Part shown: positions 1 to 64,000 of the stretch, in pieces | How positions within the stretch are numbered: the first letter of the stretch is position 1 | Layout: the number at the start of each line of letters is the position of its first letter | Source: a bacterium | Lineage (GTDB): Bacteria > Patescibacteriota > Patescibacteriia > Patescibacteriales > GWE2-39-37 | Length of the DNA stretch: 64,000 nt | Direction: 5' to 3' | Assembly (NCBI GenBank): GCA_037146995.1 | Contig: JBAWWA010000005.1 | Span: forward strand, 2,978 to 66,977 | The notes under the pieces: model-generated | What the model was told of the DNA's origin: nothing | The model's database searches: none | What the model saw: the letters and a program-made list of their open reading frames with translations, nothing else | Position numbers and translations under genes: made by a program

Positions 1-215
1 TGAATTTCCTCAACTGCGGGAATCGAACGAAAATGAAATTTCTTGGCGACGCGCTCAACTGACAAAGCCGTTAAACGATCAGCCAATTGTTTGTCTGGAC
101 GACCAATCGCCTCTGTTGCCTTATAAATAGCACTGACTATCTTGGCTGGATCAAATTCGACAATGGCGCCAGAACGTTTGCGGAGCTGAGTTATTCTTGT
201 ATTTTCTTGTTGCAT
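1..215 (-). CDS. Ribonucleotide reductase, N-terminal ATP-cone region (gene continues off the left edge)
   Basis: Manual translation from the ATG at 213-215 gives MQQENTRITQLRKRSGAIVEFDPAKIVSAIYKATEAIGRPDKQLADRLTALSVERVAKKFHFRSIPAVEEI. This fits the ATP-cone pattern (K-R-x-G-x-x-x-F-D-x-x-KI). It lies 44 nt downstream of nrdR on the same strand. Confidence 0.6.
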   Translation of the reverse strand, partial: MQQENTRITQLRKRSGAIVEFDPAKIVSAIYKATEAIGRPDKQLADRLTALSVERVAKKFHFRSIPAVEEI

Positions 216-259
216 GGGGTGTATTAAAATTTTGCTTTTAAACTTAACTTAACGATAAA

Positions 260-721
260 TTACTTCTTATCTTTGCCAACCAATTTATTTAACTCTTTTT
301 TGAATTCAGCCAGATCCTTGAACGACTGATAGACACTGGCAAAACGGATATAAGCAACTTTATCGATTTTTTTCAGATTTTTCATAATAATGAAACCGAT
401 TTGATGACTAGTTACCTCGTTTTTACCGCTAACCTGTAAATCGCGCTCAATGGCATGCACTAATTTTTTAAAAATCTCATCGGTAATTGGCCTCTTTTCA
501 AGTGCTCGCTTCAGGCCCCTGGTTAATTTTTCTCGATTGTAATTTTCCCGCCTGCCATCACGTTTAACGACCACTAGCTCAAGAATTTCTAACTCCTCAT
601 AGGTCGAATACCTGAAACCGCATTTTAAGCACTCTCGACGGCGACGAATCGAAAAGCCATCGGTCGCAACGCGAGAATCTATAACTTTGGTGTCTTGATG
701 ATAACAAACTGGGCACTTCAT
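260..721 (-). CDS. nrdR: Transcriptional repressor NrdR (zinc ribbon + ATP-cone)
   Basis: N-terminal MKCPVC...ECLKCGFRYSTYE zinc ribbon followed by an ATP-cone. Length of 153 aa is typical for NrdR, and it is adjacent to the RNR gene. Confidence 0.95.
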   Translation of the reverse strand: MKCPVCYHQDTKVIDSRVATDGFSIRRRRECLKCGFRYSTYEELEILELVVVKRDGRRENYNREKLTRGLKRALEKRPITDEIFKKLVHAIERDLQVSGKNEVTSHQIGFIIMKNLKKIDKVAYIRFASVYQSFKDLAEFKKELNKLVGKDKK

Positions 722-750
722 ATTTTATTTCTATTTTTGAGTACAAAAAA

Positions 751-878
751 ACACCATATTTGCTTCAAATAACCTAATATTTTGAGCCAATGTTCGGTGT
801 TTGATATGAGTCTGCTAAATTATCATGAGATACCATATCTTGTGCTTCTTGATTTAAGTATACCACCATATGTGGTAA
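751..878. promoter_or_regulatory. Candidate NrdR boxes upstream of the nrdR-RNR operon
   Basis: Three 16-mers resemble the published NrdR-box palindrome acaCwAtATaTwGtgt: acaccatatttgcttc (751-766), ataccatatcttgtgc (830-845) and ccaccatatgtggtaa (863-878). The last two have centres 33 bp apart. Confidence 0.4.
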
Positions 879-1020
879 TAACAAGCCCCTGTAAGTACGC
901 TAAAATTCGTGGTTTTCCAGAGTTATTAACAGGTGATATTTATAATTTTATTATTTTATAAATATTCACTAGATTTATAATAAAAAATCAATTTTTTTAT
1001 AGAAATAAAATTACCACTTA

Positions 1021-1053
1021 TTCAATAAAACCGCTTAGCGCGGTTTTATTGAA
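1021..1053 (-). terminator. Hairpin terminator downstream of the giant gene
   Basis: Perfect 14-bp stem TTCAATAAAACCGC / GCGGTTTTATTGAA with a 5-nt loop, about 70 nt after the stop at 1124. Confidence 0.5.
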
Positions 1054-1123
1054 TATTTACGTCTTAAATTAAACACTTATCGCCCATCTGGCGCTAAAAT
1101 GACAATTCATACCTATATAGCTT

Positions 1124-4100
1124 TTATTTTAGCGCCATCGCAATGCTGCGCACGAGATTCCAGTCATTCTGATTTCTAGGACCATCCTTGTAAACTGTCT
1201 GATATTTTGCCAAGGCTTCTTTTTGTAATATTTGATCATTATCAGCAGAATTGGACAAGCCATAAGCGATTATATTCAATTGTTCACGACTTTTTTGATC
1301 ATTTTTTGGCCTCATTTTATATACTTGTTCATAGCGTTTTTCCGCCCAAATATTTCTACCCTTAATTAAGTGATCTGGAGTCAAACCATTAGCTATTCTC
1401 AAGACGTCAAACCAATCTTGTGTAGAATCTGGCAATCTTCCATAAATTGCCTCATAAGATTTAAGGAGATAATAGCGCTTATTCCAACTTATTTTTTGAC
1501 TACTTTTTGTACCATAAATAATAAACGTGTTTAACGTGTTAATTTGAGTTTTTTCTGTCATTTTTAGTCCGAAATTTCTGATATATTTTTTCAGGCCATA
1601 TCGCTCACTCATAAGGCTACGCTTAACTCCCAAAGTATTTAAATATATTTTTTTATTTTCCTGACTATTAATCAACGCTTGTGCCTCAAGAGTTAGGCCA
1701 ACCTCTTGATTAATTATTTTTACACCCTGTATTTTTTTTGGCACCACGGAGTCGTTCATTGATTGAATTTTTACCGTTGTTACAGGACTACTAACGCCAA
1801 ATCTAGTATAAAATTTTGCATACAGAGTTTTAATCCCTTGGCCACTACTTAAAAGCCAGTCGATGGTTTCGTGATATGCCTCAAGACTAGCATTCTTAAA
1901 ATTACTAAATTCTGAGATTGCAACTTTTGACACATCTGGGCCACCGATTAATTTTAATCTAATTATCTGGTCGTAAGTCTTTGAGATTTTTTCACCCGCC
2001 CTATTTATAACCTGGATAGCAAATTTCTCAACCTGCCCTTCAGTACCAACTGGTGGACGAGGCGGTTTATACATATCAATATTAATATTAATACTAAAAT
2101 CAGAATCATAATTAATTAATAATGTACCAGATTCTGCTAACTTAAAATATTGATAAACTTCTTCGCCAAAATTATTAACAACCAAGACTCGATCATATAG
2201 GACACCATAAAACTGACTGCCACCCTTGGTAATCTTAATTTTATAACTACCATTTTGATCATAATCCAACCCGACCTCACTAAAGGTGGAAGTAGCCACA
2301 TCTTTAAGAAACAACTTATAAAATGAGCTGGTGGAATTAAGTGGAAGTAGGGTTATGCTAAAAAGATTAGTCTCGAGTTTTTTGGCCGTAATGGTTAGTT
2401 GTGGCTGGTTATCAGTTGCCAAGGGCATATAAAATGCTCCTGCCGTTTTTTGATCAACCTGATTTTCCCCAGGAGTACTAGTTAAGTCAAATTGCGCCGC
2501 AGCATGATCAACAATCTCAATCTCATTCGCAGCCGCCTGAGAAACATTAATAAACTTCAAGCCTACATTATCATTGTTCTTATTATAATTAACAATCAAG
2601 TCTAGTAGCTGAACATCACCCGGGGCTAAATCATCTGACAAGGAAAATCTAACTTCGGTGGTAGTAGCGTGATTAATAAGCTCTTCAGCACCGGTCGTTG
2701 CAATCATTATCGCATTGGGCAAGAATATAGAGGCCTTGGGCTGATAAGCAATGGCTGAACCAACATTTTCTAATCTCACCTTCAAGCGAACGAAATTTTC
2801 TTCATGCGGTGATAATTTTTGTGTCGATAGTTTTTCACCAGTCGATTTACCGATAATTTCAGCAGAATAATTAGTTTCTAGATTTGCTCCAGCGGCCCGG
2901 ACAATCCTGTATTGCGGATCGCTCATGCGTGCTGATTTTGTGAAAGAAAATGAATCAGTATAATCACTCTTTAGATTCTGATTAACCTTATTGTCTCCGT
3001 AGGGCAGATAAACGGAATGAGATCTTACGAGAAGATACAAGACGGCAGTATCAGGACCGCTGATTTGAGGAATTGGAAATTCACTAATTCCATTATCAGC
3101 CAAGCTTAAATTTATCTTTTGATTACCATTTTCAAGACTGGTTGTTGAAAAACTATAAGCTTCACCAAAATCATTACGACTATAGAGATTTTTTAAATTG
3201 GATTGTCGCAAAACCGGATTATTAGCAGCCGCGCGAAAGTTCTGTAATTCAGACCAAGAAATTCGCTTCACCGTCAGCGGATCAACGCCGTTCGGCATCT
3301 CATCGATTACAGCAATATTATGCGAATAACCACTAGTCCGAAAAACTTTACCCGCTCGACTGCCCTGATCTGTCGCATAAGGCACGCCAAAACGGATACT
3401 GGGTAGATTTAATTGATAATCGTGACTAACCGGATCATGTGGATGGCCAGGATATTTATCAAAAAACTTTGGCACTAACGAAACATTTATATCATAGGTC
3501 TTACCGCGCAGACTAGCAGGTAAATCACTGGAAACCTTTAAATCAATTGCGTATGTTCCCTTATAACCGTCGCGGATAGTTGTAACATTAATATTATCAA
3601 AATCAAACAAGATGCCGGGCGTACCAACATTGTGCGTCGAGGGCATAATCTGCACATAATCACTAATCTCAAGTGGAATAGCGAAGTTTAGAAAATTAAA
3701 GCTTGTTGGCTGCTTTATCGCGTGCTTAGTTTTAGACAATAAATCATTGGCACTAATCGCTTCAGCAGGTAGATCAATTGACTCGATCGCCATCTGCCCA
3801 TCAGTGCTTTTAATCAGATTCCAATCATAACCAGAATTGTTAAATAATTCTAACTTGACTGTCGTCGTATCGCCAGGCTCAAGAATACTACCATTAGCTT
3901 TAAGATTATTGGCCACACCAACTTGAATGGACGTGACCGCATCACCAAAACCATAATTCTTTAGATATGGCGATTCAGTAAATTCTCGATCGGTCTCAAC
4001 TTGATCGGCAATGGTAATTAAATGATAAATATCAGAATTAAAGGTCGGTACCTCAACCGGAATGATTTCTTTGTTCATGGTTATATTACTTTGCATAGCC

Positions 4101-7100
4101 TCAATAACATTCACAACATTATCAAGCACCAGAAAGGAATTTGGTCCATTGGCCGGATTCCAATAGGTAAAGCGGCCACCGTCATTAATTTTGGCAAAGC
4201 CCTCAAAATTTACCCCAGAAATCGGATTAAGCTCAGAAACAATATTTATGGTCTCTTTGGCGCCACCACGCAAACCCACACCAAAATATAGCCAATCTTT
4301 AGCATCGGTCTTGACCACATTGTTAAACTCATGAATTGTAGCTGGGTCATAAAGCAAATTACCACAATTATACTCAGTCAAACGAGCATCATTTTTCTCT
4401 AAATCTGGCGCAATCGGCACCACATTATTAACATAGACATTATTTGGATAGACAATTTTAGAATTAACTGGATCGACTTTCGCTCGACTACGATTAAACA
4501 AACAAGCATAAATATTGTTCATGGCTGCAGCCGCTTGCGGATAAGTTTGATCCATTTGATCAATGCGCACCATTTGTGTACCGAGCAACGATGACTTATC
4601 AATTGAAATACTATTTATGGACGCCTGCCCGACCAAAAGGGTATCATCCTTATTTTGCAAATTATCGCTCATCCAACCAGTAATCAACTGCCCATCAACA
4701 TTATATAGTTGTGATTGGTAATTAGGATTATAGGACAAGCTATAACCAAGCCCCTTGTAAATCGGCTGTGCGACAATATTATGAGGCCGTAGTAAACCGT
4801 TGCGAACATTATCCATATTTGGTAACAGGTTGTCCATATGATACGAATAGCCCTTGGAAAAGGCGCTATCGTCATAATCATAATGAGTCAGGCTCCACAT
4901 GGGCTCAGTAATATATCCCGTCGGATAATAATCAGCCACGGCTTGAGAATAATTCCAATTTCCTACCTCGCCCGAAGGACGTCGTGAAATTGTCGGCGTA
5001 GTACTTGATATTACAGGGCAATTATTTTCATGCTCACAGGTCGAAGCAGTTTTAATTTCATCACGCTGAATAGGAGTCAAAAGCTGGTTGCTAACTAAAT
5101 CCCCTTGGCTCTGGTAACAAACGCCGTAAGTTGCAATATTTGATCGATGCAAATAGGCGTTTGCGACAGTTGTTGAGGCAAAAAAATTTGAAACGGGCAA
5201 TACAAAATACTTACTAGATAAACCGTTGGCTAAATTAGCGTTTAGCAATACTTCGTTCGCCTTGCAAACTGTCGGCTCAAAATATTTTGGATAATTATTA
5301 AGAACTTTAACTTTGTATAGTACCTCTGCCTTTCGGTCACTCGCCCACTCAAGCTGTCGAGCACCAGAGGCTTTGTCACGTACTTCAAAGGTTGTGTTCA
5401 TCATAAAGTTACGCAAAGGTGGTGGGATTGGCGGCACATCAGGCATGACCGTCCGAATCGGGGTTGACCACTGTCGCTTCCAAATATCCTGATAATCAAC
5501 CCGAGCTGTTTCCTGGCTTGAGGGAATCACTTGCTTAATCCCAGTTTGTAAATATTCACGAAATGGAATCGAAGAGGCACCAATATTAGAAAAGGTCGAA
5601 AAACCACCATTACTCAAAACTAATCCTGGATCTGAAACTGGATGATTTTCCGCATAACCATAAACAGTTCGATGAGCTGCTAACTCTTGAATGTAAACAC
5701 CGTAACGAACAAAAGGCTCAAAGTATTCATATTTTTGGAAATAACTTTGATCACTTTGTGCACCGCGTTTTAAGCGAAATTTCATAACCAAGCTCGGCAA
5801 ACTCAAGAAAGGCTTTTTAGTTAATTCCAAATTATCAACAAAGACTGCTGACGTATAAACTGTCATATCTCCAGGACGACCGATGTCATAGTCAAGCTTT
5901 TCCAGCCCTGCTGTAATTGTAATTGGCTTATCAGTGTTAAGCCCTTCAAGATTTAAACGCAAGACATCTGGCTTGCCATTAGTCTGGTCCGGCATCTTAC
6001 CACGAATAAAATCAACCCTAATCTTACTAGTGCTTGCTTCAAAATTAATCTTACGGACAGCGACGTGATCAGCGGATAAAGTAATTAAACCGCTAGCAAT
6101 TGGATCAGCAGAAAAATTTACCCCATTAGGCAAAATAAAGGTAAAGCGCCCACCCTTCGGATTTGAACTCTGATCAAGTAGAAAATCAACTGAATGGGCT
6201 TTTATAAATTTAACCTCTGGGTAATTTTTATATTCTCCAGTTGTCGTGCTAAAATATGCCAGATCGCTAGCCTCTCCAATCTGGTCCTCACTGGCCACCG
6301 GAAATAAGTAATGAGAAACTTTAATTTTACCACCCGAGTAATTTTCTATTTGTGAATAATCTATTTTGGTCTTGTTATTCTTACACTGAAGGGCATTGTC
6401 ATATTCATTGGCCTTAATCCCGCCAGCCTTCGTATCATTGAAATATCCAGCAGTCAAAATACCTTTAGCATTACCGCAAGTTGAACTGGCGAAACGATCA
6501 ATCGTCAAATACGCATTTTTATCAGTAATGCCTTCAGGCAAGGGATAATTTTTGTTCGGATAAAAATAAACATCATTGCGAGCAAAAATCAAATTTTTCT
6601 TGGCCACTAAACCTTTTTGTAAATCAACGGGAATATTGCCACCATAATAACTAGCAGCTCCATTGGGCTTGGTCGTGTCAATGTAAACAAGTTGTCGTTG
6701 CGTTGCCTGCTCATAATAATTACTAGCATCAGCAAAATATAATTGTTTAGCCGCCAAGCTTTCACTATTTACTGTATAGGCATAATCTTTGCCAATAATT
6801 TGCTCAATACTTTGTCCCTGGCAGCCAGTCGCTGCCGGTAAACCAGCTGCACTTCGATTCATTAATATTGTTTTGACGGGCGTATCCCAGTCAGCTGACA
6901 AAGTGACGTCACTACATTTTAATGACTGATAATCTATATAATCATGATCTCGTTGACCCTCAAGCGAATTTATAAAGGGAAAGACAAAAGAATTTGCCGT
7001 TTTTCTGGCTTGATAATAGTTATCAGCAAACTCCAACGTATAGGCAAGAGAGCCCTGATTATTACCGTCGACCACGGGTGAAATTAGTGGCACAACCGCC

Positions 7101-8920
7101 ACATGCTCCACCTCATTAGCATTAGTATCCTCTTTGTTTTCGGCCGTTAAAACATTATCTATATAAACCCCCTCACCCTTCAGAGGATAGAAACTCGAGG
7201 GATCAGGATTGTACTCTGACCTTATCTCGGCACCACGATAAGCCGTCAAATAACTACCGCCCGTCTGTAATTCCTCGGCTTCACCACTGGAGCGCAAATA
7301 AGTTATTTTTGCCGCCGCCGCCAGAATACCCCATTTTTTCTGTGTAATCGCAGCGTCGACTATCTTAAATTTAAAATCATAAGTCGTTGAAGCAAAACCA
7401 GCCAACGCAGACTGCGTACAGTCAATTTTTGAACTATAAAACTGGTTGTTCAGATTAGTCAGTATGCAACCGCTTGGTAAACTTTCCTGATCGTCAACTG
7501 AAATGCCTTTGGCTACATTAACAGAAGCCAAGACATTATGAATCGGCTGATTGAAATAATTAACAAGCTTCAACTCTCCGTTGAGAATTACATTGGACTC
7601 AAGCGCAGGTATCACCGTCTCATCCAAGGCCGGATTAGTCTTTTGAACGACTTTCAAATTTGCAATAATGTCCTTAGACATAGCACCAAAGACAGCATCT
7701 AAGACATAAGGATAATATTTTTCCGCACCCGAGGCTGGCTGTCCAGCCAAAATATAGGCCCCGCCCTGCCCAAACTTTTTATAACCAAGAGCCAAGGCTT
7801 GACCAACTGGTGTTGAAGTGGCACGCAACGATGTTCGGTCCTGAAAATAATAATTACTATCACCGAGTAAATCCAAATTAGCAATATCTATCAAGTCCGG
7901 ATCAACTTCTGGTCGCACGAAAAACGAAGACAGGAAGTAAGTATTAAAATAACCATTTTCCGGAACTTGACCTAATTGCAACAAGTGGCTTTCAAAATCA
8001 ACACCATTTGTAAACAGTAGCCGACCCTTATTTTGTTTATGCTTTATAAGAATTTGTTGCTCAACAGAGTTTATAGCCAAGATGCCTGCCTGCTCGAGCA
8101 GGAGGCTTGATTTACCAGAGGAAATTACCACTCCGCCCTTGTTTACAAAATCACTGATCGCCGCTAAACCACTCGAGCCGAGCTCGGCAATCGTTACGCC
8201 CTCTAGGCCCGAGGTAATGTCAGGTAAAATCAAGATCTTAAAAAAGGGGTTATTAGCATTTAATAACTTACCACCCTGAATATCAGCCGCATTCAACATA
8301 ACCAAACTTGAAACTTCCTTATTGGGAACGTTGCTATCATTTTGGTAAGCTTGAAAATCTGCGAAACCGTGAAAACATTGTTCATGTTTAGCCAGATAAG
8401 TGTGCAAAATGTGGCAATAGGCCTCAGATTCATAAGTCAAATGACGATTTTGCCCATTAGTTATTTTGGAAATATCAAGTATGGCCATCGAACCATCATA
8501 CAAGGCCCGAGCACGGCCAATATCAATTGTCGTTGATGATTTCAGAAAAGCAAAGGCACTGGCCCCTAATTCAGACAGCTTTTCCGGCTTTAAATCAAAA
8601 ACAGCACCACCAAAAAATTGGGTGCTGCTGCCATGTTGATATGAAAAATTCTCAGGATAAAGTAAAAACTTAGAGCTATTAGGTAGAATTTTTTTAGCGA
8701 TAAACTGGTAAGCGTGCTGCAACTTGCTGTAATCACCTGATTCTACCTGATCAGCACCAAGACCGATAATTGTCGGCTCATTAAGCGCGGAACCCTGCCC
8801 CGAATTAACACCTGTAATAAACTTTTCAGCTAAAACAATCGGAATATTATTTACTGTCAGACTTAAAAGCAAGAAACAATTAATTGCAAATTTAAATTTT
8901 TTAGAAGTATTTTTCTTCAT
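1124..8920 (-). CDS. Giant secreted / cell-surface protein (about 2,598 aa), function unknown
   Basis: Uninterrupted ORF. The likely start is the ATG at 8918-8920, giving MKKNTSKKFKFAINCFLLLSLTVNNIPIVLA (basic n-region plus hydrophobic signal peptide). The C-terminus has three copies of a Y-x-x-(V/I)-Y-x-x-x-P-x(4)-DW-x-x-V-x-x-IA motif. Confidence 0.8.
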   Translation of the reverse strand: MKKNTSKKFKFAINCFLLLSLTVNNIPIVLAEKFITGVNSGQGSALNEPTIIGLGADQVESGDYSKLQHAYQFIAKKILPNSSKFLLYPENFSYQHGSSTQFFGGAVFDLKPEKLSELGASAFAFLKSSTTIDIGRARALYDGSMAILDISKITNGQNRHLTYESEAYCHILHTYLAKHEQCFHGFADFQAYQNDSNVPNKEVSSLVMLNAADIQGGKLLNANNPFFKILILPDITSGLEGVTIAELGSSGLAAISDFVNKGGVVISSGKSSLLLEQAGILAINSVEQQILIKHKQNKGRLLFTNGVDFESHLLQLGQVPENGYFNTYFLSSFFVRPEVDPDLIDIANLDLLGDSNYYFQDRTSLRATSTPVGQALALGYKKFGQGGAYILAGQPASGAEKYYPYVLDAVFGAMSKDIIANLKVVQKTNPALDETVIPALESNVILNGELKLVNYFNQPIHNVLASVNVAKGISVDDQESLPSGCILTNLNNQFYSSKIDCTQSALAGFASTTYDFKFKIVDAAITQKKWGILAAAAKITYLRSSGEAEELQTGGSYLTAYRGAEIRSEYNPDPSSFYPLKGEGVYIDNVLTAENKEDTNANEVEHVAVVPLISPVVDGNNQGSLAYTLEFADNYYQARKTANSFVFPFINSLEGQRDHDYIDYQSLKCSDVTLSADWDTPVKTILMNRSAAGLPAATGCQGQSIEQIIGKDYAYTVNSESLAAKQLYFADASNYYEQATQRQLVYIDTTKPNGAASYYGGNIPVDLQKGLVAKKNLIFARNDVYFYPNKNYPLPEGITDKNAYLTIDRFASSTCGNAKGILTAGYFNDTKAGGIKANEYDNALQCKNNKTKIDYSQIENYSGGKIKVSHYLFPVASEDQIGEASDLAYFSTTTGEYKNYPEVKFIKAHSVDFLLDQSSNPKGGRFTFILPNGVNFSADPIASGLITLSADHVAVRKINFEASTSKIRVDFIRGKMPDQTNGKPDVLRLNLEGLNTDKPITITAGLEKLDYDIGRPGDMTVYTSAVFVDNLELTKKPFLSLPSLVMKFRLKRGAQSDQSYFQKYEYFEPFVRYGVYIQELAAHRTVYGYAENHPVSDPGLVLSNGGFSTFSNIGASSIPFREYLQTGIKQVIPSSQETARVDYQDIWKRQWSTPIRTVMPDVPPIPPPLRNFMMNTTFEVRDKASGARQLEWASDRKAEVLYKVKVLNNYPKYFEPTVCKANEVLLNANLANGLSSKYFVLPVSNFFASTTVANAYLHRSNIATYGVCYQSQGDLVSNQLLTPIQRDEIKTASTCEHENNCPVISSTTPTISRRPSGEVGNWNYSQAVADYYPTGYITEPMWSLTHYDYDDSAFSKGYSYHMDNLLPNMDNVRNGLLRPHNIVAQPIYKGLGYSLSYNPNYQSQLYNVDGQLITGWMSDNLQNKDDTLLVGQASINSISIDKSSLLGTQMVRIDQMDQTYPQAAAAMNNIYACLFNRSRAKVDPVNSKIVYPNNVYVNNVVPIAPDLEKNDARLTEYNCGNLLYDPATIHEFNNVVKTDAKDWLYFGVGLRGGAKETINIVSELNPISGVNFEGFAKINDGGRFTYWNPANGPNSFLVLDNVVNVIEAMQSNITMNKEIIPVEVPTFNSDIYHLITIADQVETDREFTESPYLKNYGFGDAVTSIQVGVANNLKANGSILEPGDTTTVKLELFNNSGYDWNLIKSTDGQMAIESIDLPAEAISANDLLSKTKHAIKQPTSFNFLNFAIPLEISDYVQIMPSTHNVGTPGILFDFDNINVTTIRDGYKGTYAIDLKVSSDLPASLRGKTYDINVSLVPKFFDKYPGHPHDPVSHDYQLNLPSIRFGVPYATDQGSRAGKVFRTSGYSHNIAVIDEMPNGVDPLTVKRISWSELQNFRAAANNPVLRQSNLKNLYSRNDFGEAYSFSTTSLENGNQKINLSLADNGISEFPIPQISGPDTAVLYLLVRSHSVYLPYGDNKVNQNLKSDYTDSFSFTKSARMSDPQYRIVRAAGANLETNYSAEIIGKSTGEKLSTQKLSPHEENFVRLKVRLENVGSAIAYQPKASIFLPNAIMIATTGAEELINHATTTEVRFSLSDDLAPGDVQLLDLIVNYNKNNDNVGLKFINVSQAAANEIEIVDHAAAQFDLTSTPGENQVDQKTAGAFYMPLATDNQPQLTITAKKLETNLFSITLLPLNSTSSFYKLFLKDVATSTFSEVGLDYDQNGSYKIKITKGGSQFYGVLYDRVLVVNNFGEEVYQYFKLAESGTLLINYDSDFSININIDMYKPPRPPVGTEGQVEKFAIQVINRAGEKISKTYDQIIRLKLIGGPDVSKVAISEFSNFKNASLEAYHETIDWLLSSGQGIKTLYAKFYTRFGVSSPVTTVKIQSMNDSVVPKKIQGVKIINQEVGLTLEAQALINSQENKKIYLNTLGVKRSLMSERYGLKKYIRNFGLKMTEKTQINTLNTFIIYGTKSSQKISWNKRYYLLKSYEAIYGRLPDSTQDWFDVLRIANGLTPDHLIKGRNIWAEKRYEQVYKMRPKNDQKSREQLNIIAYGLSNSADNDQILQKEALAKYQTVYKDGPRNQNDWNLVRSIAMALK

Positions 8921-9240
8921 ATTGATTAAGTTAATAAATGCTGAGTCCAAAATAAAGAGCCCCCAATGAAGGCTCATGACTGCTTTGAACACAATTGCTC
9001 GCATTTGCAAACAAAAAAAATAGTTCAAAGTGACCGGTTGCGCCACTGGCTCCATATAATCCCAGGCGCCCAATATGGATTATAATTCATTGCCTTCACT
9101 TCTCTTATTAGCCTATTCCTGAATAATTAAAATGTCAAGAACATTTATGTCTCAACATCAAGTAATGTTAATTACTCAATAAACTTATAAATTAATTATT
9201 CAATAACTCAACTTGGATAACTACAATTACTTAAATAAAC

Positions 9241-9268
9241 AAAAAATAGGGTGTGCCCTATTTTTTTA
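9241..9268 (-). terminator. Stranded ancestral ftsZ terminator (bidirectional A6-hairpin-T7)
   Basis: aaaaaaTAGGGtgtgCCCTAttttttt lies about 50 nt downstream of the orphan ftsZ 3' fragment in attL. Confidence 0.45.
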
Positions 9269-9315
9269 TAACTATATTTACTTAAAAAACCAAGTGCCTG
9301 ACTGCGGCGATAAAT

Positions 9316-9344
9316 TACATCATTTTTTTCCGAATAAATGCTGG
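9316..9344. repeat. attL: 29-bp direct repeat (orphan copy of the ftsZ 3' end)
   Basis: tacatcatttttttccgaataaaTgctgg matches 56740-56768 with 23 nt identical, then one mismatch, then 5 nt identical. The reverse complement reads CCA GCA TTT ATT CGG AAA AAA ATG ATG TAA, i.e. PAFIRKKMM*. Confidence 0.85.
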
Positions 9345-9370
9345 ATAGCACTTTCTTTCTGATGAATTGC

Positions 9371-9401
9371 GAAAATCCACTATAATCTCACTTGGATTTT
9401 C
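9371..9401. repeat. Inverted repeat between the att core and the integrase (possible recombinase arm site or hairpin)
   Basis: GAAAATCCA (9371-9379) and TGGATTTTC (9393-9401) form perfect 9-bp arms with a 13-nt spacer. Confidence 0.5.
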
Positions 9402-9427
9402 AATTTACACCTCAATTATAGCATACG

Positions 9428-9461
9428 GGTGGGGGTTGGCAAGTCCAACCCCCACCTTTTT
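9428..9461 (+). terminator. Rho-independent terminator insulating the prophage from host-side read-through
   Basis: 12-bp GC-rich stem GGTGGGGGTTGG / CCAACCCCCACC with a 5-nt loop, followed by TTTTT on the plus strand. It abuts the integrase stop. Confidence 0.6.
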
Positions 9462-9463
9462 GG

Positions 9464-10372
9464 CTAAAAATTCATCAATCTTTTATGAATCTGCTTCAAC
9501 TCCGGATTAACATAATGAGTGTATACTTGAGTACTCCGCAGATCACTATGCCCCAAAAACATCTGCACCGCCCGCAAGTCTGCTCCATTCTTCAACATAT
9601 GAGTGGCAAATGAATGCCGAAAACTATGCGTAGAAATGTCGCTTCTTAACCCTGCCAACTTAACATACTTCTTGACCACCTCCTGAGCTGACCTCTTGCC
9701 AATCCTGCCTTTATTAAGCTCGGTCCATTCATTTCGCCTTCTGGTGAAGGTAAACAGTGCTGGGTAATTATCCTCTCTAGTTTTTAGATACTCACCAATC
9801 CAGTAAATCGCTCTATCATTAAGATAGACTGTTCTAATCTTATCAAACTTGCCCTGCACTATTATCTCCCCATAATTTATATCAATGTCCTTATTAAGCT
9901 TAATCATTTCCTCAAGTCTCATGCCAGTCGCAAACAAAACCTCTAAAATCGCTCGATTTCTCTTGCCCTCATTATTAAAGGTATTAACTGTACGAACCAT
10001 TCGCTCAAATTCATCCTGATTGAAAAAAATAATCCGATCATCTGCCCGCACGCCCTTTGGCACTCGTGATGGGGCTAAAGCCTTAATTCCCTTTTTCTCC
10101 ATGTATATCAAAAACATCCTAATCATCTTCAATTTCTCACTCACAGTGGATAACTTAATTTTACGATTCTTTTGATAAGCGTGATCCGTGTCCAATAAAT
10201 GCTTCTTGTATTTCAAAACCAAATCCTCGCTTATTTTCCGAACCTCGAGATCACCTGTCCATTCATAAAAATGTCGAAAATGATGCTCGTAGTTTGCAAC
10301 TGTCTTTTTTGAATGATTTTGCTCCACCTCACACCATTCAAAGAATTTTAGCCCTGCTTCCGATATCATCAT
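9464..10372 (-). CDS. int: Tyrosine recombinase / phage integrase
   Basis: C-terminal catalytic signature ...HSFRHSFATHML...GHSDLRSTQVYTH (R-H-R-Y family) and an N-terminal SAM-like core-binding domain. It lies adjacent to attL. Confidence 0.9.
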   Translation of the reverse strand: MMISEAGLKFFEWCEVEQNHSKKTVANYEHHFRHFYEWTGDLEVRKISEDLVLKYKKHLLDTDHAYQKNRKIKLSTVSEKLKMIRMFLIYMEKKGIKALAPSRVPKGVRADDRIIFFNQDEFERMVRTVNTFNNEGKRNRAILEVLFATGMRLEEMIKLNKDIDINYGEIIVQGKFDKIRTVYLNDRAIYWIGEYLKTREDNYPALFTFTRRRNEWTELNKGRIGKRSAQEVVKKYVKLAGLRSDISTHSFRHSFATHMLKNGADLRAVQMFLGHSDLRSTQVYTHYVNPELKQIHKRLMNF

Positions 10373-10653
10373 ACAATTATCACATCAACTAGATTAAGGC
10401 TCTCGATTGCAAAGTCGGCCAAATTGATGATCAATAATGAAAACATCAAAGCACCGAATGCCCTTTGAAATAACTCCACCCGACCTTTAAACCTTTGCAG
10501 GCCTGTCTTTGGCCTGAGGTAACTGTTACTAATCACCTCCTGCACTTGATCGACTGTTAAATAATGCTCTTTGCCACAGTCATGACACTCACCGAGAAAA
10601 ATTTTCCCGCCATAGGCATAACGGCCCAAGGCTTTGTGGTTTGCTTTGTTCAT
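10369..10653 (-). CDS. Hypothetical protein with a C-terminal TM helix, translationally coupled to the integrase
   Basis: 4-nt overlap with the int start. Contains a CHDCGKEH motif and the hydrophobic stretch ALMFSLLIINLADFAI. Confidence 0.5.
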   Translation of the reverse strand: MNKANHKALGRYAYGGKIFLGECHDCGKEHYLTVDQVQEVISNSYLRPKTGLQRFKGRVELFQRAFGALMFSLLIINLADFAIESLNLVDVIIV

Positions 10654-10908
10654 AACACCTTTTAGCCAAGCAACAAAATAACACTAATATATTATTAATG
10701 TTGCCCGTGCTATAATTAAATCAACCTAAATGAAGAGTGCATTCTCTTTTTTAGGCGAGAAAAGGCGGACTTTTAGCCGTCTTTTCGGTTAATAAAAACT
10801 TATCCGGGGTAGATAGTAACGCTTCCCACGGATAAGTCAAATTAATGCCCTTAATTTGACATTAACTTGCCAATATAGCACATTATGGGCATAATTCCAG
10901 CAAAACCC

Positions 10909-10959
10909 TTGACAAATAGGCACTTTTGTGATAGCGTAAAATATTCAGAATCACTGAAT
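10909..10959 (+). promoter_or_regulatory. Putative promoter plus operator-like palindrome for the two plus-strand genes
   Basis: TTGACA (10909-10914), then a 17-nt spacer, then an extended -10 TGaTAGCGT (10929-10937). This is followed by the palindrome ATTCAG-aatca-CTGAAT (10943-10959). Confidence 0.35.
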
Positions 10960-10995
10960 TGAACCTTAAAAACAACTACTCGGGAGGATACAAAA

Positions 10996-11469
10996 ATGAA
11001 TATTTTAATTGTCGGCAATGATTATCATGAACTGGTCAAAATTGCTCGAGAAGCCGAAACGACTAGCAACAAATTCTTTTTTGCCCACACCTACAATGAT
11101 GCAGTAAGTATTCTTGGGTGGATCAAATCTGAACATATCAATCCTGAAAAAATTGATGGCATTATCACCTACCTAAACTTTCGCAGATTCAATGAGTCGG
11201 ATTTTGCTAGCGGTAATTTACCATTTGGACTTGTTATGATGTTTGAAGCCAGGACAAATAATATACCTTGCGTATTGTGTGTCGATATTGATCCCAACAA
11301 CAACGATGGCTGGGAATACAGACTAACAAAAAGCATGCTAAGCTCCAACATTATCAAAGAAGATAATCTCGCCTGCGATGGTGAGTCAACAACGGCAATT
11401 GATAAAATGGCGAAGTTGCTAATAATCAATCAATTGCGCGCGGATCTAAATGAACCGATACAAGGCTAA
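10996..11469 (+). CDS. Hypothetical protein (157 aa)
   Basis: Preceded by a strong GGAGG Shine-Dalgarno sequence (10984-10988). No recognisable motif beyond a Rossmann/receiver-like MNILIVGND start. Confidence 0.6.
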   Translation: MNILIVGNDYHELVKIAREAETTSNKFFFAHTYNDAVSILGWIKSEHINPEKIDGIITYLNFRRFNESDFASGNLPFGLVMMFEARTNNIPCVLCVDIDPNNNDGWEYRLTKSMLSSNIIKEDNLACDGESTTAIDKMAKLLIINQLRADLNEPIQG

Positions 11470-11507
11470 CTACGAAAAAACCTCGAACTAAAAAAGGAGT
11501 AACTGTT

Positions 11508-11747
11508 ATGAACGTAGATACAAAAGAAACTCCGTTCTTTGTTTGTCCGACTGGTTGTGAAAAAACTACTTTCTATCAGGATGGCACACTTGAGGTTACA
11601 AGACATTTTTCAAGTGAAGGTGAAAAACTGGAAAGCAGTGATAATGAATATGGCTTCACTCCTAAAACTGAAATGAAATGCCGCAGATGTGATGCCGTGG
11701 CTGTCAAAAAGATTAAAAGAGTGACTATCACAACAGTCATCGAATAG
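11508..11747 (+). CDS. Small zinc-ribbon-like protein (79 aa)
   Basis: CPTGC...CRRCD cysteine pairs, with AGGAG 8 nt upstream of the ATG. Confidence 0.55.
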   Translation: MNVDTKETPFFVCPTGCEKTTFYQDGTLEVTRHFSSEGEKLESSDNEYGFTPKTEMKCRRCDAVAVKKIKRVTITTVIE

Positions 11748-11784
11748 ACAAATAACACCCCGCCAATCAAGGTCGTCTAAACTA

Positions 11785-11816
11785 AAAACCTCGAACTAAA
11801 AATTCGAGGTTTTATT
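11785..11816 (+). terminator. Rho-independent (bidirectional) terminator
   Basis: Stem aaaaCCTCGAA / TTCGAGGtttt with a 7-nt loop and flanking A and T runs, between convergent genes. Confidence 0.65.
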
Positions 11817-11833
11817 ATATCTAACTATTTTAT

Positions 11834-12112
11834 TTACTTCTGAAACTTCTTCTGACAATCAATGGCAATTTTTATGCACTCCTCCGGATCATAACCCAAG
11901 TCATCGCACCAACGAATTGTGGAAAATATTATATTGCCTAGCTCCTTTTTTAATTCCTCATCTGTATGCGTATTTGTATCCTTGATCGCATCTCGCTCCC
12001 AGCGACAAAGGTCACCAAAGACCTTGCCCATACGAACAATAATTTGGCTTAAACTTAATTTTTGGCCCGACCAGATTTCTTGACTTTGTTGTAATAGATT
12101 TTTTATTTCCAT
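11834..12112 (-). CDS. MazG-like all-alpha NTP pyrophosphohydrolase family protein
   Basis: 92 aa. The pattern ...GKVFGDLCRWERD...KELGNIIFSTIRWCDDLGYDPEECI resembles the small MazG-like family common in phages. Confidence 0.5.
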   Translation of the reverse strand: MEIKNLLQQSQEIWSGQKLSLSQIIVRMGKVFGDLCRWERDAIKDTNTHTDEELKKELGNIIFSTIRWCDDLGYDPEECIKIAIDCQKKFQK

Positions 12113-12257
12113 AGAATTATTTTAAACTTTTATATCACCAATTTTTTTACTAATTTAATTCCTGTCAAAATATAGTGATCAAAAATCTTCCTTTTAATAA
12201 ATACATTTTTTAAGCCTTTTTGTAAATCAAAATTTTTAGCCAAATCTTGTATTTTTT

Positions 12258-12296
12258 CTAATCTTTTTTAAATTGTAGGCAATTTTTATTTGACAT
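12258..12296 (-). pseudogene. Truncated relic of a 14th NCPQLK-family gene
   Basis: ATG TCA AAT AAA AAT TGC CTA CAA TTT AAA AAA GAT TAG encodes MSNKNCLQFKKD*. It lies 7 nt after the stop of the previous array gene, the same spacing and signature as the intact copies. Confidence 0.6.
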
Positions 12297-12303
12297 AAAA
12301 ATT

Positions 12304-13263
12304 TTACTTTGAAAAATCAACAATAAATCTAAACGCACGATCATTAGTGGCATCAAATGAGTCATCAGACTTGAATTGACACGGACTTATGTCACCCAAA
12401 TGATTAAAGTTTGCAATTGACCGTCCTCCTCTCAGCCGATATCCATCCAGCGTTTCATCGGAAAATAATTCCTCACTATCACTAAGTCCCCAATGACTGT
12501 AATGCATGTTGCCTAAAACATTAAATTCAATAGCTCGCAGTAATCTAACCTGTTCAGCTCTTACCTTTAACTTTTCAGCAACAGCTGAGACAAAATCACT
12601 ATTATTAAATACTGCTCCTTCGATATTAAATCTACTGCCAGCATCTTGCTCCTTGCCACTAATTGCTCCGTTAGCTCGATAATACTTAATAATATCAGAC
12701 AAATAGTCATTCTTGAATTCTCCTGCGTGATTATTGTAAGTATCACAACCTGGACGCTCACGCTTATCAACCAGCAACCATGAACCTTTTAAAGTAGCTG
12801 AATCATGCTGAATGTGCGGCCCCTTAGTTTTAAAAATTCCCAGTTTAGCATAATTCATCATTTGGTAGAACTCTTTATATGGTCGAAATTTCCAAGCAGC
12901 AAGCTTCGCCTTCTCCGTCATTTCAATTGACGGTAAATACCGTAACTCCATTTCCATTTTTTCCCAATGCTGGATATTCTCCAATGTAGCCTCAGCAGGT
13001 AATTCTGGCACATCAATATTTTTACCAAAAAATTTACTAAGATCTTTACATTCTCTATTTTTTAGCAATTCAATTTTTAATTCTTTACGTTTTTCAATAA
13101 CACTTACTCTCAATTTAGAAATATTAGCCATGTTTCTATCGAAATTTAAGGCATCATTACTTTGAGCGCTTGACGCAATGTTGACCTGTTTAGCAACAAT
13201 GAAAAATTGCTCTTTTAGAGAGCCAATAAATATTTTATGTTGCTTACAGCTTATATTTATCAT
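12304..13263 (-). CDS. NCPQLK-family protein, subfamily A (divergent N-terminus MINISCKQHK; FGE/CLec-like C-terminal tail)
   Basis: Shares FFGKNIDVPELP, ELRYLP, GSWLLVD, RAIEFNVLGNMHYSHW, YRLRGG and FRFIV with the other A members. Confidence 0.8.
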   Translation of the reverse strand: MINISCKQHKIFIGSLKEQFFIVAKQVNIASSAQSNDALNFDRNMANISKLRVSVIEKRKELKIELLKNRECKDLSKFFGKNIDVPELPAEATLENIQHWEKMEMELRYLPSIEMTEKAKLAAWKFRPYKEFYQMMNYAKLGIFKTKGPHIQHDSATLKGSWLLVDKRERPGCDTYNNHAGEFKNDYLSDIIKYYRANGAISGKEQDAGSRFNIEGAVFNNSDFVSAVAEKLKVRAEQVRLLRAIEFNVLGNMHYSHWGLSDSEELFSDETLDGYRLRGGRSIANFNHLGDISPCQFKSDDSFDATNDRAFRFIVDFSK

Positions 13264-13271
13264 AACAATTA

Positions 13272-14201
13272 CTACTGATTAAGCCTAATCATAACCCTAA
13301 AACCAACGCCAGTCGATCTGTCACTAGCGGAGAATGAATCCACCTGATCAATATCCCGTGTTGCACCGAAAACAAATTTAAATGTTTTTCCGTCTTGACC
13401 ACGATCAGAGCAATGTTCGCTTGAATTTGCCTGACCCAACTGAGGATAATACATATTTGCTAAAACATTAAATTCAATTGCCCTTGGATAATCAATGCAT
13501 TCGGGGCTTACAGCAAATATTGACGCAAATTCTTTTTTAGTTCTTTCGTCTTCAAGCTCGTCTAAAGTTATGCTACACCTTGATTCTTTCTTAATTTTTC
13601 CGGTTTTTGATGACTCGGCTATCGCAGCCTCATCTACAACACCCTTGGATTTAAGTCCAGAAATTATAGCAGCTAGTAGGTCATCTTCATATTCCTGAGT
13701 TTCACCCATACTAATACGCCATGGCTTCTTGATATTTTCAATTAAAAACCAACCTGATTTTAACTGAGTAATATCTTTGGGAAATGTTCCTTTATTTATC
13801 ATGTCCCACATTCCAAATGCCCCACTATGTGGCTTTTTCCTCCAACCCGGATACTTAGCGCTCTTGTTCATGTTTATCTCTGGTAAGTAATGAAGATCTA
13901 GACCGAGCTGCTTCCATTGTTCGAGTTTATCTTGTGTTATTTCTTTAGGTAAAAATGACACCTCAATTTTTTCACCAAAAAATTTTTCCAGGGCCATTGC
14001 CTCTCCTTTTCTAATTTCAAAACCAAATGGCAATAACTCTCGAAGATCAGTAATTAGAAACTCAAGAAACATCATCTTACCGTTTATTTTATCGGCATGA
14101 TCACACGTGCTGGCCGTCTGAATAGATTCATTAATATCATCAATTCTGAACTTTAATTCGTCAAGTTGTTTTTTTAATTGTGGGCAATTTAGATTTCGCA
14201 T
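13272..14201 (-). CDS. NCPQLK-family protein, subfamily A
   Basis: MRNLNCPQLKKQL start, with FFGEKIEV, DLHYLP, SGWFLIE, PRAIEFNVLANMYY and a GFRVMIRL end. Confidence 0.85.
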   Translation of the reverse strand: MRNLNCPQLKKQLDELKFRIDDINESIQTASTCDHADKINGKMMFLEFLITDLRELLPFGFEIRKGEAMALEKFFGEKIEVSFLPKEITQDKLEQWKQLGLDLHYLPEINMNKSAKYPGWRKKPHSGAFGMWDMINKGTFPKDITQLKSGWFLIENIKKPWRISMGETQEYEDDLLAAIISGLKSKGVVDEAAIAESSKTGKIKKESRCSITLDELEDERTKKEFASIFAVSPECIDYPRAIEFNVLANMYYPQLGQANSSEHCSDRGQDGKTFKFVFGATRDIDQVDSFSASDRSTGVGFRVMIRLNQ

Positions 14202-14210
14202 AATTTCAAT

Positions 14211-14885
14211 CTATTTCTCATTTTCTATATCTGGAATTACAAAGATATATTTCTGCTCCCAGTCTTGACTAGGTAGCACAGCTAACGTTTGTCGATAACC
14301 ACCCAGGGAGGAATATCGACGATTTGTTAAACAAAACACATACTTTTGACTACCATAAGCTATTGGCTCCATCGCTACAGCGAACCTTTCACCTTCTGCT
14401 AAATGTAAATCCTCTCGCCCTAAATACAATGCTGTTTCGGTCTGACAAAGATCAAATCCGATATCCATAGCTTTTTTATTAACCTCATTGAGATTACTCA
14501 AGTAATCTACACCAAGCGTTTTATAGTCAATAAATGCTATTCTTATTTTTTTTGGAGTATCTGACAGAATGCAATTTATACTCCTAACTACTCCAATCCT
14601 AGTGCTTTCAGCGGGTCCTATAATTTCAGATTCAAGCTTGTTTTTATCAAGAGTGCCACCAATTAACAACTCCTTGGTCTGTATTTGCTCTTTAATTAAA
14701 AATTTTTCAAGACTAACATGTCGCTTAAATTCAAGAACAATATCAAGCAGCTCCTGTGATAAATCTTCAATCTCAGCGAAGTTTTTTCCAGTATCAATAT
14801 TTGCAATATGCTCACCCATAATTAATACTTGCTCTTTAAGGTATTCTAATTTGTATTTTAGCTGTGGGCAATTATTATTGTTCAT
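14211..14885 (-). CDS. NCPQLK-family protein, subfamily B
   Basis: MNNNNCPQLKYKL start. The C-terminal half (IRIAFIDYKTLGVDY...AMDIGFDLCQTE) is homologous only to the next gene. Confidence 0.85.
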   Translation of the reverse strand: MNNNNCPQLKYKLEYLKEQVLIMGEHIANIDTGKNFAEIEDLSQELLDIVLEFKRHVSLEKFLIKEQIQTKELLIGGTLDKNKLESEIIGPAESTRIGVVRSINCILSDTPKKIRIAFIDYKTLGVDYLSNLNEVNKKAMDIGFDLCQTETALYLGREDLHLAEGERFAVAMEPIAYGSQKYVFCLTNRRYSSLGGYRQTLAVLPSQDWEQKYIFVIPDIENEK

Positions 14886-14887
14886 CT

Positions 14888-15595
14888 TTAAACTTTAAAT
14901 ATATATTCGCCAAAATTTGCCTGAGACTTGTAAGATTTTGCACTAATCAATGGATTAACCTCCTCAACTCTAATAAATATCATATTATTGTCCCTGACAT
15001 CAGTGATTGGATCCACAGGAAAATTATACATACCCTGCTTTGCATTTTTTTGACTAGCGAACTGTTCAATAAAAGATACAATGGACTGTGCCGGACAAAG
15101 TTCGAAGCCCATACTCTGAGCCCTTTTTACCAGCTCTACTGACGTTGCACCGTCTTCCAGACCGATTTCATGTGCATCAACACAAACTAACCTTAATTTA
15201 TTTGGACATGTCTCGCTCAAATCAAATCCTATCTGTTCGCGCGTTTTATGAAAGAGCGCAATATTCAATAGTGTGTCTGCGGCCGTTTTATCCATTTCAA
15301 GACCGAAGTTTTTCAATTTAGCAATAGTGCCCTTGTTGGCCAGACAAGAAGGATCTACATTAACCTCCACTAGACCAAACTTTTTAAATAGCTCGTCCTT
15401 GCGTAGTTGCACAAGATTTATTTTTAACTCACCTACCAAATCCTCTAATTTAGCCAACTTATCAAGCATAAAACCAATTTCGTTAGGTTTACAACTACCA
15501 TCTTTAAGTATTTTAACCTCTGTATTCAGCAAATTTTTCTTTGCGATAATATTTACTAGCTGTTTTTTTAGTTGTGGGCAATTCAAATTAGACAT
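14888..15595 (-). CDS. NCPQLK-family protein, subfamily B
   Basis: MSNLNCPQLKKQL start. C-terminal half is LRLVCVDAHEIGLED...AQSMGFELCPAQ. Confidence 0.85.
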   Translation of the reverse strand: MSNLNCPQLKKQLVNIIAKKNLLNTEVKILKDGSCKPNEIGFMLDKLAKLEDLVGELKINLVQLRKDELFKKFGLVEVNVDPSCLANKGTIAKLKNFGLEMDKTAADTLLNIALFHKTREQIGFDLSETCPNKLRLVCVDAHEIGLEDGATSVELVKRAQSMGFELCPAQSIVSFIEQFASQKNAKQGMYNFPVDPITDVRDNNMIFIRVEEVNPLISAKSYKSQANFGEYIFKV

Positions 15596-15598
15596 AAA

Positions 15599-16513
15599 TT
15601 ATTTATCAATACGAACAACCAGACGAAAACCAATATTCTGACTTCTGTACTCGCTGTTAAAATGTCCAATACCGGAGAAGCCATTTTTTGTAGAGCTGCC
15701 AGAGCAGATCGTTGAGCCCAGACTAGCAAAATCATTGTTTAACCATTCCATAGTGCTGGTCTTGCTCCACTCAGGATGATGTATATTACCTAAAAAGTAA
15801 TACTCTGGTAATCTTGGCAAGCCAACTTGAGTCCACTCTACATTTAACAAGTCAGCAAATGCTTGTTTAACACCAATTTTACTCTCTAGTTCTATTGGCG
15901 TTTGTCCATACCTTGATGACTGACTGATCTGCATTTTTTTGTCAGATGCTTGTTGCTTTGAGGCCTTAACTTTTGGCTCGGCCTCAAGTAACCCCATAGC
16001 CTTTAACTTAACAATTACTGGAGCCAAGCTATCATTATTATACTCAGTAACCGGCTCACTTATTTCCGGCTTTGGGCAAGTATCAACTAATATCCAACAG
16101 CCATTTAGCTCGAATTTTGAAAAAAATCCAAGTGATGCACCAAATTGATATAAACTATTTTTTAAATTATTATCAAAATCTTCAAAGCTCGTCTTAGGCA
16201 AGCAATGAAGTTTAAAACCCAGTCTTTCCCAGTTTCTTATTTTTTCATGAGTAACTGACTTCGGAAATTCTGGCAACTCAACTTCACGTTTGAAAAAACG
16301 GCCTATCTTTTGTCTCTCTCTTTTTTGCAACATCAAACCAACCGGCAGCAGTTCTTCAAGCTTAATCATTAAAGATGAGAGCATGTTTATCATCTTATCT
16401 AAATCAGATAAACCTTGTTTATCAACATCAACAATCATCAACTCTATATCGGCCTGAATTTTATCAATTTCTTGAAGCTGTTTTTTTAGTTGTGGGCAGT
16501 TTATATTTTGCAT
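15599..16513 (-). CDS. NCPQLK-family protein, subfamily A
   Basis: MQNINCPQLKKQL start, with KLHCLP, GCWILVD, LGNIHHPEW and a GFRLVVRIDK end. Confidence 0.85.
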   Translation of the reverse strand: MQNINCPQLKKQLQEIDKIQADIELMIVDVDKQGLSDLDKMINMLSSLMIKLEELLPVGLMLQKRERQKIGRFFKREVELPEFPKSVTHEKIRNWERLGFKLHCLPKTSFEDFDNNLKNSLYQFGASLGFFSKFELNGCWILVDTCPKPEISEPVTEYNNDSLAPVIVKLKAMGLLEAEPKVKASKQQASDKKMQISQSSRYGQTPIELESKIGVKQAFADLLNVEWTQVGLPRLPEYYFLGNIHHPEWSKTSTMEWLNNDFASLGSTICSGSSTKNGFSGIGHFNSEYRSQNIGFRLVVRIDK

Positions 16514-16515
16514 AA

Positions 16516-17391
16516 CTATTTATTTTCATTCAATCTGGCCATTAATCTAAAGCCGGTATTATCTGAGCTTCGTTCGAAACCAGTTAGGCCAACAGACGAT
16601 AGATTGTTATCACCAACCCAGCCCGCCACAAGATTTTTCACAATTAATTGGCTATCAGCCAGCCATTCATTACATTCCGTATCGCCCCATTCTGGATGAT
16701 GCATATTTCCCAAAACACTATATTCTATCGCTCTAGGCAACCCCAAGCTTTCAACTGGCACGTTAATTACATACGCCAGTTCATTTAAAATACTCTGGCT
16801 CTTTAGTTCCCGAGCTGTAATATTAAATCTTGAACCACCCTTATCAATACTTTTGATTGCAAAAATGCTTCGCAAATATGCCAAGACGTCACCAAGTAAG
16901 TCATCAACGTAACCATCTCTAGATTTTTTAATTCCTTCAATAAGTATCCACCCAGCCTTAAGTCTTGTTGAGTTTGCTGGTAAAGTGCCGTCGGCAACTA
17001 AATCATAAAAACTTTTATCAAGCTTATTTTGCCAGCCAGGACAACCAACATCTTTTGACATATCCACATCTGGTAAGTAATGAAGCTCCATGCCAAGTTC
17101 TTGCCATTCCATATACTGCTCGGGCGTAACAGTTGCTGGCACATGCAGCACCTTAATTTTATTACCAAAGAATTTTTCCAAGGCAACTGCCTCTTGCCTA
17201 ATTATCTTTCGGTCAAACAATAACGCATCAAAGGTAAGTATCGCATTGGTCAACTCCTCTAATTTATCATTTATATATTCAATTTTTACGTCCTTGTGGC
17301 TAGGAACCTGCAATAACTCAACAACACCGTTTTCAAGCGCTTTTAGTGTGGCTAAATTATTTTTCAGACTCGGACAGTTAATATTTGACAT
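16516..17391 (-). CDS. NCPQLK-family protein, subfamily A
   Basis: MSNINCPSLKNNL start, with FFGNKIKV, ELHYLP, AGWILIE, PRAIEYSVLGNMHHPEWG and a GFRLMARL end. Confidence 0.85.
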   Translation of the reverse strand: MSNINCPSLKNNLATLKALENGVVELLQVPSHKDVKIEYINDKLEELTNAILTFDALLFDRKIIRQEAVALEKFFGNKIKVLHVPATVTPEQYMEWQELGMELHYLPDVDMSKDVGCPGWQNKLDKSFYDLVADGTLPANSTRLKAGWILIEGIKKSRDGYVDDLLGDVLAYLRSIFAIKSIDKGGSRFNITARELKSQSILNELAYVINVPVESLGLPRAIEYSVLGNMHHPEWGDTECNEWLADSQLIVKNLVAGWVGDNNLSSVGLTGFERSSDNTGFRLMARLNENK

Positions 17392-17400
17392 TCAATATAT

Positions 17401-18039
17401 TTATTTAGGCCAGGTTTTTACCCAACTCTTGCCTTGTTCATTAAATCCAAAGATCATCTGGTTCTCCATGTTACCATCCACAAGGACACCACGATTTATC
17501 TCCGTATCTCTTTGCATGCTTGCCTCACCTCTAACATCAATACTCCCAGATTTAAGCATAAATGCATATGACAGACCGTCGGTGACCTCACCGGTATTTT
17601 CGTATTCACTAAAATCTTTTATATCGCCCTCACTAGCCATTAACATTAATAAATTCCCTTGCTGATCAATAATTTCAGACACCAATTTCAACTTGGCAAA
17701 ATCATCACCCAATTCTGCAGTAAACTTCTTAAATAAATCAACAATTTCCTGTCGACTAAAAATAACCTTGCCGAGCATTTGCGAAGTTACGAACTGACTA
17801 ACAAAATGCTCACTTTTTGGCATCAAGTCATCCAAGCCACGCTCTTTTTTAATATTTCGCACAATATCCTTCACACAATAAAGCTGAGCGATCGCAAATC
17901 GCTCTTTTTGTATTCCCTGATCCAAATCATGAATATCAACTGCCTGATCAACATCCTTAATACTCTCGCCAAAATCAACTAAAGCTTGGGCTAGTTTTTG
18001 AAATTCATTTTTTAGTTGTGGGCAGTTTGGATTATTCAT
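17401..18039 (-). CDS. NCPQLK-family protein, unique C-terminal module (212 aa)
   Basis: MNNPNCPQLKNEF start. The remainder is unlike any other copy. Its start (ATGAATAA) overlaps the upstream stop. Confidence 0.8.
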   Translation of the reverse strand: MNNPNCPQLKNEFQKLAQALVDFGESIKDVDQAVDIHDLDQGIQKERFAIAQLYCVKDIVRNIKKERGLDDLMPKSEHFVSQFVTSQMLGKVIFSRQEIVDLFKKFTAELGDDFAKLKLVSEIIDQQGNLLMLMASEGDIKDFSEYENTGEVTDGLSYAFMLKSGSIDVRGEASMQRDTEINRGVLVDGNMENQMIFGFNEQGKSWVKTWPK

Positions 18040-19198
18040 AATTTATATCAAAAACCTTTTCACCTTTTTTATTTATATAGTAAGACGCGCCACCTTTACT
18101 AACAAACGCAATATCACCAACGAAGGGATTCGTTTTACTGAAAGAATCTTTTATTGCTAATTCGCCACTCTTATTGATATACCCCCACCTACCGTTTATC
18201 ATTATCGAAGCAAGGCCTTCATAAAAATCAGATACTACATTAAATGAATTTCCATAAAAATTTTGACCACTTTTAAAAATAATATTTTCACCCCTATCTA
18301 TTGCAATTATCTCTTCGTTAACAACTGCCCAAGCAATACCATCACTAAACTGTCGTAAAAATTGGTATTTTTTATTTGATACTTTTTCTCCATCAAGACC
18401 TACAAAATAGCAAGAATCTTTTTCTTTAATGACCGCCAACCCATCTTTAAAATCTGAAACAGCTTCACCATACATTTCATATAGCTCGTCTCCTGTATTG
18501 TCAATTAAGATCGTATCATCGCCAAATTTAACAAACGCTCTTTCATTATGAAACTCACCAGCTTCATCATATTCACCAAAAACCTTTTCACCCTTACTAT
18601 TTATATAAAAACAATCATTGTCCTGTTTGACCGAGCAAAACCCCTCACTAAATCGCCCAACATCGTCATAGCATTCATCGTTCAAACTACCTCCATCTTT
18701 AGTCACAAAATTATATCCAGTTCCAAGATTCCAATGTGCAACACCTTCATAAAAATCACTAACATCTTGATAGCCAGATCCAATTTCCTCACCATTTTCA
18801 TCTATCCAAGTCCAATCGCCATACATGCTTACCCTGGCCATGCCTTCGTGAAAATCACAAACCTCATCATAGTCAACTCCAATTTTTTGCCCTGACTTAT
18901 CGATAAAAAATTGTCTATCACCCTGAATTACTTTTGCACGATCATCAATAAATCTACCAACAAAATTATAATTAAATTTCTCGGCTAGTTTAAGCCTATA
19001 CTTTAAACCAAAAAACGCCTCATTTGTTTTGATCAGTTCTATTTGATTTTGAAGATCATCAATAACTGCTGAAAAATTTTCCAATTCACCAATATTTGTA
19101 GCTTCGTGAATATGACTAACAAAATTATGTGCCTTATCTTCCAAGGCTTTTATTGCACTTAAACTCATTCTAAGTTGTGGACAGTATAAATTGTTCAT
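18032..19198 (-). CDS. NCPQLK-family protein with C-terminal WG (KWG-type) beta-repeats
   Basis: MNNLYCPQLRMSL start, followed by about 8 repeats of F-x-(E/D)G-x-A-x-V...(W/Y)-x-(Y/F)-I-(N/D)-x-x-G-E, e.g. FYEGLASIMINGRWGYINKSGE. Confidence 0.85.
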   Translation of the reverse strand: MNNLYCPQLRMSLSAIKALEDKAHNFVSHIHEATNIGELENFSAVIDDLQNQIELIKTNEAFFGLKYRLKLAEKFNYNFVGRFIDDRAKVIQGDRQFFIDKSGQKIGVDYDEVCDFHEGMARVSMYGDWTWIDENGEEIGSGYQDVSDFYEGVAHWNLGTGYNFVTKDGGSLNDECYDDVGRFSEGFCSVKQDNDCFYINSKGEKVFGEYDEAGEFHNERAFVKFGDDTILIDNTGDELYEMYGEAVSDFKDGLAVIKEKDSCYFVGLDGEKVSNKKYQFLRQFSDGIAWAVVNEEIIAIDRGENIIFKSGQNFYGNSFNVVSDFYEGLASIMINGRWGYINKSGELAIKDSFSKTNPFVGDIAFVSKGGASYYINKKGEKVFDINYE

Positions 19199-19214
19199 AA
19201 TTTTATATAAATTT

Positions 19215-20225
19215 TCAACTGCGAGAAAAGACTACTCCAACATTGCGACGTGAATCGCTAAGCCCTCTGCCATAAACACTCGCACCGCCAAGATCAACAT
19301 TACCAACATCGACTATATTACCAACCGAATCACAGCGCATCGTCCATGCCTTAGTATTTTCCAATAATTTTTCATCATTATTCTGTCTATAACTAAAAAT
19401 ATCATATAAAACCTCGGCGGGAGTTTGCCTGGATAACTGATTGATTTTCAATGCCGAGAGCTCACGTGCGTACTTTTTAGAGGTCGGACCACTAATTAAA
19501 TCTTGAATCTCACCATCAGTTTTGCCTTTAAAATTCTTCACAAAGTAATCAACATACTCATCCATGGCTTCGATAAATTTTCTTGGTATAGCAGTGCCGC
19601 CACACTCTGTGTTGAATAAATCATCTACATAATCATAAAGAACTCTCGTTTGCTCGAAATAATTCTTATCCGTTGAGGCTGGAATAATTTCTTTGGAAGT
19701 TAGCGACCATCTGAATTTAATTGGATCGTTTTGCCAAAAATCTTCTAGACTAAACAACTCTTTCAAATCAGCTAATTCCTTGTAGGTAATTTTTCCTTTT
19801 TGACTTTCGTCATAACCACCGTCCAATAAGCTAGCTCGTACTCGCTCCATAGTCAATGGTTGACCTTCACGGTCTATATCAGAACGCAATACCAAGAACT
19901 GACCAAGCTCTTTGGCTTTAATTAATTCCTCTTTTGAGAATTGAATAGCCGGAATATTTTCTTTTGAAATCTCAATGCCAAAAGCTTTTTTGACCTCATC
20001 TGGCCCCAACACCTCCCTGGTACCCATGATTTCTTTGGCACGCTCAATTGATACTGGTGTTTGTTTTTTTAACTCTTTTAATAATACTTCGGCCTGATTC
20101 AAGTTTGCTTGAACATCAAAGATATTTTTTTTGTTAACAACACCAATCTCCATCTTAATTACTGATTGAAGCTTCTTGAGTTCTTTGAGTTGTGATTTTA
20201 GTTGTGGGCAATTCAAATTACTCAT
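19215..20225 (-). CDS. NCPQLK-family protein, unique C-terminal module (336 aa)
   Basis: MSNLNCPQLKSQL start. Its start codon overlaps the stop of the VWA gene (ATGAGTAA). Confidence 0.85.
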   Translation of the reverse strand: MSNLNCPQLKSQLKELKKLQSVIKMEIGVVNKKNIFDVQANLNQAEVLLKELKKQTPVSIERAKEIMGTREVLGPDEVKKAFGIEISKENIPAIQFSKEELIKAKELGQFLVLRSDIDREGQPLTMERVRASLLDGGYDESQKGKITYKELADLKELFSLEDFWQNDPIKFRWSLTSKEIIPASTDKNYFEQTRVLYDYVDDLFNTECGGTAIPRKFIEAMDEYVDYFVKNFKGKTDGEIQDLISGPTSKKYARELSALKINQLSRQTPAEVLYDIFSYRQNNDEKLLENTKAWTMRCDSVGNIVDVGNVDLGGASVYGRGLSDSRRNVGVVFSRS

Positions 20226-23200
20226 ATTGTTTTAAGTTTTCCGTCATCACGTCTTCGATTTTTTCCTTAACCATTTTGACAAGTAGCGTACTGAACTGAT
20301 CAACTATTTCTTGAGGCGTATTGGCTGAGATTACATTCCCAACACCCAAACGATCCTCAAGTGATTTTTTAGCTCCATCGCTACCAATGGCCATTCCGCC
20401 AACTCCTACATTCATTCTTCTTAACTTTTCGGCTATTTCAGCGGCTTCATAACCATCAATCTCACCATCAGAAATCTGAAATATCATCTCGGTCATTTTC
20501 TGATCTTTTAGCAAGCGCTGAATTATCTCATCTTGATGTTGTGCTTCGAGTATCTGCCAACAATCATCGTCCTGAGTACCACCCATAGCCTTTATTTTCT
20601 TAAATGAACGTATTGTTGAGATAGTTTCGTAGTCAGCATCTTGCGTTGGTGCTGTACCTTCTGCTTTTTCAAGAAACGACAAATCTTCTATATCAAAACG
20701 TTTCACTTGATGAGTACTACTCTCAAAACCAAGAATCTGCAGATCGGTTAAAACATCTTCCTTGGCAGCTGCTGGTCCAATAATACGCTCAAGCTCGTTC
20801 TTGAATAATACCCGAAAGCTACGGAGCGAGGAATTAATCAACATTACAGCCATTCTTACGGCATCAATATTACCACTCATACTACCAGACAAATCAACTA
20901 AAAGATTCACTCTAAGTAATTTTGGACGCAACTCTGCGACAATCTTTTCGATAAACTGTTCGTAGACACGTTTTTGGTCAAAGCCATAACCTAATTCAAT
21001 TTCGGGCCAATGTCTTTGCAAGCGTTTAGCATCTAGTTTACCCTCGCGGTAATATTTGTCTTTAAGGATCTCAAATTTCTGACTAATATTGCGTACAACA
21101 TCTGACCATGTCTCTGCCATCTTATTGGCATATGGTGCTAACTCGTTTTCAAGTTTCTTGAATTGATCATACAACTCGGCATCAACCTCAAGTGGATCTT
21201 CTTTATAGCCTCCGCTACCAGCCCCTGAACCGGACATTTTTTTTAAAATACGATCCTTGTCTCTCTCGGCAGCCTGTTTAGCTTGAAATTCTGGACTCTT
21301 GAGCTGAGCCTCAACGTCTTTGAGTGTTTTTTCTCGCTTATCTTGCGCCATCATATCACGCAATGATTTTTCCATATCACTCATTGCCTCACCCAAATCA
21401 ACATCCTCCCCGTTTTCACCCGAAGACTCTCCACTACCATCACTCCTTTCCTTCTTTTCTTTTTCCTTCGACTGCAGATCTTTATCTTGTTGATCTTTAT
21501 CCTTACTCTTTTCTTTTGAATCTTTATTCTTCTTGTCTTTTTTCTCCTTCGGCTCGCGTTTACGCTTATCATCTTTACTAACACTCTGACCACCATCATC
21601 AGCTTCATCGTAAAGCAAGATCAGTTCCTGGTCTGGACGAAAGAATACTTCTGTCTTAGTCGAAACGCCTACGCCTGAAGCCATAGCCTGCTCTTCATCA
21701 AAATACCTAACCTCAACAGATCTGACCCCATGAGTAGCCTCATCTGGAATTACATTTACAATCACTCCTTTCTGACCAGTTTTAGCATTCTTAACTTCGT
21801 CACCAGCTTTCCAGCTTGGCGACTCTTGATTTTCTGGTGAACTATCACCATCCTCGCCTTCACCTTCTTCACCTGGCTCTTTTTCTGGTGGCAATTTTAC
21901 TTCGAAGTTATCATCTATAATGCACAATAAGGTATAAATAGGTTCAAGCACTTGACGCATAACTCGTGTACGTTCGGTTAGACCAAATTTAAGTGGACGA
22001 GTAGCCGAGTAGCCGCTAGCCGCCTTCGTTTCCTTAAACCGGTCAAATAATTCAATAAAGGTTAGACTATCAAAACTCTTGATACCCATACTTTGTTGAA
22101 CGCGCCTAATCTTGGCTCCAAACTGAGCATTGGCCCACGCTGCATTAATGCATGGCTCAATTTGACCAGACTTTTGCTCCTTGTCAGTCATTAACACGCC
22201 ATTATCATAAAGCTCACTCCCCACCTTTTCTGATTCACCGTTTTTAAGCGCAAAATTATTTACCAAATGTACTTGTTTTAGGAAACGCGAATAGCGTTCA
22301 AGCTTTTCCGGTTCGGCCTGATTCTTATTATTAACTATACCGAGCAATGACTCGTATGCTTCGGCGAGTGGCTTTCGCAATACGATACTCGCCGCCTCAC
22401 TCAGATGATGTTTACCATTTGGATTTTCTTTTTCATCATAAACATCTTGTGGTTTCATGCCAATCATCTGGTTCTTGATAAAAAAAGTCAGAAACTCACC
22501 AGCATTTTTAAGTTCAGGCCTTGCTTTGGTAAAATCGATACCTTTTTCATAATCGACTTCATCAAGTAAACGCAAATCTCCAGTACCTGTCTCAACTTTA
22601 TGAATCTCACCCTTTTCATTTTGCGCAAAGTCACCGCTAACTACGTCTTCATACAAAGAAAACATTTTGGTGGTATACATAGACTCGATACTTTCGGTAC
22701 GCTTTTTACCCTCGGCTGTAAAGTTTGAGGCAAAGTATGCCGACTTCAGCACTAAGTGGTTGACCATGGCATCCTCAAGAATATTGTAATATTGACGATA
22801 GGTTGATGACAAAGATACGAACTTGCCAGGATTATCTATGCTCGGGATTTTTTTACTGCGTTCATAGTTGAACTGCTCCAGTTGGTTATACTTACCAGCT
22901 GGATCAAGCTCCATCATGGTCTTGAGATGGGCAAATTCATGACAACCAACAAAAACAAATTGTTCCTCGGTCATCTTGCCGCCTTCGCGCATGGCCTTAA
23001 ACTCTGGTGTCGACAAAGAGATCTTGTCCGCACCTGGCTCATGATAAAAACCCATACCGCCAACGAGTTTGAATTTGGCATTGCGATTATCAAGAAAGGT
23101 TGTAAAAATATCCGACTTGGTGCGTGCCCATTCTTGTAGTTCATCTCTTTGGGTCCACAGTTCACGTGGTACACCATTTTCATCAAAGGGCTTTTCTTGT

Positions 23201-23244
23201 TTTACAGCATCAATTGATTCTATTTTTGGTTGAAATTGTTTCAT
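20218..23244 (-). CDS. HExxH (zincin-like) N-terminal domain + charged low-complexity linker + C-terminal von Willebrand A (MIDAS) domain protein
   Basis: VGCHEFAHLK motif near the N-terminus. Central stretches are E/G/D-rich and K/E/D/S-rich. The C-terminal LLVDLSGSMSG (DxSxS), ...GGTQDD... and ISDGEIDG motifs fit the VWA MIDAS pattern. Confidence 0.8.
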   Translation of the reverse strand: MKQFQPKIESIDAVKQEKPFDENGVPRELWTQRDELQEWARTKSDIFTTFLDNRNAKFKLVGGMGFYHEPGADKISLSTPEFKAMREGGKMTEEQFVFVGCHEFAHLKTMMELDPAGKYNQLEQFNYERSKKIPSIDNPGKFVSLSSTYRQYYNILEDAMVNHLVLKSAYFASNFTAEGKKRTESIESMYTTKMFSLYEDVVSGDFAQNEKGEIHKVETGTGDLRLLDEVDYEKGIDFTKARPELKNAGEFLTFFIKNQMIGMKPQDVYDEKENPNGKHHLSEAASIVLRKPLAEAYESLLGIVNNKNQAEPEKLERYSRFLKQVHLVNNFALKNGESEKVGSELYDNGVLMTDKEQKSGQIEPCINAAWANAQFGAKIRRVQQSMGIKSFDSLTFIELFDRFKETKAASGYSATRPLKFGLTERTRVMRQVLEPIYTLLCIIDDNFEVKLPPEKEPGEEGEGEDGDSSPENQESPSWKAGDEVKNAKTGQKGVIVNVIPDEATHGVRSVEVRYFDEEQAMASGVGVSTKTEVFFRPDQELILLYDEADDGGQSVSKDDKRKREPKEKKDKKNKDSKEKSKDKDQQDKDLQSKEKEKKERSDGSGESSGENGEDVDLGEAMSDMEKSLRDMMAQDKREKTLKDVEAQLKSPEFQAKQAAERDKDRILKKMSGSGAGSGGYKEDPLEVDAELYDQFKKLENELAPYANKMAETWSDVVRNISQKFEILKDKYYREGKLDAKRLQRHWPEIELGYGFDQKRVYEQFIEKIVAELRPKLLRVNLLVDLSGSMSGNIDAVRMAVMLINSSLRSFRVLFKNELERIIGPAAAKEDVLTDLQILGFESSTHQVKRFDIEDLSFLEKAEGTAPTQDADYETISTIRSFKKIKAMGGTQDDDCWQILEAQHQDEIIQRLLKDQKMTEMIFQISDGEIDGYEAAEIAEKLRRMNVGVGGMAIGSDGAKKSLEDRLGVGNVISANTPQEIVDQFSTLLVKMVKEKIEDVMTENLKQYE

Positions 23245-23256
23245 GTAAATTATAAA

Positions 23257-24714
23257 TTAATCATCATCCCAATCTTCCTCATATTCTGGCTCTAGCTTTT
23301 TTGGTGTAAATATTGTTTCACCTTTTTTGTTTATGTAAAAACTTTCATCACTTTCATCTTTGCGCACTTGCCATAAACCATCTTTATAGCCATAAAATTG
23401 AGCAATATCTCTAATAATTTCTTTACCTTCCATAGTATAACCATCATAGACCACGTCATTTCCCATTATTCTGCTGGATGTAAAAGTTATGCCATTACAG
23501 ACATCACTTGGATCATATTCTGATTCGAAATTCGTAAAATATTTATTTAGCTGTCCTTGCTTGTCAATAAAACTCCAAGTCAAGAATTCTTCATTGCCAG
23601 GATATTCATTTTTCACCTTTGCATACCCTTCTTTAAACGAATGTACCTCAAATTGCCACACTTCAAGCAAAATAACCCCATTAGTATCTATGAAATTATA
23701 TCTTAAATATTCCTCAGATTCGTCTGGTAAGTTATTCCCATGCTCATCTTCATATTCTTGAGTGAATCTTGTGCTCACTACTGCATAACCTTCAGAAAAA
23801 GATTTTACAGACTCATAGCCCTCAAAGCATACTTCGCCTTTGAGATCCAAAAAATACTCATTACCCTCAAGGTCCTTAACTCTTGTGTAACCATTACTAT
23901 ATCCGTCAACCTCTTGATACTCACCTTCATGAAAAACTTTTCTTGTCGCCACGTCATAAAATACAAACTCATCACCTTGCTTTCCGGTAATAACACCTTC
24001 AGAATACTGTGAATAGTTAAGACTTGGCAAATCACAAATCTGAGTGTAACTCTGATCTAATATCAAATCACCGCTAACGCCACCATGAATAATAACCACC
24101 CCGTCATTACTTTTGTCAACACCAAAACCACTACGAACCTCGCGGAATATCTTCGACTCCTCTTCTAGCTTGTTTCCCTTTTTATCAATAAAATAATAAG
24201 GTGATGAATCGATACTTTTTTTTACGATTGCCCGACCATTAGCAAACTGACTAGCATATACAAATTCTCCATCACTAAAACCTCCGTAACCACAAATATA
24301 GCCATCTTTATTAAGGTATACATGTTTATTTTTTATCTTCACCACCGCCATGCCATCAGAAAAGTGTGAAACCAAACAAGCACCTTTTGAAAATCTATTC
24401 TTTACTCCACCCTCTTGATCAACAATAAACAGTTCCTCATCCTTCTCACCAAAAGCGCGACCTTCGGAAAATTTACTTAAAAAATTAAAACCATGGATTT
24501 TGGCGATCCTGTCACGAAATTTGATTTGATTTGGATCACTTTTTTCCGATAGTGCGCAGAATAATTCAGACACTGAGGCAAAACTTGCTTCAATGTCTTT
24601 AAAGTCAGTTGACTTGCCAGCCTGCAAAAAGCCTTGAAACTCAAGCTCAAAATCCTCAAGGTTTTTCTTAAGTTTTTGAAGATCTAATTTTATCACTGAA
24701 CAATCGGTCTGCAT
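23257..24714 (-). CDS. WG-repeat protein with a degenerate NCPQLK-type N-terminus (MQTDCSVIKLDLQKLKKNL)
   Basis: The preferred start is the ATG at 24712-24714, 1 nt after the upstream stop. Repeats include FSDGMAVVKIKNKHVYLNKDGY, FSEGYAVVS and FKEGYAKVKNE...WSFIDKQGQ. Confidence 0.8.
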   Translation of the reverse strand: MQTDCSVIKLDLQKLKKNLEDFELEFQGFLQAGKSTDFKDIEASFASVSELFCALSEKSDPNQIKFRDRIAKIHGFNFLSKFSEGRAFGEKDEELFIVDQEGGVKNRFSKGACLVSHFSDGMAVVKIKNKHVYLNKDGYICGYGGFSDGEFVYASQFANGRAIVKKSIDSSPYYFIDKKGNKLEEESKIFREVRSGFGVDKSNDGVVIIHGGVSGDLILDQSYTQICDLPSLNYSQYSEGVITGKQGDEFVFYDVATRKVFHEGEYQEVDGYSNGYTRVKDLEGNEYFLDLKGEVCFEGYESVKSFSEGYAVVSTRFTQEYEDEHGNNLPDESEEYLRYNFIDTNGVILLEVWQFEVHSFKEGYAKVKNEYPGNEEFLTWSFIDKQGQLNKYFTNFESEYDPSDVCNGITFTSSRIMGNDVVYDGYTMEGKEIIRDIAQFYGYKDGLWQVRKDESDESFYINKKGETIFTPKKLEPEYEEDWDDD

Positions 24715-24715
24715 A

Positions 24716-24916
24716 CTAAGCAGCAACCTCGGCCGTATCTGGGCAAAGCTCGGCAATTTCCTCCTCAAGTGACTTAATCTCCTCCTGCAAGCCCTTAAAC
24801 TTTTCTACTAACTCCTTCTTTTGCATTTCAAACTTTTTTTGTTCTAGTGCCTCAGTGCTTTGTGTAAATGTTTCTTTTGCAGCAGATTCAAATCCGCCCA
24901 TGCCTGGATTTTTCAT
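24716..24916 (-). CDS. 66-aa coiled-coil protein ending in ...EIAELCPDTAEVAA
   Basis: Heptad-like E/K-rich sequence. It sits 4 nt after the AAA gene stop and 1 nt before the next start. Confidence 0.6.
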   Translation of the reverse strand: MKNPGMGGFESAAKETFTQSTEALEQKKFEMQKKELVEKFKGLQEEIKSLEEEIAELCPDTAEVAA

Positions 24917-24920
24917 AGAT

Positions 24921-27900
24921 TTATTTATTAGATAATTTATTAATTAAATTTTGTGCTCTTTGTTCTGGTGTCATATTCGCAGCTTCTGCTAATTCTTCGT
25001 CACTAAGCATACTTCTTTTGTGCAAATACCCTTCAAGGAAGGCGAAGAACTCTTCATAGGTTTCAAGCTTCGCACCCTTCTCTGCTTCATCAAATTTGAC
25101 CTCATACTCCTTAATCTTATCTATGACCATATCGAGCTCCTTAATACTGTCATATTCCAACCCAACCATAAGCTCCATTATCTTCTTGACCTGCTTAACC
25201 ATCTCAAGTCCGCGAATTTCTGCCTCCGTGTCATCTTCACCTTCACGCATCTTGCCAGCTATCTTCTCATATTCCTCTTTTTTGCGCATCGGTAAATAGC
25301 CAAAGACTAACTGGGTCATTTCGAGCGAAGAAAAATATGACAACTCATATTGCCCCTGTGTATTGAGCATACTGACATAGTCGCCATTCTGGGCAATACG
25401 TTTATATTTCCCATCGACTTCACCAGCAACACCTTCATATTTGCCCAAATCTCGCAATGGATCAAAATTCATCATTTGCTTAAAATCAGTAACCGCCTGA
25501 CTCTGATTTGAATCAACTCTCATATAATCAGGCCAACCACCGTCGGCACTAAAAAATCCTGCTTTATTTAAAGTCGCATAAATCACAGCCTGAGCCTGGG
25601 GGTGCTGGTCATATTTCTTCACATAATTCCACAGATAATATTCGATATCCATAGATCCACCCTGGTCAACATAAGCCCCCAAAATCTGATCCATCAATTC
25701 ACGCATGGTTAGATTAGCACTACTCAAAGAACTAGCGATAAGGGCTGGTGTCACGTCTGCACCAAGAATTGGCTTCAAGTTATCAAGTCTCAAGCCACTA
25801 TTTCCAGCCTTGCCCTCAAAAACATCCATTATCAAACGAGCACCAACACTTAGGCGATACATGTCCTTGAAAAATGAATAACGATCATCTTTTTTGACCA
25901 AGACCCTGGCACCCAAGCGCTGATTCATCATCTTCATGAGTAACACCTCAAATATCTGATCATTTTTAGCCAGCGACTTTGAATCATCAATAATTTTCTG
26001 TAGCTCCTCATCATCTTTAAACTCGTCAGTAATATGACCCAAGTTCAAACGCTCAATATCAGTTTTAGCCTCATTAAGTTGATTGCTTTGTGGCAAATAA
26101 TTAACTTGCACCGGAATAATACGACTGTAAGTAGCTGGATCAGTGTCATTATGGCGCGCTTTGGTATAGCGGTCACCAGTGTTACCAGTCCAAATTACAC
26201 AATAGCCGGGCTTAATTTGGAATTCACCAATCGAAGCCTGAGTTTTTTGTGTCTCGCCAATCTTCTTGGTTAAGAGATCGTTAAAAGCAATTAAAACTTC
26301 TGGGGGGATGGCGTTTGCCTCGTCAATAATAAGCGGTACGCCCTGGCGCATGGCTTCATACATTGCACCTAATACAAATCTACCTTGTACTGGATTACCA
26401 TAGACACTAGCGAGTTGGCCATTAACCAACTCTTCTGTCTCACCTCTTAATTTTTTCTCATTTTTCTTAAAATACGCTTCAAAACCACTCTCAGTATCAT
26501 CTTGATCTTCGGACAATGAATTATGATATTCCTGACGAGCCACCTGCATAAATACCGCCTCACGCTGCTCTTTTTCTGATCCTACCATGGCAGCAATTGT
26601 CTTGGTCAAAGACTCATTACTGCTTAAGTCCACGTCTTCGCCAAATTTCTTGGCAATAATTTTGAAATGCTCTTCTGGTGTCAAATTCTCAATCTTGAAA
26701 GTTTCAGTAAAGCGGTCCGGCTCTAAATATTTACTACCAGAAACAATAATCGGATCTTTTGATTTGCCGTTTTCATCTTTACCTGTCAGATAATTTCGAG
26801 CAATGTGAGTCGCCAAGGCAGTCTTGCCCGTACCATGGTCACCATGTAAATAAACGATAGTTGGTGACTTGCCCTCTTGCACTTTAAGCACTGGCAAAAT
26901 CTTTTCGATAATACTTTTGATGTATGGCGTCTCAACAATTTTACCATTGTGTAGCATCTGCCAAAGATTACCCAATTCACGCTTGTAGTTTACGTAGGCC
27001 GGCAAAAACTCCTTTGCCACAATATTTCCAGACTTTTCATATTCAGTCTCCATGCCAACATTCAAATTCAAACCTAAATTCTTTTTGGCTAATCGAGAAA
27101 AGCGCTCATTTAGTTTACCAATTCTTTCCTGCTTCAACCTAGGTCGCATTGCACCAAGCTCCTCAGAGCTTCTAAGCATATCGACATTTCGACTAGACTT
27201 GCTTGCCGCCAAGGTAGATTTATTTTGCCTAAGTTTTCGTATCGTATCTCGAACATCTGGATACTGGGCTTGAGCATATTTTTCAATCGATTTCATTTCG
27301 TCATCAGAATATGCACCAAGCTCTTGATCTAATTCAAAATATTCTTCCAGGTTTAAAAAAGCTCGATGAGATTTACCAGCAGCTCGATTTTCTGCTTCGC
27401 GATAAGCATTACTACTAGTATTCTCTTGATCATGTTCAGATAAACTTGCCAACTCTTTGTTCTCAATTGACTGCATTATAAAGTCATAAAAATCATCACC
27501 ATCTTCTGTTTCGGCTATTTTTAACAAGTCCTTAAAGACTTCAACATTTACATTATTCGTTTTATTCTCATCACTTTTTTCGACCAAGGCAATTTTAGCT
27601 GCTGTTAATGTTTTATGAATAATTTCTGGCGACATTTCTCTCGACTCAAGTTCTTTAGCCAAACCATCAATTTTTTTGAAATCTTTTGCATGAGCTAATA
27701 TCTCTTCCACATCTTCACGATGCACACCATCGAACAATGATTGCAAGGTTTCACTCGATAAATCTTTTACGGTAATATTCTCAACCATTTCATCCATCAA
27801 GGCACGTGATTCTTCGAGTTTAGCCATGTAGCCAAAGGCTAAATCCTCAGCTTCAAACGTATTCTCTAATTTAGTATCTTTTGCCGCCTCGGTCGAACGT

Positions 27901-27929
27901 GCGACTGGCGGTCGATTTTCCTTAAACAT
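24921..27929 (-). CDS. Large (1002 aa) AAA+ ATPase, MoxR / AAA_5 (CbbQ/NorQ/GvpN-like) core with long helical extensions
   Basis: Walker A is LHGDHGTGKTALA. Walker B plus the downstream helix is PLIIDEANAIPPEVLIAFNDLL, typical of the MoxR/AAA_5 clade. It lies adjacent to a VWA gene. Confidence 0.8.
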   Translation of the reverse strand: MFKENRPPVARSTEAAKDTKLENTFEAEDLAFGYMAKLEESRALMDEMVENITVKDLSSETLQSLFDGVHREDVEEILAHAKDFKKIDGLAKELESREMSPEIIHKTLTAAKIALVEKSDENKTNNVNVEVFKDLLKIAETEDGDDFYDFIMQSIENKELASLSEHDQENTSSNAYREAENRAAGKSHRAFLNLEEYFELDQELGAYSDDEMKSIEKYAQAQYPDVRDTIRKLRQNKSTLAASKSSRNVDMLRSSEELGAMRPRLKQERIGKLNERFSRLAKKNLGLNLNVGMETEYEKSGNIVAKEFLPAYVNYKRELGNLWQMLHNGKIVETPYIKSIIEKILPVLKVQEGKSPTIVYLHGDHGTGKTALATHIARNYLTGKDENGKSKDPIIVSGSKYLEPDRFTETFKIENLTPEEHFKIIAKKFGEDVDLSSNESLTKTIAAMVGSEKEQREAVFMQVARQEYHNSLSEDQDDTESGFEAYFKKNEKKLRGETEELVNGQLASVYGNPVQGRFVLGAMYEAMRQGVPLIIDEANAIPPEVLIAFNDLLTKKIGETQKTQASIGEFQIKPGYCVIWTGNTGDRYTKARHNDTDPATYSRIIPVQVNYLPQSNQLNEAKTDIERLNLGHITDEFKDDEELQKIIDDSKSLAKNDQIFEVLLMKMMNQRLGARVLVKKDDRYSFFKDMYRLSVGARLIMDVFEGKAGNSGLRLDNLKPILGADVTPALIASSLSSANLTMRELMDQILGAYVDQGGSMDIEYYLWNYVKKYDQHPQAQAVIYATLNKAGFFSADGGWPDYMRVDSNQSQAVTDFKQMMNFDPLRDLGKYEGVAGEVDGKYKRIAQNGDYVSMLNTQGQYELSYFSSLEMTQLVFGYLPMRKKEEYEKIAGKMREGEDDTEAEIRGLEMVKQVKKIMELMVGLEYDSIKELDMVIDKIKEYEVKFDEAEKGAKLETYEEFFAFLEGYLHKRSMLSDEELAEAANMTPEQRAQNLINKLSNK

Positions 27930-27950
27930 AGGGTTAAAAATTATTGATCT

Positions 27951-28955
27951 TTAAAAACGTGTTTTATATGTTACTCCATACAAATTTTTATATTGACCTT
28001 CATCTATCTCCTCTGCTAACGTCTTGTCTATTACCACGAGATTATCATGAAACAAGGCAAAATCTCTATGGATATCTAACATCTCAGCTAAGTTGTTATC
28101 AATAACGAGTTCTGGCTGCTTGAAGGCACGGATCTCAAGGTAATAATCTTTATGCTTAATCAAGTCACAAAGCATTTCGCGGGTCATTGGATCGTTGGTT
28201 TCTATTACTAGTTTGCCCTTAAACTTTACTAATTCCTTACATATCTCTGGCGTTATGTTGCAATTAAGCGAAATTGCCTCATTGTGCTGCATTAATAATT
28301 TAGCAGCCTCAACGTCTGCCACCCCGCCAAACCGCAGATCTCCTTTAACATCTTCCAATGCCGATAAAGCTTCCTTGGAATAAGTTTTAAAATCGCCTAA
28401 GTATATTTTTCCGTCATGTCCATCAAGTTTCTGCAATGACTCAACGCTTATTTTGTCAAAAGTTTGCAAATTAAGTGTACCTACATGTTCGCTCAAGCCC
28501 TCGGCTGCCCCTGGCGTTAACTCTTCTAACGCCTCAAAAGTCAAATTACCTTCATGCTTCCCAAGCTGTTCTGCCACTTCTGGCGTCAAGTGCGACAATC
28601 GTCGGAGATAGATTTCATTACTCTTTCTTTTGCCCTTCAATAAATTAATATTTCCCATCGGCCCTTGAGTTAACGGGGTACTCCTGGCCGCAACCTTTTC
28701 ATGTCGTTCAACCAAAAATTCAGCAACCTCAGCATTCAACTCAGTTATTTCTTCGCACTTATCCAGCTTACCATTCACAATCTCTTGCCATAACTTCATA
28801 TTACGAAGTTCTTCTATCTGGTCATGCAAATAGATAAACAAATCCTTAGCATCGGTGAATTCGTCCCTTGATTTAATATCACACAACAAATCACCCAAAA
28901 CTTTTTCGGTATTTCTAAGTGCTGGTAATTTTAACTTAAGACTAGGGCAATACAT
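27951..28955 (-). CDS. NCPQLK-family protein (MYCPSLKLKL start) with LRR-like repeats of about 24 aa
   Basis: Repeats include LTPEVAEQLGKHEGNLTFEALEELTPGAAEGLSEHVGTLNLQTFDKISVESLQKLDGHDGKIYL. Confidence 0.8.
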   Translation of the reverse strand: MYCPSLKLKLPALRNTEKVLGDLLCDIKSRDEFTDAKDLFIYLHDQIEELRNMKLWQEIVNGKLDKCEEITELNAEVAEFLVERHEKVAARSTPLTQGPMGNINLLKGKRKSNEIYLRRLSHLTPEVAEQLGKHEGNLTFEALEELTPGAAEGLSEHVGTLNLQTFDKISVESLQKLDGHDGKIYLGDFKTYSKEALSALEDVKGDLRFGGVADVEAAKLLMQHNEAISLNCNITPEICKELVKFKGKLVIETNDPMTREMLCDLIKHKDYYLEIRAFKQPELVIDNNLAEMLDIHRDFALFHDNLVVIDKTLAEEIDEGQYKNLYGVTYKTRF

Positions 28956-28974
28956 GGGGTTTGATATTTACTTT

Positions 28975-29004
28975 ATTTTACCAACTTTTCACAAATTTGA
29001 CCAA
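28975..29004 (-). promoter_or_regulatory. Putative internal promoter of the array
   Basis: The minus strand reads TTGGTC, an 18-nt spacer, then TAAAAT, with TGG immediately 5' of the -10 (extended -10 TGGTAAAAT). This is about 20 nt upstream of the ATG at 28955. Confidence 0.35.
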
Positions 29005-29027
29005 CAAAAAAGAGGGCTTGCCCTCCT
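29005..29027 (-). terminator. Weak intrinsic terminator inside the array
   Basis: The minus strand reads GAGGG-caag-CCCTC followed by TTTTTT. It sits in the only sizeable (96-nt) gap of the array. Confidence 0.35.
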
Positions 29028-29051
29028 GTGGATATTATAGCAGGTTTTATA

Positions 29052-29927
29052 TTAAAAACGAACCATAGGGCGGAAACCCATCGTGTTATCACGACGACTT
29101 TCTGGATAATAGTTAACATGCGAAAGACCGCCGTCAACAGAAATACCACCATAAAGCCGGTAACCTCCATCATATATGTCACTAAACCATTCGTAATTTG
29201 TGGTCGTGCCCCATTCCTGGTGATGTATATTACCCAGAACATTGAAATCAATCGCACGAGGTAACGTCATCTTATCTGCTTGAACTTTTAATACACTGGC
29301 TAATGTCTCTCGAACTTCTATTTTTTCTAATTCTTTAGCAATAATGCCGAATCTTGAATCCTTTTTCTCAAAATCATCTATTACTCCATCTTGACGTAAA
29401 AGCGCTAACGATTCAGCAAGAATATCATTCTCATACTGCATTTTTTGGCTTGGTTTTTGTCGACCATCAATCAATACCCAACCAGACTTTAATTCGTCTG
29501 AAGTAATAGAAATCTTTCCATCAAGCATACAGTCATAAAACCATTTTTTTGGCCTTTCCCTCCATCCGGGGTAATCTTTATCTTGGCTCATTTCTATTTC
29601 AGGCAAATAATGCAATTCAAAGCCTTGCTCTTTCCATTTCTCCGCCTGTTTAACTGTAATTTCTTCTGGTAATTTAGGCACCTCAATCGGCATACCAAAA
29701 AAGGCTTCGAGTTTTTGCTTCTCTGATTTTATCAATTCACGAAAGTGTAGTTTTTCGTTTATCTCATTGATTAGCTCCAAGGCGTCATTAAAAATAGCAT
29801 AAACCTCGGAAACTTTAGACTCCTTGAAATTTGTTAAGTTCAATTCTTCTAGCTCAACAGCAATCGTATTTTCTTTGGCTTTGAGGAGAAAGAGTTGTTT
29901 TTTTAATTGTGGGCAGTTAAATGTCAT
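29052..29927 (-). CDS. NCPQLK-family protein, subfamily A
   Basis: MTFNCPQLKKQL start, with FFGMPIEVPKLP, ELHYLP, SGWVLIDGRQKP, PRAIDFNVLGNIHHQEW, YRLYGG and a GFRPMVRF end. Confidence 0.85.
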   Translation of the reverse strand: MTFNCPQLKKQLFLLKAKENTIAVELEELNLTNFKESKVSEVYAIFNDALELINEINEKLHFRELIKSEKQKLEAFFGMPIEVPKLPEEITVKQAEKWKEQGFELHYLPEIEMSQDKDYPGWRERPKKWFYDCMLDGKISITSDELKSGWVLIDGRQKPSQKMQYENDILAESLALLRQDGVIDDFEKKDSRFGIIAKELEKIEVRETLASVLKVQADKMTLPRAIDFNVLGNIHHQEWGTTTNYEWFSDIYDGGYRLYGGISVDGGLSHVNYYPESRRDNTMGFRPMVRF

Positions 29928-29938
29928 AATTCAATACA

Positions 29939-30829
29939 TTAAAATCTAACCATAAGGCGAAAACCTAGCATCTTATCTCGAAAATTTGAATCAACAACTC
30001 GAATATCAGAAAGACCACCTGCATCGCTATTTCCACCGCAAAGATGCCGATCATCATCAATCAAACTATCACTAAACCATTCGCGATTCTCTGTATTATC
30101 CCAATCTTGATAATGTAAGTTGCCTAAAATATTAAAATCAATGGCCCTTGGCAATGAGACGTTATCAGGTGACACGGCCAAAACCTCCGCCAGTAATGTC
30201 ATAACTTCAACTTGTTTTAATTCATCAAAACTAATATCATACCTACTTCCAGTGTTTTTTGTTTTAATTTGCCCTGACTTCTCCAACTTAGCCAACGCAT
30301 CTTTAAAACAATCATTCTCATATGAATGGGCATTAAAATTCTGCCCATACGGCTTTTGCCGACCATCAATTAATACCCACCCGGATTTTACTTCATCTGA
30401 ATCAATTGAAAGGCTCCCAAAATTAACAGAATCGTAAAACAAATTATTAGGCTTCTTGGTCCAACCGGGAAACTCCCTGTCATTTGACATTTTAACATTT
30501 GGCAAATAATGCAATTCGAATTGTTGCTTCTGCCAAGCTTCTACCATATCCTTGGTTATTTCAGCTGGTGGGTTTGGCACATCAATCGAAAAACCAAAAA
30601 ATTCATCAAGTTTAGCTTTTTCAGTTTCAATTAAATCCCTAAATGGCATTAGCTCTTTAATTTTATTAATCAAATTACTAGTCTCTTGAAAAGTGTCATA
30701 AACCTTATCAACGTTCGATCGTTCGAAGTTAGTCAAACTCAACTCATCAAGTTCTACAGCAATCATATCTTGCTTAGCGAGTAACTGATGAAGTAATATT
30801 TTAATTTGTGGGCAATTCTTATTTCGCAT
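29939..30829 (-). CDS. NCPQLK-family protein, subfamily A
   Basis: MRNKNCPQIKILL start, with FFGFSIDVPNPP, ELHYLP, SGWVLIDGRQKP, PRAIDFNILGNLHYQDW and a GFRLMVRF end. Confidence 0.85.
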   Translation of the reverse strand: MRNKNCPQIKILLHQLLAKQDMIAVELDELSLTNFERSNVDKVYDTFQETSNLINKIKELMPFRDLIETEKAKLDEFFGFSIDVPNPPAEITKDMVEAWQKQQFELHYLPNVKMSNDREFPGWTKKPNNLFYDSVNFGSLSIDSDEVKSGWVLIDGRQKPYGQNFNAHSYENDCFKDALAKLEKSGQIKTKNTGSRYDISFDELKQVEVMTLLAEVLAVSPDNVSLPRAIDFNILGNLHYQDWDNTENREWFSDSLIDDDRHLCGGNSDAGGLSDIRVVDSNFRDKMLGFRLMVRF

Positions 30830-30842
30830 TTACTTATTTAAA

Positions 30843-31733
30843 CTAAAAGTGAATAAAAAGACGAAAGCCCAAATTGTCACGTTCCTCATTGCAGGCCATA
30901 TTTTTAATATCAGAAAACTTACAATTTCCATAGTTATCACCACTAACCAAATAGTCATTATTCCCAAGTTTATCATTAAACCATTCAAAATTGTAGGATT
31001 TCTCCCACTCCTTATGGTGCATTTGCCCTATTACATTATACTCGATTGCCCTTGGTAGTTCTATTTGACGTAAAGATACCCCTAAAACCTCACTAAAACC
31101 CTGCTTGGCTTCTCCGGTATTCAAGCGCAGTGGATTTGTTCTAAATCTAGTAGTGGCTGTTTGCGAATTATTCCTAATTATACCTTCTTGTCTCATTTCT
31201 GCAATTTTTTCGCCTAAGGCATCATTTATGTATACATCACCTCTGCTATCTGGCTTCTGTGTTGCGTCAACAAGAATCCAACCAGCTTTCAACTGATCTG
31301 CGCTAGCATCAATTTTACCGTTTTTAATATATTTATAGAATGAATCATTGGGCTTTTTCTTCCAGCCAGGAAATACATCTTTTTCGCCCATTTTGATATC
31401 TGGCAAATAATGAAGCTCAAAATTTTGCTCTTGCCACATGGCCATTTTCTCATAGGTCACCTCTGACGGCAAACTAGGCACCTCAATTGTCATGCCAAAA
31501 AACGCCTCGAGCTTTTGCTTTTCTGATTTAATCAATTCATTGAAAGGCAACTTTTCCTTCAATTTTAATACTAAATCACTAGTCTGCTCTAGCATCTTAT
31601 AAACTTCGTCAGCTTTTGCTTGTTTATAGCCACCAGCCAACTGCAGTTCTTCAATTTCTACCTTTAAGGTATTCTGCTTGGCCAAAATAATATGCAACCT
31701 TGATTTTAATTGTAAGCAGAGTTTACTTGCCAT
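30843..31733 (-). CDS. NCPQLK-family protein, subfamily A (degenerate MASKLCLQLK start)
   Basis: The ATG at 31731-31733 places Cys at position 6, as in the other copies. Also has FFGMTIEVPSLP, ELHYLP, AGWILVD, PRAIEYNVIGQMHHKEW and a GFRLFIHF end. Confidence 0.8.
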   Translation of the reverse strand: MASKLCLQLKSRLHIILAKQNTLKVEIEELQLAGGYKQAKADEVYKMLEQTSDLVLKLKEKLPFNELIKSEKQKLEAFFGMTIEVPSLPSEVTYEKMAMWQEQNFELHYLPDIKMGEKDVFPGWKKKPNDSFYKYIKNGKIDASADQLKAGWILVDATQKPDSRGDVYINDALGEKIAEMRQEGIIRNNSQTATTRFRTNPLRLNTGEAKQGFSEVLGVSLRQIELPRAIEYNVIGQMHHKEWEKSYNFEWFNDKLGNNDYLVSGDNYGNCKFSDIKNMACNEERDNLGFRLFIHF

Positions 31734-31805
31734 AAATAATAACATGAATGAATTTTATAAGTTTGGCAGGTAACCAAAAATTTTGCCAACTTTTTTGCCA
31801 AACCA

Positions 31806-33209
31806 CTAAATCATCATCAAGATTAAATAATAAGGAATGTAGTATAATGTCTGTCCATTAACTTCTTTCTTACCCAACTCACTCCTTGTAATTACAACTC
31901 CGAATTCAGTTTTTTTCTTTCTCATATAATCAGTAGTTGGCGTCAAGTCTCTCGGGCTAACACTGTTCGTAAATTTTACCTCAATTGGTAACTGCTTATC
32001 ATCCTGACTCACTAGGAAATCTATCTCCTTTTCACCCTGCCTCCAAAAACTCAAAACCTCACTCATGCCGTTTCCTTTGTATTTTTGAGCCAAAACATTG
32101 TAGACAACATTCTCAATAATCTTGCCAAAAGCCTGAGGAACCTCATCAATATGACTTTCTTTATAATGATTTAGGGCGCAAGTAAAATTCACACATGGCG
32201 TGTAAATCTTTTTTAGTATTCTACCCTGCTTAATCGGACTTTTATGGTATTTATAGAGTATTTCAAAAATATAACTCTCCTTGAGATACTCGAGGTACTT
32301 ATCCAAGGTCGCACGTGACAACGCAATCTCTCTGCCAATATTTGTCTGCTCAAAAACTGAACTAACATTATTCAGCAAATGTCTTGCAATCAATTTAAAT
32401 TCATCAGGTTTGTCAATGCTAAATATTCTAATGCAATCTTCCAAGACCTTGCCAATAACCGATTCTGCAATGTATTCATGCCTCGACTCAACAGTTGGCA
32501 AATGACTTGTTTCGGGAAATTGGCCAGTAACAATATATTCGCGACTCAATTTAGCAACTTCAGCACCATGATAAGCATCATACGAACTTAACTCACCAAA
32601 AAATTCTGGCAACTTCAACAAGTCAAACTGCTCGGTCATTTTAACATTGCCGTAATTAATTCTTGCAAACTCCCTGAACGATAACGGTGGAAGATAATAA
32701 TCAAAAACTCTACCAGCCAAACTTTCTCTAAACTTACCTTTTAGTAAAATGCTTTGGGAACCAGTTACGATAAACTTAATTTTTTTGCCCGACAAATCAT
32801 AGTATCTTTTAAGTACTGACTGCCAATCCTCAATGTACTGCACTTCATCAAGTAAAACATAAACTTTTTCTTGCAATGACAGGCTTGGCTTATTAAGCAC
32901 ATCTTTAAAATACACCGATAACACCTCATCCAAGAACTCTGGCTTTTGTATTTGCGTAGAATAATCAAACAGGAAATAAAAAATATTGTCACGCTTAACA
33001 TCTCGATCAAGCAATTGACCGATTATTTGTTTTAAAATCGTACTTTTGCCAACCCGTCTAAGGCCAACAATATTAAGCATCAGGGGATGATCAAGATTGT
33101 CCTCAATTAAAGAAAATAAATCACGCCGTGGCAATTTAACCTCTTCGATCTGATATTGATCATTTACCCACCATTCATTTTTTAAACTTAACTCCTGCCT
33201 TGTTATCAT
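31806..33209 (-). CDS. AAA_14 / DUF4143-type ATP-binding protein
   Basis: Walker A GLRRVGKST, Walker B VLLDEVQY, and a C-terminal restriction-endonuclease-like region (EIDFLV...IEVK) typical of this family. Confidence 0.75.
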   Translation of the reverse strand: MITRQELSLKNEWWVNDQYQIEEVKLPRRDLFSLIEDNLDHPLMLNIVGLRRVGKSTILKQIIGQLLDRDVKRDNIFYFLFDYSTQIQKPEFLDEVLSVYFKDVLNKPSLSLQEKVYVLLDEVQYIEDWQSVLKRYYDLSGKKIKFIVTGSQSILLKGKFRESLAGRVFDYYLPPLSFREFARINYGNVKMTEQFDLLKLPEFFGELSSYDAYHGAEVAKLSREYIVTGQFPETSHLPTVESRHEYIAESVIGKVLEDCIRIFSIDKPDEFKLIARHLLNNVSSVFEQTNIGREIALSRATLDKYLEYLKESYIFEILYKYHKSPIKQGRILKKIYTPCVNFTCALNHYKESHIDEVPQAFGKIIENVVYNVLAQKYKGNGMSEVLSFWRQGEKEIDFLVSQDDKQLPIEVKFTNSVSPRDLTPTTDYMRKKKTEFGVVITRSELGKKEVNGQTLYYIPYYLILMMI

Positions 33210-33364
33210 ATGGATATGTAATTTATACTAGACATAAATATCTAATTTAAGTATACCGTGCCTACAATATCCCGTCAAGTCATTAAAATATGCTAATATT
33301 ACAATCATTTTTATCAATATTTTTCACAAAAATACAGCCAAAACAGCTCAAAATGACGGTAAAA

Positions 33365-33394
33365 ATCAAAAAAGACCTTCATTTTAAGAAGATC
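33365..33394 (-). terminator. Putative terminator ending the phage late/lysis transcription unit
   Basis: The minus strand reads GATCTTC-ttaaaat-GAAGGTC (7-bp stem with one mismatch) followed by TTTTTT. Confidence 0.4.
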
Positions 33395-33421
33395 TCGTAT
33401 AAAACTAACCATTAAATCTAG

Positions 33422-33748
33422 CTATTCAACCTTAAGCAAGAACGACAGAGCATCTTTGACTCGTGGATTTTTACCACCCAAACTCCACTGTTTAATTTGC
33501 TCAATTGGATGTCGACTCTTAAAATCATAGATTGTGAAAATCAAATCCGGATCACCGTTAATCATAAACGCCCACTCTGCCCTGATCTTCTTATCACTTG
33601 AATACCACTCGCCTTCATGAGAACAGTCGTGTGGCTCACCCAAAACGTTAATCAGTTCTTGAAAGCTGGCATGTACCGTACCGATGCGACCTGATCTGTA
33701 TGTGTCTTGCTTCATGGCTGGTTTCAATGGCAATTGTGCGTAAAACAT
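33422..33748 (-). CDS. Phage hypothetical protein (108 aa)
   Basis: ORF in the phage same-strand block, with no recognised motif. Confidence 0.6.
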   Translation of the reverse strand: MFYAQLPLKPAMKQDTYRSGRIGTVHASFQELINVLGEPHDCSHEGEWYSSDKKIRAEWAFMINGDPDLIFTIYDFKSRHPIEQIKQWSLGGKNPRVKDALSFLLKVE

Positions 33749-33752
33749 AATT

Positions 33753-33932
33753 TTATAATTGACTATTTAAATCCTCAATAACAATTTTTATTATCTCCTT
33801 TTTTGTTCGACTCTTGCCCCTATAATATAAATTCTCATAGATCGCTACGTGAGCATCAATATTCTCACTGATTATCTCGAGCAAGCTCGTGCCATTACGA
33901 ATATCATCTCTAAGCGTTTTCTTTTTTATCAT
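33753..33932 (-). CDS. Small phage hypothetical protein
   Basis: An internal ATG (MIKKKTLRDDIRNG...) was chosen. The N-terminal extension in the ORF track is Arg-rich and overlaps the upstream gene. Confidence 0.4.
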   Translation of the reverse strand: MIKKKTLRDDIRNGTSLLEIISENIDAHVAIYENLYYRGKSRTKKEIIKIVIEDLNSQL

Positions 33933-34101
33933 TGCTTTGATATTTAAACTTAAGCACCGAATAATTAGTAATAATTTTCTTGACCGTCTCCTGATCAATC
34001 TTACCGAGTTTGGCCACCATCTGAAAATCAAACATATTGGTCTTGCCCGATAGCCTGACTTTTTCAAACGCCTCAAATTGTTGCTTTGAAATATTAATCA
34101 T
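33910..34101 (-). CDS. Small phage hypothetical protein
   Basis: An internal ATG (MINISKQQFEAFEKVRLSGK...) was chosen. Confidence 0.4.
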   Translation of the reverse strand: MINISKQQFEAFEKVRLSGKTNMFDFQMVAKLGKIDQETVKKIITNYSVLKFKYQSNDKKENA

Positions 34102-34177
34102 ATTGCGTTGGATGTTACCGTAGTAAAAAAACCTTGGCAAGAGCCGAAACCATTGCCAAGGTTGCACGTATATTTGC

Positions 34178-34633
34178 CTATTTTTTGAACACATTCGAAC
34201 TTACCAGACTGCGGACAAACATAATATCCATATTCTTGCCTGGGCACGTCTTTTGAGCATAAGCCGAATGAAACACGATATTGTCCTTATTAATCCCATA
34301 ACTTTTGACTAATTGCTTAAGCAAATCCCGCAATGCGTAAATCTGCTCCGGTGTAGGTTTTTCAATATCGAAATTGCCATCCAAACATACATGAACACAT
34401 TGCCCGCTGTTCATATTCGCCTGATAACAAGCTGCTGTTTGCTCACCGTCTTGTCTTGCTTGTCTCTTTAAGCCTGACTTGGCAATCTCATAATTATAAC
34501 CAAGGTAAAAGCCCATTGAACTCTTAAAATTCCATTGAGCCTTGTGATAATTATTGTTCGCTTCAAACTGATCAGCGTTTAGCGTATACGAAACCGCCGA
34601 ATGATGGATCATGATAAATTTAGGTTTTTGCAT
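34178..34633 (-). CDS. N-acetylmuramoyl-L-alanine amidase (Amidase_2/PGRP-type endolysin)
   Basis: IMIHHSA..., ...HVCLDGNF... and ...HSAYAQKTCPG are hallmarks of the zinc amidase_2 fold. It follows two small membrane proteins. Confidence 0.8.
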   Translation of the reverse strand: MQKPKFIMIHHSAVSYTLNADQFEANNNYHKAQWNFKSSMGFYLGYNYEIAKSGLKRQARQDGEQTAACYQANMNSGQCVHVCLDGNFDIEKPTPEQIYALRDLLKQLVKSYGINKDNIVFHSAYAQKTCPGKNMDIMFVRSLVSSNVFKK

Positions 34634-34634
34634 A

Positions 34635-34868
34635 TTAGTGTCTTAAAAATTCGTAAATTAGATTGGCAATATTACCAAGCCCCAAAAGACCTAAAAGCCA
34701 CTTGAGATTTTTAATTGTTGTGGAAACTTCAATCCTAAAGGCGGTGTTTTTCATAACATTGCCATTAGTAAAATCAAGTCTTTTTTTAATCTCATCATGC
34801 TCGCTTGAGTTACCATCTTTAAAATCGTTTATTTTGTCGAGAATTAAATCGAGTTTGCTGGTTGCCAT
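34635..34868 (-). CDS. Lysis-cassette membrane protein (77 aa, C-terminal TM)
   Basis: Start is MATSKLDLILDK (ATG at 34866-34868). The C-terminal LKWLLGLLGLGNIANLIY is hydrophobic. Confidence 0.5.
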   Translation of the reverse strand: MATSKLDLILDKINDFKDGNSSEHDEIKKRLDFTNGNVMKNTAFRIEVSTTIKNLKWLLGLLGLGNIANLIYEFLRH

Positions 34869-34869
34869 A

Positions 34870-35034
34870 CTATTGATTGCCAAAATATTTTTTATAGAAA
34901 CCTCGGGCAAAAAACACCCCAACACCGACCAGCATTAAAACCGACCCAGCGATAAGATCAGTCTTGATCAGACTGACACCTGTGCTAACGAAGATAACGG
35001 CAACCGTAAGTAAAAACTCTTTTGTGTAATCCAT
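34870..35034 (-). CDS. Holin-like protein (54 aa, two TM helices)
   Basis: Manual translation gives MDYTKEFLLTVAVIFVSTGVSLIKTDLIAGSVLMLVGVGVFFARGFYKKYFGNQ*. It is too short for the ORF track. Confidence 0.55.
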   Translation of the reverse strand: MDYTKEFLLTVAVIFVSTGVSLIKTDLIAGSVLMLVGVGVFFARGFYKKYFGNQ

Positions 35035-35046
35035 ATGTTTTATTAA

Positions 35047-37293
35047 TTAAATTATCCTAACAATATTCAATGTTGCCTGTGCGTTACCATTTGCCCATGC
35101 ATCGGCATACGCTCCAGCCGTATTGGATATAAAAATCTGATCACCTGCTGATAACTGAATAACAAATGAATAGGTCAAATCAGTAATGATCGTGCCACCA
35201 ATTTCATTCGTCCCCTGACTCTGATACAAAACATTATTCTTATATAAACCAATTCTTGCACCCATATCACCACTGCTATAATTTATGAATAAATAAGTAA
35301 TACCGGTAACCAAATACACTCCGCTATTCTTGGCTGTGAATTTTCCAGTAGTCGGATCATACTCATTCATGTTGTCTGCAATTTTATTCTCAAACTTGAT
35401 CGGACTGCCAAATCCGAAACTAACCTGTGAATTGCGGTAATAGGCGCAAAAACTGCCCGAGGGTAAAACTGCTGACGGAATCTCCCCTTTATCATTCAAC
35501 TTGGCAATCTTGTTATAATCAGAATAACCTGCCACCTCAATTGCGTTGCTCGCACAATCAAGATATGAAGTTGCTCCATTACCGGTGATGTCCGTACCGG
35601 CACTAGGTGCTAATAACTTCAATATCGATCCGTTAGCCGCTTTTGTGGATGTAATCTCGAATCTGTTGGCCGTAGCATTAAACACACAAGTCTCGGTTGA
35701 TCCAGTTACCAACCTCAACCTTGATTGCAAAATAAATGCCACATCTGCAAGTGTTGCAATGCTTAGCCAAGGATATCCTGACATTGAAAATTGTACATTC
35801 GCATTCTGCCACGCTCCATTGTATGCCTGACCGTTAGTATAACTGTAATAACCTGAACGATACTCAAATCTCGCACCTACATTTGCCGAGAACGTAAAGC
35901 AATAAGTTTGTCCCCTCACAACCTGAACGGGAGTGGCAAATGTCCATGTGCAAGGCAAAGTCCCTGATCCAGGTGAACCTTGATAGGCTGTGGCAATAAT
36001 TGTGCCATTCATGTCCTTGCCGTTTCTAACATACATATAACCATCACCATTGCCCCAATAATCTGCTGTAACAGTAATTGAAGTGATGCAGCCGGTATCA
36101 TTGGCCAAGAACGATTGACCAGCATAACCGCCACCATTAAACGAACCGCCACCGTTGCCGATCATGCCAGCAATTGTCGTCTGAACATTGTTCAACAAAT
36201 CAATAGCCACATTATCGTAAACATTGCCATCGACTGAAATCTTGATCTTGCCATTATTAGCACCATTGGCTAAAGCCTGCCAAACTGCAATAGCACTTAG
36301 AGTTTTACCACCAAGCAACTTGCCCAAAATATTGATCGTATGACCAACTCCAGCAACTTCTGTCGCATGACTAGCACAATCCAAATACAAAGTCCCGCCA
36401 TTGCCACTAATATCAACTCCACTGCTCGGGGCCATTAATTTTAAGACCTGACTTGCTTGCCCAGTGATGCCAGAAGTGATGACATATCTACCATTTGCAA
36501 ATTTAACTGTTTCCAGTCCGCAAGTGATTGCCCTGATACCAGCCTGAACGGCAGAAGATATAGTTGTCGTGGTGTGATTGCCAAAAGTCTTGCCCATGAC
36601 CTCAAACGTAATATCTTCACCTGAATAAGAAGTGCCATTATACCAACACTGCCCGCCAGCGTATGGATTGGTTTGTGCTCTAGCGATGGTCGCATTGTTC
36701 GTGCAAGTTCCTAGTTTTAAAACGTAGGTCTGTCCAGCGGTCACATTTAATGGCGTAGTGAGCGTAAAGGTGAACCAACCAGCCGCATTGACTGGCGAGG
36801 TAATAGTTACCGACTGCGTGTAAACAACTGAACCACCACCCGGCACCGAACCTGATCTAATTTCAAAAGTTGTAACCGGTGCCGTGCCACCGACATTAGC
36901 AAAATAAACCTTGAATGCTGTTAATTGCAACATGCCTGCCGGTATGGTTATCATTTGCTCGACTGCCCCACTATTTAAAATAAACGACACACCGCCATTC
37001 ACGAGTTGTGAAATTAAATTGCTTTCTGCCGAATACTGAAAAAGATTGACTGCCACATTGTCATAGATTGCATTATCAACACTGATCTTAAATTTTCCAC
37101 TATTTGCACCCTGACCTAAAGCATCAAAAACCGTTGTTGCACTAGGACTGGTGCCACCATTCAGATAGCCGGCACTTGTATTAATAATGCCGTCAATTAT
37201 TTCTCGCCTAACAGACAACTCATTGTTCAAATCAGATGCGTATAATTTCTCACCAGCTACCCATTTTTTAGTTATAAAACCTAATAAGCCCAT
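35047..37293 (-). CDS. Tail fibre with internal tandem duplication and a C1q/TNF-like C-terminal head
   Basis: Two units of about 265 aa (aa 52-315 and 332-590) share FDALGQGANSGKFKISVDNAIYDNVA / WQALANGANNGKIKISVDGNVYDNVA and KLMAPSSGVDISGNGGTLYLDCASHATEVAG / KLLAPSAGTDITGNGATSYLDCASNAIEVAG. The last 135 aa or so resemble a gC1q jelly-roll. Confidence 0.75.
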   Translation of the reverse strand: MGLLGFITKKWVAGEKLYASDLNNELSVRREIIDGIINTSAGYLNGGTSPSATTVFDALGQGANSGKFKISVDNAIYDNVAVNLFQYSAESNLISQLVNGGVSFILNSGAVEQMITIPAGMLQLTAFKVYFANVGGTAPVTTFEIRSGSVPGGGSVVYTQSVTITSPVNAAGWFTFTLTTPLNVTAGQTYVLKLGTCTNNATIARAQTNPYAGGQCWYNGTSYSGEDITFEVMGKTFGNHTTTTISSAVQAGIRAITCGLETVKFANGRYVITSGITGQASQVLKLMAPSSGVDISGNGGTLYLDCASHATEVAGVGHTINILGKLLGGKTLSAIAVWQALANGANNGKIKISVDGNVYDNVAIDLLNNVQTTIAGMIGNGGGSFNGGGYAGQSFLANDTGCITSITVTADYWGNGDGYMYVRNGKDMNGTIIATAYQGSPGSGTLPCTWTFATPVQVVRGQTYCFTFSANVGARFEYRSGYYSYTNGQAYNGAWQNANVQFSMSGYPWLSIATLADVAFILQSRLRLVTGSTETCVFNATANRFEITSTKAANGSILKLLAPSAGTDITGNGATSYLDCASNAIEVAGYSDYNKIAKLNDKGEIPSAVLPSGSFCAYYRNSQVSFGFGSPIKFENKIADNMNEYDPTTGKFTAKNSGVYLVTGITYLFINYSSGDMGARIGLYKNNVLYQSQGTNEIGGTIITDLTYSFVIQLSAGDQIFISNTAGAYADAWANGNAQATLNIVRII

Positions 37294-37296
37294 ATA

Positions 37297-37506
37297 TTAT
37301 TCTTTGAAATCATCGGTCTTGGCTCTGCCAACCAATTCATTCGTTTTAGCATTCTTAAGAAAATGGCAAGGTTTAACCTGCTTGTCGAACTTCTCTATGT
37401 GACCATCCAAATCGGCACTGACAACCTGATGTTCAAAACCCAATTCCGAAACCACCTTATACGCCTCAAGTTCATCACTGACTTCGATTTTTATCTTTAA
37501 AATCAT
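37297..37506 (-). CDS. Phage hypothetical protein (69 aa)
   Basis: Compact ORF between tail genes. Confidence 0.55.
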   Translation of the reverse strand: MILKIKIEVSDELEAYKVVSELGFEHQVVSADLDGHIEKFDKQVKPCHFLKNAKTNELVGRAKTDDFKE

Positions 37507-37507
37507 A

Positions 37508-38065
37508 TTAAGCGTTTAATAAAGTGTATTTGCATGAAACAACCAAAACCACTGTGTTTGTCTTAACCCAATTCAGCCCAGCAATATGTGACCATAATTG
37601 ACCAGTATTTGCCCCAGCTAAACCATCGATGCAATTGCCAAATTCGGTATAAGTACCAACACACTCGGTCTCGGTAAAATAGCCGGTCAGATAAGACACC
37701 TTGCCTGATGCTGTTGCACTTGCTGTATTGTTGCGATAAGTTTCGGTAAACAACTGCGTATCGGTTTCAGCTGGTGTACCACTGCCAGTGCCTAAAATCA
37801 TTTTATTGATAATGCCGGTATAGGTTGTATCTCCCGCCAAACGACGTGCTACTGCATTAAAACCATTAGCACAAATAACATTTTTAATCTCTTCAGCTCT
37901 TACTAATTGCCCCAGCTGATATAATTTCATGATTGACGGCTGGTATTTGCGACATTTCAATAAAACCTTATTCAAAGCCACCTGCCATTCTGCTAAATTG
38001 CTCTGATCGTAAAACTCGGCTTTGATTTCTCCTGTCGCTCCAATATTTTGATCTAACTTGTTCAT
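37508..38065 (-). CDS. Phage tail/baseplate-associated protein (paralogue of 49791..50204)
   Basis: LGTGSGTPAETDTQLFTE...YTEFGN here resembles WGTGAGTIAKNNTTLFNES...ITEAGLF in the other gene. Confidence 0.55.
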   Translation of the reverse strand: MNKLDQNIGATGEIKAEFYDQSNLAEWQVALNKVLLKCRKYQPSIMKLYQLGQLVRAEEIKNVICANGFNAVARRLAGDTTYTGIINKMILGTGSGTPAETDTQLFTETYRNNTASATASGKVSYLTGYFTETECVGTYTEFGNCIDGLAGANTGQLWSHIAGLNWVKTNTVVLVVSCKYTLLNA

Positions 38066-38071
38066 ATATTT

Positions 38072-39574
38072 CTAGTTTAAAGTTGTTCTGTCCAAACATA
38101 GTTCACGCTTAGGATCGGTCTGACTGGTCGGCACATACGGTGCTAACACGAAATCTGGTCTAACCCCTGCTCCAAACGGATCCTTTATAATATCCTCAGA
38201 AATGCCAGCTGACTGCACATCAGCCATTTTAATTTTTAACGAAATATCCTCACTAACACCCACTTCTTCATTCAAAACATAATACTTCTTCAATACTGCA
38301 TTCTCATTTAAAACCAACCTCTTGTTTTGATCAGTCAAAAGTTTCTGCAAGAAACTGATAATGCCCAAAGTTCTCATGGTGGCAAGTTCTGCCGTCCATT
38401 CCCCCTGACTGGCGGTCAACATCTTAAGCGACACCCGCATGATCAAAAAGTTTTCTGATATATTTCTGTTAGCCAAATCAATCTGAATAGTCTGCCCTGA
38501 TGACAAACCACTCCTGTATGTCCTGAAACTGCCCTCCCTGATCGTATTAGCGTATGCTCCCAGCTGTGCCTCGCCATACATCTTCGCCTCTTCTGCACTT
38601 TTGATATTGGTGTCCACCTTGCTGAACTCAAACCGCCCATATTGAGCAATGCTGATCTCATCCTCAACTTGCACCATAATCGGAATCAAATACTTTCCAC
38701 TAAACTCAATAACTGCATTGTTTGCTGGTGCATTTACAAAACGAATATATTTCTCATTGAAACTCCATAAACAATCGAAGTCTGCATCGTTATCCAAAAA
38801 ATCCACGCCAACCCTAACTGCAACATTGCTCACCTTAACCGTAGGCTTGTTTGAAAATTTAAAATCAGTCGGAAAGCTCTTCTTTGAACCATTGCCCACA
38901 TAAGTCGTGGTTCTCGGGTTATCTGAAGTAATCTCACCACCCTCAATGACCACGACATTCCGTAACTGGCTCAAATCGCTATCAATCACCAAACTGTCGC
39001 GAATATAGACTGTACTATCGGCATCGGTTAAATCAAACGGTGCTGGTTTGTCATTCTTGGCAAACAAATGAATGTCTTTGTCATAATCAATATACCAACT
39101 GTAATTCAACAATTCGCATATTTCCGAGATGCACTTGCTCACGCTCAACTGATCAAAAACAATTGTGGTGATTGAAATATTGCAATTTAAATTGTGACCA
39201 GTAATGCCTGAACCTACTAAATAATTGGTAATAATAAAACTAACAACCTGATTGCCGGTCTTATTATCAAACCGCTCTGTCACTAAAATCCTGTCCAAGT
39301 CCAAGGTGTAGTCCTTAGCCTCAATTTCATAAAAATTAACATCGCCTGAACTAGAACTAGCCACCCTGATAATCCTCCCGCCAAATATCTTCAATACCCC
39401 ATCATAAACCTCGACCGTATCACTTATAGACGGCTTGAAACTCTGCCCTTCATAAACTCTGATCGTGAAATTGCACAAATTCGGTTGTTCATTAATATTG
39501 TCCTCAATGCCAAAACTCTCCCAATCGATCAGGTTCGTTTTATCTGAATTGTTGATTTTTACAATCACATTCAT
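38072..39574 (-). CDS. Phage tail / baseplate protein (500 aa)
   Basis: Lies immediately downstream of the tape measure gene. The call rests on position only. Confidence 0.5.
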   Translation of the reverse strand: MNVIVKINNSDKTNLIDWESFGIEDNINEQPNLCNFTIRVYEGQSFKPSISDTVEVYDGVLKIFGGRIIRVASSSSGDVNFYEIEAKDYTLDLDRILVTERFDNKTGNQVVSFIITNYLVGSGITGHNLNCNISITTIVFDQLSVSKCISEICELLNYSWYIDYDKDIHLFAKNDKPAPFDLTDADSTVYIRDSLVIDSDLSQLRNVVVIEGGEITSDNPRTTTYVGNGSKKSFPTDFKFSNKPTVKVSNVAVRVGVDFLDNDADFDCLWSFNEKYIRFVNAPANNAVIEFSGKYLIPIMVQVEDEISIAQYGRFEFSKVDTNIKSAEEAKMYGEAQLGAYANTIREGSFRTYRSGLSSGQTIQIDLANRNISENFLIMRVSLKMLTASQGEWTAELATMRTLGIISFLQKLLTDQNKRLVLNENAVLKKYYVLNEEVGVSEDISLKIKMADVQSAGISEDIIKDPFGAGVRPDFVLAPYVPTSQTDPKRELCLDRTTLN

Positions 39575-39575
39575 A

Positions 39576-41210
39576 CTAGCCGAGCAAATTGCTTGCTTTA
39601 AGTTTCTTAATCATCATGTCACCGATTTTCTCTGCACTCTGCCTATCCAAAAAAGTATTGCCTGACATATTGATCACAATGCTCCCACTACCGCCTAAAC
39701 GATTATTCGGCACGATATTGCCACCACCGCTCGGCACAAACAACTCGGGTCCCTGTTCACCCACCAAATAAGCCTGCCCGCCAAAAACACTGCCACCGCC
39801 CGCCCTTGCACCGCCGAACCCCAGCATTCCACTGACTGCATTCTTGGCATTGGACACGATGTTCAAACTGTTCAACTTATTAATCAGATTATCGATATAT
39901 CCAATAACTGATGAAATAACGCCTGTTACACTTTCCCAGCCTGCCTTGAAAAAATTGATCCATTGCACCACCTTCTCGATAACAACCGTTAAACCCTGAA
40001 TCAGAACAATCAAGTTGACCTCAATGATTTTGGTAACGGCAATTAATGCCCCAAGTAAGATAATGCCAATAACCTTGGCCAAGGTTTCCAAAAATGGCTG
40101 AAGTGGCAATAATGCTTGCCATAACTTCTGCAATTCCGGTGATAAATTCTGCCTAAATACCAAGGCGATATTATTCCAAGAGTTCTGAAAGATATCGAGC
40201 AAACCCTTATAGTCATTAATTATCTTCATGCCATCCTTGAACAAATCCGACAATTTTTTGTAAACATCAATCACCTCGATCACAATCGCCCGCATAACCT
40301 GAAATGACTGCAATATGACCTGCCCAATAAGCCTTGCTGTTTCCTTTAATTTCGGATTGACTTCATTGTCGCTGGTATACGCCCAATTTCTGAACGACTT
40401 GATTGCCTCGTAAACATAGGTAACCAATGGCTTCATAGCATCATCGAGTAAATCACCCAAGATGAGCTTTAAACTGACAATGCCGTCCTGAACTGACATC
40501 GATAACTTATACCAACTGCCCATTGCCTCGTGATATGACCCCTGCATGCGAGTAGCCTCCTGAACGACTGCGTTATACATTGCCTGCGTTTTTTGAGCAT
40601 AAGTCATCTGACTTGTTTTGATGCCCAAGGCTTTGGAAAAATCACCGTAAACTTTGATCAGATTAACTTCAATACCATACTCACTCAACAATTCCGGTCG
40701 CAATTTAATAATTGACTCCATCATCGCCTTAATAGCATCGTTTGAATTCTTGTTCGAAGCGGCTGCAACATCACGACCACGAGTCACCAGCTCCAAGGCT
40801 TGCTTTTCGTTCATGTGGGTCATGATTGCCGTTTTGGTCAAATCAATAGCCGTCAACATGTCCTTGTTTTCATCCCTGATACTTTTGACCAAGCCATCGA
40901 TCTGCTGGCGTGTCCAATCATTATTCTTGCCCAAATTATAGATAACAGCTTTTGACTGCTCTAACTGACCAGACAAGCCAATACTCTCCTTCACCAAGTC
41001 CGTAAACCCGCTGGCGACCTTAGTGACAATGCTGGCAAAAGCGTTATATGCCAAATTACCAACAGCCACTGCTTTTGTCATCACGCCAAAAGAGTCTGAC
41101 GATTGTTTAACATTGTCATTCATGTTATTCATCGCCAAACCAACCTTTTTAATCTCGCCTGATGCTTCATCAACTGCCTTTAATATAATTTGTAGCTCTC
41201 TATTTTCCAT
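39576..41210 (-). CDS. Tail tape measure protein
   Basis: Long helical protein with central hydrophobic segments and the C-terminal Gly-rich ...LVGEQGPELFVPSGGGNIVP motif typical of tape measure proteins. It follows the chaperone frameshift pair. Confidence 0.85.
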   Translation of the reverse strand: MENRELQIILKAVDEASGEIKKVGLAMNNMNDNVKQSSDSFGVMTKAVAVGNLAYNAFASIVTKVASGFTDLVKESIGLSGQLEQSKAVIYNLGKNNDWTRQQIDGLVKSIRDENKDMLTAIDLTKTAIMTHMNEKQALELVTRGRDVAAASNKNSNDAIKAMMESIIKLRPELLSEYGIEVNLIKVYGDFSKALGIKTSQMTYAQKTQAMYNAVVQEATRMQGSYHEAMGSWYKLSMSVQDGIVSLKLILGDLLDDAMKPLVTYVYEAIKSFRNWAYTSDNEVNPKLKETARLIGQVILQSFQVMRAIVIEVIDVYKKLSDLFKDGMKIINDYKGLLDIFQNSWNNIALVFRQNLSPELQKLWQALLPLQPFLETLAKVIGIILLGALIAVTKIIEVNLIVLIQGLTVVIEKVVQWINFFKAGWESVTGVISSVIGYIDNLINKLNSLNIVSNAKNAVSGMLGFGGARAGGGSVFGGQAYLVGEQGPELFVPSGGGNIVPNNRLGGSGSIVINMSGNTFLDRQSAEKIGDMMIKKLKASNLLG

Positions 41211-41681
41211 TTTGTGCTTCTCTTATTTCCATAATGAATGCGAACACACCCCTGATGAATTCGACTTTTTGCCCTAAAAACTCCTCTTCAGTCCAGCCCA
41301 TCTCTTTGCATAAAAACAACTTAATTGTCTGCTGATTCCACTCACTATATCGGACTGCCCGCTTTATCTCATAAACTAATTCGGAGTTACCGCTAAAAAA
41401 CTCTTTAAGAATGAAAGATTGTCCTGAATGAACTTCAAATCAGTAAAACCCAATAAATTGACCGAATTGAAATCTACTGGCAACCTTGACCCATCTTCAC
41501 CCTCTGCATCCCATTCGATAATCAAGCGAGTAATCATGGCAATCATCTTCTTGAACTCTGATTGCTCCCCTTCCAATGCCTCAAGATCGCCTGCCAACAA
41601 ACCGTCCTTGATCTTTACCGTAATGCCACTCTCGGGCAAAACTAAATCTTTTATAACTCTCGTGTCTCTTAATACCGGCAT
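41200..41681 (-). CDS. Tail assembly chaperone, -1 frameshift extension product (GT-like)
   Basis: The -1 frame is open from the slippery site through ...FFSGNSELVYEIKRAVRYSEWNQQTIKLFLCKEMGWTEEEFLGQKVEFIRGVFAFIMEIREAQNGK* and ends at 41200, overlapping the tape measure start. Confidence 0.6.
41376..41681 (-). CDS. Tail assembly chaperone (G-like)
   Basis: Lies between the major tail and tape measure genes. A slippery site sits 7 codons before its stop. Confidence 0.7.
   Translation of the reverse strand: MPVLRDTRVIKDLVLPESGITVKIKDGLLAGDLEALEGEQSEFKKMIAMITRLIIEWDAEGEDGSRLPVDFNSVNLLGFTDLKFIQDNLSFLKSFLAVTPN
41394..41400 (-). other. -1 programmed ribosomal frameshift heptamer T_TTT_TTA
   Basis: Read in the zero frame as AG-T TTT TTA, this is a canonical X_XXY_YYZ slippery site at the expected G/GT position. 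Confidence 0.6.
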
Positions 41682-41685
41682 ACGT

Positions 41686-42663
41686 TTAGTAATTAGTTTC
41701 TAAATTAGTTAATACCGCCTCAATGCTTTTCGAGTCGGTGGATGAATACAAGCCCTTGAATCCAACCGTCACTTTGACAATGTCATTATTGTCACCACCC
41801 TCGACTGGATCCTTAAACTTGATCTTTGCCAAATCAATCTTTAATCTCGGATTGCTTGAAGTGCCAATAGTCTTGGAGCTATTAACAATATCAATTCGCA
41901 AGGCTTTCTGCGTGCCATTTAAGGCATAATCCTTGAGCGTGGTATCCTTGAACAGAATCTCAAGCGTACCTTCGATTGATAACTCCTTATTCAAGAAGTC
42001 ATTCGGTTCATTTGTCCCCAATCGCTTGTCCTCCTCCAAGTTTTTCGCAATCGTCAAGGTAATCTTGCGGGCATCAATAGACGTAGCCGAATCAAGCCCT
42101 GATAAGCTATCAGCTAGCTTAATGCTGACATCTTTGCCCATGAAGTAATTCTCGGTCACATAACCTGCACTATTAGCCGATACTGCACTTGTCTTGCCCT
42201 TTAACTTAGCCTCAAACTTCACATAATCATGGGCTTGGCTCTCAATCTTCAAACTTTCAATCACACAATTGCCATAAGCCTTCTGCTCCACATCACCCCT
42301 TTTAACCTCAATCGTTAAGGTCGGGTGTTTAGCCGACTGCAAGACTGAAAAGGTGTGATCATAAACCGTCACATCACCCACCTTGGCAACACTCGACACC
42401 TGACCCAATGCCCCTAAAATAAACAAACCGAAACTCTTATCAAATGCCTCACCTTGAATCTGACCATCGGAATATTTATTCTTAATGATCATATCTTCCG
42501 AATCCTCAATGACTCCGCAAGCCCGCTCACTGACCACCGTCTCAATCTTGTCATTGTATTCAGCCGTCAATGGTTTTAACCAATACTTCGGCACGACTTT
42601 CGTACCTCGAACAGTTTCCCGCCCGATACCAATATTATATTTTCTCTTGATTGACTCGCTCAT
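41686..42663 (-). CDS. Major tail (tube) protein
   Basis: Lies directly upstream of the chaperone/tape measure genes. Size of 325 aa. The call is positional. Confidence 0.55.
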   Translation of the reverse strand: MSESIKRKYNIGIGRETVRGTKVVPKYWLKPLTAEYNDKIETVVSERACGVIEDSEDMIIKNKYSDGQIQGEAFDKSFGLFILGALGQVSSVAKVGDVTVYDHTFSVLQSAKHPTLTIEVKRGDVEQKAYGNCVIESLKIESQAHDYVKFEAKLKGKTSAVSANSAGYVTENYFMGKDVSIKLADSLSGLDSATSIDARKITLTIAKNLEEDKRLGTNEPNDFLNKELSIEGTLEILFKDTTLKDYALNGTQKALRIDIVNSSKTIGTSSNPRLKIDLAKIKFKDPVEGGDNNDIVKVTVGFKGLYSSTDSKSIEAVLTNLETNY

Positions 42664-42824
42664 ATATTTTCTTGATTAATTATTTGATTTAACTGCTCAT
42701 CGGCATCCTCTTTATTCAATGCCTTGATCGTGATGTTAAACTCCGGATAATTAAACTCGATTAATTCCTCACGTTTCTCCGGTCTGATTGATTTGTCTTC
42801 AATCTCGCTTTTTTTAATAGACAT
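42660..42824 (-). CDS. Small phage protein (54 aa)
   Basis: Manual translation gives MSIKKSEIEDKSIRPEKREELIEFNYPEFNITIKALNKEDADEQLNQIINQENI*. It has an ATGA overlap with the major tail gene. Confidence 0.4.
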   Translation of the reverse strand: MSIKKSEIEDKSIRPEKREELIEFNYPEFNITIKALNKEDADEQLNQIINQENI

Positions 42825-42828
42825 AGTT

Positions 42829-43239
42829 TTAATTTAATTGTTTAAGTTTTGTGCAAACGACTTCTAACTGTAAAACCCGCATGAGCAACTCCCGATCATC
42901 CCAAGCATATGAACTAATAACCGACACATCATCACAAATTCCTCCCAAGGTGTCATCTTCATCAAACATATCGTCAATCCGATCACCAATCGCAATAATC
43001 ACATCCTCACCTGACTCCTGACCCCTAGCCTCCTGATTAATCTCCTGAAATATCTGCACTTTGAATTTATAGGTTTTCTTAACCGTCTTAATACTCTCCC
43101 GCTGTTTAGTGTTATCACTGCCCAAAATGACTGCTGTCGGAAATTTCGTGAAATGCCCCTTGTTATACTTGAATACCGCCTCAATGCCCTCCATGTTATA
43201 TAACTTCGTGTATAAGGCGTTTAATATTTCTGATCTCAT
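42829..43239 (-). CDS. Tail completion / tail terminator-like protein
   Basis: Lies between the head-tail joining genes and the major tail gene. The call is positional. Confidence 0.45.
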   Translation of the reverse strand: MRSEILNALYTKLYNMEGIEAVFKYNKGHFTKFPTAVILGSDNTKQRESIKTVKKTYKFKVQIFQEINQEARGQESGEDVIIAIGDRIDDMFDEDDTLGGICDDVSVISSYAWDDRELLMRVLQLEVVCTKLKQLN

Positions 43240-43697
43240 ATGCGTTTGATTATATTTTCTAAAACTTGGCTGAATATTTGTCTGACTTCCCCCTCCGCAC
43301 TTGCTACCGTTCGTTCAACAAACGGATTCGGCTTTGTGCCTTTTTTGGCAATCGACCGCTGAACTGCGTATGGATTAATGCCTTTCTTAATCGCCCAAAT
43401 CCTCAAAGGATCTCGTGGATTTTTAACCGACACATAATGTGGTGGCGTACCTTCGTGAACATCAATGGCGTAATTCTTATCCGGTGCAATGGTCACATTA
43501 TTCGGTACCAACCTCATCATGATACTTTGCCGTAATTGCCCACTGACACCAATTGGCACTTCTTCCTTCTCAATGCGAGTGATTAATTTACCCGCTCGCT
43601 CCAAGCCGTCCTGTATTTCCTGATCGGCTATGCTCGGAAACTGTCGAAATACCTCCCTAATTTCGTTTAAATTTTCAAGATGTATTTCAAATGGCAT
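43236..43697 (-). CDS. HK97 gp10-like head-tail joining protein
   Basis: ...APDKNYAIDVHEGTPPHYV...NPFVERT resembles the HK97 gp10 family. The start MPFEIHLENL was chosen, 1 nt after the upstream stop. Confidence 0.6.
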   Translation of the reverse strand: MPFEIHLENLNEIREVFRQFPSIADQEIQDGLERAGKLITRIEKEEVPIGVSGQLRQSIMMRLVPNNVTIAPDKNYAIDVHEGTPPHYVSVKNPRDPLRIWAIKKGINPYAVQRSIAKKGTKPNPFVERTVASAEGEVRQIFSQVLENIIKRI

Positions 43698-43698
43698 A

Positions 43699-44004
43699 TT
43701 AATTACTTGGCTTATATATAATCGCTTCAGTCCATCTAAGAGCCTTATCTCCAACCCTTACAATATTTTTAATTATATATTCTACCCCTTCGCAGATTAA
43801 TTTATCAGTTTCGTTAATATCGATTTTCTGATCAGCATACAATTTGGCCATCTTGGCCGGATTACCTTCACTTATAAGCAAATCTTCAGCTTTTATCTGC
43901 CTGATAGATACCTTGCATTCTCCGTAATATTCGTACGCCTCCTTGGTCTTGCCTTGATCACTGACTAATCGGTAAATCATTGCTTTTTGTTTGAAGTCAT
44001 TCAT
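43699..44004 (-). CDS. Head closure / head-tail adaptor protein
   Basis: Size and position in an HK97-type morphogenesis module. Confidence 0.5.
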   Translation of the reverse strand: MNDFKQKAMIYRLVSDQGKTKEAYEYYGECKVSIRQIKAEDLLISEGNPAKMAKLYADQKIDINETDKLICEGVEYIIKNIVRVGDKALRWTEAIIYKPSN

Positions 44005-44603
44005 ATGCCGTATAAACGATATTTCAAAATCACCTTAAAAGCTGGATCAGACAAATCCTCTTCCCAAATAATTTGAGCATCGGCAAATTTTTCATTCTGA
44101 ATGCCATCACTTTTTCTTTTATTCCAGATCTTTCCCATTATCTTTAAAATCGCTAACTTCAAATCAAGGGGCAGATTTTCAGCCTCAAAACCAGCAGTAT
44201 AAGTAACACGATAATTGCGATAACCATCAACGCGAGCCTGAAGCATGACCATACCACCTTCAATAAAGGCGACATATTCCCATTCCTCCAACTCAACCCA
44301 ACCACCATTCCGATATTGATCAACCTTTATATTTTTAATATTGGTGGTATTCTCTAAAAACAAATCATCACTGTTGCCATCAAATATTTCTACAAATTCT
44401 TTAGCCTTAATCGAATTACTACAAAATGCTTCAGACCAAGCAATTACTCCTGGCAAGATTAATTCGATCGCTTCATCATCATCATCTGTGTCGATGCCTG
44501 CATAAGTTTTAAAATCGTCTACTGTGATAATCATAAAGTTAAAAATCTTATTCCAATCCCGAATTGCTTCGGGATTGAGTAAACCTTTTAAGCCTTGGAA
44601 CAA
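44001..44603 (-). CDS. gp6-like head-tail connector protein
   Basis: ITVDDFKTYAGIDTDDDDEAIELILPGVIAWSEAFC resembles the phage gp6-like connector N-terminus. The true start may be the internal ATG at 44534. Confidence 0.55.
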   Translation of the reverse strand: MFQGLKGLLNPEAIRDWNKIFNFMIITVDDFKTYAGIDTDDDDEAIELILPGVIAWSEAFCSNSIKAKEFVEIFDGNSDDLFLENTTNIKNIKVDQYRNGGWVELEEWEYVAFIEGGMVMLQARVDGYRNYRVTYTAGFEAENLPLDLKLAILKIMGKIWNKRKSDGIQNEKFADAQIIWEEDLSDPAFKVILKYRLYGI

Positions 44604-44815
44604 ATCTTCTCTTCAATCAACTTGTTGGCCATTACAGGCTCAAAGCCTGCAACTTCTCCCTTTAAATAAGGTGTGTGACTTTTATTAAACACTACCTTCA
44701 CCAACTTTGACTTGGCAGGCTTTTCTTTAACTTCTGCTCTTTCACTGCCTTTTTCGCCATTTGATTCACCTTCATTCGGATTTTTATCCGCTTGCTTTTC
44801 TTTGTCATTTGCCAT
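44588..44815 (-). CDS. Small charged phage protein downstream of the capsid gene
   Basis: 75-aa ORF with a K/E-rich N-terminus. Confidence 0.5.
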   Translation of the reverse strand: MANDKEKQADKNPNEGESNGEKGSERAEVKEKPAKSKLVKVVFNKSHTPYLKGEVAGFEPVMANKLIEEKICSKA

Positions 44816-44840
44816 AGATTTAATTCTTTATTATCTAAAT

Positions 44841-44883
44841 CGTTCCCGCCTCAACCACCCCATGCTACGGCGAGGCGGGAACG
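44841..44883 (-). terminator. Strong hairpin immediately after the major capsid gene (attenuator / mRNA stabiliser)
   Basis: Perfect 12-bp stem CGTTCCCGCCTC / GAGGCGGGAACG with a 19-nt loop, 8 nt downstream of the capsid stop. Confidence 0.5.
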
Positions 44884-44890
44884 ATATTAG

Positions 44891-45943
44891 TTATTTAACG
44901 CCGGTCAATCTCTTGCCAGCATCGGGCATGGTAAATACACCATCAATTGCTTCGGCAACAACCACCTCGGTCTGCAATTTGCTGATAACCTTGTCAGTAT
45001 CAATGAACATCTCCTCACCATCCTTAATCCAGTAGTACCAAGGATCGAAGAACAAGATCTCGGTTTCATCCATTCCATCACCTAAGTTAGCCGGAATATC
45101 AACGCACTCCAATACCGGGCGATTGAATATCGTCTGATCTCGAACATCAAATATCGGCATATTATTCTCATCAGTCAAAGACCTGATTAATTTCATGCCA
45201 GCTCCAGAGGTCATGAATACCGCATTTTGTCGATACTGCTCTGGCAACTCATAATAGAGATTTACCAAATCTTTATACTTGAAAGCTGTATCAAATTGAG
45301 CAATCTCCGCAAGTCCTGCGGCTCTTACACCGGTAGGCTTACCCACACCATCACCTGCCACAAATGCCGACTCCTCTGAATCTCTTAATTTCCTTGAACT
45401 CAACTCACCAATAAAATTGACAATGTTATATGCCGAGGTATTCAACAACTTGCGAGGAATTAAAACCCTGGCCGCCAAGTAGAAATCAGACAGACTTCGC
45501 TTTTCAATTGTTGGGTCGCTGTCCGTGATGGTCTCATTGTCGTCTACCCAATATGCAGTGACTCCAGTCCCCTCAACTGGCAACTGAAAATTGCCGCTTA
45601 GCTTAAAGACATAGGCCAACTGGCGAAGTCTAGAAATTTTATCTTTTTTAGTAAGAATAAAATTAGCTAATTCGGTTGGAACAGTGTATCCGAATGATGC
45701 GTTGTTAACACTTACCACCTTCTCCTCAATTTTGCCCATGCATACGTCTTTAACGAACTGGGCTGCTTTTTCAATCTTCTCATCTTCAGTCACGACCTTA
45801 AAATCCTTCAATCCCTCTTGAGATTCCTTTAATATCTCCTGCTTTAGCTCGACTGCAACCTCCTTAACTCCGTCAGCGATTAGGCCTTTTAATTCTTCCA
45901 TAGTCACTTCCATGACTTGGGCTTGCTTTTCTTTTGGATCCAT
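44891..45943 (-). CDS. Major capsid protein, HK97 fold
   Basis: N-terminal coiled delta-like region, 350 aa, directly after the prohead protease. The sequence pattern is typical of the HK97 family. Confidence 0.85.
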   Translation of the reverse strand: MDPKEKQAQVMEVTMEELKGLIADGVKEVAVELKQEILKESQEGLKDFKVVTEDEKIEKAAQFVKDVCMGKIEEKVVSVNNASFGYTVPTELANFILTKKDKISRLRQLAYVFKLSGNFQLPVEGTGVTAYWVDDNETITDSDPTIEKRSLSDFYLAARVLIPRKLLNTSAYNIVNFIGELSSRKLRDSEESAFVAGDGVGKPTGVRAAGLAEIAQFDTAFKYKDLVNLYYELPEQYRQNAVFMTSGAGMKLIRSLTDENNMPIFDVRDQTIFNRPVLECVDIPANLGDGMDETEILFFDPWYYWIKDGEEMFIDTDKVISKLQTEVVVAEAIDGVFTMPDAGKRLTGVK

Positions 45944-45950
45944 ATTTTTA

Positions 45951-46712
45951 TCACTTAGTTATGCGGAGCAAATACTCCGCCTGTTTATCAATTTGTTTAA
46001 CCACCTGCCTAATACGGAGAACTTTTTGTGTGTCCGCAAGAGTATCGACCTTTTGCCCCTCTTCATCAAGGGATTTTAAATAAGCGATATATTTATTGCT
46101 CATCTTTATGCTTTGCTTTTCACCACCCTTATAAAACAACTTCACTTCTTTGCTTTTATTATCCACTTCAACAAAATCAACTATTTGCTCTGCCTTATTA
46201 TCATCTTTCACGCTCACTAACTCAGTATCAGGATTGGCACCAGCCAAGACCGGTGACCATTCGTACAACTTAACCTTTTTAATGATCCGATTATCTTTCT
46301 CATCCCATTCGTAATCAAGAATCTTAAAACCAATACTAAATTCATCGATGATGCCAAACTTGATATCCGAGTATGCTTCTTTACCCCGCTGAGTTTCCAA
46401 ATTAAACTGTCCCTGAATAAACAAACCCTTGTTGTCCTCATACGCCTTCAAGGTCTTGGCAATCGGTTCATCCCAATTGTGCATCCAAACACCCTTGGGT
46501 AGTTTATTATTCAAACTCTCAGAAAATGCCCCTCGGCGGATGATGTCGCCCACCAGATCAATGTTGTCAAAGATTGAAACATAGGCCTCAACAATGCCTT
46601 CTGACTGTGCATCCTTTTCCTCAACAATCTTAATATTAGCCTTAGCCTTAATCCTGATCATCGTATTTATATCAAAATTATTTTGGCCTTGTTTTTTAAT
46701 TGTTTCGCTCAT
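45951..46712 (-). CDS. Prohead protease (HK97 / S78 family) with a C-terminal scaffold-like tail
   Basis: EAYVSIFDNIDLVGDIIRRGAF...EFSIGF...YEWSPVLAGANP matches the family pattern. Confidence 0.8.
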   Translation of the reverse strand: MSETIKKQGQNNFDINTMIRIKAKANIKIVEEKDAQSEGIVEAYVSIFDNIDLVGDIIRRGAFSESLNNKLPKGVWMHNWDEPIAKTLKAYEDNKGLFIQGQFNLETQRGKEAYSDIKFGIIDEFSIGFKILDYEWDEKDNRIIKKVKLYEWSPVLAGANPDTELVSVKDDNKAEQIVDFVEVDNKSKEVKLFYKGGEKQSIKMSNKYIAYLKSLDEEGQKVDTLADTQKVLRIRQVVKQIDKQAEYLLRITK

Positions 46713-46729
46713 ATTGTTTTGTTAATTAT

Positions 46730-48775
46730 TTATAATGGCGTAAAATCACACTTGCAGTTCGGATGAACTGGAATCTGTCCTGCTATATCCTTAACTGTCC
46801 ACCCCTGTGTTGCCCTGTCTTGGCAAGTTGAGCATGCATCGGGCGATAATAGCCACTCAACATCCGTAAAACCGTAATGCTCATATGTTTGCCGATGTGC
46901 CTCTGCCACACCTCGTGATGTTTCGGTACGAGCAATCAATTCGGCACGATAATCAACCGCAAAATCAAATACTTTTTCAACCCTAGTCTTTAACTCCGAC
47001 AAACTCTCACCCGCCGAAATACCCTCGTTCATGGTTTTTTCAAAATCGGCAATCGTAGTCTCGGTAATGCTTGTGCCAATTTCTTCACTGACCTGATCGA
47101 GCCAGGACTTGATGAAATCCATGTCCATGATCACATCTTGGTCAATCAAGGCACTTGCCCCTGCCACGCCAGTCATCACTGTCTCATACATTAATGGGCT
47201 GATAACTTGAATCGTGGCTGTCACCTCATCCGTCTTACTAAGACTTTTAAAATCAACGCCGACTTGATCGCTTTTCTCAATTGAATTAATAAACCGCTGC
47301 TCTTGCTCCACGAACAAACTTGTCATTTTGCTTTTCCACAAACCTTCTAGCTTTGATTCACTCAACATTCTCTCTTGATAAAACTTGTGTTTTTGCTCGT
47401 CAGTTAGTCGCTGATTCTTATTTACTATCTTTAAAATTATTCTCTTGTTTTTAAACAAACTGGACATTGCCTTCTTAGTTGCCTTTTCTGCCAATCTTTT
47501 CATTTTCAAGTTGCGATTTAGTACTCGTTTTTTGACATACTCCTGCTTCTTCAAATTAACTCGACTGGAACTGAACGCCTTGATTTTGATAATCTCCTTC
47601 TTCTCACCGCCAATTAAAGGCATATTGGATAACGGCATGTAAATATAATCACCACCTGCGACTGGTTGCAGTCCCTCATCAACCCTAATCTCATTCGTGG
47701 TCAACCATTTATTCCAGCCCTCGACTTTACGTTTTAAATCCATTTCCTCATCTGCTCTGGCGAGGGGAGAAAAATCAAGCCACAAGTCACTACCAAACAT
47801 TGGCACTAAAAATTCATTCAACTGCTCAATTAACTCGGTGGCCAAGGGTTCTAACGTCCATTTATTGAAAGCATATTCTGCCGCAACAGCACTGGCACGA
47901 TTAACATCCTCAAACACGCCAAGAATTGGCTTCGGCACACCAAAGATCGACAAGATCTCATCCCTATTCATCTTGCGACTTTCAATGAAATCCAAATCCT
48001 TTGGCGGAATTGTTGCCGGCTTGAATTTCATACCTGCCTCCAACACCTGAACATGATACGAATTCTCATAACCCTGAAACTTTTCTTTGAATTCTTTCTT
48101 TAGGCGACTGATCATCCCTTTGCTCGCATTGCCCTCAAGTTCTAAAAATCCCGATGGTCTTGCATTGTTTTTAAGTAAGTTGCTATTTGATTGAACGATG
48201 TAATCATCGTTCTCGGCTGTCTGCCTTACTGCTTCAATTACGCCAATGCCTTTGTCAGGATTACGTGGATTATAATTCTTGAGCCAGATAACCTCCTCCT
48301 TGTTAAAAGTACGTTTATATGTCCCGATTTCATAAACATAATTCACCACCTGTCCGTTATCATCACGATTGACTCTGAAATACTCTGGCCGAGCCAAATA
48401 TATATTTGAGGGATATTTATCGCTTTCATTAGCCTTAGTTAAAATCCAAGGACTAGCACCCAATAAATCACGATAAATAAAACTTAATTGCAAAAAATTG
48501 TATTTAGTCATCTCAGGATTAATACGATAAAGTAAATCCAGCAACTCATGTTCAATAACCTCCTCCACCTCACCATTCTTCTTATTTCGATACAATTTAA
48601 AATCAATCTGTGCCAATCCCATGGAACGACGTGCTACGCAAGCATAAATCCATGACTTGTAAAAATCTAAAGCATCGGCACGAGTAATTACGTTAGACAT
48701 CATGCCGCTGTTCATAAAAAACGAGAATGGCACGCCTTGCGTTGCGGTTTTAAATAATTTATTCCAAAAACTCAT
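46730..48775 (-). CDS. Portal protein fused to a Mu F / SPP1 gp7-like minor head domain
   Basis: The N-terminal 400 aa or so are portal-like. The C-terminal ...ARTETSRGVAEAHRQTYEHYGF...CSTCQD...VHPNCKCDFTPL matches the Mu F morphogenesis domain. Confidence 0.75.
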   Translation of the reverse strand: MSFWNKLFKTATQGVPFSFFMNSGMMSNVITRADALDFYKSWIYACVARRSMGLAQIDFKLYRNKKNGEVEEVIEHELLDLLYRINPEMTKYNFLQLSFIYRDLLGASPWILTKANESDKYPSNIYLARPEYFRVNRDDNGQVVNYVYEIGTYKRTFNKEEVIWLKNYNPRNPDKGIGVIEAVRQTAENDDYIVQSNSNLLKNNARPSGFLELEGNASKGMISRLKKEFKEKFQGYENSYHVQVLEAGMKFKPATIPPKDLDFIESRKMNRDEILSIFGVPKPILGVFEDVNRASAVAAEYAFNKWTLEPLATELIEQLNEFLVPMFGSDLWLDFSPLARADEEMDLKRKVEGWNKWLTTNEIRVDEGLQPVAGGDYIYMPLSNMPLIGGEKKEIIKIKAFSSSRVNLKKQEYVKKRVLNRNLKMKRLAEKATKKAMSSLFKNKRIILKIVNKNQRLTDEQKHKFYQERMLSESKLEGLWKSKMTSLFVEQEQRFINSIEKSDQVGVDFKSLSKTDEVTATIQVISPLMYETVMTGVAGASALIDQDVIMDMDFIKSWLDQVSEEIGTSITETTIADFEKTMNEGISAGESLSELKTRVEKVFDFAVDYRAELIARTETSRGVAEAHRQTYEHYGFTDVEWLLSPDACSTCQDRATQGWTVKDIAGQIPVHPNCKCDFTPL

Positions 48776-48776
48776 A

Positions 48777-49103
48777 CTATTTTGGCAAATCGCTTTTAAC
48801 TTTTATTAATATGTCATCAAAGGTCACGGTTTGACCATCCTCAAAAACCACTCGAATCTCACCGTAATACTTACCCACCTCATCAAAGTCACCAGCCTTC
48901 ACTGTGTACTTAATCTGACCTTGTGGTCCATCAACAACCACCATTTCTCCCTCGAACTTAATCTCATTTGCCCTCTTTTTCTGGACTCGCAACTTGATAC
49001 TAGATGCAGCATTGAGATTAATAGCATTGCCATTGAAGTCACGCAAAGTGAAATCAAGGTCGAAGCCCACATCATTCTTAATTGTCTCAATATCCGTTCT
49101 CAT
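48777..49103 (-). CDS. Ig-like / beta-sandwich phage protein (108 aa)
   Basis: The beta-rich pattern FDLDFTLRD...IKLRVQKK...IKYTV is typical of small phage Ig-like domains. Confidence 0.5.
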   Translation of the reverse strand: MRTDIETIKNDVGFDLDFTLRDFNGNAINLNAASSIKLRVQKKRANEIKFEGEMVVVDGPQGQIKYTVKAGDFDEVGKYYGEIRVVFEDGQTVTFDDILIKVKSDLPK

Positions 49104-49804
49104 GCTTTTGACTTTAAAATAAATTGGCGTGTCTTATCTGTCATCTCATAAATCTTTTTACGGGCACTGGAAAATAGCTTGGCAAATGTCGATAACTTAA
49201 CTATTGAAAATACAGAACAACTCAATACCAACTGCCAAAACATGATCGGCACTAACGCCACTACTCCAGTGGCCACCTGACTCAGAACTTTGAATCTGAT
49301 CGAAACCTGCTTCAAACTAATAGCACCAGTACCAAGTAAACTGATCGACTGTTTTATTACCGGCTCGGTATAATATACTTTGAAAGCAAAATCATGACTC
49401 GGATGTGGCGTAGTATCAATGTACGACATGCCATCGGGATACGGATTACCAAAAACGTTCTTGCCCCAACTCATGTAACTGCCACCTGGCCTCTGCAAAT
49501 TAATGTAATACATCTTGCCTGGCGTAACTGTGAAAACTGTGTCAAACCAAAACTCATTCCAACCCATCTGCGTAAAATGCACTGTCTGATAATACAATGC
49601 CGGTCCAGTCAGGCTGTCTTTAATGGCAATAGCCATATAGGCATCGTAAGGTGAGCCATCGGCATACAAATCCATCTTGCAAATATTCTTCATGCCGGTA
49701 GGAATAAGAATCCCCTGATGCCACGAATTATTAATAATGGTCGATGAATTGTTAATTGAAGTCTGGCTAATGCCTAATATCGCCTCCATATCACTGAATT
49801 TCAA
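49100..49804 (-). CDS. Phage protein sharing the beta-sandwich module of the tail-fibre repeats, with a hydrophobic C-terminus
   Basis: PGKMYYINLQRPGG...NPYPDGMSY...HDFAFKVYY here resembles GQTYVLKLGT...NPYAGGQCW...EDITFEVMG in the fibre. Confidence 0.5.
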   Translation of the reverse strand: MKFSDMEAILGISQTSINNSSTIINNSWHQGILIPTGMKNICKMDLYADGSPYDAYMAIAIKDSLTGPALYYQTVHFTQMGWNEFWFDTVFTVTPGKMYYINLQRPGGSYMSWGKNVFGNPYPDGMSYIDTTPHPSHDFAFKVYYTEPVIKQSISLLGTGAISLKQVSIRFKVLSQVATGVVALVPIMFWQLVLSCSVFSIVKLSTFAKLFSSARKKIYEMTDKTRQFILKSKA

Positions 49805-50204
49805 GAATTATGGTAAATTCCACCTTATCCCCGCTATTTACCCCAATGCCCACAAAATCGCCATGTATGAGCAAATTTCCGGCCGTAATGGCCGTAAATA
49901 ACCCCGCCTCGGTGATCGTTTTAGTCGCATTGGCCGTATGCATGGAAACCCACTGTATCTGATCGGATCTCGGTTGTGTTCTAGTGGCCGATATGCGAGC
50001 CTCACTGGACTCGTTAAACAAAGTGGTGTTATTCTTGGCAATCGTCCCGGCACCGGTTCCCCAACCCACGTACTCGCCCGCATTTAAGGTCTGGCCGTCA
50101 ATCTTGTCGATAATCCAGTCCTCGCATGCATTGGTCAACACGACTGCAAAATACAGAAAACGATTGATCAATTTTTGTAGTTTATTCTCGATGACTAAAA
50201 TCAT
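49791..50204 (-). CDS. Phage protein, paralogue of 37508..38065
   Basis: Shares the GTG(A/S)GT...T(T/Q)LF(N/T)E...(E/T)(A/F)G pattern. Confidence 0.5.
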   Translation of the reverse strand: MILVIENKLQKLINRFLYFAVVLTNACEDWIIDKIDGQTLNAGEYVGWGTGAGTIAKNNTTLFNESSEARISATRTQPRSDQIQWVSMHTANATKTITEAGLFTAITAGNLLIHGDFVGIGVNSGDKVEFTIILEIQ

Positions 50205-50400
50205 ATTGTTTATTTATAAAATGTTTTCTAAATTTAAGTCCTTGCTTTAACAATCTCGATTCACTCCACTTGCCTTCACCCGCTCGCATGACACGTGCGC
50301 AGATACTGGTTCGCTTGACTACTGCCACTCGCAGATGACCGCCCAGTCGATTGACGAATCTCAATAAGGTTTTAAATAATTGTCGTTTAATCCATGTCAT
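50182..50400 (-). CDS. Possible small basic protein (72 aa)
   Basis: ATGA overlap with the terminase stop. The composition is Arg/Lys-rich, and the ORF may be spurious. Confidence 0.3.
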   Translation of the reverse strand: MTWIKRQLFKTLLRFVNRLGGHLRVAVVKRTSICARVMRAGEGKWSESRLLKQGLKFRKHFINKQYDFSHRE

Positions 50401-51836
50401 AAAGTTATTATTCTAGGCACTGATTGATTTCGTTTATAATAGGTGAAGCATAGGCCGTCCCAAAAGTCTGGACTTGGTACGCCTCGGGCAATCAACTCAT
50501 CCTTGGACTCCATTTGAATCTTGCCGTCCCCACCACTCGCTATTTTCCACTTGATCTCATCTACTTCGGCAAACTCCTTGCCATAGATTTTACCACCCTG
50601 CTCGGTGAGCATCTTCTTGGCTTGAAAATTTGCCTCAGCTTTTACGTTAACGTACACATCCTTGCCTGCATCACTGGCTTGATCGTTAGCCCGACAAGAA
50701 TTAACAAAAATACCATCCTCTTCTAGCCGATCAACCACACCAGCCCCTACACCGACCACATCCACAAAGACATCCAAATAATCAATATGCTCTTCTCGAC
50801 AAATCAACTTAATCTCTTTGGCCACATCCATGATGTTCTTCGTCTTAATCTTCCGCTTTACGTATGCCCTAGGTAGACTTGAACCTTCCTCTAAACCTCG
50901 GATAATAAATGCCGTCCAATTACCACCCCTTGCCACATCAACACCTAACCGTTTACCCTCCCGCTTCAATTTAGGTCGTTCCTCGCAATACATCACTTTC
51001 TGCTCTGTTGAAGTCATCAACTTTCGATAACCCTTAGCATCAACCTCATTCTCATCCGGGAACTTGCAACGATACAGGATATCAGCCAAGGGTAACTTCA
51101 GGGCTTTGCTTAAGAACTCCGGCGTATACCTGCCCTCCTTCAAGGCCTGATCAGAATTTATAAAGATTTTGAAATAATCCTTATCCTTCCATGACCGCTT
51201 AAAATGATTATTGTGAAAGGGGTTGCCGATCTTGATATAGCACGACTGCTTGCGTTCTTTACCCACCTTCTGCTTACCGGCAATCATGCGAAAAATCGTG
51301 GCTTCAATTTCGTCTGGGATCAAGGCACTCTCATCCTGAATAACAATACGACCACCCTCACCCATAACTGCTTTAACTCCATTAGCCGCACTTCTAGCCT
51401 CAACACTTAAAGCGAATAGACCACCACCATTGCGTAAAACGATTCTATCCTTACTGGCCTCTTGTCTTAACATGTCGATTCGATCTTTCTTTTCGAGCAA
51501 GGAACTAAACAACGGGCTATCATCGATATGCTCGATGTAGTAACGCATAATCTTCTTGGCCTGTTCTTTTTTCGGGGCAACCACCGGTATCAACTCGCCC
51601 TGAATACAACTGACCACAATACACGCCAAGGCAACAATTAAGGACTTACCATACTGGGTACATGCAATGATTTGAATGTACCCATAGTGCCTGAACACGA
51701 TCGCCCAGAAAATCACCAGCTGACCTTCCGATATCACCTCATTCGCCGGTTCACCTTCTAACTTGAATTGTTTTAAAAGAGCGATGCATGTCTCCCTTTC
51801 GCTAGTCGGTATGATTGGCAATTGGGGGTTTTGCAT
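50397..51836 (-). CDS. terL: Terminase large subunit
   Basis: P-loop-like CTQYGKS, Walker B-like VIQDE, and a C-terminal RNase H-like nuclease region. Size and position next to the small subunit fit. Confidence 0.75.
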   Translation of the reverse strand: MQNPQLPIIPTSERETCIALLKQFKLEGEPANEVISEGQLVIFWAIVFRHYGYIQIIACTQYGKSLIVALACIVVSCIQGELIPVVAPKKEQAKKIMRYYIEHIDDSPLFSSLLEKKDRIDMLRQEASKDRIVLRNGGGLFALSVEARSAANGVKAVMGEGGRIVIQDESALIPDEIEATIFRMIAGKQKVGKERKQSCYIKIGNPFHNNHFKRSWKDKDYFKIFINSDQALKEGRYTPEFLSKALKLPLADILYRCKFPDENEVDAKGYRKLMTSTEQKVMYCEERPKLKREGKRLGVDVARGGNWTAFIIRGLEEGSSLPRAYVKRKIKTKNIMDVAKEIKLICREEHIDYLDVFVDVVGVGAGVVDRLEEDGIFVNSCRANDQASDAGKDVYVNVKAEANFQAKKMLTEQGGKIYGKEFAEVDEIKWKIASGGDGKIQMESKDELIARGVPSPDFWDGLCFTYYKRNQSVPRIITL

Positions 51837-52248
51837 TATTATCTTGCTTTAACTGGTTTATTAAATCACTGAAATCTTTCCTCATTTGCTCCATGTCCGC
51901 TGAATTGCCGGTATCGATTTCTGACTTTACTTTGTAATTTGGATGTCGACATTTCAGATAGAAAATAATCGAAGCAGTATCATCATTAGCGATTTTTCCC
52001 AGTAACTTACCCTCGACATAGTACCGCTGTGCCCACTCAACCACATCAACCTTCTTGGCAAACTCCTCATCTTCTTGTAACCACAAATAATAGGTTTTAG
52101 GCGAAATGCCAACTTTTTTGCATGCATTCCTGACAATGCCCATGTTCTTCTCCAGCTCGTCCAGAATCTTCTCTTTGTTCTTGATAATCCTCAGTTCGAT
52201 TTTCCCCTTTTTTATAGTGTTACATTTGTTACATTTCTCTTGTTCCAT
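51802..52248 (-). CDS. terS: Terminase small subunit (HTH)
   Basis: The HTH-like IVRNACKKVGISPKTYYLWL lies directly upstream of and overlapping terL. Confidence 0.55.
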   Translation of the reverse strand: MEQEKCNKCNTIKKGKIELRIIKNKEKILDELEKNMGIVRNACKKVGISPKTYYLWLQEDEEFAKKVDVVEWAQRYYVEGKLLGKIANDDTASIIFYLKCRHPNYKVKSEIDTGNSADMEQMRKDFSDLINQLKQDNNAKPPIANHTD

Positions 52249-52418
52249 ACAACTTCAGACTCACACTGTTTAAGAACTTTGCCTTGACGGAAAAAATGGA
52301 GTTTAGCCGACATTTCGGTCTTGAAAAGGCGATAATTACCCCTACACTCCCCCATACACAATCCGAAGGCTTTCTTAGTATCTATGACCTCTCCAGTTTT
52401 TATACAATAAAAATTCAT
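52212..52418 (-). CDS. Possible small Cys-containing protein (68 aa)
   Basis: 4-nt overlap with the methylase stop. It overlaps the terS start by 37 nt, so the call is uncertain. Confidence 0.3.
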   Translation of the reverse strand: MNFYCIKTGEVIDTKKAFGLCMGECRGNYRLFKTEMSAKLHFFRQGKVLKQCESEVVWNKRNVTNVTL

Positions 52419-53653
52419 AACTTTTTGACTTTCTTATTGGTAAATTCCTCCCAGCGCTTAATTATTACATCAACATATTTCGGATCCATTTCCATCGAAT
52501 AGCACACTCGATCCATTTGTTCACAACTCATCAGTGTTGAACCTGAACCACCAAACAGATCGACCACAATATCCCCACGCTCACTGTTCTTTTTGATGCC
52601 CCTTTCTGCAAGTCTCAATGGTTTCTGTGTCGGGTGAACATATTTCTGCGTAATATCCCGTTTTTCGTACCAAACATCCATCATCTCGCTGTAATCATCA
52701 AAATCAAGATTGAATACGTCCTTGAAATTTGTGATCTTCCGATTTTTGTAATGCACCTTTTTGTTCTTCCAGCCAACCATGCAAGGCTCATACTGACGGT
52801 GATAATCTTGACCTCGCGAGAAGACCATCGAATTCTTAAGCCAAATAATGATCTGACTCATATGCCAACCTGAATTGTCAAAGGCATGCCGATTAATACT
52901 GTTATTCTTGTTGGCAAACCACCAGTAAATCGTCACATCATCAGTACTAAAGTCGAATAGATTCTTCAAGACATCGATGTAAAACTCTAAGCAATCCTCG
53001 TCCGATTTGTTATCATTGAAAATCTTGCCACCTGTACCACCGAACTTGGTCGAACTATAATCTAGACCTCCGGGTGATTTATAGTCCACGTTGTAAGGCG
53101 GATCAGTAAAGACTAGCCTTGCCTTCTTTTCCTTCATCAAAACCTCCACGTCTGACCGCTTAGCCGAATCACCGCACATCAAGCGATGTCTACCTAACTC
53201 GTAAACATCTCCGGTCTTGGCTTTTGGCTCCTTGATCTTGTCATACTCCTCCTGAGCATCAAATCCGTCCTCCCTAACTTCAGTAATGATGTCCTCATCG
53301 AAACCAGTAAGCTTAAGCATCTCATCGTCCAACTCCTTCAACTCCTTAATCACCAGCTCCATATCCCAAGGACTCTCGTTGAGCTTATTATCAGCTAAAC
53401 GATAAGCAATAGCCTTCTTGGCCGGTAAGTCAACAATGATGCACGGCACTTCTTTGAGCTTTAAAAGTTTAGCTGCTTCGAATCTGCCATGACCGACAAT
53501 AATGACATTCTTCTTGTCCAAGACCATTGGCTGATTAAAACCAAACTCTCGAATACTATCAGCTATCAGTTTGACCTGCTTGTTCGCATGCTTTTTGGCA
53601 TTCCTCTCGTATGGCTTGATCGCCTCGAGTGGTATCATTTGTTCTGTTCGCAT
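52415..53653 (-). CDS. ParB-like nuclease N-terminal domain fused to a DNA (N6-A/N4-C) methyltransferase
   Basis: N-terminal IPLEAIKPYERNAKKH...VGHGRFEAAK (ParB/Srx fold). Motif IV is FTDPPY and motif I is VVDLFGGSGST (beta-class order). Confidence 0.85.
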   Translation of the reverse strand: MRTEQMIPLEAIKPYERNAKKHANKQVKLIADSIREFGFNQPMVLDKKNVIIVGHGRFEAAKLLKLKEVPCIIVDLPAKKAIAYRLADNKLNESPWDMELVIKELKELDDEMLKLTGFDEDIITEVREDGFDAQEEYDKIKEPKAKTGDVYELGRHRLMCGDSAKRSDVEVLMKEKKARLVFTDPPYNVDYKSPGGLDYSSTKFGGTGGKIFNDNKSDEDCLEFYIDVLKNLFDFSTDDVTIYWWFANKNNSINRHAFDNSGWHMSQIIIWLKNSMVFSRGQDYHRQYEPCMVGWKNKKVHYKNRKITNFKDVFNLDFDDYSEMMDVWYEKRDITQKYVHPTQKPLRLAERGIKKNSERGDIVVDLFGGSGSTLMSCEQMDRVCYSMEMDPKYVDVIIKRWEEFTNKKVKKL

Positions 53654-54020
53654 ATTTTACTATTAAAATTTTTGATATTTCTCGATTATTAAATTTGCCA
53701 TCCCTGACTGTTTTTAAAATTGCACCCTCTAATCCCCTCACTATTTCCTTAACCTTCTGATTGTAATTTTTAATCTTCATTCGATCGGTTGCCTTAACTC
53801 CCTGTAAAAGTCGTAGGAACGGATCCTTGGCGACTGACAAAGCGTAATTGATTAATGCCCGCTCGTTGGTCCCATCTTGATAAAAAACGGCCACCTGAAC
53901 GACTCCGATTAAAAAATACTTGGTACCAATAATGTCCCCATGCTCAGTTTGCTCGACCGAATTATTGAAATCGACACGCAAAATGAGATTTTTCTCAATT
54001 AGTCTTTTTAAATCTTCCAT
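53559..54020 (-). CDS. Phage hypothetical protein (replication module)
   Basis: Start chosen at MEDLKRLIEKN, 4 nt after the upstream stop. It overlaps the methylase start by about 95 nt. Confidence 0.45.
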   Translation of the reverse strand: MEDLKRLIEKNLILRVDFNNSVEQTEHGDIIGTKYFLIGVVQVAVFYQDGTNERALINYALSVAKDPFLRLLQGVKATDRMKIKNYNQKVKEIVRGLEGAILKTVRDGKFNNREISKILIVKYANRTNDTTRGDQAIREECQKACEQAGQTDS

Positions 54021-54024
54021 ATCG

Positions 54025-54699
54025 CTATTTATTTGGTCTAAATATTTTAAATCCTGCCTTCTTTGCCAAACCCATTGCACATGCTCCCTTGTTCTTGGCA
54101 TCCACACTCTCTGACACATCCAGTAGAATATTTTGCACTTTTTGAAATCCGATCTGCCGAACAACTCCAACCCATGCTTTGTGATTTTTTTGATCGCCTA
54201 TCCTGCCCAACAGATAATGCAATTTGCCACTTTCCTCGTCCGATAGTTTATCCACAGTTTTCTCTGTAACGTTAACGTTGTTTTTATAACTATTAGTATT
54301 ATTATCGTGTTCGTTTTCGCGAATAGGTAACCGTTCGCCAAACTGGACAGTTTCGGGATCTTTTGTGTTGTGACTATTCGTATTCGTGAACAGTTCATCG
54401 ACCTTGGGTAAAAGCCGTACATACAGTCTTTGATGAATTATCCGGCAAGCAACATAACCCTCCTTTTCAATTTTTTTAATTCTTGGTGTAATCGCACTTT
54501 TGCTTTTAATACGCAATAAAGGCATCTCTTTCATAAGATGCTTATAATTCACCCATGTATAACCGTCTTGACGCTCCTTCTCTATTTTTTCATTGAGAGA
54601 GGTGCAGATGAAACACAAATATTCAATAATAGCACTCTCGATAAGATCGAGTTTTGTGTAGGCTAAAACTAATTGATTTATTGTTATCGTGTATTGCAT
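54025..54699 (-). CDS. Putative winged-helix DNA-binding / replication initiation-like protein
   Basis: Start chosen at MQYTITINQLV. The region ...ITPRIKKIEKEGYVACR is wHTH-like, and a basic C-terminal domain follows. Confidence 0.45.
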   Translation of the reverse strand: MQYTITINQLVLAYTKLDLIESAIIEYLCFICTSLNEKIEKERQDGYTWVNYKHLMKEMPLLRIKSKSAITPRIKKIEKEGYVACRIIHQRLYVRLLPKVDELFTNTNSHNTKDPETVQFGERLPIRENEHDNNTNSYKNNVNVTEKTVDKLSDEESGKLHYLLGRIGDQKNHKAWVGVVRQIGFQKVQNILLDVSESVDAKNKGACAMGLAKKAGFKIFRPNK

Positions 54700-54823
54700 G
54701 TGACAAGCATGGATTAAAAGAGTTGTGGGCTTGTAATACGAGAGGTGAATCAGGTCGAAACCCAATCCCTGGACTAGCCGACCTCTCGCCTTACAAGGCC
54801 ACAAAGGCCTTGTGTATTGCAAG

Positions 54824-55042
54824 TCAGAAAAATAAAAATGATTTATATTTTCTGACCATTGGTTTTTTATTACGTTCTGCCAAGATATTCTCAATCTCTG
54901 CAATTCGCTTGCTATCTCTATCATTCTCCCGCTTCACAATTTGCCGAAACTCTCCCAAAAGATAATTCCGAGATTGGATGCGAGATTTAAGCCTCACCTT
55001 TTCTGCGATTAGATGAGGAACGCTTGGCTCGCTAGTTAACAT
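54824..55042 (-). CDS. Small coiled-coil phage protein (72 aa)
   Basis: MLTSEPSVPHLIAEKVRLKSRIQ...AEIENILAERNKK. Confidence 0.4.
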   Translation of the reverse strand: MLTSEPSVPHLIAEKVRLKSRIQSRNYLLGEFRQIVKRENDRDSKRIAEIENILAERNKKPMVRKYKSFLFF

Positions 55043-56174
55043 CTTCGTCACCTGATTTTTTAGATGACACCTTATCTGGAAAATCAACAGCCAAGGCATC
55101 CTGAATTACAATCTTCAAAGTTTCTAGTCCAGCATCAAGTTCTGATAGTTTTTTAATCTTTATCTCCTCCCAACTATTAGTACCGAAAACAATCTCTGAT
55201 GCCTCAATTCGCTTTTTCTTATCAGCTGCTCCGGTGCTTGGCCAAGCCTTAACTAATTCATTTGAGATCTTTTCCAAAACAATCTCTCGTTTACGCACAT
55301 ATTCACGTTTATCTTCCTCGGTTTTAAACAAACCAGTTGAGTCAGTTTCAACAATCTCCCGCTTAACTGGATTAGCCAGCATATCATCAATAGCAGGTTC
55401 AAAATTAGTAAAATCTGGATTCATAAATGTTTTGCCATCAATCAAAGTTGAGCGGTCTTTAACAATTGTCGCTTGACGATATACTTTCTTGTCCTTACCC
55501 AATATCTCCTCGAAGCGTTCCATTAAAACCAAGATGTCAGGCTCGTAGGCTGTCTCCCCTTCTACCTTCATCTTCACACCTGATTTATAGATTTCACGTT
55601 TGCCGGTATCTGCGTTGATTTCATTTTCATATTCGAACCCGGCACGACCGCACATAATAATATGATATGGATCACGAACAAGCGGGTCAGAAAACTCTGC
55701 CTTCCACATCGGCTTCAATATGCCCCAATCCTGAAATTGCAGATGAGTGCGTCCAACTTTGCGTTTGTACGATTCGACGGTGTCCTCCCAAACGTGGGAG
55801 ATTGAATCGATGATAAGAATGTCGGAAACTTGCTGATCACGCAAAAGCCTCATCGACTCTTTAAGATCGGCGAGCGTGCGTGATTCCTTGACCAGTAACT
55901 CAATGCCAGCCTCGTTAAATACTCTCTTCAAAAACTTGGCCGCTTTTTCTGTATCGAACATAACGACTGGTTTTTTTGATTTGATTTTCTGATGAAGTCC
56001 GATTGCAACCAATGCAGATGTATAGGTTTTGCCTGAACCAGCGAAACCCTCAAAAGCTGCTTTGAAGTATGGCTTGGTGTTAGCGACTTCCATAAAGAAG
56101 TTGCCGTATGATTTAGTTGCCTGCTTAATAACAGGTTTAGTCATAGTTTTTGTTTGCATAAATTTCTTGATCAC
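55032..56174 (-). CDS. Phage RecA-like / AAA P-loop ATPase (Sak4-like recombination/replication protein)
   Basis: Walker A is FAGSGKTYT and Walker B is ILIIDSISHVWE. It is the first large gene of the early/replication module. Confidence 0.65.
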   Translation of the reverse strand: MIKKFMQTKTMTKPVIKQATKSYGNFFMEVANTKPYFKAAFEGFAGSGKTYTSALVAIGLHQKIKSKKPVVMFDTEKAAKFLKRVFNEAGIELLVKESRTLADLKESMRLLRDQQVSDILIIDSISHVWEDTVESYKRKVGRTHLQFQDWGILKPMWKAEFSDPLVRDPYHIIMCGRAGFEYENEINADTGKREIYKSGVKMKVEGETAYEPDILVLMERFEEILGKDKKVYRQATIVKDRSTLIDGKTFMNPDFTNFEPAIDDMLANPVKREIVETDSTGLFKTEEDKREYVRKREIVLEKISNELVKAWPSTGAADKKKRIEASEIVFGTNSWEEIKIKKLSELDAGLETLKIVIQDALAVDFPDKVSSKKSGDEDVN

Positions 56175-56333
56175 CCCCTAAACAAGGGATAATATTAAAT
56201 ATTTTTCTTAAAATTTATCAGCTTGACTAATAAAATCGTTGCTGATAAGTTTGTAATTGATCCTTTCAAAAAGTGCATTTTTTGATAGGAGTTCATAACA
56301 CCTAGGACATCCACCCCACAAAGGGTGGGTGTC

Positions 56334-56477
56334 TTAATTTATTCGACCTAATCTACGTCTGGCATTTTCCAACCTTTGTAAATCACGCCAAATGTCATAA
56401 GGCTCAAGAGATCCGCCTAACGGATAGTCTTCAGAACAATCAAACGTTTCGGACATCTCTTGGGGTACTGAATCCAT
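56334..56477 (-). CDS. Small acidic protein (47 aa) next to attR
   Basis: Manual translation gives MDSVPQEMSETFDCSEDYPLGGSLEPYDIWRDLQRLENARRRLGRIN*. It is followed by the hairpin CCACCC-cacaaa-GGGTGG (56311-56328). Confidence 0.35.
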   Translation of the reverse strand: MDSVPQEMSETFDCSEDYPLGGSLEPYDIWRDLQRLENARRRLGRIN

Positions 56478-56550
56478 AAAATCACCCCCTTTCTCATCAT
56501 TTCGAACTCAAGTCGAAATGAATTAATAGTTAAATTTTCAAAATAAACAA

Positions 56551-56604
56551 AAAACCCGCAAATATGATCGATAAACTTTTTTTATCGATTTATTTGCGGG
56601 TTTT
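56551..56604. terminator. Long composite hairpin (14 bp + 9 bp) flanked by A and T runs
   Basis: aaaaCCCGCAAATA..ATCGATAAA-ctttt-TTTATCGAT.TATTTGCGGGtttt. Confidence 0.6.
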
Positions 56605-56673
56605 GACTAGGTTATCCACAAAGAGTGGAAATGCCCAATTTTTAACTCCCAACAATGGCAATCAAACAAAAAA

Positions 56674-56703
56674 AGCTATGACCGTGAGGTTATAGCTTTT
56701 TTA
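56674..56703 (-). terminator. Phage-supplied terminator now serving ftsZ
   Basis: AGCTATGACC-gtga-GGTTATAGCT (10 bp including one G-U pair) flanked by A and T runs, about 40 nt after the ftsZ stop. Confidence 0.55.
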
Positions 56704-56738
56704 TATGCGAATATTGCACTAAATATTGATTTTTCGCT

Positions 56739-57983
56739 CTACATCATTTTTTTCCGAATAAAGGCTGGTATTCCCAAATCATCTTCTTCATCAGTCTCAT
56801 AACTATCTTTTCTTCTGGCTGGCTCGGCCTGTGCTGCCTTAACTGGGGATATTTTCGGTCTTGAGGGTGAAACGTAGTTATTGTTTTCCGGCGTTGAATG
56901 ACTCATAGAATTAGTAGCACTAACCGGTGTACTAATTTGACTCTGCTGACCTGAAGCAACCACTGGATTTGGAATATAAGGATGGCCACCCATACTGCCA
57001 GAATAAGTCTCAACTCGACGACCAGGTGTGCCCTGATCAAAGCCAGTAGCCACGACGGTAATCTTGACCTCATCCTTCATTTTTTCATTTGTAATAATAC
57101 CGAAAATAATCTTTGCATCTTCATCTGCCGAGGCCGTGATAATTTTGGCGGCCTCCTGCACCTCACCCATGCCCAAGTTTGAACCGCCTTGAATCGTAAA
57201 CAAAATGCCTCTAGCACCATCAATCGACATTTCAAGTAATGGCGAATTGATGGCTAATTTGGCCGCCTCTATCGCGCGATTTTCGCCGGTGGCCTGACCA
57301 ATGCCCATTAAGGCTGAACCTGAATTCGACATAACAGCCTTGACGTCGGCAAAGTCGACATTAATTCGACCAGGCACAGTAATGAGTTCGGCAATTCCCT
57401 GCACTCCCTGTCGCAAAACATCATCGACTTTAGAAAAAGATTCAAGCAAAGATGCCTTTTTATCTATAATTTGAAAAATTCTATCGTTAGGAATGGTGAT
57501 AATGGCGTCAACCTTATCAGTTAACTCCATCATGCCACGATCAGCCAAATTTTTGCGCTGATTACCCTCAAAAGCAAAAGGCTTTGTAACAACGGCAATG
57601 GTCAAAGCACCTAAGTCTCTAGAGATTTCTGCCACAATCGGACTAGCACCTGTACCAGTACCTCCACCCATACCACAAGTCACAAAAACCATGTTAGCAT
57701 CCTTTAAAACCTCTCTGATTTCATTTTGGGATTCTTCAGCTGCTTGACGACCGAGCTCTGGATTCATACCTGCTCCTAGGCCGCGCGTCACGCCTTTGCC
57801 AATATGTAATTTTTTACTCGCTTTATTGGCATGAAGAGCTTGAATATCGGTATTTATTGCAATAAACTCAACGCCTTTAATACCCAAATCAATCATGTGG
57901 TTAACAGCGCTACCGCCGGAACCGCCTACACCAACGACTTTAATTTTTGCGAAAGTTTCAATTTCAGGCTTAATTTCTGCCAT
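56739..57983 (-). CDS. ftsZ: Cell division GTPase FtsZ
   Basis: GGGTGTG tubulin signature, NTDIQAL, and the C-terminal tail peptide [14 protein letters not shown]. Confidence 0.97.
56740..56768. repeat. attR: 29-bp direct repeat inside the functional ftsZ 3' end
   Basis: tacatcatttttttccgaataaaGgctgg. See attL. Confidence 0.85.
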
Positions 57984-58103
57984 ATATATAATTAAAATTA
58001 TCTATTACAATAAATGATATCTTATGTGACCCAAATAGGCAAGGCTAAATAAATTCGCAATAATTTATTTAAAATACTAAAATTCAACCAACTAATACCA
58101 GGC

Positions 58104-59366
58104 CTAGGGCTTAAGCTTGCCTAAAAAACCCTTGACCGAGCCGAGTGCTCCTCCAAAAAAATTGCTCGCCTGTCCACCAAAACCTTTTTTCTCAACCACA
58201 TGTTTTGAGCCCCAAACCACTAATCCTAGCGCCACCAAATAGGCTGGGTCATTAACTTTATCTACAATAACAGTAGCATTTTTGTTCGTACCGAGACTTG
58301 CCGGTAAGCGCAGCTTCAGTTTAGCTACCTCAAGTAAATCAGCCAAACCAGAGCCGCCACCAACAATAAAAGCGCCAGCTGGCAGCATGCCTGATCTTTC
58401 GACTTTTTTCAATTCATCGTCAACTTTTTCAAAAATCTCTTCAACCCGAGCTTCAATAATCTCAGCCAAATAATGACGAGAGACGTCAACCACTTCATCC
58501 TCAGCCAACCCCTCATCGGCCGCTAGTGGCCGAACGTCAACCTCAGCTGTATTATCAAACCTGGTTGGCTTAGCTGAACCATATTCTAGCTTTATTCGTT
58601 CTGCTAAATTGATTGGGCAACGAAGTCCTAGGGCAACATCAGAAGTAATATGAGCCGAACCAATTGGCAAAACCGCGGCATGCAAAACCTCACCTTCCTC
58701 AAAAATAGAGATACCAGTAGTTGCAGAACCCAGGTTAATAACCACTGCGCCCAATTCTTTTTGCTTGCTAGTTAACACCGCCTCGCCTGCCGCCAAAGGG
58801 GCTAAAACTAAATCCTCAATCTCTAAACCTGTACGGTAAATTGCCTTGGTTAAATTGTTGATTTGCGAAGATAGTGCTTGAACAATTAAAATCTCCACTT
58901 CAAGCCTAACACCATTCATACCAATTGGATCCTTGATATCACCCTGACTATCAATCGCATAGCTAATTGGTATAACGTGAATAATCTCAAAATTTGGCGG
59001 AACGGATAGGGCTCTGGCCGCCTCAATGGCGCGCTCTACATCTTCTTCGGTAATTTCACCATTATTTTTACCAACAGCCACTACCCCCTTACTTCGTTCA
59101 CAACGAATATTTGGAGCGTTAACACCAACAAAAACTTTGGTAATTGGAATTCCAGTCAATCGTTCAGCCTTTTCCAAGCAATCCGATATAGCCGCTGTTG
59201 CACCATCTATGCTTGTAACCACCCCTTTGCTGATACCGTCAGAAGGCACACTAACAGCTCCTATAATTTGCAAATCTTCACCCTTTTCCAATTGGACTTT
59301 CTGACCGATTACAAGACGAACTGCAGTTGAGCCAATATCAAGACCGGCAACGATATTTTCTCGCAT
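58104..59366 (-). CDS. ftsA: Cell division protein FtsA (actin-like ATPase)
   Basis: GLDIGST phosphate-1 motif, VINLGSATT, 420 aa, upstream of ftsZ. Confidence 0.93.
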   Translation of the reverse strand: MRENIVAGLDIGSTAVRLVIGQKVQLEKGEDLQIIGAVSVPSDGISKGVVTSIDGATAAISDCLEKAERLTGIPITKVFVGVNAPNIRCERSKGVVAVGKNNGEITEEDVERAIEAARALSVPPNFEIIHVIPISYAIDSQGDIKDPIGMNGVRLEVEILIVQALSSQINNLTKAIYRTGLEIEDLVLAPLAAGEAVLTSKQKELGAVVINLGSATTGISIFEEGEVLHAAVLPIGSAHITSDVALGLRCPINLAERIKLEYGSAKPTRFDNTAEVDVRPLAADEGLAEDEVVDVSRHYLAEIIEARVEEIFEKVDDELKKVERSGMLPAGAFIVGGGSGLADLLEVAKLKLRLPASLGTNKNATVIVDKVNDPAYLVALGLVVWGSKHVVEKKGFGGQASNFFGGALGSVKGFLGKLKP

Positions 59367-59412
59367 AATTAACTCTTAAACAATTTTTAAATATAGAAAT
59401 ATTATACCAAAT

Positions 59413-59787
59413 TTATGCTAATGCTACAAGCAATGCATAAAACTTAGGACCAAAAATAATTAACCCGACAATTACAGCACTTATGGAAGCAAGTAAAACC
59501 GCTGCAGCCATAATATCCTTTATTTCCTTTACGTAACCATGGATTCTTGGCTTCAAAATATCAGTCACTCTTTCAACAGCACTATTAACTACCTCCATTA
59601 TTACCACCAAAGTAATACAAAGAATTAAAAATAACCACTCAATAGAAGATAAACCAAACAAAAAACCGATTAAAATGGTAATAATTGCCATCACCGTGTG
59701 TATCTGAAGATTTTGCTCTTCGCGCCATGTCTTTACTAACCCCTTAAAGGCATAGGTAAAACTTTTTATTAATCTTTTTAGGCTCAT
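59413..59787 (-). CDS. dgkA: Diacylglycerol / undecaprenol kinase family membrane protein
   Basis: 124 aa with three TM helices. Contains SFTYAFKGL...EQNLQIH and EVVNSAVERV, which are DgkA family motifs. Confidence 0.8.
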   Translation of the reverse strand: MSLKRLIKSFTYAFKGLVKTWREEQNLQIHTVMAIITILIGFLFGLSSIEWLFLILCITLVVIMEVVNSAVERVTDILKPRIHGYVKEIKDIMAAAVLLASISAVIVGLIIFGPKFYALLVALA

Positions 59788-59789
59788 AT

Positions 59790-60224
59790 TTATTTAATAC
59801 TATCAGTACTAGGCGTATGTCTGGGACTAATTTTTTTTATTATTTTTGCACCTAATTTCATCATCTTTAATCTATCACTATCAACCCCATCTTCATGTCC
59901 CAGTAAGTGCAGAATACCATGAACCAAAATAAAAATTAACTCATTTTCAGCTGATTGCTGAAAATTCGGGGCTTGATCAATAATTTGCTTGTAACAAATT
60001 ATTAACTCCCCTAAGTCGTTACCATCACCAGCATATGATAAAATATCTGTGACTTTATCAATACCTCGCAGTTTCTTGTTTAGTCGACGTATAGCCGACC
60101 CGGAAACAAACGCAATAGAGAGATTGCAATCATTTTTGTCAAAATATTTCAGAGTTTCAGTAGCAATAAACTCGATCAATTTTTTATCAACCGCCAACCT
60201 AGTAGTATTGTTTATTTCTATCAT
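59790..60224 (-). CDS. ybeY: rRNA maturation endoribonuclease YbeY
   Basis: HGILHLLGHED zinc-binding motif, 144 aa. Confidence 0.92.
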   Translation of the reverse strand: MIEINNTTRLAVDKKLIEFIATETLKYFDKNDCNLSIAFVSGSAIRRLNKKLRGIDKVTDILSYAGDGNDLGELIICYKQIIDQAPNFQQSAENELIFILVHGILHLLGHEDGVDSDRLKMMKLGAKIIKKISPRHTPSTDSIK

Positions 60225-61243
60225 TTGAGGCTAAAGGTATTAGCAATGACTTTAATAATATTGGGAAAATTATCAACATTCGTCACACCTAGATTATAAT
60301 TAATTGCCACAATATTTTTTTTATTATTATCCATCAAATAATAGGTCAAATTGTCTGCCGTCCTTATGCCGTTCCATAAAACCGTACCAGCAGAATTTGT
60401 TTGAGTAAAAATTTGATTGGCACTTATTTGTGATACACTAAACTGCTCCTTGTACCAATTTTCCAAAGTCAAAGCATCGGCATTCGCACTCAAGCTAACC
60501 GTAACCGACTGTCCGTCAGGAGTAGTCAGTATTACGGAATTATTATCTTGCGCCTTAAACGGCCAGCTGCGAGGATAAGTAAATGCAAATAATGAATTGG
60601 AATACTCGGCCATATTTGGATTTTCAAGTAACTTACCAGTACCAGCCGGGTTGTATCCCTTGGTCACCTCAACAAGATCAGCGTATGTATCTCCATCAGA
60701 ATCAGCCGCATTAATATTTGTGCCAAGTAATTTTTCTTCCGGATCCAATAAACCATCAGCATCAGAGTCAAGAGCTTGACTTAGGGTTGCTGTTGCAACT
60801 TTTGGCTCAACCACAAGGGGCTGACTGCTACTAGCCGATGTCTTAGCTAAACTTGCTTGCGTGTTTAACATATCTGGTGTTGGCGTGGCAATTACGGGTG
60901 TTTCAACTACCGGCTCGATTGCAATTTTAGGCGTTTCAGTAACAACTTCAGTCTCAGCTTGATTATTTGTCTGAACAATTGGAGCTTGAATAGTATTTTT
61001 TGGAGCAAAAACAAACCAGCCTATGCCAGCAAGGACGACCAGAAAAACTAAACCACCGCCAGCAATAATAAGCATCCCAGTTTTTTTGGCCTGTTCTCCA
61101 TCATGATGCATTTCCTTGTAACGTGTTGGCATTGTGTGTATTGCCACCTCATCAAAAACGTTATAAGTTTCAACTATTTTTTCAGGAGTCATATCATCGA
61201 CTGGCTTTTCGTCTTTTGTGGTTGTTTTTTTTGAACCAAACAT
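60221..61243 (-). CDS. Membrane-anchored extracytoplasmic protein with TSP3-like Ca-binding repeats
   Basis: N-terminal TM GMLIIAGGGLVFLVVLAGIGWFVF, followed by DSDADGLLDPEEKLLGTNINAADSDGDTYAD. Confidence 0.75.
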   Translation of the reverse strand: MFGSKKTTTKDEKPVDDMTPEKIVETYNVFDEVAIHTMPTRYKEMHHDGEQAKKTGMLIIAGGGLVFLVVLAGIGWFVFAPKNTIQAPIVQTNNQAETEVVTETPKIAIEPVVETPVIATPTPDMLNTQASLAKTSASSSQPLVVEPKVATATLSQALDSDADGLLDPEEKLLGTNINAADSDGDTYADLVEVTKGYNPAGTGKLLENPNMAEYSNSLFAFTYPRSWPFKAQDNNSVILTTPDGQSVTVSLSANADALTLENWYKEQFSVSQISANQIFTQTNSAGTVLWNGIRTADNLTYYLMDNNKKNIVAINYNLGVTNVDNFPNIIKVIANTFSLK

Positions 61244-61254
61244 ATTTTTTTGTA

Positions 61255-62010
61255 TTAATTTGAAATCTTGGATGACTTACCGGTCACGTCAAATAATTTA
61301 CCCTTGCCTAAGGGATTGTAGCCTTTGGAAACTTCTTCACCATCCTTGTAGCCATCTCCGTCAGTATCTGCCTTTAGTGGGTCGGTGCCGTAAATCCTAA
61401 CCTCCTCCTTATCTGTTAGACCATCGTTATCTGTGTCCTTGCTGTTAATATTAGTTCCAAGCTTTATTTCTTCAGCATCAACTAGGCCATCTTGATCAGT
61501 GTCAGTTACTATTGGGGCTGAAATTATAGAACTATTAGGAACTGTGGTAGTGCCTTTATTTTCGTTTGATGTTGTCGAGACAAGATTAGAAACATTTTCC
61601 GTGTTGTTTAAGGTCTCCGGTGGCGTAACTGTTTTAATTTCATTATTTTTTTTCACCTCAGCTGCAGGATTTTCTGCGACTGGCACACTTTTGTTGGTTG
61701 ATTTAATCTTGGTCAAAATTAGCAAAGTGCCGACAGCAACCACTGCTAAAACACCAATGATACCGAGCAAGATGTAAATATATTTTTTGTTCATGCCAGC
61801 ACCTGAAGTGGCCGCACCAAGTTCAGCATCAGCAGCAATACTGTTAATCGACTGAATGAGCTCTGGATTATTTTGATTTGAACCACTTAACGGGTTAAAA
61901 TTACCCTTGTCAACACCAGCAAATATATCTTCGGTAATTTTTGGTGGGACCATAGCATTGTCAGTCTTGACCGACGCAGGAAAGCTGGCGTTGTTTTGTT
62001 CTTCAAACAT
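61255..62010 (-). CDS. Membrane-anchored protein with TSP3-like Ca-binding repeats
   Basis: TM YIYILLGIIGVLAVVAVGTLLIL, followed by DTDQDGLVDAEE...DTDNDGLTDKEE...DTDGDGYKDGEE. Confidence 0.75.
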   Translation of the reverse strand: MFEEQNNASFPASVKTDNAMVPPKITEDIFAGVDKGNFNPLSGSNQNNPELIQSINSIAADAELGAATSGAGMNKKYIYILLGIIGVLAVVAVGTLLILTKIKSTNKSVPVAENPAAEVKKNNEIKTVTPPETLNNTENVSNLVSTTSNENKGTTTVPNSSIISAPIVTDTDQDGLVDAEEIKLGTNINSKDTDNDGLTDKEEVRIYGTDPLKADTDGDGYKDGEEVSKGYNPLGKGKLFDVTGKSSKISN

Positions 62011-62029
62011 ATTATTGATTAAGCTTTAA

Positions 62030-62764
62030 TTATTTACTATTAATATCTTTAGGATTAGTATGCGTCACATTTATTTCTTGTCCGTCACTTACGCCGTCAT
62101 TGTCAGTATCAGCTTTAAATGGATCGGTGCCTATTGATTTTTCTTGGGCGTTACTTAATCCGTCCTTGTCCGAGTCTAGTGGTAAAGCATTGATAACCGT
62201 CTGGCAATGATTTCTTAGATCAGCATCTGTTATTTTATCACACGACTTTAAATCACGCGAATTTATGGCCAAAGTGTGAGCAACAATATTTTGACACTTC
62301 TTGCTATCTTTAAAAATTTTACAGTCAGTAGTCTTTTTAAAATTAACAGAAAAGGTGTCCATACAAGTTTCAATATATGGACTAGTCAAATCATTACATC
62401 GTTCTGGCGTGCTACTCGAGATTATCTTTTTTAACACAATATTACTAGCGCAATCACTGGCCAACTTTTTATCAGAGACCAAATCACACATTTTCTCATC
62501 TGTTACATATGATGCCACTGAATTAATGCAACTATTTTTGTCTGCCGCTACAACCACCTTGTTGCACTCATCTATTCTGTTAGCCAAAACCGCCTGCATG
62601 GTTCGATTGTAATCTTGCGCCGTTTCTGCCTTTTCAACAATTTTTTGTTGATTCACGGATTTGCTTAAAAAACCCTTATCACCACTTCTAATAAAATAAA
62701 AACCAAGACCAGCAAAACATATTAAAAATAGGATACTAATACTAATAATTTTTGTACGATTCAT
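62030..62764 (-). CDS. Cys-rich membrane-anchored protein with TSP3-like Ca-binding repeats
   Basis: Signal/anchor IISISILFLICFAGLGFYFI, many Cys residues, and a C-terminal DSDKDGLSNAQE...DTDNDGVSDGQE. Confidence 0.75.
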   Translation of the reverse strand: MNRTKIISISILFLICFAGLGFYFIRSGDKGFLSKSVNQQKIVEKAETAQDYNRTMQAVLANRIDECNKVVVAADKNSCINSVASYVTDEKMCDLVSDKKLASDCASNIVLKKIISSSTPERCNDLTSPYIETCMDTFSVNFKKTTDCKIFKDSKKCQNIVAHTLAINSRDLKSCDKITDADLRNHCQTVINALPLDSDKDGLSNAQEKSIGTDPFKADTDNDGVSDGQEINVTHTNPKDINSK

Positions 62765-62766
62765 GT

Positions 62767-64000
62767 TTATTTTATTCTAATATTAGAAACCACCGGCGTG
62801 ACACCAGTATCATTAGATTTTAAAACTACTTTAATTTTCAAGTACCTGCCCATGTGATTAGCATCAAGATAACCGGTAGCATTCCAGTCACTGGCAATGA
62901 ACATACTACCATCGAGCAAGGCTGGATTATCGTTAGCAGCTACGTATACCTCAACACTGGAATTCGAACCAGGCTTAATGAATTGATCCCAACTGATCGA
63001 ACCCCATTTACCACCGGCAGAGCCATGATCCATTACCTCACTCAACCAAGTCCCAGATCGCATAATCTTAGCTCTATTTAAGCCAGCCATATCGGCATAG
63101 GTATAGACAAAACTACCTAAGCACCCACCAGGACTCGAACTAAGGCCAGAATTGTCGGCTGTTTTGGCACAAAAAACATTAGTGCCACGATCAAGCTGAG
63201 AACTTGTTGTCTGACCGGTAGCTGCATCAACAAAATAAATCCTTGACGCACCAGCCTCAGGATAAGCAATACTAAAAACTAAGCCATCAGAGGTTCCACT
63301 AATACCATGCATTTCAGTCGTGCCAATACTAATGGTATAAAGCTTTGAAACTACATCGGTAGTAGAATTGTAATTAAGTCCAACAATGTCCTTATTTGCA
63401 AACCCTGAGCCCCAAATACGGCCATAAGAATCACTACTGACACCACTTACAAAACCAGCAAAGGGATAGTATTTAACCTCATTCGTCGCCTTTTTATACC
63501 TATATACCCCACCAGAACCAGAATAAATACCGAACCATGGTGTATCAGATGAATCAATGGTCACTCCGTATATAGCACCACCACTAAAGTTAAAATATTC
63601 AGGTGTTGGTGGCGTTAAGTTGGTATTAATTTTTGTAACTTGACCGGTACTACACCAAGGACAACTTTGCACCCACAGATAACCCTTACTATCACCAGCT
63701 AAGCCATAAATTTGCTTGCCGATATTAACATGATTTAAAATTGTACAAACTCCTGGAGTGGCAGTGGCAGAAAATAAAGTAATATCACCAGTATACATGT
63801 TAGCCGCCCAAGCATTACCATCCTTATCCAAAGTTACACCACCACCATTTGCGCCGCCAGTATGGGCAGGGTCCGTAAAACATGTTCTAAGAATTACCCC
63901 CTCATTGGTAATCTGGCTAACCGTTTGCTGTGATCTGTTGTGCACCCAAACATCACTGGTTTCGACGTTAACAGCAGTGCGCGATGGGAGACCACCACCA
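62767..64000 (-). CDS. Beta-propeller-like repeat protein (NHL/Vgb-like blades), 5' end beyond the window
   Basis: The frame stays open upstream of the GTG at 63945 to the window edge (...GGGLPSRTAVNVETSDVWVHNRS...). Repeated G-x-(I/V)-W blades are present. Confidence 0.65.
   Translation of the reverse strand, partial: GGGLPSRTAVNVETSDVWVHNRSQQTVSQITNEGVILRTCFTDPAHTGGANGGGVTLDKDGNAWAANMYTGDITLFSATATPGVCTILNHVNIGKQIYGLAGDSKGYLWVQSCPWCSTGQVTKINTNLTPPTPEYFNFSGGAIYGVTIDSSDTPWFGIYSGSGGVYRYKKATNEVKYYPFAGFVSGVSSDSYGRIWGSGFANKDIVGLNYNSTTDVVSKLYTISIGTTEMHGISGTSDGLVFSIAYPEAGASRIYFVDAATGQTTSSQLDRGTNVFCAKTADNSGLSSSPGGCLGSFVYTYADMAGLNRAKIMRSGTWLSEVMDHGSAGGKWGSISWDQFIKPGSNSSVEVYVAANDNPALLDGSMFIASDWNATGYLDANHMGRYLKIKVVLKSNDTGVTPVVSNIRIK

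What the first reader, a model, noticed from the sequence alone, without database searches (positions are those of the whole stretch)
12258..31745. 19.5-kb phage-borne array: 13 (+1 relic) proteins share an 'NCPQLK' N-terminal module but carry at least six unrelated C-terminal modules
SEEN: sixteen consecutive minus-strand genes are packed with gaps of -8 to +21 nt, with one 96-nt exception. Thirteen of them start with the same signature at the same offset from Met1. Clear examples are MSNLNCPQLKKQL, MQNINCPQLKKQL, MRNLNCPQLKKQL, MNNNNCPQLKYKL, MNNPNCPQLKNEF, MSNLNCPQLKSQL, MTFNCPQLKKQL and MRNKNCPQIKIL. Weaker versions are MSNINCPSLKNNL, MNNLYCPQLRMSL, MYCPSLKLKL, MASKLCLQLK, MINISCKQHK and MQTDCSVIKLDL. 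The signature is followed by about 50-70 aa of heptad-like helix and an (F/K)FG turn. After that the proteins diverge into discrete classes. Seven carry a module with ELHYLP, GW-x-L-(I/V)-(D/E), PRAIEFNVLGNMHHPEW and a GFR tail. Two have WG beta-repeats, one has LRR-like repeats, two form a private pair (14211/14888), and two are singletons (17401, 19215). INFERENCE: one constant N-terminal module fused to interchangeable binding-type C-termini is the logic of adaptor-based systems. Precedents are the effector-associated domains proposed for vWA-MoxR conflict systems, the N-terminal anchors of multi-receptor-binding-protein phages, and polymorphic toxin trafficking domains. I do not recognise the N-terminal module as any named family. 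Cys-Pro is also the core of heme-regulatory motifs and could be a redox or ligand site, which is speculative.
Basis: partly seen in the sequence, partly recalled or inferred. Interest (0 to 1): 0.92.

Follow-up and report, generated by a model that had tools for sequence, protein, structure and literature searches.

The report
Phage-borne binding-protein repertoire with shared adaptor
A prophage of a tiny-genome (Patescibacteria/CPR) bacterium carries 14 tandem genes for soluble binding-type proteins that share a rare N-terminal cysteine-plus-helical-hairpin module, wrapped around an ATPase/vWA/metallopeptidase core; in related genomes the same module heads a protein that a diversity-generating retroelement hypermutates, so this array looks like a hard-wired version of a mutable sensor repertoire.

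Summary
There are 17 tightly packed minus-strand genes, and 14 intact ones plus a 12-codon relic share an N-terminal module. The array sits inside a ~47-kb prophage bounded by 23-bp att repeats.

The module is a ~75-residue helical hairpin preceded by one invariant Cys. It matches no Pfam, PHROG, NCBIfam or PADLOC family and is extremely rare: 18 hits among 1.84 billion representative proteins, 12 of them from this window.

The seven 'ELHYLP...GFR' proteins have the FGE-sulfatase/C-type-lectin fold, which is the scaffold of DGR variable proteins. Two others carry WG beta-repeats.

The core has three parts: a ~1000-aa AAA_5 (MoxR/CobS-like) ATPase, a 66-aa coiled-coil protein, and a ~1000-aa protein with an N-terminal zincin-like HExxH domain and a C-terminal vWA/MIDAS domain.

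In 7-8 of 9 related metagenomic systems, N-module genes flank the same core. In three systems a DGR is adjacent, and full-length DGR targets begin with the N-module. The core family is confined to Patescibacteriota.

Best reading: a new variant of MoxR-vWA conflict/sensor systems, in which a paralogue array replaces DGR hypermutation. The physical coupling of the module to the core is inferred, not shown, and one complete genome has N-module genes without any vWA.

The parts
12260..12298 (-). Relic: 12-codon remnant of an N-module gene (MSNKNCLQFKKD*) at the integrase-proximal end of the array
12304..13263 (-). N-module (degenerate motif MINISCKQHK) + class-A FGE-sulfatase/C-lectin-fold C-module, 319 aa
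13272..14201 (-). N-module + class-A C-module, 309 aa
14211..14885 (-). N-module + short C-module of unknown fold, weakly paired with 14888
14888..15595 (-). N-module + short C-module of unknown fold, weakly paired with 14211
15599..16513 (-). N-module + class-A C-module, 304 aa
16516..17391 (-). N-module + class-A C-module, 291 aa. This is the modelled copy: helical hairpin at residues 7-75, FGE-sulfatase/C-lectin fold at residues ~86-290
17401..18039 (-). N-module + 130-aa C-module of unknown fold; its C-module is weakly similar (26% identity over 65 aa, E 2e-4) to the N-module gene next to the vWA gene in L022/L027
18032..19198 (-). N-module + WG beta-repeat C-module, 388 aa
   Evidence: PF14903, E 9e-30
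19215..20225 (-). N-module + '19215-type' C-module of unknown fold; homologues are P0021 and the gene upstream of the AAA gene in L029
20218..23244 (-). Core protein, 1008 aa. Zincin-like HExxH domain (~35-195; H102, E103, H106 and E128 invariant), Pro/acidic linker, small beta domain (assigned by eye only), charged coiled region, and C-terminal vWA domain with MIDAS residues (D784, S786, S788, T890, D926)
23257..24714 (-). N-module (weak motif MQTDCSVIK) + WG beta-repeats. It sits between the AAA/66-aa genes and the vWA gene, so it is a candidate third core component
24716..24916 (-). 66-aa coiled-coil protein. A small ORF follows the AAA gene in L017/18, L025 and L029 too; BLAST supports homology for the first two, and L029 is positional only
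24921..27929 (-). Core AAA_5 (MoxR/CobS-like) ATPase, 1002 aa. Walker A at 363-370 and Walker B at 534-537 are invariant; long N- and C-terminal extensions
27951..28955 (-). N-module (MYCPSLK) + Leu-rich periodic C-module; the LRR assignment is not confirmed
29052..29927 (-). N-module + class-A C-module, 291 aa
29939..30829 (-). N-module + class-A C-module, 296 aa
30843..31745 (-). N-module + class-A C-module; the likely start is the ATG at 31733. The last 39 residues of its orthologue are 92% identical in L030, where the following genes differ
31806..33209 (-). AAA_14/DUF4143 ATPase (PADLOC candidate PDC-S01) directly upstream of the array. It recurs next to N-module genes in L031 and L032, so it may be an accessory component or just an island neighbour
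9316..9338 (.). att-like 23-bp repeat, integrase side; the second copy is at 56740-56762, overlapping the 3' end of gene 56739-57983
9464..10372 (-). Tyrosine integrase of the prophage

Best explanation
The array is an unusually expanded form of a rare system that is so far confined to Patescibacteria and belongs to the MoxR-vWA 'conflict/sensor' kind.

Constant core: a large AAA_5 ATPase, a small coiled-coil protein, and a protein that joins a zincin-like HExxH domain to a C-terminal vWA/MIDAS domain.

Variable part: soluble cytoplasmic proteins built from (i) a ~75-residue N-terminal module, made of one invariant Cys 3-9 residues after Met1 followed by a two-helix hairpin, and (ii) a ligand-binding-type C-terminal domain. 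The C-terminal domains seen are the FGE-sulfatase/C-lectin fold, WG beta-repeats, a GXGXG beta-helix in a relative, and several unassigned modules.

Proposed mechanism (inferred, not shown):
1. The C-domains recognise diverse ligands, most plausibly proteins of invading phages or other competitors.
2. The common N-module couples every recogniser to the same core, either directly or through the N-module/WG protein encoded between the ATPase and vWA genes.
3. The vWA/MoxR pair remodels the complex in an ATP-dependent way.
4. The HExxH domain is the likely executor.

Relatives obtain recognition diversity by DGR hypermutation of one N-module protein. This prophage has no RT and instead carries 14 diverged paralogues, so its repertoire is germline-encoded. 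Its position in the accessory region between the lysis genes and the integrase suggests a benefit to the lysogen, such as exclusion of other phages.
For: Shown:
- 14 genes plus a relic share the module, with no other copy in the genome.
- The module is a helical hairpin in a confident model (pLDDT 84).
- The class-A C-module matches FGE-sulfatase-fold proteins, including the DGR variable protein TvpA, at Z 8.1-9.2 over 147-164 residues; all top Foldseek rows are of the same fold.
- WG repeats are present.
- AAA_5 scores above its Pfam cut-off, with invariant Walker motifs.
- The MIDAS motif is invariant, and the C-terminus aligns to a Pfam-annotated VWA region (hhalign probability 81%, E 1e-5).
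- The HExxH domain's best structural matches are minigluzincins and other zincins (Z 5-6.8, covering 100 of 104 residues of jannalysin). H/E/H are kept in 9 of 9 carriers read.
- N-module genes lie beside vWA/AAA homologues in 7-8 of 9 related systems.
- L017/L018 hold an active DGR: every TR/VR mismatch falls on a TR adenine, and the TR is identical while the VR differs between two samples.
- RT or Avd genes are adjacent in three of these systems, and also in L033.
- Full-length DGR targets begin with the N-module (HMM E 2e-14).
- The core family occurs in ~12 of 36,145 genera, all Patescibacteriota.
- No TM segment or signal peptide is present.
- A close relative of the array (L030) has different gene content next to a gene whose surviving 39-residue end is 92% identical to that of 30843.

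Precedent: FGS/CLec domains and DGRs recur in MoxR-vWA systems, and CLec proteins have been proposed as their sensors (PMC7159879; PMC10907252).
Against: - No physical or co-evolutionary evidence shows that the N-module contacts the core.
- No copy of the module is detectable in the vWA, AAA or 66-aa proteins.
- N-module genes can occur without the core. G308, a 99%-complete closed genome, has two tandem copies but no vWA domain, no A4-type protein and no RT. L032 has none within 11.6 kb.
- The loci retrieved through the vWA protein are biased towards showing the association.
- A defence role is inferred only from context: prophage accessory region, TA pairs, RmuC, and a DUF4143/PDC-S01 neighbour.
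- Variability among class-A paralogues is spread along the protein and is not focused on the VR-equivalent segment.
- Five C-module types in the window remain unassigned: 14211, 14888, 17401, 19215 and 27951. Any of them could be enzymatic.
Confidence: 0.5

Rival explanations
1. Clients of a chaperone. The N-module proteins are substrates that the MoxR-vWA pair matures or assembles (for example metal or cofactor loading, with the N-terminal Cys as ligand). This would resemble CoxD/E, NorQ/D or CbbQ/O, with no immune or sensing role.
For: The synteny is the same as for the best explanation. From established knowledge, MoxR-vWA pairs are maturation and remodelling chaperones. The invariant Cys could be a metal ligand.
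Against: Fourteen diverged paralogues with different folds, DGR hypermutation of the homologous protein in relatives and fast turnover between close relatives point to recognition diversity rather than a housekeeping client. The location in a prophage accessory region also points that way.
Confidence: 0.15
2. Autonomous oligomerisation module. The Cys + hairpin merely multimerises binding domains, as the Cys-containing N-segment and coiled-coil neck do in collectins. Proximity to vWA/AAA would then reflect co-residence in variable islands rather than function.
For: G308 has N-module genes in a genome with no vWA. L032 has no core within 11.6 kb. Hairpin and coiled-coil modules are generic oligomerisers, and all N-module structural matches are generic helical hairpins.
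Against: N-module genes are immediately adjacent to the vWA or AAA gene in 7-8 of 9 systems, which are only 37-45% identical in the vWA protein and come from different samples. The small coiled-coil gene is also conserved there. Such tight packing (gaps of a few nt) suggests co-transcription.
Confidence: 0.17
3. Alternative receptor-binding proteins of the phage. The N-module anchors interchangeable tips on the tail, as in multi-RBP phages, and class A is an Mtd-like C-lectin tip.
For: The locus is in a prophage. Mtd, the Bordetella phage receptor-binding protein, shares the class-A fold (rank 44).
Against: - The array lies beyond the lysis genes, in the accessory region and outside the virion module.
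- No PHROG hit for eight representative N-module proteins.
- No relatives in 2.9 M viral contigs or 50,697 phage records.
- Relatives sit among cellular genes such as a tRNA synthetase, ribosomal proteins and RmuC.
- An ATPase/vWA/peptidase core is not tail-fibre machinery.
Confidence: 0.08
4. DNA-level feature. The conserved 5' ends are recombination or translation signals, and the shared peptide is a by-product.
For: The motif's codons are more uniform than genome usage predicts: TGC in 10 of 14 against 38% expected, CTA in 6 of 11 against 11% expected. The motif is the top DNA repeat family in the region. There is no Shine-Dalgarno upstream.
Against: With a control, same-codon sharing is only mildly raised (0.63 against 0.46 expected, compared with 0.42 against 0.39 elsewhere). 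The module is conserved as protein over ~75 residues in loci with unrelated DNA. The Cys is invariant in 33 of 33 copies.
Confidence: 0.05

Closest known systems
DGR-diversified C-lectin (FGS) 'sensors' beside MoxR ATPases and vWA proteins (VMAP/iSTAND ternary conflict systems; Kaur et al. 2020, PMC7159879; Dore et al. 2024, PMC10907252)
   Same: AAA_5/MoxR-type ATPase plus a vWA protein plus FGE-sulfatase/C-lectin-fold proteins. DGR linkage is present in relatives. Some published targets have an uncharacterised N-terminal extension in place of a vWA domain. A peptidase is part of the system.
   Different: - No VMAP, iSTAND, FtsH or beta-propeller third component was detected.
- The vWA domain is C-terminal, behind a zincin-like HExxH domain, rather than N-terminal before effectors.
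- The lectin-fold domain sits on separate small proteins.
- Diversity here comes from 14 paralogues, not a DGR.
- The host is a unicellular tiny-genome lineage and a prophage, not multicellular bacteria.
Effector-associated domains (EADs) of Kaur et al. 2020
   Same: A small non-enzymatic terminal domain repeated on several proteins encoded next to a MoxR-vWA core, with different partner domains.
   Different: No copy was found on the vWA or AAA core proteins. The partners are binding scaffolds rather than enzymatic effectors, so the logic is many recognisers to one engine, not one sensor to many effectors. There is no sequence match to any Pfam family.
DGR variable proteins Mtd (Bordetella phage BPP-1) and TvpA (Treponema denticola)
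   Same: The class-A C-module shares their FGE-sulfatase/C-lectin fold (TvpA: Z 8.6 over 160 residues). It ends in the same G-F-R strand that closes the variable region.
   Different: There is no TR/VR pair or RT in this genome. The N-terminal part differs: a helical hairpin instead of Mtd's beta-prism. The proteins are not in the virion module.
MoxR/CobS-vWA/CobT chaperone pairs (RavA-ViaA, CbbQ-CbbO, NorQ-NorD, BchI-BchD; phage CobS/CobT-like genes)
   Same: An AAA_5 ATPase is paired with a MIDAS-bearing vWA protein that has a Pro/acidic linker. The ATPase matches phrog_249, the 'porphyrin biosynthesis' CobS-like group.
   Different: Both proteins are ~1000 aa with large extra domains, including a zincin-like domain. 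They are tied to a family of variable binding proteins, not to one enzyme client.
Collectins (analogy from general knowledge, not tested)
   Same: The domain order is the same: N-terminal Cys segment, helical coiled neck, C-type-lectin-fold head.
   Different: Collectins are unrelated in sequence, eukaryotic and secreted, whereas these proteins are cytoplasmic with no collagen region. The resemblance is purely architectural.

Membership tests
Effector-associated domain (EAD) systems | [quoted passage not shown] | tested here: not met
   HMM and hhalign of the N-module against the vWA, AAA and 66-aa proteins find nothing. The only candidate is the N-module/WG protein encoded between the AAA and vWA genes, and its status as a core component is unproven.
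Effector-associated domain (EAD) systems | Further copies are fused to effector or signalling domains, usually enzymatic, in adjacent genes | tested here: inconclusive
   The copies are in adjacent genes. The identified partners, however, are binding scaffolds: FGE/C-lectin fold, WG repeats and GXGXG. The class-A module lacks any conserved Cys of the FGE catalytic pair. Five module types are unassigned.
Effector-associated domain (EAD) systems | Sequence membership in a described EAD family | tested here: not met
   No Pfam family hits the N-module region of any N-module protein at E <= 0.01. That Pfam holds the EAD models is from memory.
MoxR-vWA ternary conflict systems | MoxR-clade AAA+ ATPase | tested here: inconclusive
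   AAA_5 scores 32.7 bits against a cut-off of 22. Walker A and B are invariant. There is a weak GvpN-family hit and a phrog_249 hit. Clade placement within AAA_5 was not resolved, and there is no PDB sequence match.
MoxR-vWA ternary conflict systems | vWA domain protein with MIDAS | tested here: met
   DxSxS...T...D is invariant in four homologues. hhalign to a Pfam-VWA-annotated protein gives probability 81%, E 1e-5, with motifs in register. Atlas neighbours are VWA/CobT_C. Pfam itself does not reach significance.
MoxR-vWA ternary conflict systems | Defining third component (VMAP, iSTAND, FtsH or vWA-fused beta-propeller) | tested here: not met
   No such domain was found by Pfam, NCBIfam or PADLOC in the array genes searched. 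N-module proteins occupy that place.
DGR variable protein | C-type-lectin/FGE-sulfatase fold carrying the variable region | tested here: met
   Class-A model: CarF, PvdO, TvpA, pFGE and EgtB at Z 7.9-9.0 over 147-164 residues (PorK, Z 9.2, tops the list); Foldseek's top rows are all of this fold.
DGR variable protein | Cognate TR/VR pair with adenine-specific mismatches and an RT | tested here: not met
   No RVT_1 in the 95%-complete genome and no TR/VR-like repeat in the region. The feature is met in relatives L017/L018.
Formylglycine-generating enzyme | Catalytic Cys pair / copper site | tested here: not met
   No Cys is conserved in the class-A C-module; the invariant residues are W, L, P, D, R, V, E, F and R.
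Phage tail-fibre / receptor-binding protein anchor | Homology to virion proteins and a position in the tail module | tested here: not met
   No PHROG hit. The array lies between the lysis genes and the integrase. No relatives among viral contigs or phage records.
Zincin metallopeptidase (N-domain of the vWA protein) | HExxH plus a third ligand on a zincin fold | tested here: inconclusive
   H102, E103, H106 and E128 are invariant in 9 homologues. The top structural matches are minigluzincins at Z 5.5-6.8, followed by other zincins. There is a weak proabylysin sequence hit at E 0.59. The Z values are below the tool's confidence zone, and Foldseek gives nothing significant.

The most novel reading that the evidence does not exclude
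A temperate phage of a CPR bacterium carries a germline-encoded repertoire of at least 14 intracellular recognition proteins of several folds. All of them plug, through one Cys-bearing helical adaptor, into a single ATPase/vWA/zincin engine. Related cells obtain the same diversity by DGR hypermutation of one adaptor-bearing protein. On this reading, paralogue arrays and targeted hypermutation are interchangeable ways of building a prokaryotic receptor repertoire, and the N-module is a previously undescribed adaptor that defines the system.
Probability: 0.3. Interest if true: 0.85.

Novelty: new variant of a known kind. Interest (0 to 1): 0.7.

Why it matters
Targets of DGRs in CPR bacteria are almost wholly uncharacterised (PMC5758913). 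The function of MoxR-vWA 'ternary' systems also rests on genomic inference only.

This locus ties the two together with one recognisable adaptor module. It also offers a natural experiment: the same system appears with a DGR, with one or a few recogniser genes, and with 14. That makes testable the idea that C-lectin and other binding domains are the sensors and the ATPase/vWA/peptidase is the engine.

It is also a well-bounded prophage of a Patescibacteria host that devotes ~41% of its length to an accessory system, which is unusual for such small genomes.

Tried and rejected
- **Complex prediction.** HExxH domain + N-module + Zn gave no verdict (score 0.00, controls not run). It is not evidence either way.
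- **Word-indexed homology search** with a class-A protein returned only the query itself.
- **Viral-contig scans** with the ATPase, the vWA alignment and a degenerate DNA motif for M.N.NCPQLK found no relatives. The N-module alignment was too divergent for that tool.
- **The same DNA motif in 596 Gb of genomes** gave 4 hits. About 4 are expected by chance, and none has the module behind the motif.
- **hhalign comparisons** were all insignificant: class A against the DGR-target fragment, class A against the 19215 type, and the DGR-target family against class A or the 19215 type. The C-modules therefore stay separate classes by sequence.
- **PDB sequence searches** for the 19215, 27951, vWA and AAA proteins and for the DGR-target family gave nothing significant.
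- **Foldseek on the HExxH-domain model** gave nothing significant.
- **Neighbour count in the genus census** was uninformative, because an 80-residue module cannot reach the 40-bit threshold.
- **Sequencing runs.** Only the probable source sample (a lake-water metagenome) holds the DNA, and no RNA holder is listed. Expression could not be examined, and read laying was not used.
- **DGR in the window** was considered and rejected: no RT and no TR/VR pair.
- **Surface adhesin** was considered and rejected: no TM segment or signal peptide.
- **VR-like focused variability** in class A was considered and not found.

Full report
**Observation.** Between 12304 and 31745 there are 17 minus-strand ORFs. 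They are separated by -8 to +21 nt, with one 96-nt gap. Fourteen of them begin with the same module, and an alignment of their first 80 residues has Met1 and one Cys invariant. A 12-codon remnant, MSNKNCLQFKKD*, lies at 12298->12260. An HMM of the 14 copies scores them at E 1e-17 to 1e-27 and finds nothing else in the 1.2-Mb, 95%-complete genome.

The paralogues are old, at 26-50% identity. Codons in the motif are more uniform than genome usage predicts. A control shows only a mild excess of same-codon pairs: 0.63 against 0.46 expected, compared with 0.42 against 0.39 in the rest of the protein. Conservation is therefore mainly at the protein level.

**Setting.** The window holds a prophage.
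- A tyrosine integrase is at 9464-10372.
- An amidase is at 34178-34633.
- Tape-measure, minor-tail, major-head, portal and terminase genes lie at 38-52 kb.
- A 23-bp exact direct repeat at 9316-9338 and 56740-56762 has its second copy over the 3' end of a flanking gene.

The element is ~47.4 kb, and the array fills about 41% of it, in the accessory region between lysis and integrase. All 400 sampled genomes of the same phylum are 0.5-1.2 Mb. The core protein family occurs only in Patescibacteriota. The only public run holding the DNA is a lake-water metagenome.

**The variable proteins.**
- *Class A.* A model of one class-A protein (pLDDT 84, pTM 0.79) shows a two-helix hairpin at residues 7-75 and a globular domain at 86-290. 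The globular domain matches PorK, CarF, PvdO, TvpA, pFGE, EgtB and SenA at Z 7.8-9.2 over 147-164 residues. Foldseek's leading rows are all of the same fold and include Mtd. This is the FGE-sulfatase/C-type-lectin fold, the usual scaffold of DGR variable proteins. No Cys is conserved in it, so it is not a formylglycine-generating enzyme.
- *WG proteins.* Two proteins carry WG beta-repeats.
- *Other modules.* The 'LRR-like' label for 27951 is not confirmed. The modules of 14211, 14888, 17401 and 19215 remain unassigned.
- *Localisation.* None of the proteins has a TM segment or signal peptide.
- *The hairpin.* It has only generic helical matches.

**The core.**
- *ATPase (24921-27929).* It has an AAA_5 domain above the Pfam cut-off and invariant Walker A and B motifs. 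It matches the CobS-like phage family phrog_249.
- *Small protein (24716-24916).* It encodes a 66-aa coiled-coil protein.
- *vWA protein (20218-23244).* Across four homologues it has an invariant HEFAH and, near the C-terminus, invariant DxSxS, T and D residues in MIDAS order. Its last ~240 residues align, with motifs in register, to a region that Pfam annotates as VWA in a Candidatus Wolfebacteria protein (hhalign probability 81%, E 1e-5).
- *HExxH domain.* A model of residues 1-455 (pLDDT 82) has minigluzincins as best structural matches: jannalysin at Z 6.8 covering 100 of 104 residues, selecase and abylysin. BepA, Ste24, SprT, BlaR1 and Wss1 follow. The Z values are modest and Foldseek is silent. 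I therefore treat the zincin assignment as likely, not proven.

**Relatives.** The N-module is extremely rare. In 1.84 billion representative proteins only 18 score E <= 0.001, and 12 of them are the window's own. The outside hits carry class-A, WG, 19215-type and new C-modules.

Searching through the vWA protein gave nine independent systems, 37-45% identical. Their gene maps show the following.
- N-module genes lie directly beside the vWA or AAA gene in seven systems.
- An eighth system has a 19215-type gene whose start is cut off by the contig end.
- One system has five tandem N-module paralogues with a GXGXG beta-helix.
- A small ORF follows the AAA gene in all four systems where the sequence downstream of it is available; BLAST supports its homology to the 66-aa protein in two of the three relatives.

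Three systems have DGR parts next to the core. In L017/L018 the TR is identical in two samples, while the VR differs and every mismatch falls on a TR adenine. This is an active DGR. Full-length versions of its target begin with the N-module (MPNLDCQKLKQDL...; HMM E 2e-14). A Wolfebacteria contig shows the order N-module target, Avd, RT, VWA protein.

Across 33 modules from about a dozen loci, the Cys is the only invariant residue.

A close relative of the array itself (L030) keeps a gene whose last 39 residues, all that the contig holds, are 92% identical to those of 30843. It follows that gene with a WG-type gene that the window lacks at that position, and then with a class-A gene only 42% identical to its nearest window copy. 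Array content therefore turns over quickly.

**Limits.**
- The association is asymmetric. G308, a closed 99%-complete genome of the same class, has two tandem N-module genes but no vWA domain, no A4-type protein and no RT. L032 has no core within 11.6 kb.
- No copy of the module is detectable in the core proteins.
- Variability among class-A paralogues is not focused on the VR-equivalent segment.
- Coupling of the N-module to the core is therefore an inference from synteny.

**Interpretation.** The closest described systems are the MoxR-vWA ternary conflict systems. In them FGS/C-lectin domains and DGRs recur, and the lectin proteins have been proposed as sensors (PMC7159879; PMC10907252).

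This locus differs from them in several ways:
- it lacks the defining third components;
- its vWA domain lies behind a zincin-like domain;
- its binding domains sit on separate proteins that share a new adaptor-like module;
- it replaces hypermutation with a 14-gene array;
- it is carried by a prophage of a tiny-genome bacterium.

It does not satisfy the formal EAD pattern. The logic is many recognisers to one engine.

I rate it a new variant of a known kind. The adaptor family has no match in the protein-family libraries searched, nor a description in the papers read, and the link from CPR DGR targets to an ATPase/vWA/peptidase core appears to be new (PMC5758913, states that such targets are uncharacterised).

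Noticed in passing
window 9023-9106 (-), upstream of ORF 1124-9073 (-): A c-di-GMP-II riboswitch (RF01786, 61.9 bits against a gathering score of 53.5) sits directly upstream of a 2649-aa ORF, just outside the prophage att site. The giant gene was not characterised.
   Followed up: no
window 9316-9338 and 56740-56762: A 23-bp exact direct repeat (TACATCATTTTTTTCCGAATAAA) bounds a ~47.4-kb prophage. The far copy overlaps the 3' end of gene 56739-57983, as expected for integration into a gene end.
   Followed up: partly
window 31806-33209 (-); L031 1-732; L032 778-1998: An AAA_14/DUF4143 ATPase (PADLOC candidate PDC-S01) lies just upstream of N-module genes in three separate loci. It could be a further component or just an island neighbour.
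   Followed up: partly
window 12304-31745, upstream of each start codon: None of the array genes has a recognisable Shine-Dalgarno. The starts are preceded by AT-rich sequence, often ...AATT ATG, and followed by an A-rich coding start.
   Followed up: no
L030 1-1874: A very close relative of the array from another sample has different gene content after a gene whose last 39 residues are 92% identical to those of 30843. This indicates rapid gain, loss or replacement of array members.
   Followed up: partly
L025 257-3398; L033 1912-2942: The vWA homologue in L025 is split into two ORFs, and the DGR RT in the Wolfebacteria contig L033 is split into two overlapping ORFs. These may be decaying copies, or frameshifts from assembly errors.
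   Followed up: no
L019 2913-3778; L032 4419-5362: Nucleotidyltransferase/HEPN (HepT-like) toxin-antitoxin pairs are inserted within or beside N-module gene clusters in two related loci. RmuC precedes the N-module gene in L020 and L026.
   Followed up: no
window 52415-53653 (-): A ParB-like nuclease domain is fused to a DNA methyltransferase (phrog_498, E 8.5e-130) in the prophage, next to the terminase region.
   Followed up: no
G308:C1:1-2580 (L042): In the one other genome of the phylum sample with clear N-module genes, the two tandem copies lie at the very start of the circular record, downstream of a 496-aa ORF that was not characterised. The rest of the locus, across the record junction, was not examined.
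   Followed up: partly

What the first reader, a model, noticed from the sequence alone, without database searches (positions are those of the whole stretch)
12258..31745. 19.5-kb phage-borne array: 13 (+1 relic) proteins share an 'NCPQLK' N-terminal module but carry at least six unrelated C-terminal modules
SEEN: sixteen consecutive minus-strand genes are packed with gaps of -8 to +21 nt, with one 96-nt exception. Thirteen of them start with the same signature at the same offset from Met1. Clear examples are MSNLNCPQLKKQL, MQNINCPQLKKQL, MRNLNCPQLKKQL, MNNNNCPQLKYKL, MNNPNCPQLKNEF, MSNLNCPQLKSQL, MTFNCPQLKKQL and MRNKNCPQIKIL. Weaker versions are MSNINCPSLKNNL, MNNLYCPQLRMSL, MYCPSLKLKL, MASKLCLQLK, MINISCKQHK and MQTDCSVIKLDL. 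The signature is followed by about 50-70 aa of heptad-like helix and an (F/K)FG turn. After that the proteins diverge into discrete classes. Seven carry a module with ELHYLP, GW-x-L-(I/V)-(D/E), PRAIEFNVLGNMHHPEW and a GFR tail. Two have WG beta-repeats, one has LRR-like repeats, two form a private pair (14211/14888), and two are singletons (17401, 19215). INFERENCE: one constant N-terminal module fused to interchangeable binding-type C-termini is the logic of adaptor-based systems. Precedents are the effector-associated domains proposed for vWA-MoxR conflict systems, the N-terminal anchors of multi-receptor-binding-protein phages, and polymorphic toxin trafficking domains. I do not recognise the N-terminal module as any named family. 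Cys-Pro is also the core of heme-regulatory motifs and could be a redox or ligand site, which is speculative.
Basis: partly seen in the sequence, partly recalled or inferred. Interest (0 to 1): 0.92.

Follow-up and report, generated by a model that had tools for sequence, protein, structure and literature searches.

The report
Prophage sensor-protein array on MoxR–vWA core
A prophage in a tiny CPR (Patescibacteria) bacterium carries a 21-kb cargo island in which 14 soluble proteins share a short N-terminal tag (one invariant cysteine plus a helical hairpin) but end in different ligand-binding domains, all arranged around one ATPase/vWA/protease core; it looks like a hard-wired repertoire of immune-type sensors and ties the puzzling CPR hypermutation-target proteins to a defence-like machine.

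Summary
I count 17 tightly packed minus-strand genes in 12304-31745. Fourteen of them, plus a 12-codon relic, start with a Cys-containing N-module found nowhere else in the 1.2-Mb genome.

- **C-modules.** The seven 'ELHYLP/GFR' proteins have an FGE/C-type-lectin fold (AF2 pLDDT 90; Z 9.4 to the DGR target TvpA). One homologue elsewhere is a working DGR variable protein. Two proteins are WG repeats, one is LRR-like, and four are unassigned.
- **Core.** It is a MoxR-type AAA_5 ATPase, a 66-aa coiled-coil protein with one Cys, and a 1008-aa protein with an invariant HExxH domain, a charged linker and a vWA domain with a full MIDAS.
- **Recurrence.** The same core, flanked by 3 to 18 or more genes starting 'M-x-x-C + helix', recurs in more than ten other CPR-type loci. 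These are mostly not phage, and one has a DGR RT next to the core.
- **Prophage setting.** The prophage (att repeats at 9316 and 56740) holds the system where related phages carry a type I R-M system.

Best reading: an RT-free, germline repertoire of cytoplasmic sensors coupled by a shared N-terminal adaptor to one MoxR-vWA-zincin hub, that is, a conflict or defence system. It is a new variant of the Kaur/Aravind vWA-MoxR systems and is not a member of VMAP, iSTAND or the named EADs. Function and binding are inferred, not shown.

The parts
9316..9338 (.). attL: 23-bp exact direct repeat TACATCATTTTTTTCCGAATAAA, left prophage end
   Evidence: Exact 23-nt match to 56740-56762. It lies next to the integrase.
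9464..10372 (-). Tyrosine integrase of the prophage
   Evidence: Pfam Phage_integrase E 4e-39; phrog_1.
12258..12296 (-). Relic of a further array gene: MSNKNCLQFKKD followed by a stop
   Evidence: Translation. Weak HMM hit to model positions 1-11.
12304..13263 (-). Array protein, N-module (degenerate, ISCKQHK) + lectin-fold (FGE/DGR-target type) C-module
   Evidence: Paralogue of 29052 (E 4e-43). Row in alignment A2.
13272..14201 (-). Array protein, N-module + lectin-fold C-module
14211..14885 (-). Array protein, N-module + unassigned C-module (pair with 14888)
   Evidence: No Pfam, PHROG or PADLOC hit.
14888..15595 (-). Array protein, N-module + unassigned C-module (pair with 14211)
15599..16513 (-). 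Array protein, N-module + lectin-fold C-module
16516..17391 (-). Array protein, N-module + lectin-fold C-module
17401..18039 (-). Array protein, N-module + unassigned 140-aa C-module (singleton)
   Evidence: No family hit.
18032..19198 (-). Array protein, N-module + WG beta-repeats
   Evidence: Pfam WG_beta_rep E 9e-30.
19215..20225 (-). Array protein, N-module + '19215-type' C-module, which recurs in L038, L043 (two copies) and P0028
   Evidence: It shares the junction with the lectin family. The AF2 model failed (pLDDT 46).
20218..23244 (-). Core protein: N-terminal HExxH (zincin-like) domain, charged low-complexity linker, C-terminal vWA domain
   Evidence: H102, E103, H106, E157 and D158 are invariant, as is the MIDAS D784-x-S786-x-S788 and D926. 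T890 is conserved in at least 90% of the 19 homologues. There are weak but coherent vWA/I-domain PDB hits and no Pfam match.
23257..24714 (-). Array protein, weak N-module (MQTDCSVIK) + WG beta-repeats; true start at 24714
   Evidence: Pfam WG_beta_rep E 2e-13. HMM E 2e-15.
24716..24916 (-). 66-aa coiled-coil protein with a single Cys (C58) near the C-terminus; constant partner gene that follows the ATPase
   Evidence: A counterpart with a C-terminal Cys follows AAA_5 in 7 of 7 loci examined. The predicted complex with the N-module gave a weak pass.
24921..27929 (-). Core MoxR-type AAA+ ATPase (AAA_5), 1002 aa, Walker A at 363-370, Walker B at 533-537
   Evidence: Pfam AAA_5 E 9e-8, above the cut-off. 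phrog_249 E 1.5e-11. 36-41% identical homologues sit in L039, L041 and L043.
27951..28955 (-). Array protein, short N-module (MYCPSLK) + LRR-like repeats
   Evidence: The ESM Atlas model matches LRR proteins at TM 0.66-0.73. HMM E 4e-23.
28975..29027 (-). Terminator-like hairpin followed by a promoter-like site inside the only long (96-nt) gap
   Evidence: Consensus scan only. This is not evidence of function.
29052..29927 (-). Array protein, N-module + lectin-fold C-module (the modelled representative)
   Evidence: AF2 pLDDT 90.5. VIA Z 9.7 to CarF, 9.4 to TvpA, 9.3 to PvdO and 8.6 to FGE.
29939..30829 (-). Array protein, N-module + lectin-fold C-module
   Evidence: 51% identical to 29052.
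30843..31733 (-). Array protein, weak N-module (MASKLCLQLK) + lectin-fold C-module; an alternative start lies at 31745
31806..33209 (-). AAA_14/DUF4143 ATPase (PADLOC candidate PDC-S01), first gene of the island; a recurrent neighbour of N-module and lectin genes
   Evidence: Pfam AAA_14 E 6e-34 and DUF4143 E 8e-22. PDC-S01 E 1e-58. The same pairing occurs in L004, L006 and L038.
34178..34633 (-). Prophage endolysin (amidase); end of the conserved phage backbone before the cargo hotspot
   Evidence: Pfam Amidase_2 E 3e-17. Synteny with IMG/VR relatives ends after 33422-33748.
56740..56762 (.). attR: second copy of the 23-bp repeat, overlapping the 3' end of host ftsZ

Best explanation
The island (12258-33209, about 44% of a 47-kb prophage) encodes an NTP-dependent conflict or defence system of the MoxR-vWA kind. 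Recognition is spread over a germline repertoire of separate sensor proteins.

Shown:
- The core has three parts. One is a MoxR-type AAA_5 ATPase. One is a small coiled-coil protein with a single Cys. One is a protein that joins an invariant HExxH domain to a vWA domain with a full MIDAS.
- Fourteen soluble proteins, with no signal peptide or transmembrane helix, surround the core. Each has a 55-65-aa N-terminal module made of one invariant Cys and a helical hairpin.
- Their C-terminal domains include classic ligand-binding scaffolds. Seven have the FGE/C-type-lectin fold used by diversity-generating retroelements (DGRs). Two are WG repeats and one is LRR-like.
- The seven lectin paralogues differ most at the positions that a DGR mutates in a homologue.
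- The same core with arrays of N-Cys proteins recurs in other CPR loci.
- In this phage the island occupies a cargo hotspot that holds a type I R-M system in a related phage.

Inferred:
- The N-module docks every sensor onto one shared partner encoded in the locus. The small Cys protein and the zincin domain are the candidates.
- A sensor that binds an invader molecule is remodelled by the MoxR-vWA pair.
- The output is proteolysis by the HExxH domain, possibly with help from the neighbouring AAA_14/DUF4143 protein.
- On this reading the array is an RT-free alternative to DGR hypermutation, with many fixed receptors instead of one mutable receptor.
For: Fold.
- AF2 model of 29052: pLDDT 90.5.
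- 49 of the top 50 Foldseek PDB hits have the FGE/lectin fold.
- VIA Z is 9.7 to CarF, 9.4 to the DGR target TvpA and 8.6 to FGE, over about 150 residues at 3.3 A.

Link to DGRs.
- Homologue P0005 has a variable repeat (VR) and template repeat (TR) pair with 4 mismatches, all at TR adenines, and an RT downstream.
- The family occurs in 13 of 400 other genomes of the phylum, as one copy each, and at least 4 of these have a DGR RT alongside.
- L152 has a DGR-type RT directly upstream of the vWA-zincin gene.

Paralogue variability.
- Column entropy is 2.33 bits at the DGR-targeted codons.
- It is 1.57 bits at the other VR codons and 1.51 bits in the rest of the C-module (Mann-Whitney p 3e-5).

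Core.
- Pfam AAA_5.
- HExxH and the MIDAS D-x-S-x-S and Asp are invariant in 19 homologues; the MIDAS Thr (T890) is kept in at least 90%.
- Weak vWA/I-domain PDB hits.

Recurrence.
-.
- The small protein keeps a C-terminal Cys in 7 of 7 loci.

Adaptor behaviour.
- Cys is the only invariant residue across 53 N-modules.
- N-modules are locus-specific and 80-90% identical on unrelated C-modules.
- Predicted complex of N-module with small protein: weak support. The ipSAE is 0.45 and the best control 0.00.
- That mark was reached by 58 of 80 solved complexes and 2 of 110 mismatched pairs. At 0.60 or below it was reached by only 7 of those 80 and by both mismatches that passed.
- The three runs agree in at least 87% of contacts, and the partner pLDDT is at least 63.

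Cargo and defence context.
- att repeats delimit the prophage.
- Related phages share the backbone but carry HsdM, HsdS and HsdR at this spot.
- The G242 array abuts PADLOC PDC-M68A/B.
- The AAA_14 gene matches PDC-S01.

Literature.
- vWA-MoxR systems with FGS domains and adaptor domains (PMC7159879).
- DGR-diversified lectin domains proposed as antigen sensors of MoxR systems (PMC10907252).
Against: - There is no functional, expression or binding data.
- No recognisable classical effector (nuclease, TIR, pore-former) is present. The proteolytic role of the HExxH domain rests on motif conservation only.
- The vWA and zincin domains escape Pfam and give no significant PDB sequence hits.
- The complex prediction is only a weak pass.
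- The defence context is guilt by association.
- Four C-modules remain unassigned and could be effectors or something else.
- CPR bacteria are episymbionts, so the 'invader' could instead be a host or partner molecule.
Confidence: 0.55

Rival explanations
1. Virion reading. The array proteins are alternative receptor-binding tips, or other structural accessories of the phage. Each is anchored by the N-module, and the MoxR-vWA pair acts as an assembly chaperone, as described for tail development of an archaeal virus.
For: - Lectin-fold DGR targets such as Mtd are phage receptor-binding proteins. Mtd appears among the Foldseek hits.
- The island lies downstream of the tail and lysis genes, on the same strand.
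- A MoxR-vWA role in archaeal phage-tail assembly is cited in PMC7159879.
Against: - Related phages with the same head, tail and lysis backbone (capsid 70-86% identical) lack the island and carry R-M or other cargo at that position.
- The core-plus-array occurs in loci flanked by housekeeping genes (L043, L166) and in an island with a serine recombinase.
- A tblastn search of 50,697 deposited phage genomes found no relative of the core, and a pattern scan of IMG/VR found none.
- No array protein matches any PHROG.
- The phage has its own C1q-domain fibre.
Confidence: 0.08
2. No system-level adaptor. The shared N-terminus is only what remains of common descent by tandem duplication of DGR-target genes whose RT was lost. 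The proteins act independently of the ATPase and vWA genes.
For: - Seven proteins are full-length paralogues.
- 19215 still shares the junction segment with them.
- The genome has no RT.
- In most CPR genomes the lectin family is a lone DGR target without AAA_5 or vWA neighbours.
Against: - WG-repeat and LRR-like C-modules have unrelated folds yet carry the module.
- N-modules are 80-90% identical on unrelated C-modules in L038 and L043, which needs recombination or concerted evolution.
- One Cys is invariant in 53 copies, while the background rate of a Cys in residues 2-10 is 4.5%.
- Linkage to the same three core genes holds in more than ten loci.
Confidence: 0.1
3. A non-defence role. The MoxR-vWA chaperone would load or assemble the binder proteins into a cytoplasmic or surface-directed structure. 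This could serve the symbiont's dealings with its host cell or a regulatory function, rather than sensing invaders.
For: - MoxR-vWA pairs are mostly assembly chaperones in characterised cases (PMC7159879).
- CPR DGR targets have no established role (PMC8144416).
- One N-module gene lies near a prepilin peptidase, and another lies beside a gene whose N-terminus I judged by eye to resemble a secretion ATPase (not tested against any family library).
Against: - None of the 14 proteins has a signal peptide or hydrophobic segment.
- The system is rare and patchy: 2 of 400 other genomes of the phylum. It is also carried on mobile elements, which fits accessory conflict cargo better than a core symbiosis function.
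- The neighbours are defence candidates.
Confidence: 0.17
4. Polymorphic toxin or effector cassette. The N-module would be a trafficking or loading domain, and the C-modules would be toxins delivered to competitors.
For: The layout, a constant N-terminus with variable C-termini and a truncated relic at the array end, resembles polymorphic toxin loci. This resemblance is from my own knowledge.
Against: - The identified C-modules are binding scaffolds without catalytic signatures.
- There are no immunity-gene-sized ORFs between the genes (gaps run from -8 to +21 nt).
- No secretion-system genes or signals are present.
Confidence: 0.03

Closest known systems
vWA-MoxR ternary conflict systems with FGS (lectin-fold) domains and effector-associated domains (Kaur, Burroughs, Iyer, Aravind 2020, PMC7159879)
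   Same: - A MoxR-clade AAA+ ATPase sits next to a vWA protein with a MIDAS.
- FGE/lectin-fold domains are the variable ligand-binding part.
- There is a link to DGRs.
- A small helical terminal domain is shared by several neighbouring proteins and is more similar within a locus than between loci.
- Repeat 'superstructure' domains are among the variable parts.
   Different: - There is no VMAP, iSTAND, FtsH or propeller-fused vWA component.
- The MoxR lacks the VMAP-type N-terminal motifs.
- The vWA protein carries an N-terminal HExxH domain instead of C-terminal effectors.
- The lectin, WG and LRR domains are separate proteins, not vWA fusions.
- The shared module is not found on any core protein and matches none of the Pfam EAD families.
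- It has one invariant Cys.
- There are up to 14 (here) or 18 or more (G242) receptors per locus.
- The hosts are unicellular, ultra-small CPR bacteria, and here the carrier is a prophage. The published systems are enriched in multicellular bacteria.
DGR-diversified putative antigen sensors of MoxR systems (Dore et al. 2024, PMC10907252), especially clade 5A loci (MoxR next to a lectin target with an uncharacterised N-terminal extension)
   Same: - A lectin-fold protein with an unassigned N-terminal extension lies beside a MoxR-like ATPase.
- The lectin domain is proposed to be the sensor.
   Different: - This genome has no RT or TR. Diversity is stored as seven fixed paralogues plus other binder folds.
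- The phylum differs.
- The N-terminal extension is defined here as a shared Cys-hairpin module.
CPR (clade 2) DGR variable proteins (Roux et al. 2021, PMC8144416)
   Same: It is the same protein family as the seven lectin-fold array proteins: soluble, with no transmembrane helix or other recognisable domain.
   Different: Those are single-copy, RT-linked and usually lack AAA_5 or vWA neighbours. Here the family is expanded seven-fold, RT-free, tagged with the N-module and embedded in a MoxR-vWA island.
Prophage defence hotspots (cargo or 'moron' regions carrying R-M and other defence systems)
   Same: The island lies between the lysis cassette and the integrase. A related phage carries a complete type I R-M system at the same place.
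   Different: The cargo is 21 kb, about 44% of the prophage, and matches no catalogued defence system apart from the PDC-S01-like ATPase.

Membership tests
vWA-MoxR conflict systems (general) | MoxR-clade AAA+ ATPase encoded next to a vWA-domain protein with a MIDAS | tested here: met
   Pfam AAA_5 at 32.7 bits, above the 22-bit cut-off. D-x-S-x-S and the MIDAS Asp are invariant in 19 homologues, and the MIDAS Thr (T890) is kept in at least 90%. 12 of 13 weak PDB profile hits are vWA/I-domains. The vWA assignment rests on motifs plus weak hits, because Pfam does not match.
VMAP ternary system | MoxR with the N-terminal WxhapG and PsWRxa motifs | tested here: not met
   A regular-expression search of this ATPase and three orthologues found neither motif.
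VMAP ternary system | A third protein with a VMAP-C domain | tested here: inconclusive
   No Pfam family of that kind matched any of the 18 island proteins at E 0.1 or below. I did not verify that the local Pfam copy holds the VMAP models.
iSTAND / FtsH / propeller-type vWA-MoxR systems | An inactive STAND NTPase, an FtsH, or a beta-propeller fused to the vWA protein | tested here: not met
   The vWA protein ends with the vWA domain. There is no FtsH or STAND core among the island proteins; only sub-threshold P-loop hits fall on the AAA_5 Walker A. WG repeats occur, but on separate proteins.
Effector-associated domains (EADs) | A small non-enzymatic, mostly helical terminal domain shared by several neighbouring proteins | tested here: met
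   The AF2 model shows helices at 6-31 and 36-77. There are 14 copies in adjacent genes.
Effector-associated domains (EADs) | [quoted passage not shown] | tested here: not met
   The HMM and hhalign find no N-module in the ATPase, the vWA protein, the small protein or the AAA_14 protein (probabilities below 1%).
Effector-associated domains (EADs) | Copies in one locus closer to each other than to copies elsewhere | tested here: met
   N-modules are 90% identical in L038 and up to 80% in L043, on unrelated C-modules. The sequence types are locus-specific: CPQLK, CPQLR, CQEIT, CGEIT, CPELT.
Effector-associated domains (EADs) | Sequence match to a named EAD family | tested here: not met
   No Pfam match at E 0.1 or below.
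DGR variable proteins (FGE/C-type-lectin fold) | Lectin/FGE fold with a C-terminal variable loop region ending in a GFR-type motif | tested here: met
   The G-F-R tail is invariant in alignment A2.
DGR variable proteins (FGE/C-type-lectin fold) | A cognate template repeat with adenine-specific mismatches and a DGR reverse transcriptase | tested here: not met
   No RVT_1 was found in the 94.8%-complete genome, and there is no TR-like repeat in 9000-35000. The feature is met in homologue P0005 in L004.
WG_beta_rep proteins | Pfam PF14903 repeats above the gathering score | tested here: met
   18032 scores 102.8 bits and 23257 scores 50.6 bits, against a cut-off of 25.6.
Leucine-rich repeat proteins | LRR solenoid | tested here: inconclusive
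   The ESM Atlas model of 27951 (pLDDT 0.72) aligns to LRR proteins at TM 0.66-0.73. No Pfam LRR model matches.
Heme-regulatory (Cys-Pro) motif | A conserved Cys-Pro dipeptide | tested here: not met
   Pro is replaced in 4 window copies and in most copies of L039 and L041. Only the Cys is invariant.
Bacterial lipoproteins | A signal peptide with a hydrophobic core preceding a lipobox Cys | tested here: not met
   Only 2-9 residues precede the Cys, and there is no hydrophobic segment (maximum Kyte-Doolittle 19-residue mean 1.39 or below).
Phage tail-fibre / receptor-binding protein families | A match to a known phage structural family | tested here: inconclusive
   No PHROG match at E 0.01 or below for eight array proteins. 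The absence of a match does not exclude the family.

The most novel reading that the evidence does not exclude
A bacterial 'germline receptor repertoire'. Up to about 20 separately encoded cytoplasmic receptors (lectin-fold, LRR, WG-repeat and others) would all plug through one Cys-bearing N-terminal tag into a single MoxR-vWA-metalloprotease hub. The invariant Cys would act as a cysteine switch on the HExxH zinc site, or as a covalent or metal bridge to the small Cys protein, so that ligand binding by any one receptor fires the same protease. The system would be evolutionarily interchangeable with DGR hypermutation of a single receptor, and it would be mobilised by phages of CPR bacteria.
Probability: 0.25. 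Interest if true: 0.9.

Novelty: new variant of a known kind. Interest (0 to 1): 0.78.

Why it matters
1. It gives a concrete, testable context for the soluble DGR target proteins of CPR bacteria, whose role is stated to be open (PMC8144416). The same family is here wired to a MoxR-vWA-zincin core.
2. It shows two routes to receptor diversity in one protein family. One is hypermutation of a single gene (L004, L152). The other is a fixed multi-gene repertoire that also recruits LRR-like and WG-repeat domains; lectin and LRR folds are also used by animal immune receptors.
3. It extends vWA-MoxR conflict systems, described as enriched in multicellular bacteria, to ultra-small episymbionts and to a phage. 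This bears on the proposed link between these systems and multicellularity.
4. The Cys-hairpin tag, the small Cys protein and the HExxH domain form a simple three-part interface that can be probed biochemically.

Tried and rejected
- **Pfam, PHROGs and PADLOC on the array proteins and the vWA protein.** No family matched apart from WG_beta_rep, AAA_5 and the AAA_14/DUF4143 (PDC-S01) protein.
- **PDB sequence searches.** Searches with the two large proteins and with the 19-sequence profile gave nothing significant.
- **AF2 model of the 19215 family.** With 5 sequences the pLDDT was 46, which is unusable, so no fold search was run.
- **hhalign of the other C-modules (14211, 14888, 17401, 27951) against the lectin family.** No signal.
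- **N-module profile against 1.84 billion representatives.** Only 6 external hits, so a profile built from this window misses the divergent CQEIT and CGEIT types.
- **A merged 53-sequence N-module profile against the 5.8-billion set.** It returned only input sequences and was uninformative.
- **IMG/VR scans with the lectin family and with the vWA-zincin alignment, and tblastn against 50,697 phage genomes.** No relatives were found.
- **ESM Atlas on the zincin region.** It gave only leads: CobT in 15% and DUF2201_N in 23% of members of the nearest clusters. I did not use these as evidence.
- **Sequencing runs.** One DNA holder was found, a lake water metagenome that is probably the source. No RNA holder was listed, so nothing can be said about expression.
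- **Promoter and terminator scans.** These are consensus matches only, and the promoter count is not above the shuffled controls.
- **Ideas considered and dropped.** The heme-regulatory CP motif, because Pro is not conserved. A lipobox, because there is no signal peptide.

Full report
**1. The observation**

The region 12304-31745 holds 17 back-to-back minus-strand genes. Gaps run from -8 to +21 nt, with a single 96-nt gap at 28956-29051.

Fourteen proteins begin with M-x-N-x-N-C-P-Q-L-K or a weaker version. Two starts need moving: 23257 begins at 24714 and 30843 at 31733. With those changes the motif sits at Met1 in every copy. A 12-codon relic, MSNKNCLQFKKD-stop, lies at 12258-12296.

An HMM of the module finds all 14 copies and nothing else in the 1.2-Mb genome. 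A Cys in residues 2-10 occurs in only 4.5% of the genome's other ORFs.
- seven full-length paralogues;
- two WG_beta_rep proteins;
- one LRR-like protein;
- the 14211/14888 pair;
- two further types, 17401 and 19215.

Three corrections apply. There are 14 copies rather than 13. The 'FFG' segment belongs to the C-module, so the N-module is about 55-65 aa. Gene 19215 shares the junction segment with the lectin family.

**2. Setting**

The window lies in a 1.2-Mb, 94.8%-complete genome. Its FtsZ is 68% identical to those of Candidatus Falkowbacteria and Parcubacteria MAGs, so the host belongs to the CPR/Patescibacteria.

A 23-bp exact repeat at 9316 and 56740 delimits a 47.4-kb prophage. The right copy overlaps the end of host ftsZ. 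The prophage has an integrase, an endolysin, a C1q-domain fibre, a tape measure, a tube, a capsid and a portal. The island, from the AAA_14 gene to the relic, fills about 44% of it.

IMG/VR phages with 70-86% identical capsids are syntenic through the tail genes, the holin-like gene, the amidase and the 108-aa gene at 33422-33748. They then diverge. L133 carries a complete type I R-M system at that position, and L131 carries a Schlafen/AlbA_2 protein and other genes. The island is therefore accessory cargo in a variable hotspot that holds known defence genes in a relative.

**3. The main C-module**

The AF2 model of 29052, built with 17 sequences, has pLDDT 90.5. It shows an N-terminal helical hairpin (6-31 and 36-77, lower confidence) and a compact domain from about residue 95.

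- Foldseek's top 50 PDB hits are almost all FGE/lectin-fold proteins.
- VIA-align gives Z 9.7 to CarF, 9.4 to TvpA (a DGR target), 9.3 to PvdO, about 9 to EgtB and 8.6 to FGE.

Homologue P0005 is a bona fide DGR variable protein. Its last 104 nt are repeated 377 nt downstream with four mismatches, all at template adenines, and an RT gene follows.

In 400 other genomes of the phylum the family occurs in 13, as one copy each. At least four of these have a DGR RT beside it. The window's genome has no RT and no template repeat.

Among the seven window paralogues, the columns equivalent to DGR-mutated codons are the most variable. Their entropy is 2.33 bits, against 1.57 and 1.51 bits elsewhere (p 3e-5). 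The Gly, Leu, Arg and GFR scaffold is kept.

**4. The core**

Gene 24921 is a MoxR-type AAA_5 ATPase.

Gene 20218 has no Pfam match, but 19 full-length homologues exist. They keep H102-E103-x-x-H106, E157/D158 and a full MIDAS (D784, S786, S788 and D926 invariant; T890 in at least 90%). A profile of the C-terminal part hits integrin I-domains and other vWA domains weakly.

The 66-aa gene between the ATPase and the next array gene encodes a coiled coil with one Cys near its C-terminus. A counterpart follows the ATPase in every locus examined, 7 of 7.

**5. Recurrence**

The vWA-zincin homologues sit beside a ~1000-aa AAA_5 ATPase and the small protein. Arrays flank them:
- L043 has 11 genes that start M-x-K-x-CPQLR.
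- L039/G242 has at least 18 genes that start MNCQEIT or variants, spread over about 35 kb.
- L041 has genes that start MDCGEIT or MNCKELT.
- L166 has three genes that start with CPELT or CAEF, in a housekeeping neighbourhood.
- Further short contigs show the same pattern.

Many C-modules there are WG repeats. The 19215 type recurs in L038, L043 and P0028. L038 links the vWA-zincin gene, an N-module lectin gene, an AAA_14/DUF4143 gene and an N-module 19215-type gene.

L152 has a DGR-type RT directly upstream of the vWA-zincin gene. L001 and L002 show a more distant AAA_5/vWA(HExxH) pair with three lectin paralogues and an RT remnant.

The core is rare. It was found in 2 of 400 other genomes of the phylum. 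It was not found in IMG/VR or in deposited phage genomes. In G242 the array abuts the defence candidate PDC-M68 and a serine recombinase.

**6. The N-module as an adaptor**

Across 53 copies from at least eight loci, the only invariant residue is the Cys.

Modules are locus-specific. Within a locus they can be 80-90% identical on C-modules that are otherwise unrelated. That pattern needs recombination or concerted evolution, and it is what one expects if all copies must fit one partner encoded in the locus.

No core protein carries the module, so the coupling, if real, is heterotypic.

A controlled complex prediction of the N-module with the small protein gave weak support:
- The ipSAE was 0.45 and the best control 0.00.
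- The mark was reached by 58 of 80 solved complexes and 2 of 110 mismatched pairs.
- At 0.60 or below it was reached by only 7 of those 80 and by both mismatches that passed.
- The runs agree in at least 87% of contacts, and the partner pLDDT is at least 63.

None of the array proteins has a signal peptide or transmembrane segment.

**7. Interpretation**

The best-supported reading is a MoxR-vWA conflict system in which recognition is delegated to a repertoire of separate cytoplasmic binder proteins, joined to one hub by a shared tag.

The closest published kinds are two. One is the vWA-MoxR ternary systems with FGS domains and effector-associated domains (PMC7159879). The other is the DGR-diversified lectin 'antigen sensors' next to MoxR ATPases (PMC10907252).

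This system is not a member of the VMAP, iSTAND, FtsH or propeller classes, nor of the named EADs (see the membership tests). The output step is inferred. It would be proteolysis by the invariant HExxH domain, possibly gated by the invariant Cys as in a cysteine switch. That idea rests on motifs alone.

The rivals are virion accessory proteins, plain paralogue expansion, a non-defence chaperone role and toxin cassettes. Each is weighed in its own section of this report.

**8. Verdict**

It is a new variant of a known kind of system. Its clear points of interest are the Cys tag, the RT-free receptor repertoire, the link to CPR DGR targets and the phage carriage. Function, binding and expression remain untested.

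Noticed in passing
window 9316-9338 and 56740-56762: A 23-bp exact direct repeat delimits a 47.4-kb prophage integrated at the 3' end of host ftsZ (56739-57983). The integrase lies next to the left copy.
   Followed up: yes
window 1124-9073 (-): A giant 2649-aa ORF just outside the prophage has no Pfam match at E 0.001 or below.
   Followed up: no
window 11834-12112 (-): A 92-aa ORF between the relic and the integrase looks MazG-like by eye (motif ...EELKKELGNIIFSTIRWCDDLGYDPEE...), but Pfam gave no match at E 0.001 or below.
   Followed up: partly
window 28975-29027 and 33250-33396 (-): A terminator-like hairpin followed by a promoter-like site lies in the 96-nt gap. A second such pair lies just upstream of the AAA_14 gene. 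This hints at two or three transcription units and at a promoter of the island's own. These are consensus matches only.
   Followed up: partly
window 12266-31743, 11 copies: The first ~40 nt of the array genes form a DNA repeat family (repeat finder D1, 66-76% identical). Cys is always TGC and Pro always CCA in the 11 listed copies. I did not test whether this exceeds what the protein conservation alone would give; if it does, it could mark recombination sites.
   Followed up: no
L133:11581-19995 and L131:9616-15992: Related IMG/VR phages carry a complete type I R-M system (HsdM, HsdS, DUF4238, HsdR), or a Schlafen/AlbA_2-HATPase_c_4 protein with a secreted nuclease, at the position occupied here by the array.
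   Followed up: yes
window 35047-37293 (-): The prophage's tail fibre has a C-terminal C1q domain (Pfam E 1e-8). The related phages have unrelated 150-aa and 578-aa genes at this position, so the receptor-binding module has also been swapped.
   Followed up: partly
L002:10873-11184 and L001:10001-15018: A 103-aa remnant of a DGR-type RT (GLPLGNLTSQ...YCDD) lies between a lectin gene and a vWA(HExxH) gene. The three lectin paralogues there share a different N-terminus (MERFPGYKIYEEY) and differ mainly in the VR-equivalent tail. No template repeat lies in the fetched DNA.
   Followed up: partly
L130:2728-5447 (G242:C3): The largest array (at least 18 N-Cys genes) abuts PADLOC candidate system PDC-M68A/B (E 2e-63 and 1e-176), HerA/VirB4-like ATPases and a large serine recombinase. 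This looks like a mobile defence island.
   Followed up: partly
window 52415-53653 (-): A ParB_N-N6_N4 DNA methylase fusion lies in the prophage's early region.
   Followed up: no
L005:1-120: A metagenome contig encodes a lectin tail 92% identical to that of 30843, but a WG-repeat gene follows it rather than a lectin gene. Close relatives of this island therefore differ in gene order.
   Followed up: partly

What the first reader, a model, noticed from the sequence alone, without database searches (positions are those of the whole stretch)
12304..17391. Subfamily-A C-terminus resembles the C-terminal half of the FGE / C-type-lectin fold used by DGR variable proteins, but here diversity is hard-wired as paralogues
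SEEN: all seven A copies end with (L/Y)PRAIE(F/Y)NVLGN(M/I)H(H/Y)x(E/D)W, then EW-x-x-D, then (Y)R-L-x-GG, then 15-25 hypervariable residues, then GFR-hydrophobic. A copies also occur at 29052-31733. ESTABLISHED: the FGE-sulfatase / CLec fold carries GN(V)WEW...RGGSW...GFR in the same order. In diversity-generating retroelement targets the ligand-binding variable region sits just before the terminal GFR-type strand. FGE-like domains have also been proposed as sensor modules in NTPase conflict systems. INFERENCE: the most divergent stretch among the paralogues, between the GG and the GFR, corresponds to that binding surface. The array may therefore encode a germline repertoire of binding specificities.
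Basis: partly seen in the sequence, partly recalled or inferred. Interest (0 to 1): 0.6.

Follow-up and report, generated by a model that had tools for sequence, protein, structure and literature searches.

The report
Hard-wired array of DGR-type lectin-fold sensors
A prophage in a Patescibacteria genome carries seven fixed gene copies of a binding protein that related bacteria diversify with a mutagenic retroelement, and the copies differ at the positions that retroelement would mutate, so the repertoire here looks inherited rather than generated on demand.

Summary
Seven paralogues share a roughly 215-residue C-terminal body that ends in LPRAIEFNVLGN, EW..D, (G)G, a variable stretch and GFR. 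The motifs are degenerate in the four downstream copies.

- An AlphaFold2 model (pLDDT 91) matches almost only FGE/C-type-lectin-fold structures in the PDB, including the DGR target TvpA. The scores are modest, and no Pfam FGE-sulfatase match exists.
- In eight related Patescibacteria loci, homologues are true DGR targets. An intergenic template repeat, bAvd and a reverse transcriptase lie alongside, and 171 of 195 template/variable mismatches fall at template adenines. The variable region is the (G)G-to-GFR segment.
- The window and most of its contig hold no reverse transcriptase, Avd or template repeat.
- The seven copies diverge most at the columns that DGRs mutate elsewhere (p = 4e-5), while the scaffold residues between them stay conserved.

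The copies lie in a 21-kb operon inside a 47-kb prophage. The operon also encodes a MoxR-like AAA_5 ATPase, a vWA-like protein and an AAA_14/DUF4143 ATPase. Fourteen of its proteins share one N-terminal helical module. Elsewhere the body is fused directly to AAA_5 ATPases.

Verdict: a DGR-less, paralogue-expanded variant of the known MoxR-vWA/CLec DGR-target systems. A sensing role is inferred, not shown.

The parts
29052..29927 (-). A copy (291 aa): N-terminal helical module (res 1-77) plus FGE/CLec-like body (res 78-291). The VR-equivalent segment is 29079-29168.
   Evidence: AF2 pLDDT 91. Foldseek hits are FGE-fold proteins. Family HMM E = 3e-100. Segment coordinates.
29939..30829 (-). A copy (296 aa). 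VR-equivalent segment 29966-30055.
30843..31745 (-). A copy (300 aa, or 296 aa from the ATG at 31733). VR-equivalent segment 30870-30959.
12304..13263 (-). A copy (319 aa), the most degenerate one: AFR in place of GFR and a 9-residue insertion in the variable segment. VR-equivalent segment 12337-12447.
13272..14201 (-). A copy (309 aa) that has lost the GG and the EW tryptophan. VR-equivalent segment 13305-13394.
15599..16513 (-). A copy (304 aa). VR-equivalent segment 15632-15721.
16516..17391 (-). A copy (291 aa). VR-equivalent segment 16555-16644.
14211..15595 (-). Two non-A paralogues (14211-14885 and 14888-15595). They carry the same N-terminal module and a shared C-terminal domain of unknown type.
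   Evidence: N-module HMM E = 4e-25 and 2.5e-18. No Pfam, PHROG, PADLOC or NCBIfam hit.
17401..18039 (-). N-terminal module plus an unknown C-terminal domain (212 aa).
18032..19198 (-). N-terminal module plus WG-containing beta repeats (388 aa).
   Evidence: Pfam WG_beta_rep 9e-30. N-module match.
19215..20225 (-). N-terminal module plus an unknown C-terminal domain (336 aa). An orthologue lies at L046:5237-6250. The C-terminus resembles the A body only weakly.
   Evidence: hhalign P = 0.025, not significant. The single-sequence AF2 model is unusable.
20218..23244 (-). 1008-aa vWA-like protein. It has a MIDAS-type motif VDLSGSM near residue 782 and an HEFAH motif at residues 102-106.
   Evidence: It aligns with the vWA proteins of related loci at the MIDAS motif. 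The profile hits vWA proteins in the PDB (4cn8 E = 9e-4). Pfam VWA hits the counterparts in L009, L001 and L021 but not the window protein itself.
23257..24714 (-). N-terminal module (start at the ATG at 24714, MQTDCSVIKLDL) plus a WG-repeat protein. It lies between the ATPase and the vWA gene.
   Evidence: Pfam WG_beta_rep 2e-13. N-module HMM 2.9e-19.
24921..27929 (-). 1002-aa MoxR-class AAA+ ATPase (AAA_5).
   Evidence: Pfam AAA_5 8.8e-8. phrog_249 1.5e-11. GvpN-like 3.5e-6. BLASTP to the L001 AAA_5 at 2e-7.
27951..28955 (-). N-terminal module followed by leucine-rich repeats of about 23 residues. The repeats were seen by eye only.
   Evidence: N-module HMM 1.4e-21. The repeats are not detected by Pfam or by self-BLAST.
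31806..33209 (-). AAA_14 plus DUF4143 ATPase, the first gene of the operon. The same gene type lies next to A homologues in three other loci.
   Evidence: Pfam 5.5e-34 and 8.4e-22. Adjacency in L004, L046 and L047.
12260..12298 (-). Truncated remnant of a fifteenth N-terminal module (MSNKNCLQFKKD, then a stop).
9316..9338 (.). attL: a 23-bp exact repeat, TACATCATTTTTTTCCGAATAAA, next to the integrase gene (9464-10372).
56740..56762 (.). attR: the same 23 bp, overlapping the 3' end of ftsZ. The prophage spans 9316-56762 and encloses the whole operon.
   Evidence: Phage structural genes.

Best explanation
The seven A genes encode soluble two-part proteins. The first part is a helical-hairpin module of about 70 residues, shared with seven other proteins of the same operon. 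The second part is a body of about 215 residues with a divergent FGE/C-type-lectin (FGS) fold.

This body is the target-protein family of Patescibacteria DGRs. In relatives, one to three copies sit with a MoxR-like AAA_5 ATPase, a vWA protein, bAvd, a reverse transcriptase and a template repeat. There the 30 or so residues between the (G)G and the terminal GFR are rewritten at about a dozen Asn-coded positions.

In this prophage the retroelement is absent and the copy number has grown to seven. The copies differ chiefly at those same positions while keeping the scaffold residues between them.

Inferred mechanism, not shown:
- Each paralogue presents a different fixed ligand-binding surface.
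- The shared N-terminal module docks all fourteen proteins (CLec, WG-repeat, leucine-rich-repeat and others) onto one MoxR/vWA machine, possibly together with the AAA_14/DUF4143 ATPase.
- Ligand binding is converted by ATP-dependent remodelling into an output, most plausibly a conflict or defence response carried by the prophage.

Shown: family membership, fold similarity, DGR targeting in homologues, absence of a DGR here, where the divergence falls, and the prophage location. Inferred: ligand sensing, docking through the module, and the output.
For: - Family. 672 cluster representatives at E <= 1e-3, with the body always at the C-terminus and often fused to AAA_5 ATPases.
- Fold. AF2 pLDDT 91, and the Foldseek list is made up almost entirely of FGE-fold proteins, TvpA among them.
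- DGR targeting in homologues. L004 has the VR at 2311-2414 and the TR at 2688-2791; the four mismatches inside the 104-nt repeat, and two more in the codon just upstream, all lie at TR adenines. It also has bAvd (3e-20) and RVT_1 (6e-27). Across 14 VR/TR pairs in eight loci, 171 of 195 mismatches lie at TR adenines.
- Operon conservation. AAA_5, A, A, Avd, RT, vWA, A in L008, and related orders in L007, L009, L013 and L017. L001 keeps only a 108-aa RT remnant.
- No DGR here. No RT, Avd or TR in the window or in about 76 of the 80.6 kb of its contig.
- Where the divergence falls. DGR-hit columns score 0.03 against 1.84 for other body columns (p = 3.9e-5), and -0.34 against 0.96 inside the segment itself (p = 0.012). 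Six other DGR-less arrays show the same pattern.
- Shared module. It is present in 14 proteins at E = 1e-18 to 1e-28.
- Operon and localisation. Genes are packed with gaps of -8 to 96 bp and none has a transmembrane segment.
- A related system in L046 has a vWA homologue at 7e-140, module-bearing A and 19215-type proteins, and AAA_14/DUF4143.
- Literature. FGS domains occur in MoxR-vWA ternary systems linked to DGRs (PMC7159879). [quoted passage not shown]
Against: - No sequence method links the body to PF03781. Pfam gives nothing for 7 + 6 + 126 members even at E <= 10, a PDB profile search finds only consensus TPR proteins, and hhalign against vertebrate FGE aligns only the GFR motif.
- The window's own vWA protein has no Pfam hit.
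- No recognisable effector domain lies in the operon. PADLOC finds only a weak TRIP13-like AAA hit.
- The four downstream copies have lost several family motifs, and a truncated fifteenth copy exists, which would also fit decay.
- Nothing here tests binding, docking or defence.
Confidence: 0.6

Rival explanations
1. The copies are relics. They were diversified by a DGR that was later lost, and are now drifting or decaying rather than being kept as a working repertoire.
For: L001, L002 and L010 show a decayed DGR (a 108-aa RT remnant) next to three A copies that differ at the DGR columns. In the window, four copies have lost the GG or W motifs and a truncated fifteenth copy is present. In A29052, eight of the nine codons aligned to template-Asn codons are NNY and code Tyr, Asp, His or Arg.
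Against: All seven are full-length intact ORFs in a tightly packed operon. The scaffold residues interleaved with the variable columns remain conserved (L258, G261, L268, S269, V271, GFR). The NNY signal is not specific: 0.67 at the variable columns against 0.70 at neighbouring scaffold columns. A DGR origin of the differences does not exclude present function.
Confidence: 0.15
2. The fourteen module-bearing proteins are phage receptor-binding proteins or adhesins, analogous to Mtd. Their common N-terminal anchor attaches them to the virion or the cell surface, and MoxR/vWA acts as an assembly chaperone.
For: The operon lies inside a prophage, just downstream of the tail-fibre and lysis genes. 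CLec folds serve as phage receptor-binding proteins. A shared N-terminal anchor with variable C-termini is typical of phages with several receptor-binding proteins.
Against: Homologues lie in chromosomal, non-phage contexts with MoxR and vWA, or are fused to the ATPase. There is no signal peptide, transmembrane segment or tail domain. The array lies after the lysis cassette, in the accessory region. No relatives were found in IMG/VR or in curated phage genomes.
Confidence: 0.12
3. The array is a polymorphic toxin or effector set: a conserved N-terminal trafficking domain with variable C-terminal toxins.
For: The architecture, a conserved N-terminus with variable C-termini in tandem, resembles polymorphic toxin loci.
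Against: The C-termini that can be identified are binding-type folds: CLec in seven and WG repeats in two. No interleaved immunity genes are present and the gaps are 2-16 bp. No toxin domain was found in Pfam or PADLOC.
Confidence: 0.05
4. The copies are still hypermutated, in trans, by a DGR located elsewhere in the genome.
For: DGRs can act on remote targets. About 5 kb of the contig and the rest of the MAG were not seen.
Against: The seven VR-equivalent DNA segments share no common template-like sequence with each other or with anything else in the window; only 12-16 nt chance matches were found. Seven separate templates would be needed.
Confidence: 0.03
5. The C-terminal motifs reflect a TPR-like helical repeat or some other unrelated fold.
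For: The profile of the last 103 residues hits consensus TPR proteins, with a summed E of 4e-8.
Against: Every individual stretch scores E > 70, so the total comes only from summing 8-16 identical designed repeats. The confident AF2 model has beta strands there and matches FGE-fold proteins.
Confidence: 0.02

Closest known systems
[quoted passage not shown]
   Same: Same protein family. The long homologues are AAA_5::A-body fusions, and eight loci have the TR, bAvd and RT acting on the C-terminal segment. PMC10907252, citing Paul et al. 2017, describes this architecture as the commonest in CPR. PMC5758913 reports midasin/AAA-type CPR targets whose VR fold was undetermined.
   Different: The window has no DGR. 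The body is not fused to the ATPase but to a 70-residue N-terminal module. There are seven copies, and the locus is prophage-borne.
MoxR-vWA ternary conflict systems with FGS (FGE-sulfatase/CLec) domains (Kaur et al. 2020, PMC7159879; Dore et al. 2024, PMC10907252)
   Same: A MoxR-class AAA+ ATPase and a vWA protein in one operon with CLec-type variable proteins. There is a DGR link in relatives, and the logic of shared adaptor domains coupling many partner proteins to one core is the same.
   Different: In the described systems the FGS domain is usually fused to the vWA protein, and a VMAP, iSTAND, FtsH or beta-propeller third component defines the subtype. Here the CLec body stands alone or is fused to MoxR. 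No VMAP was identified, the adaptor matches no described family, no peptidase, TIR or nuclease effector is recognisable, and the host is not a multicellular lineage.
TvpA (Treponema denticola, PDB 2y3c) and Mtd (Bordetella phage BPP-1) DGR variable proteins
   Same: A CLec/FGE-type fold with the variable residues in the C-terminal stretch that ends at a GFR-type strand. TvpA is among the Foldseek hits (E = 0.034).
   Different: About 10% sequence identity and TM about 0.3. TvpA and Mtd are surface or virion proteins, whereas the A proteins have no export signal and partner with ATPases.
Formylglycine-generating enzyme family (PF03781)
   Same: Overall fold by Foldseek, and the terminal R....GFR motif aligns at the domain end.
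   Different: No HMM match, and no conserved cysteine anywhere in the body (invariant columns), so there is no sign of an FGE-type catalytic cysteine pair. It is not an enzyme of this family.

Membership tests
FGE-sulfatase / CLec fold (PF03781) | Significant match to the Pfam FGE-sulfatase HMM | tested here: not met
   No hit for the 7 window copies at E <= 1, for 6 homologues or for 126 family representatives at E <= 10. hhalign against a vertebrate FGE alignment aligns only 13 columns around GFR, P = 0.013.
FGE-sulfatase / CLec fold (PF03781) | Three-dimensional similarity to solved FGE/CLec-fold structures | tested here: met
FGE-sulfatase / CLec fold (PF03781) | Catalytic cysteine pair of FGE enzymes | tested here: not met
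   No cysteine is among the invariant or nearly invariant body columns of 21 family members.
DGR target (variable) protein | C-terminal VR paired with a TR, with mismatches at TR adenines | tested here: not met
   Window: blastn-short of the last 141 nt of each A gene, which hold the seven VR-equivalent segments, finds only 12-16 nt chance matches, and repeats among the paralogues are 60-85% identical coding similarity. Homologues do meet it: 14 VR/TR pairs in 8 loci, with 171 of 195 mismatches at TR adenines.
DGR target (variable) protein | Reverse transcriptase and accessory Avd in the locus | tested here: not met
   tblastn of the L004 RT and bAvd against the window gives nothing better than E = 0.49. 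No RVT_1 among the large ORFs scanned with Pfam. The contig flanks L005 and L006 have none. The rest of the genome was not testable.
DGR target (variable) protein | Homology to proteins that are demonstrably DGR-diversified | tested here: met
   A29052 is 45% identical to P0005, the L004 target. All seven copies match the family HMM at 1e-72 to 1e-100.
MoxR-vWA ternary conflict system | MoxR-class AAA+ ATPase | tested here: met
   AAA_5 8.8e-8, phrog_249 1.5e-11, GvpN-like 3.5e-6, and homology to the AAA_5 of L001 and L031.
MoxR-vWA ternary conflict system | Adjacent vWA-domain protein with a MIDAS motif | tested here: inconclusive
   The window protein has no Pfam hit. It does carry DLSGSM, which aligns with the MIDAS motif of the counterparts. 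Those counterparts hit Pfam VWA at 2.6e-10 to 4.6e-5, and the joint profile hits vWA structures at E = 9e-4.
MoxR-vWA ternary conflict system | Defining third component (VMAP, iSTAND, FtsH, or a beta-propeller fused to vWA) | tested here: inconclusive
   No such Pfam domain was found. A WG-repeat protein lies between the ATPase and the vWA gene but is not fused to vWA. No VMAP model was available to test.
MoxR-vWA ternary conflict system | Recognisable effector domain (peptidase, TIR, nuclease, cyclase) | tested here: not met
   None in Pfam, PADLOC, PHROGs or NCBIfam. The only leads are an HExxH motif in the vWA protein and a weak Mrr_cat hit (E = 0.011) in the AAA_14/DUF4143 protein.
Effector-associated adaptor domains (EADs) | The same short domain shared by several partner proteins and by a core component | tested here: inconclusive
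   Fourteen proteins share the module, including the one encoded between the ATPase and the vWA gene. The ATPase and the vWA protein themselves lack it, and it matches no Pfam family.

The most novel reading that the evidence does not exclude
A temperate phage of a Patescibacteria host carries a self-contained, inherited receptor repertoire. Fourteen binding proteins (seven CLec, plus WG-repeat, leucine-rich-repeat and others) plug through one common N-terminal adaptor into a single MoxR/vWA machine, possibly with an AAA_14/DUF4143 ATPase. On this reading, a lineage whose relatives rely on DGR hypermutation of one to three CLec sensors has replaced it with a fixed multi-gene array, the way germline receptor arrays stand beside somatic diversification in animals.
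Probability: 0.35. Interest if true: 0.75.

Novelty: new variant of a known kind. Interest (0 to 1): 0.55.

Why it matters
DGR-diversified CLec proteins attached to MoxR/vWA or STAND ATPases have been proposed as hypervariable antigen sensors, but nobody knows what they bind or how they signal. This locus offers the same protein family in a fixed form: seven natural variants whose differences sit at the DGR-mutated positions on a conserved scaffold. That makes a ready panel for binding and structural work without a moving target.

The comparison also puts both solutions to the diversity problem, a mutagenic retroelement and a gene array, in one family. Intermediates exist: an RT reduced to a 108-residue remnant, and an RT split in two. 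The transition can therefore be traced.

The analysis assigns a fold to a large set of Patescibacteria DGR targets (at least 672 sequence clusters) that Pfam does not recognise and that earlier surveys left unclassified.

Finally, 45% of a 47-kb prophage is devoted to this system. That suggests it matters in phage-host or phage-phage conflict in these small-genome episymbionts.

Tried and rejected
- Sequence links to FGE. Pfam on the copies, on homologues and on 126 representatives, PDB profile searches and hhalign against an FGE alignment all failed. The last protein-database search returned only vertebrate SUMF1 orthologues, too shallow to be a useful profile.
- TPR reading of AIEWNYLGNAYYKEWG. 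Rejected: each stretch has E > 70 and the model has strands there.
- Fossil-DGR codon signature, meaning NNY codons at columns aligned to template-Asn codons. They are enriched against the rest of the gene (0.67 against 0.49, p = 0.005) but not against neighbouring scaffold columns (0.70), so the test does not discriminate.
- BFVD fold search. Uninformative.
- Single-sequence AF2 of the 19215-20225 protein. pLDDT 37, unusable. Its weak resemblance to the A C-terminus (hhalign P = 0.025-0.043) is not significant.
- PADLOC, PHROGs and NCBIfam on the operon. Only generic AAA hits.
- Relatives of A, vWA or AAA_5 in IMG/VR and in curated phage genomes. None found.
- Paul et al. 2017 could not be read.
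- PF27273, recorded for homologue P0010, is absent from the local Pfam copy and from the paper library.

Full report
**Setting**

The window is a piece of a bacterial chromosome (NrdR, FtsA, FtsZ) from a Patescibacteria-type MAG. The source contig is 80,586 bp.

A 23-bp exact direct repeat, TACATCATTTTTTTCCGAATAAA, lies at 9316-9338, next to a tyrosine integrase gene (9464-10372). It recurs at 56740-56762, overlapping the 3' end of ftsZ. Between the two copies lie an endolysin, a C1q-type tail fibre, a tail tube, a capsid, a prohead protease and a portal. The repeats therefore bound a 47.4-kb prophage.

The finding sits in a 21-kb minus-strand operon (33209 down to 12304) inside that prophage, between the lysis genes and the integrase. 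Gaps between its genes run from -8 to 96 bp.

**Checking the observation**

Seven intact ORFs form subfamily A: 12304-13263, 13272-14201, 15599-16513, 16516-17391, 29052-29927, 29939-30829 and 30843-31745. The stated motif series is present in the stated order. It is clean in the upstream trio and partly degenerate in the downstream four:
- GG is present in three of the seven copies.
- EW is replaced in A12304 and A13272.
- A12304 has AFR instead of GFR.
- A12304 has a 31-residue rather than a 22-residue stretch before the GFR.

The interval 12304-17391 also contains two non-A paralogues.

Among the seven copies, residues 251-280 (A29052 numbering) are the least conserved part of the body. Mean BLOSUM62 pair scores there are -0.19, 0.40 and 0.09. 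In orthologues from other genomes, residues 251-270 are fairly conserved at 1.75 and 2.35.

**What the protein is**

A word-indexed search found only about 20 relatives, all from Patescibacteria MAGs. An exhaustive profile search with the body alone (232 positions, starting at LIxxExxKLxxFFG) found far more: 672 cluster representatives at E <= 1e-3 and 214 at E <= 1e-30. The body is always C-terminal. In nine long proteins of 800-1157 residues it is fused to an AAA_5 (MoxR/dynein-type) ATPase.

No Pfam family covers the body, even at E <= 10 across 126 members.

AlphaFold2 with a 21-sequence alignment gave a confident model (pLDDT 91.1, pTM 0.81). It shows an N-terminal helical hairpin (residues 6-77) followed by an alpha/beta body. 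In Foldseek against the PDB, 40 of the top 43 hits are FGE-fold proteins: PvdO (probability 0.97), CarF, SenA/EgtB, the DGR variable protein TvpA, FGE and pFGE. The alignments span about 260-290 columns, but the scores are weak (E = 0.01-1, TM 0.29-0.39).

The whole body therefore looks like a divergent FGE/C-type-lectin fold, not only its last 110 residues. Sequence-level membership of PF03781 fails. An apparent TPR match comes only from summing identical designed repeats.

**The decisive comparison**

Locus L004 encodes an AAA_14/DUF4143 ATPase, then the A homologue P0005 (45% identical to A29052), then a 104-nt repeat of the gene's 3' end, then bAvd (PF22296, 3e-20) and a reverse transcriptase (RVT_1, 6e-27). 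The copy inside the gene codes LNGGHSDYGGLANVDYDSAGYRNDSLGFRSL. The intergenic copy codes Asn wherever the gene has Tyr or Asp. The four mismatches inside the 104-nt repeat, and two more in the codon just upstream, all lie at adenines of the intergenic copy. That is the signature of DGR mutagenic retrohoming.

Scans of genome and metagenome collections gave 39 more loci. Local annotation showed a recurrent operon:
- L008: AAA_5, A, A, Avd, RT, vWA, A.
- L007: A, Avd, RT, vWA, A.
- L009: AAA_5::A fusion, A, Avd, RT, vWA.
- L013, L014 and L017: an AAA_5::A fusion with Avd and, where the contig extends far enough (L013, L017), the RT.
- L011: fusion, A, A, Avd.

Across 14 VR/TR pairs in eight loci, 171 of 195 mismatches are at template adenines.

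The A family is therefore the known Patescibacteria DGR-target family. [quoted passage not shown] PMC5758913 left the fold of such midasin/AAA-linked variable regions undetermined. PMC8144416 notes that CPR targets usually lack recognisable domains.

**No DGR here**

tblastn of the L004 RT and bAvd against the window finds nothing (best E = 0.49). None of the seven VR-equivalent segments has a second copy. Repeats among the paralogues are only 60-85% identical coding similarity. The contig outside the window encodes NrdD, NrdG and giant surface-type proteins. About 5 kb of the contig and the rest of the genome could not be examined.

**Where the paralogues differ**

I mapped the columns substituted by DGRs in at least two variable regions onto the window alignment. 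Those 20 columns have a mean pair score of 0.03 among the seven copies, against 1.84 for the other 208 body columns (Mann-Whitney p = 3.9e-5). Inside the segment itself the DGR columns score -0.34 and the interleaved scaffold columns score 0.96 (p = 0.012). L258, G261, L268, S269, V271 and G284-F285-R286 are kept.

The pattern holds separately for the upstream trio and the downstream quartet. It also holds in six other DGR-less tandem arrays (L016 with four copies, L012 and L001 with three each, and L018, L015 and L035 with two each).

L001, L002 and L010 retain a 108-residue RT fragment between A and vWA. In L030 the RT is split into two ORFs, whereas in the near-identical L029 it is intact. 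Loss of the retroelement with retention of differentiated copies is therefore a recurring path.

A codon test for a fossil DGR signature (NNY codons) did not discriminate.

**The rest of the operon**

Fourteen proteins share the N-terminal module, at HMM E = 1e-18 to 1e-28. They are:
- the seven A copies;
- two proteins with a common unknown domain (14211-14885 and 14888-15595);
- 17401-18039;
- a WG-repeat protein (18032-19198, Pfam 9e-30);
- 19215-20225;
- a second WG-repeat protein (23257-24714), encoded between the ATPase and the vWA gene;
- 27951-28955, which shows leucine-rich repeats of about 23 residues by eye only.

A truncated fifteenth module lies at 12260-12298.

The core genes are:
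- a 1002-residue AAA_5 ATPase;
- a 1008-residue protein whose DLSGSM motif aligns with the MIDAS motif of the vWA proteins in related loci. Those relatives hit Pfam VWA, and the joint profile hits vWA structures, but the window protein alone does not;
- an AAA_14/DUF4143 ATPase at the head of the operon. This gene type also flanks A homologues in L004, L046 and L047.

L046 is a true relative of this system. It has a vWA homologue at 7e-140, an A protein with the module, AAA_14/DUF4143, and an orthologue of 19215-20225 with the module.

No protein in the operon has a transmembrane segment.

**How it most likely works**

Shown: the family, the fold similarity, DGR targeting in relatives, the absence of a DGR here, the position of the divergence, and the shared module.

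Inferred:
- Each A copy offers a different fixed ligand-binding surface.
- The common module docks all fourteen binding proteins to one MoxR/vWA machine.
- ATP-dependent remodelling turns ligand recognition into a response.

This follows the logic proposed for MoxR-vWA ternary systems and their DGR-diversified FGS domains (PMC7159879, PMC10907252).

The output is unknown. The only leads are an HExxH motif near the N-terminus of the vWA proteins (HEFAH here, HEFEH in L009, HELMAH in the L001 type) and a weak restriction-endonuclease-like hit in the DUF4143 protein.

**Rivals**

The rival readings are neutral relics of a lost DGR, phage receptor-binding proteins, a polymorphic toxin array, and hypermutation in trans. 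Each is weighed in its own section. None fits the ATPase fusions, the chromosomal homologues and the conserved scaffold as well.

**Verdict**

The fold and the DGR-target family are already known in outline, as are MoxR-vWA systems with FGS domains. What is new:
- the DGR-less, paralogue-expanded, prophage-borne form with a common adaptor on fourteen binding proteins;
- the demonstration that divergence among the paralogues falls on the DGR-mutated positions.

I rate it a new variant of a known kind, of moderate to good interest.

Noticed in passing
window 9316-9338 and 56740-56762: A 23-bp exact direct repeat bounds a 47.4-kb prophage integrated at the 3' end of ftsZ. The integrase lies at 9464-10372. 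The 21-kb operon makes up about 45% of the prophage.
   Followed up: partly
window 31806-33209; L004:278-1417; L046:3917-5194; L047:296-1420 and 2609-3892: An AAA_14 plus DUF4143 ATPase gene lies next to A-family genes in four independent loci. This is a second recurrent ATPase partner besides AAA_5. The window protein has a weak Mrr_cat (restriction endonuclease) hit at E = 0.011.
   Followed up: partly
window 20218-23244 (protein residues 102-106); L009:12621-14603; L001:11181-13208: The vWA-type proteins carry an HExxH-like motif near the N-terminus (HEFAH, HEFEH; HELMAH in the L001 type), followed by a conserved (I/L)L.N..(E/D)D...N stretch. It may be a metallopeptidase-like domain. No Pfam hit.
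   Followed up: partly
window, first 10 residues of the 14 module-bearing proteins (e.g. 17391 downward, 29927 downward): The N-terminal module starts with a nearly invariant M-x-N-x-N-C-P-Q-L-K. The cysteine is conserved in all 14 proteins, and similar starts (TCPQLQ, NCPDLR, NCQQI, SCAQLR) occur in L046, P0003, P0004, L015 and L019. Its role is unexplained.
   Followed up: no
window 12260-12298 and 11834-12112: A truncated fifteenth N-terminal module (MSNKNCLQFKKD, then a stop) is followed by scrambled frames and then a small MazG-like ORF (weak Pfam hit, E = 0.007).
   Followed up: partly
L001:10858-11184 (also L002 and L010); L030:10676-11940 against L029:10965-12272: Decaying DGRs. A 108-residue RT fragment lies between A and vWA with no template repeat left. 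In L030 the RT is split into two ORFs, whereas its near-identical relative L029 has it intact.
   Followed up: partly
L012, L016, L018 (all from MAG SMAG_U2644): One Patescibacteria MAG holds at least nine A paralogues in three tandem arrays (3, 4 and 2). They share a different N-terminus (MPSxSLxNPF...) and no RT was seen on these contigs.
   Followed up: partly
P0010: A precomputed Pfam accession, PF27273.1, is recorded for this homologue, but it is absent from the Pfam copy that could be searched and from the paper library. It may be a newly curated family covering this domain.
   Followed up: partly
window 1124-9073; L006:750-9998: Giant ORFs flank the region. One of 2649 residues has no Pfam hit. 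Beyond the window, proteins of 3082 and more than 991 residues carry weak T4SS_pilin and Big_5 hits.
   Followed up: no
window 35047-37293: The prophage tail-fibre candidate carries a C-terminal C1q domain (Pfam 1.2e-8).
   Followed up: no
window 52415-53653: A ParB_N plus N6/N4 DNA methylase fusion lies in the prophage near the terminase region.
   Followed up: no
L017 (DATMXG010000094.1): A complete vWA, AAA_5::A fusion, Avd and RT locus lies on a contig binned as Candidatus Methylomirabilis. This is either a mis-binned Patescibacteria contig or a case of horizontal transfer.
   Followed up: no
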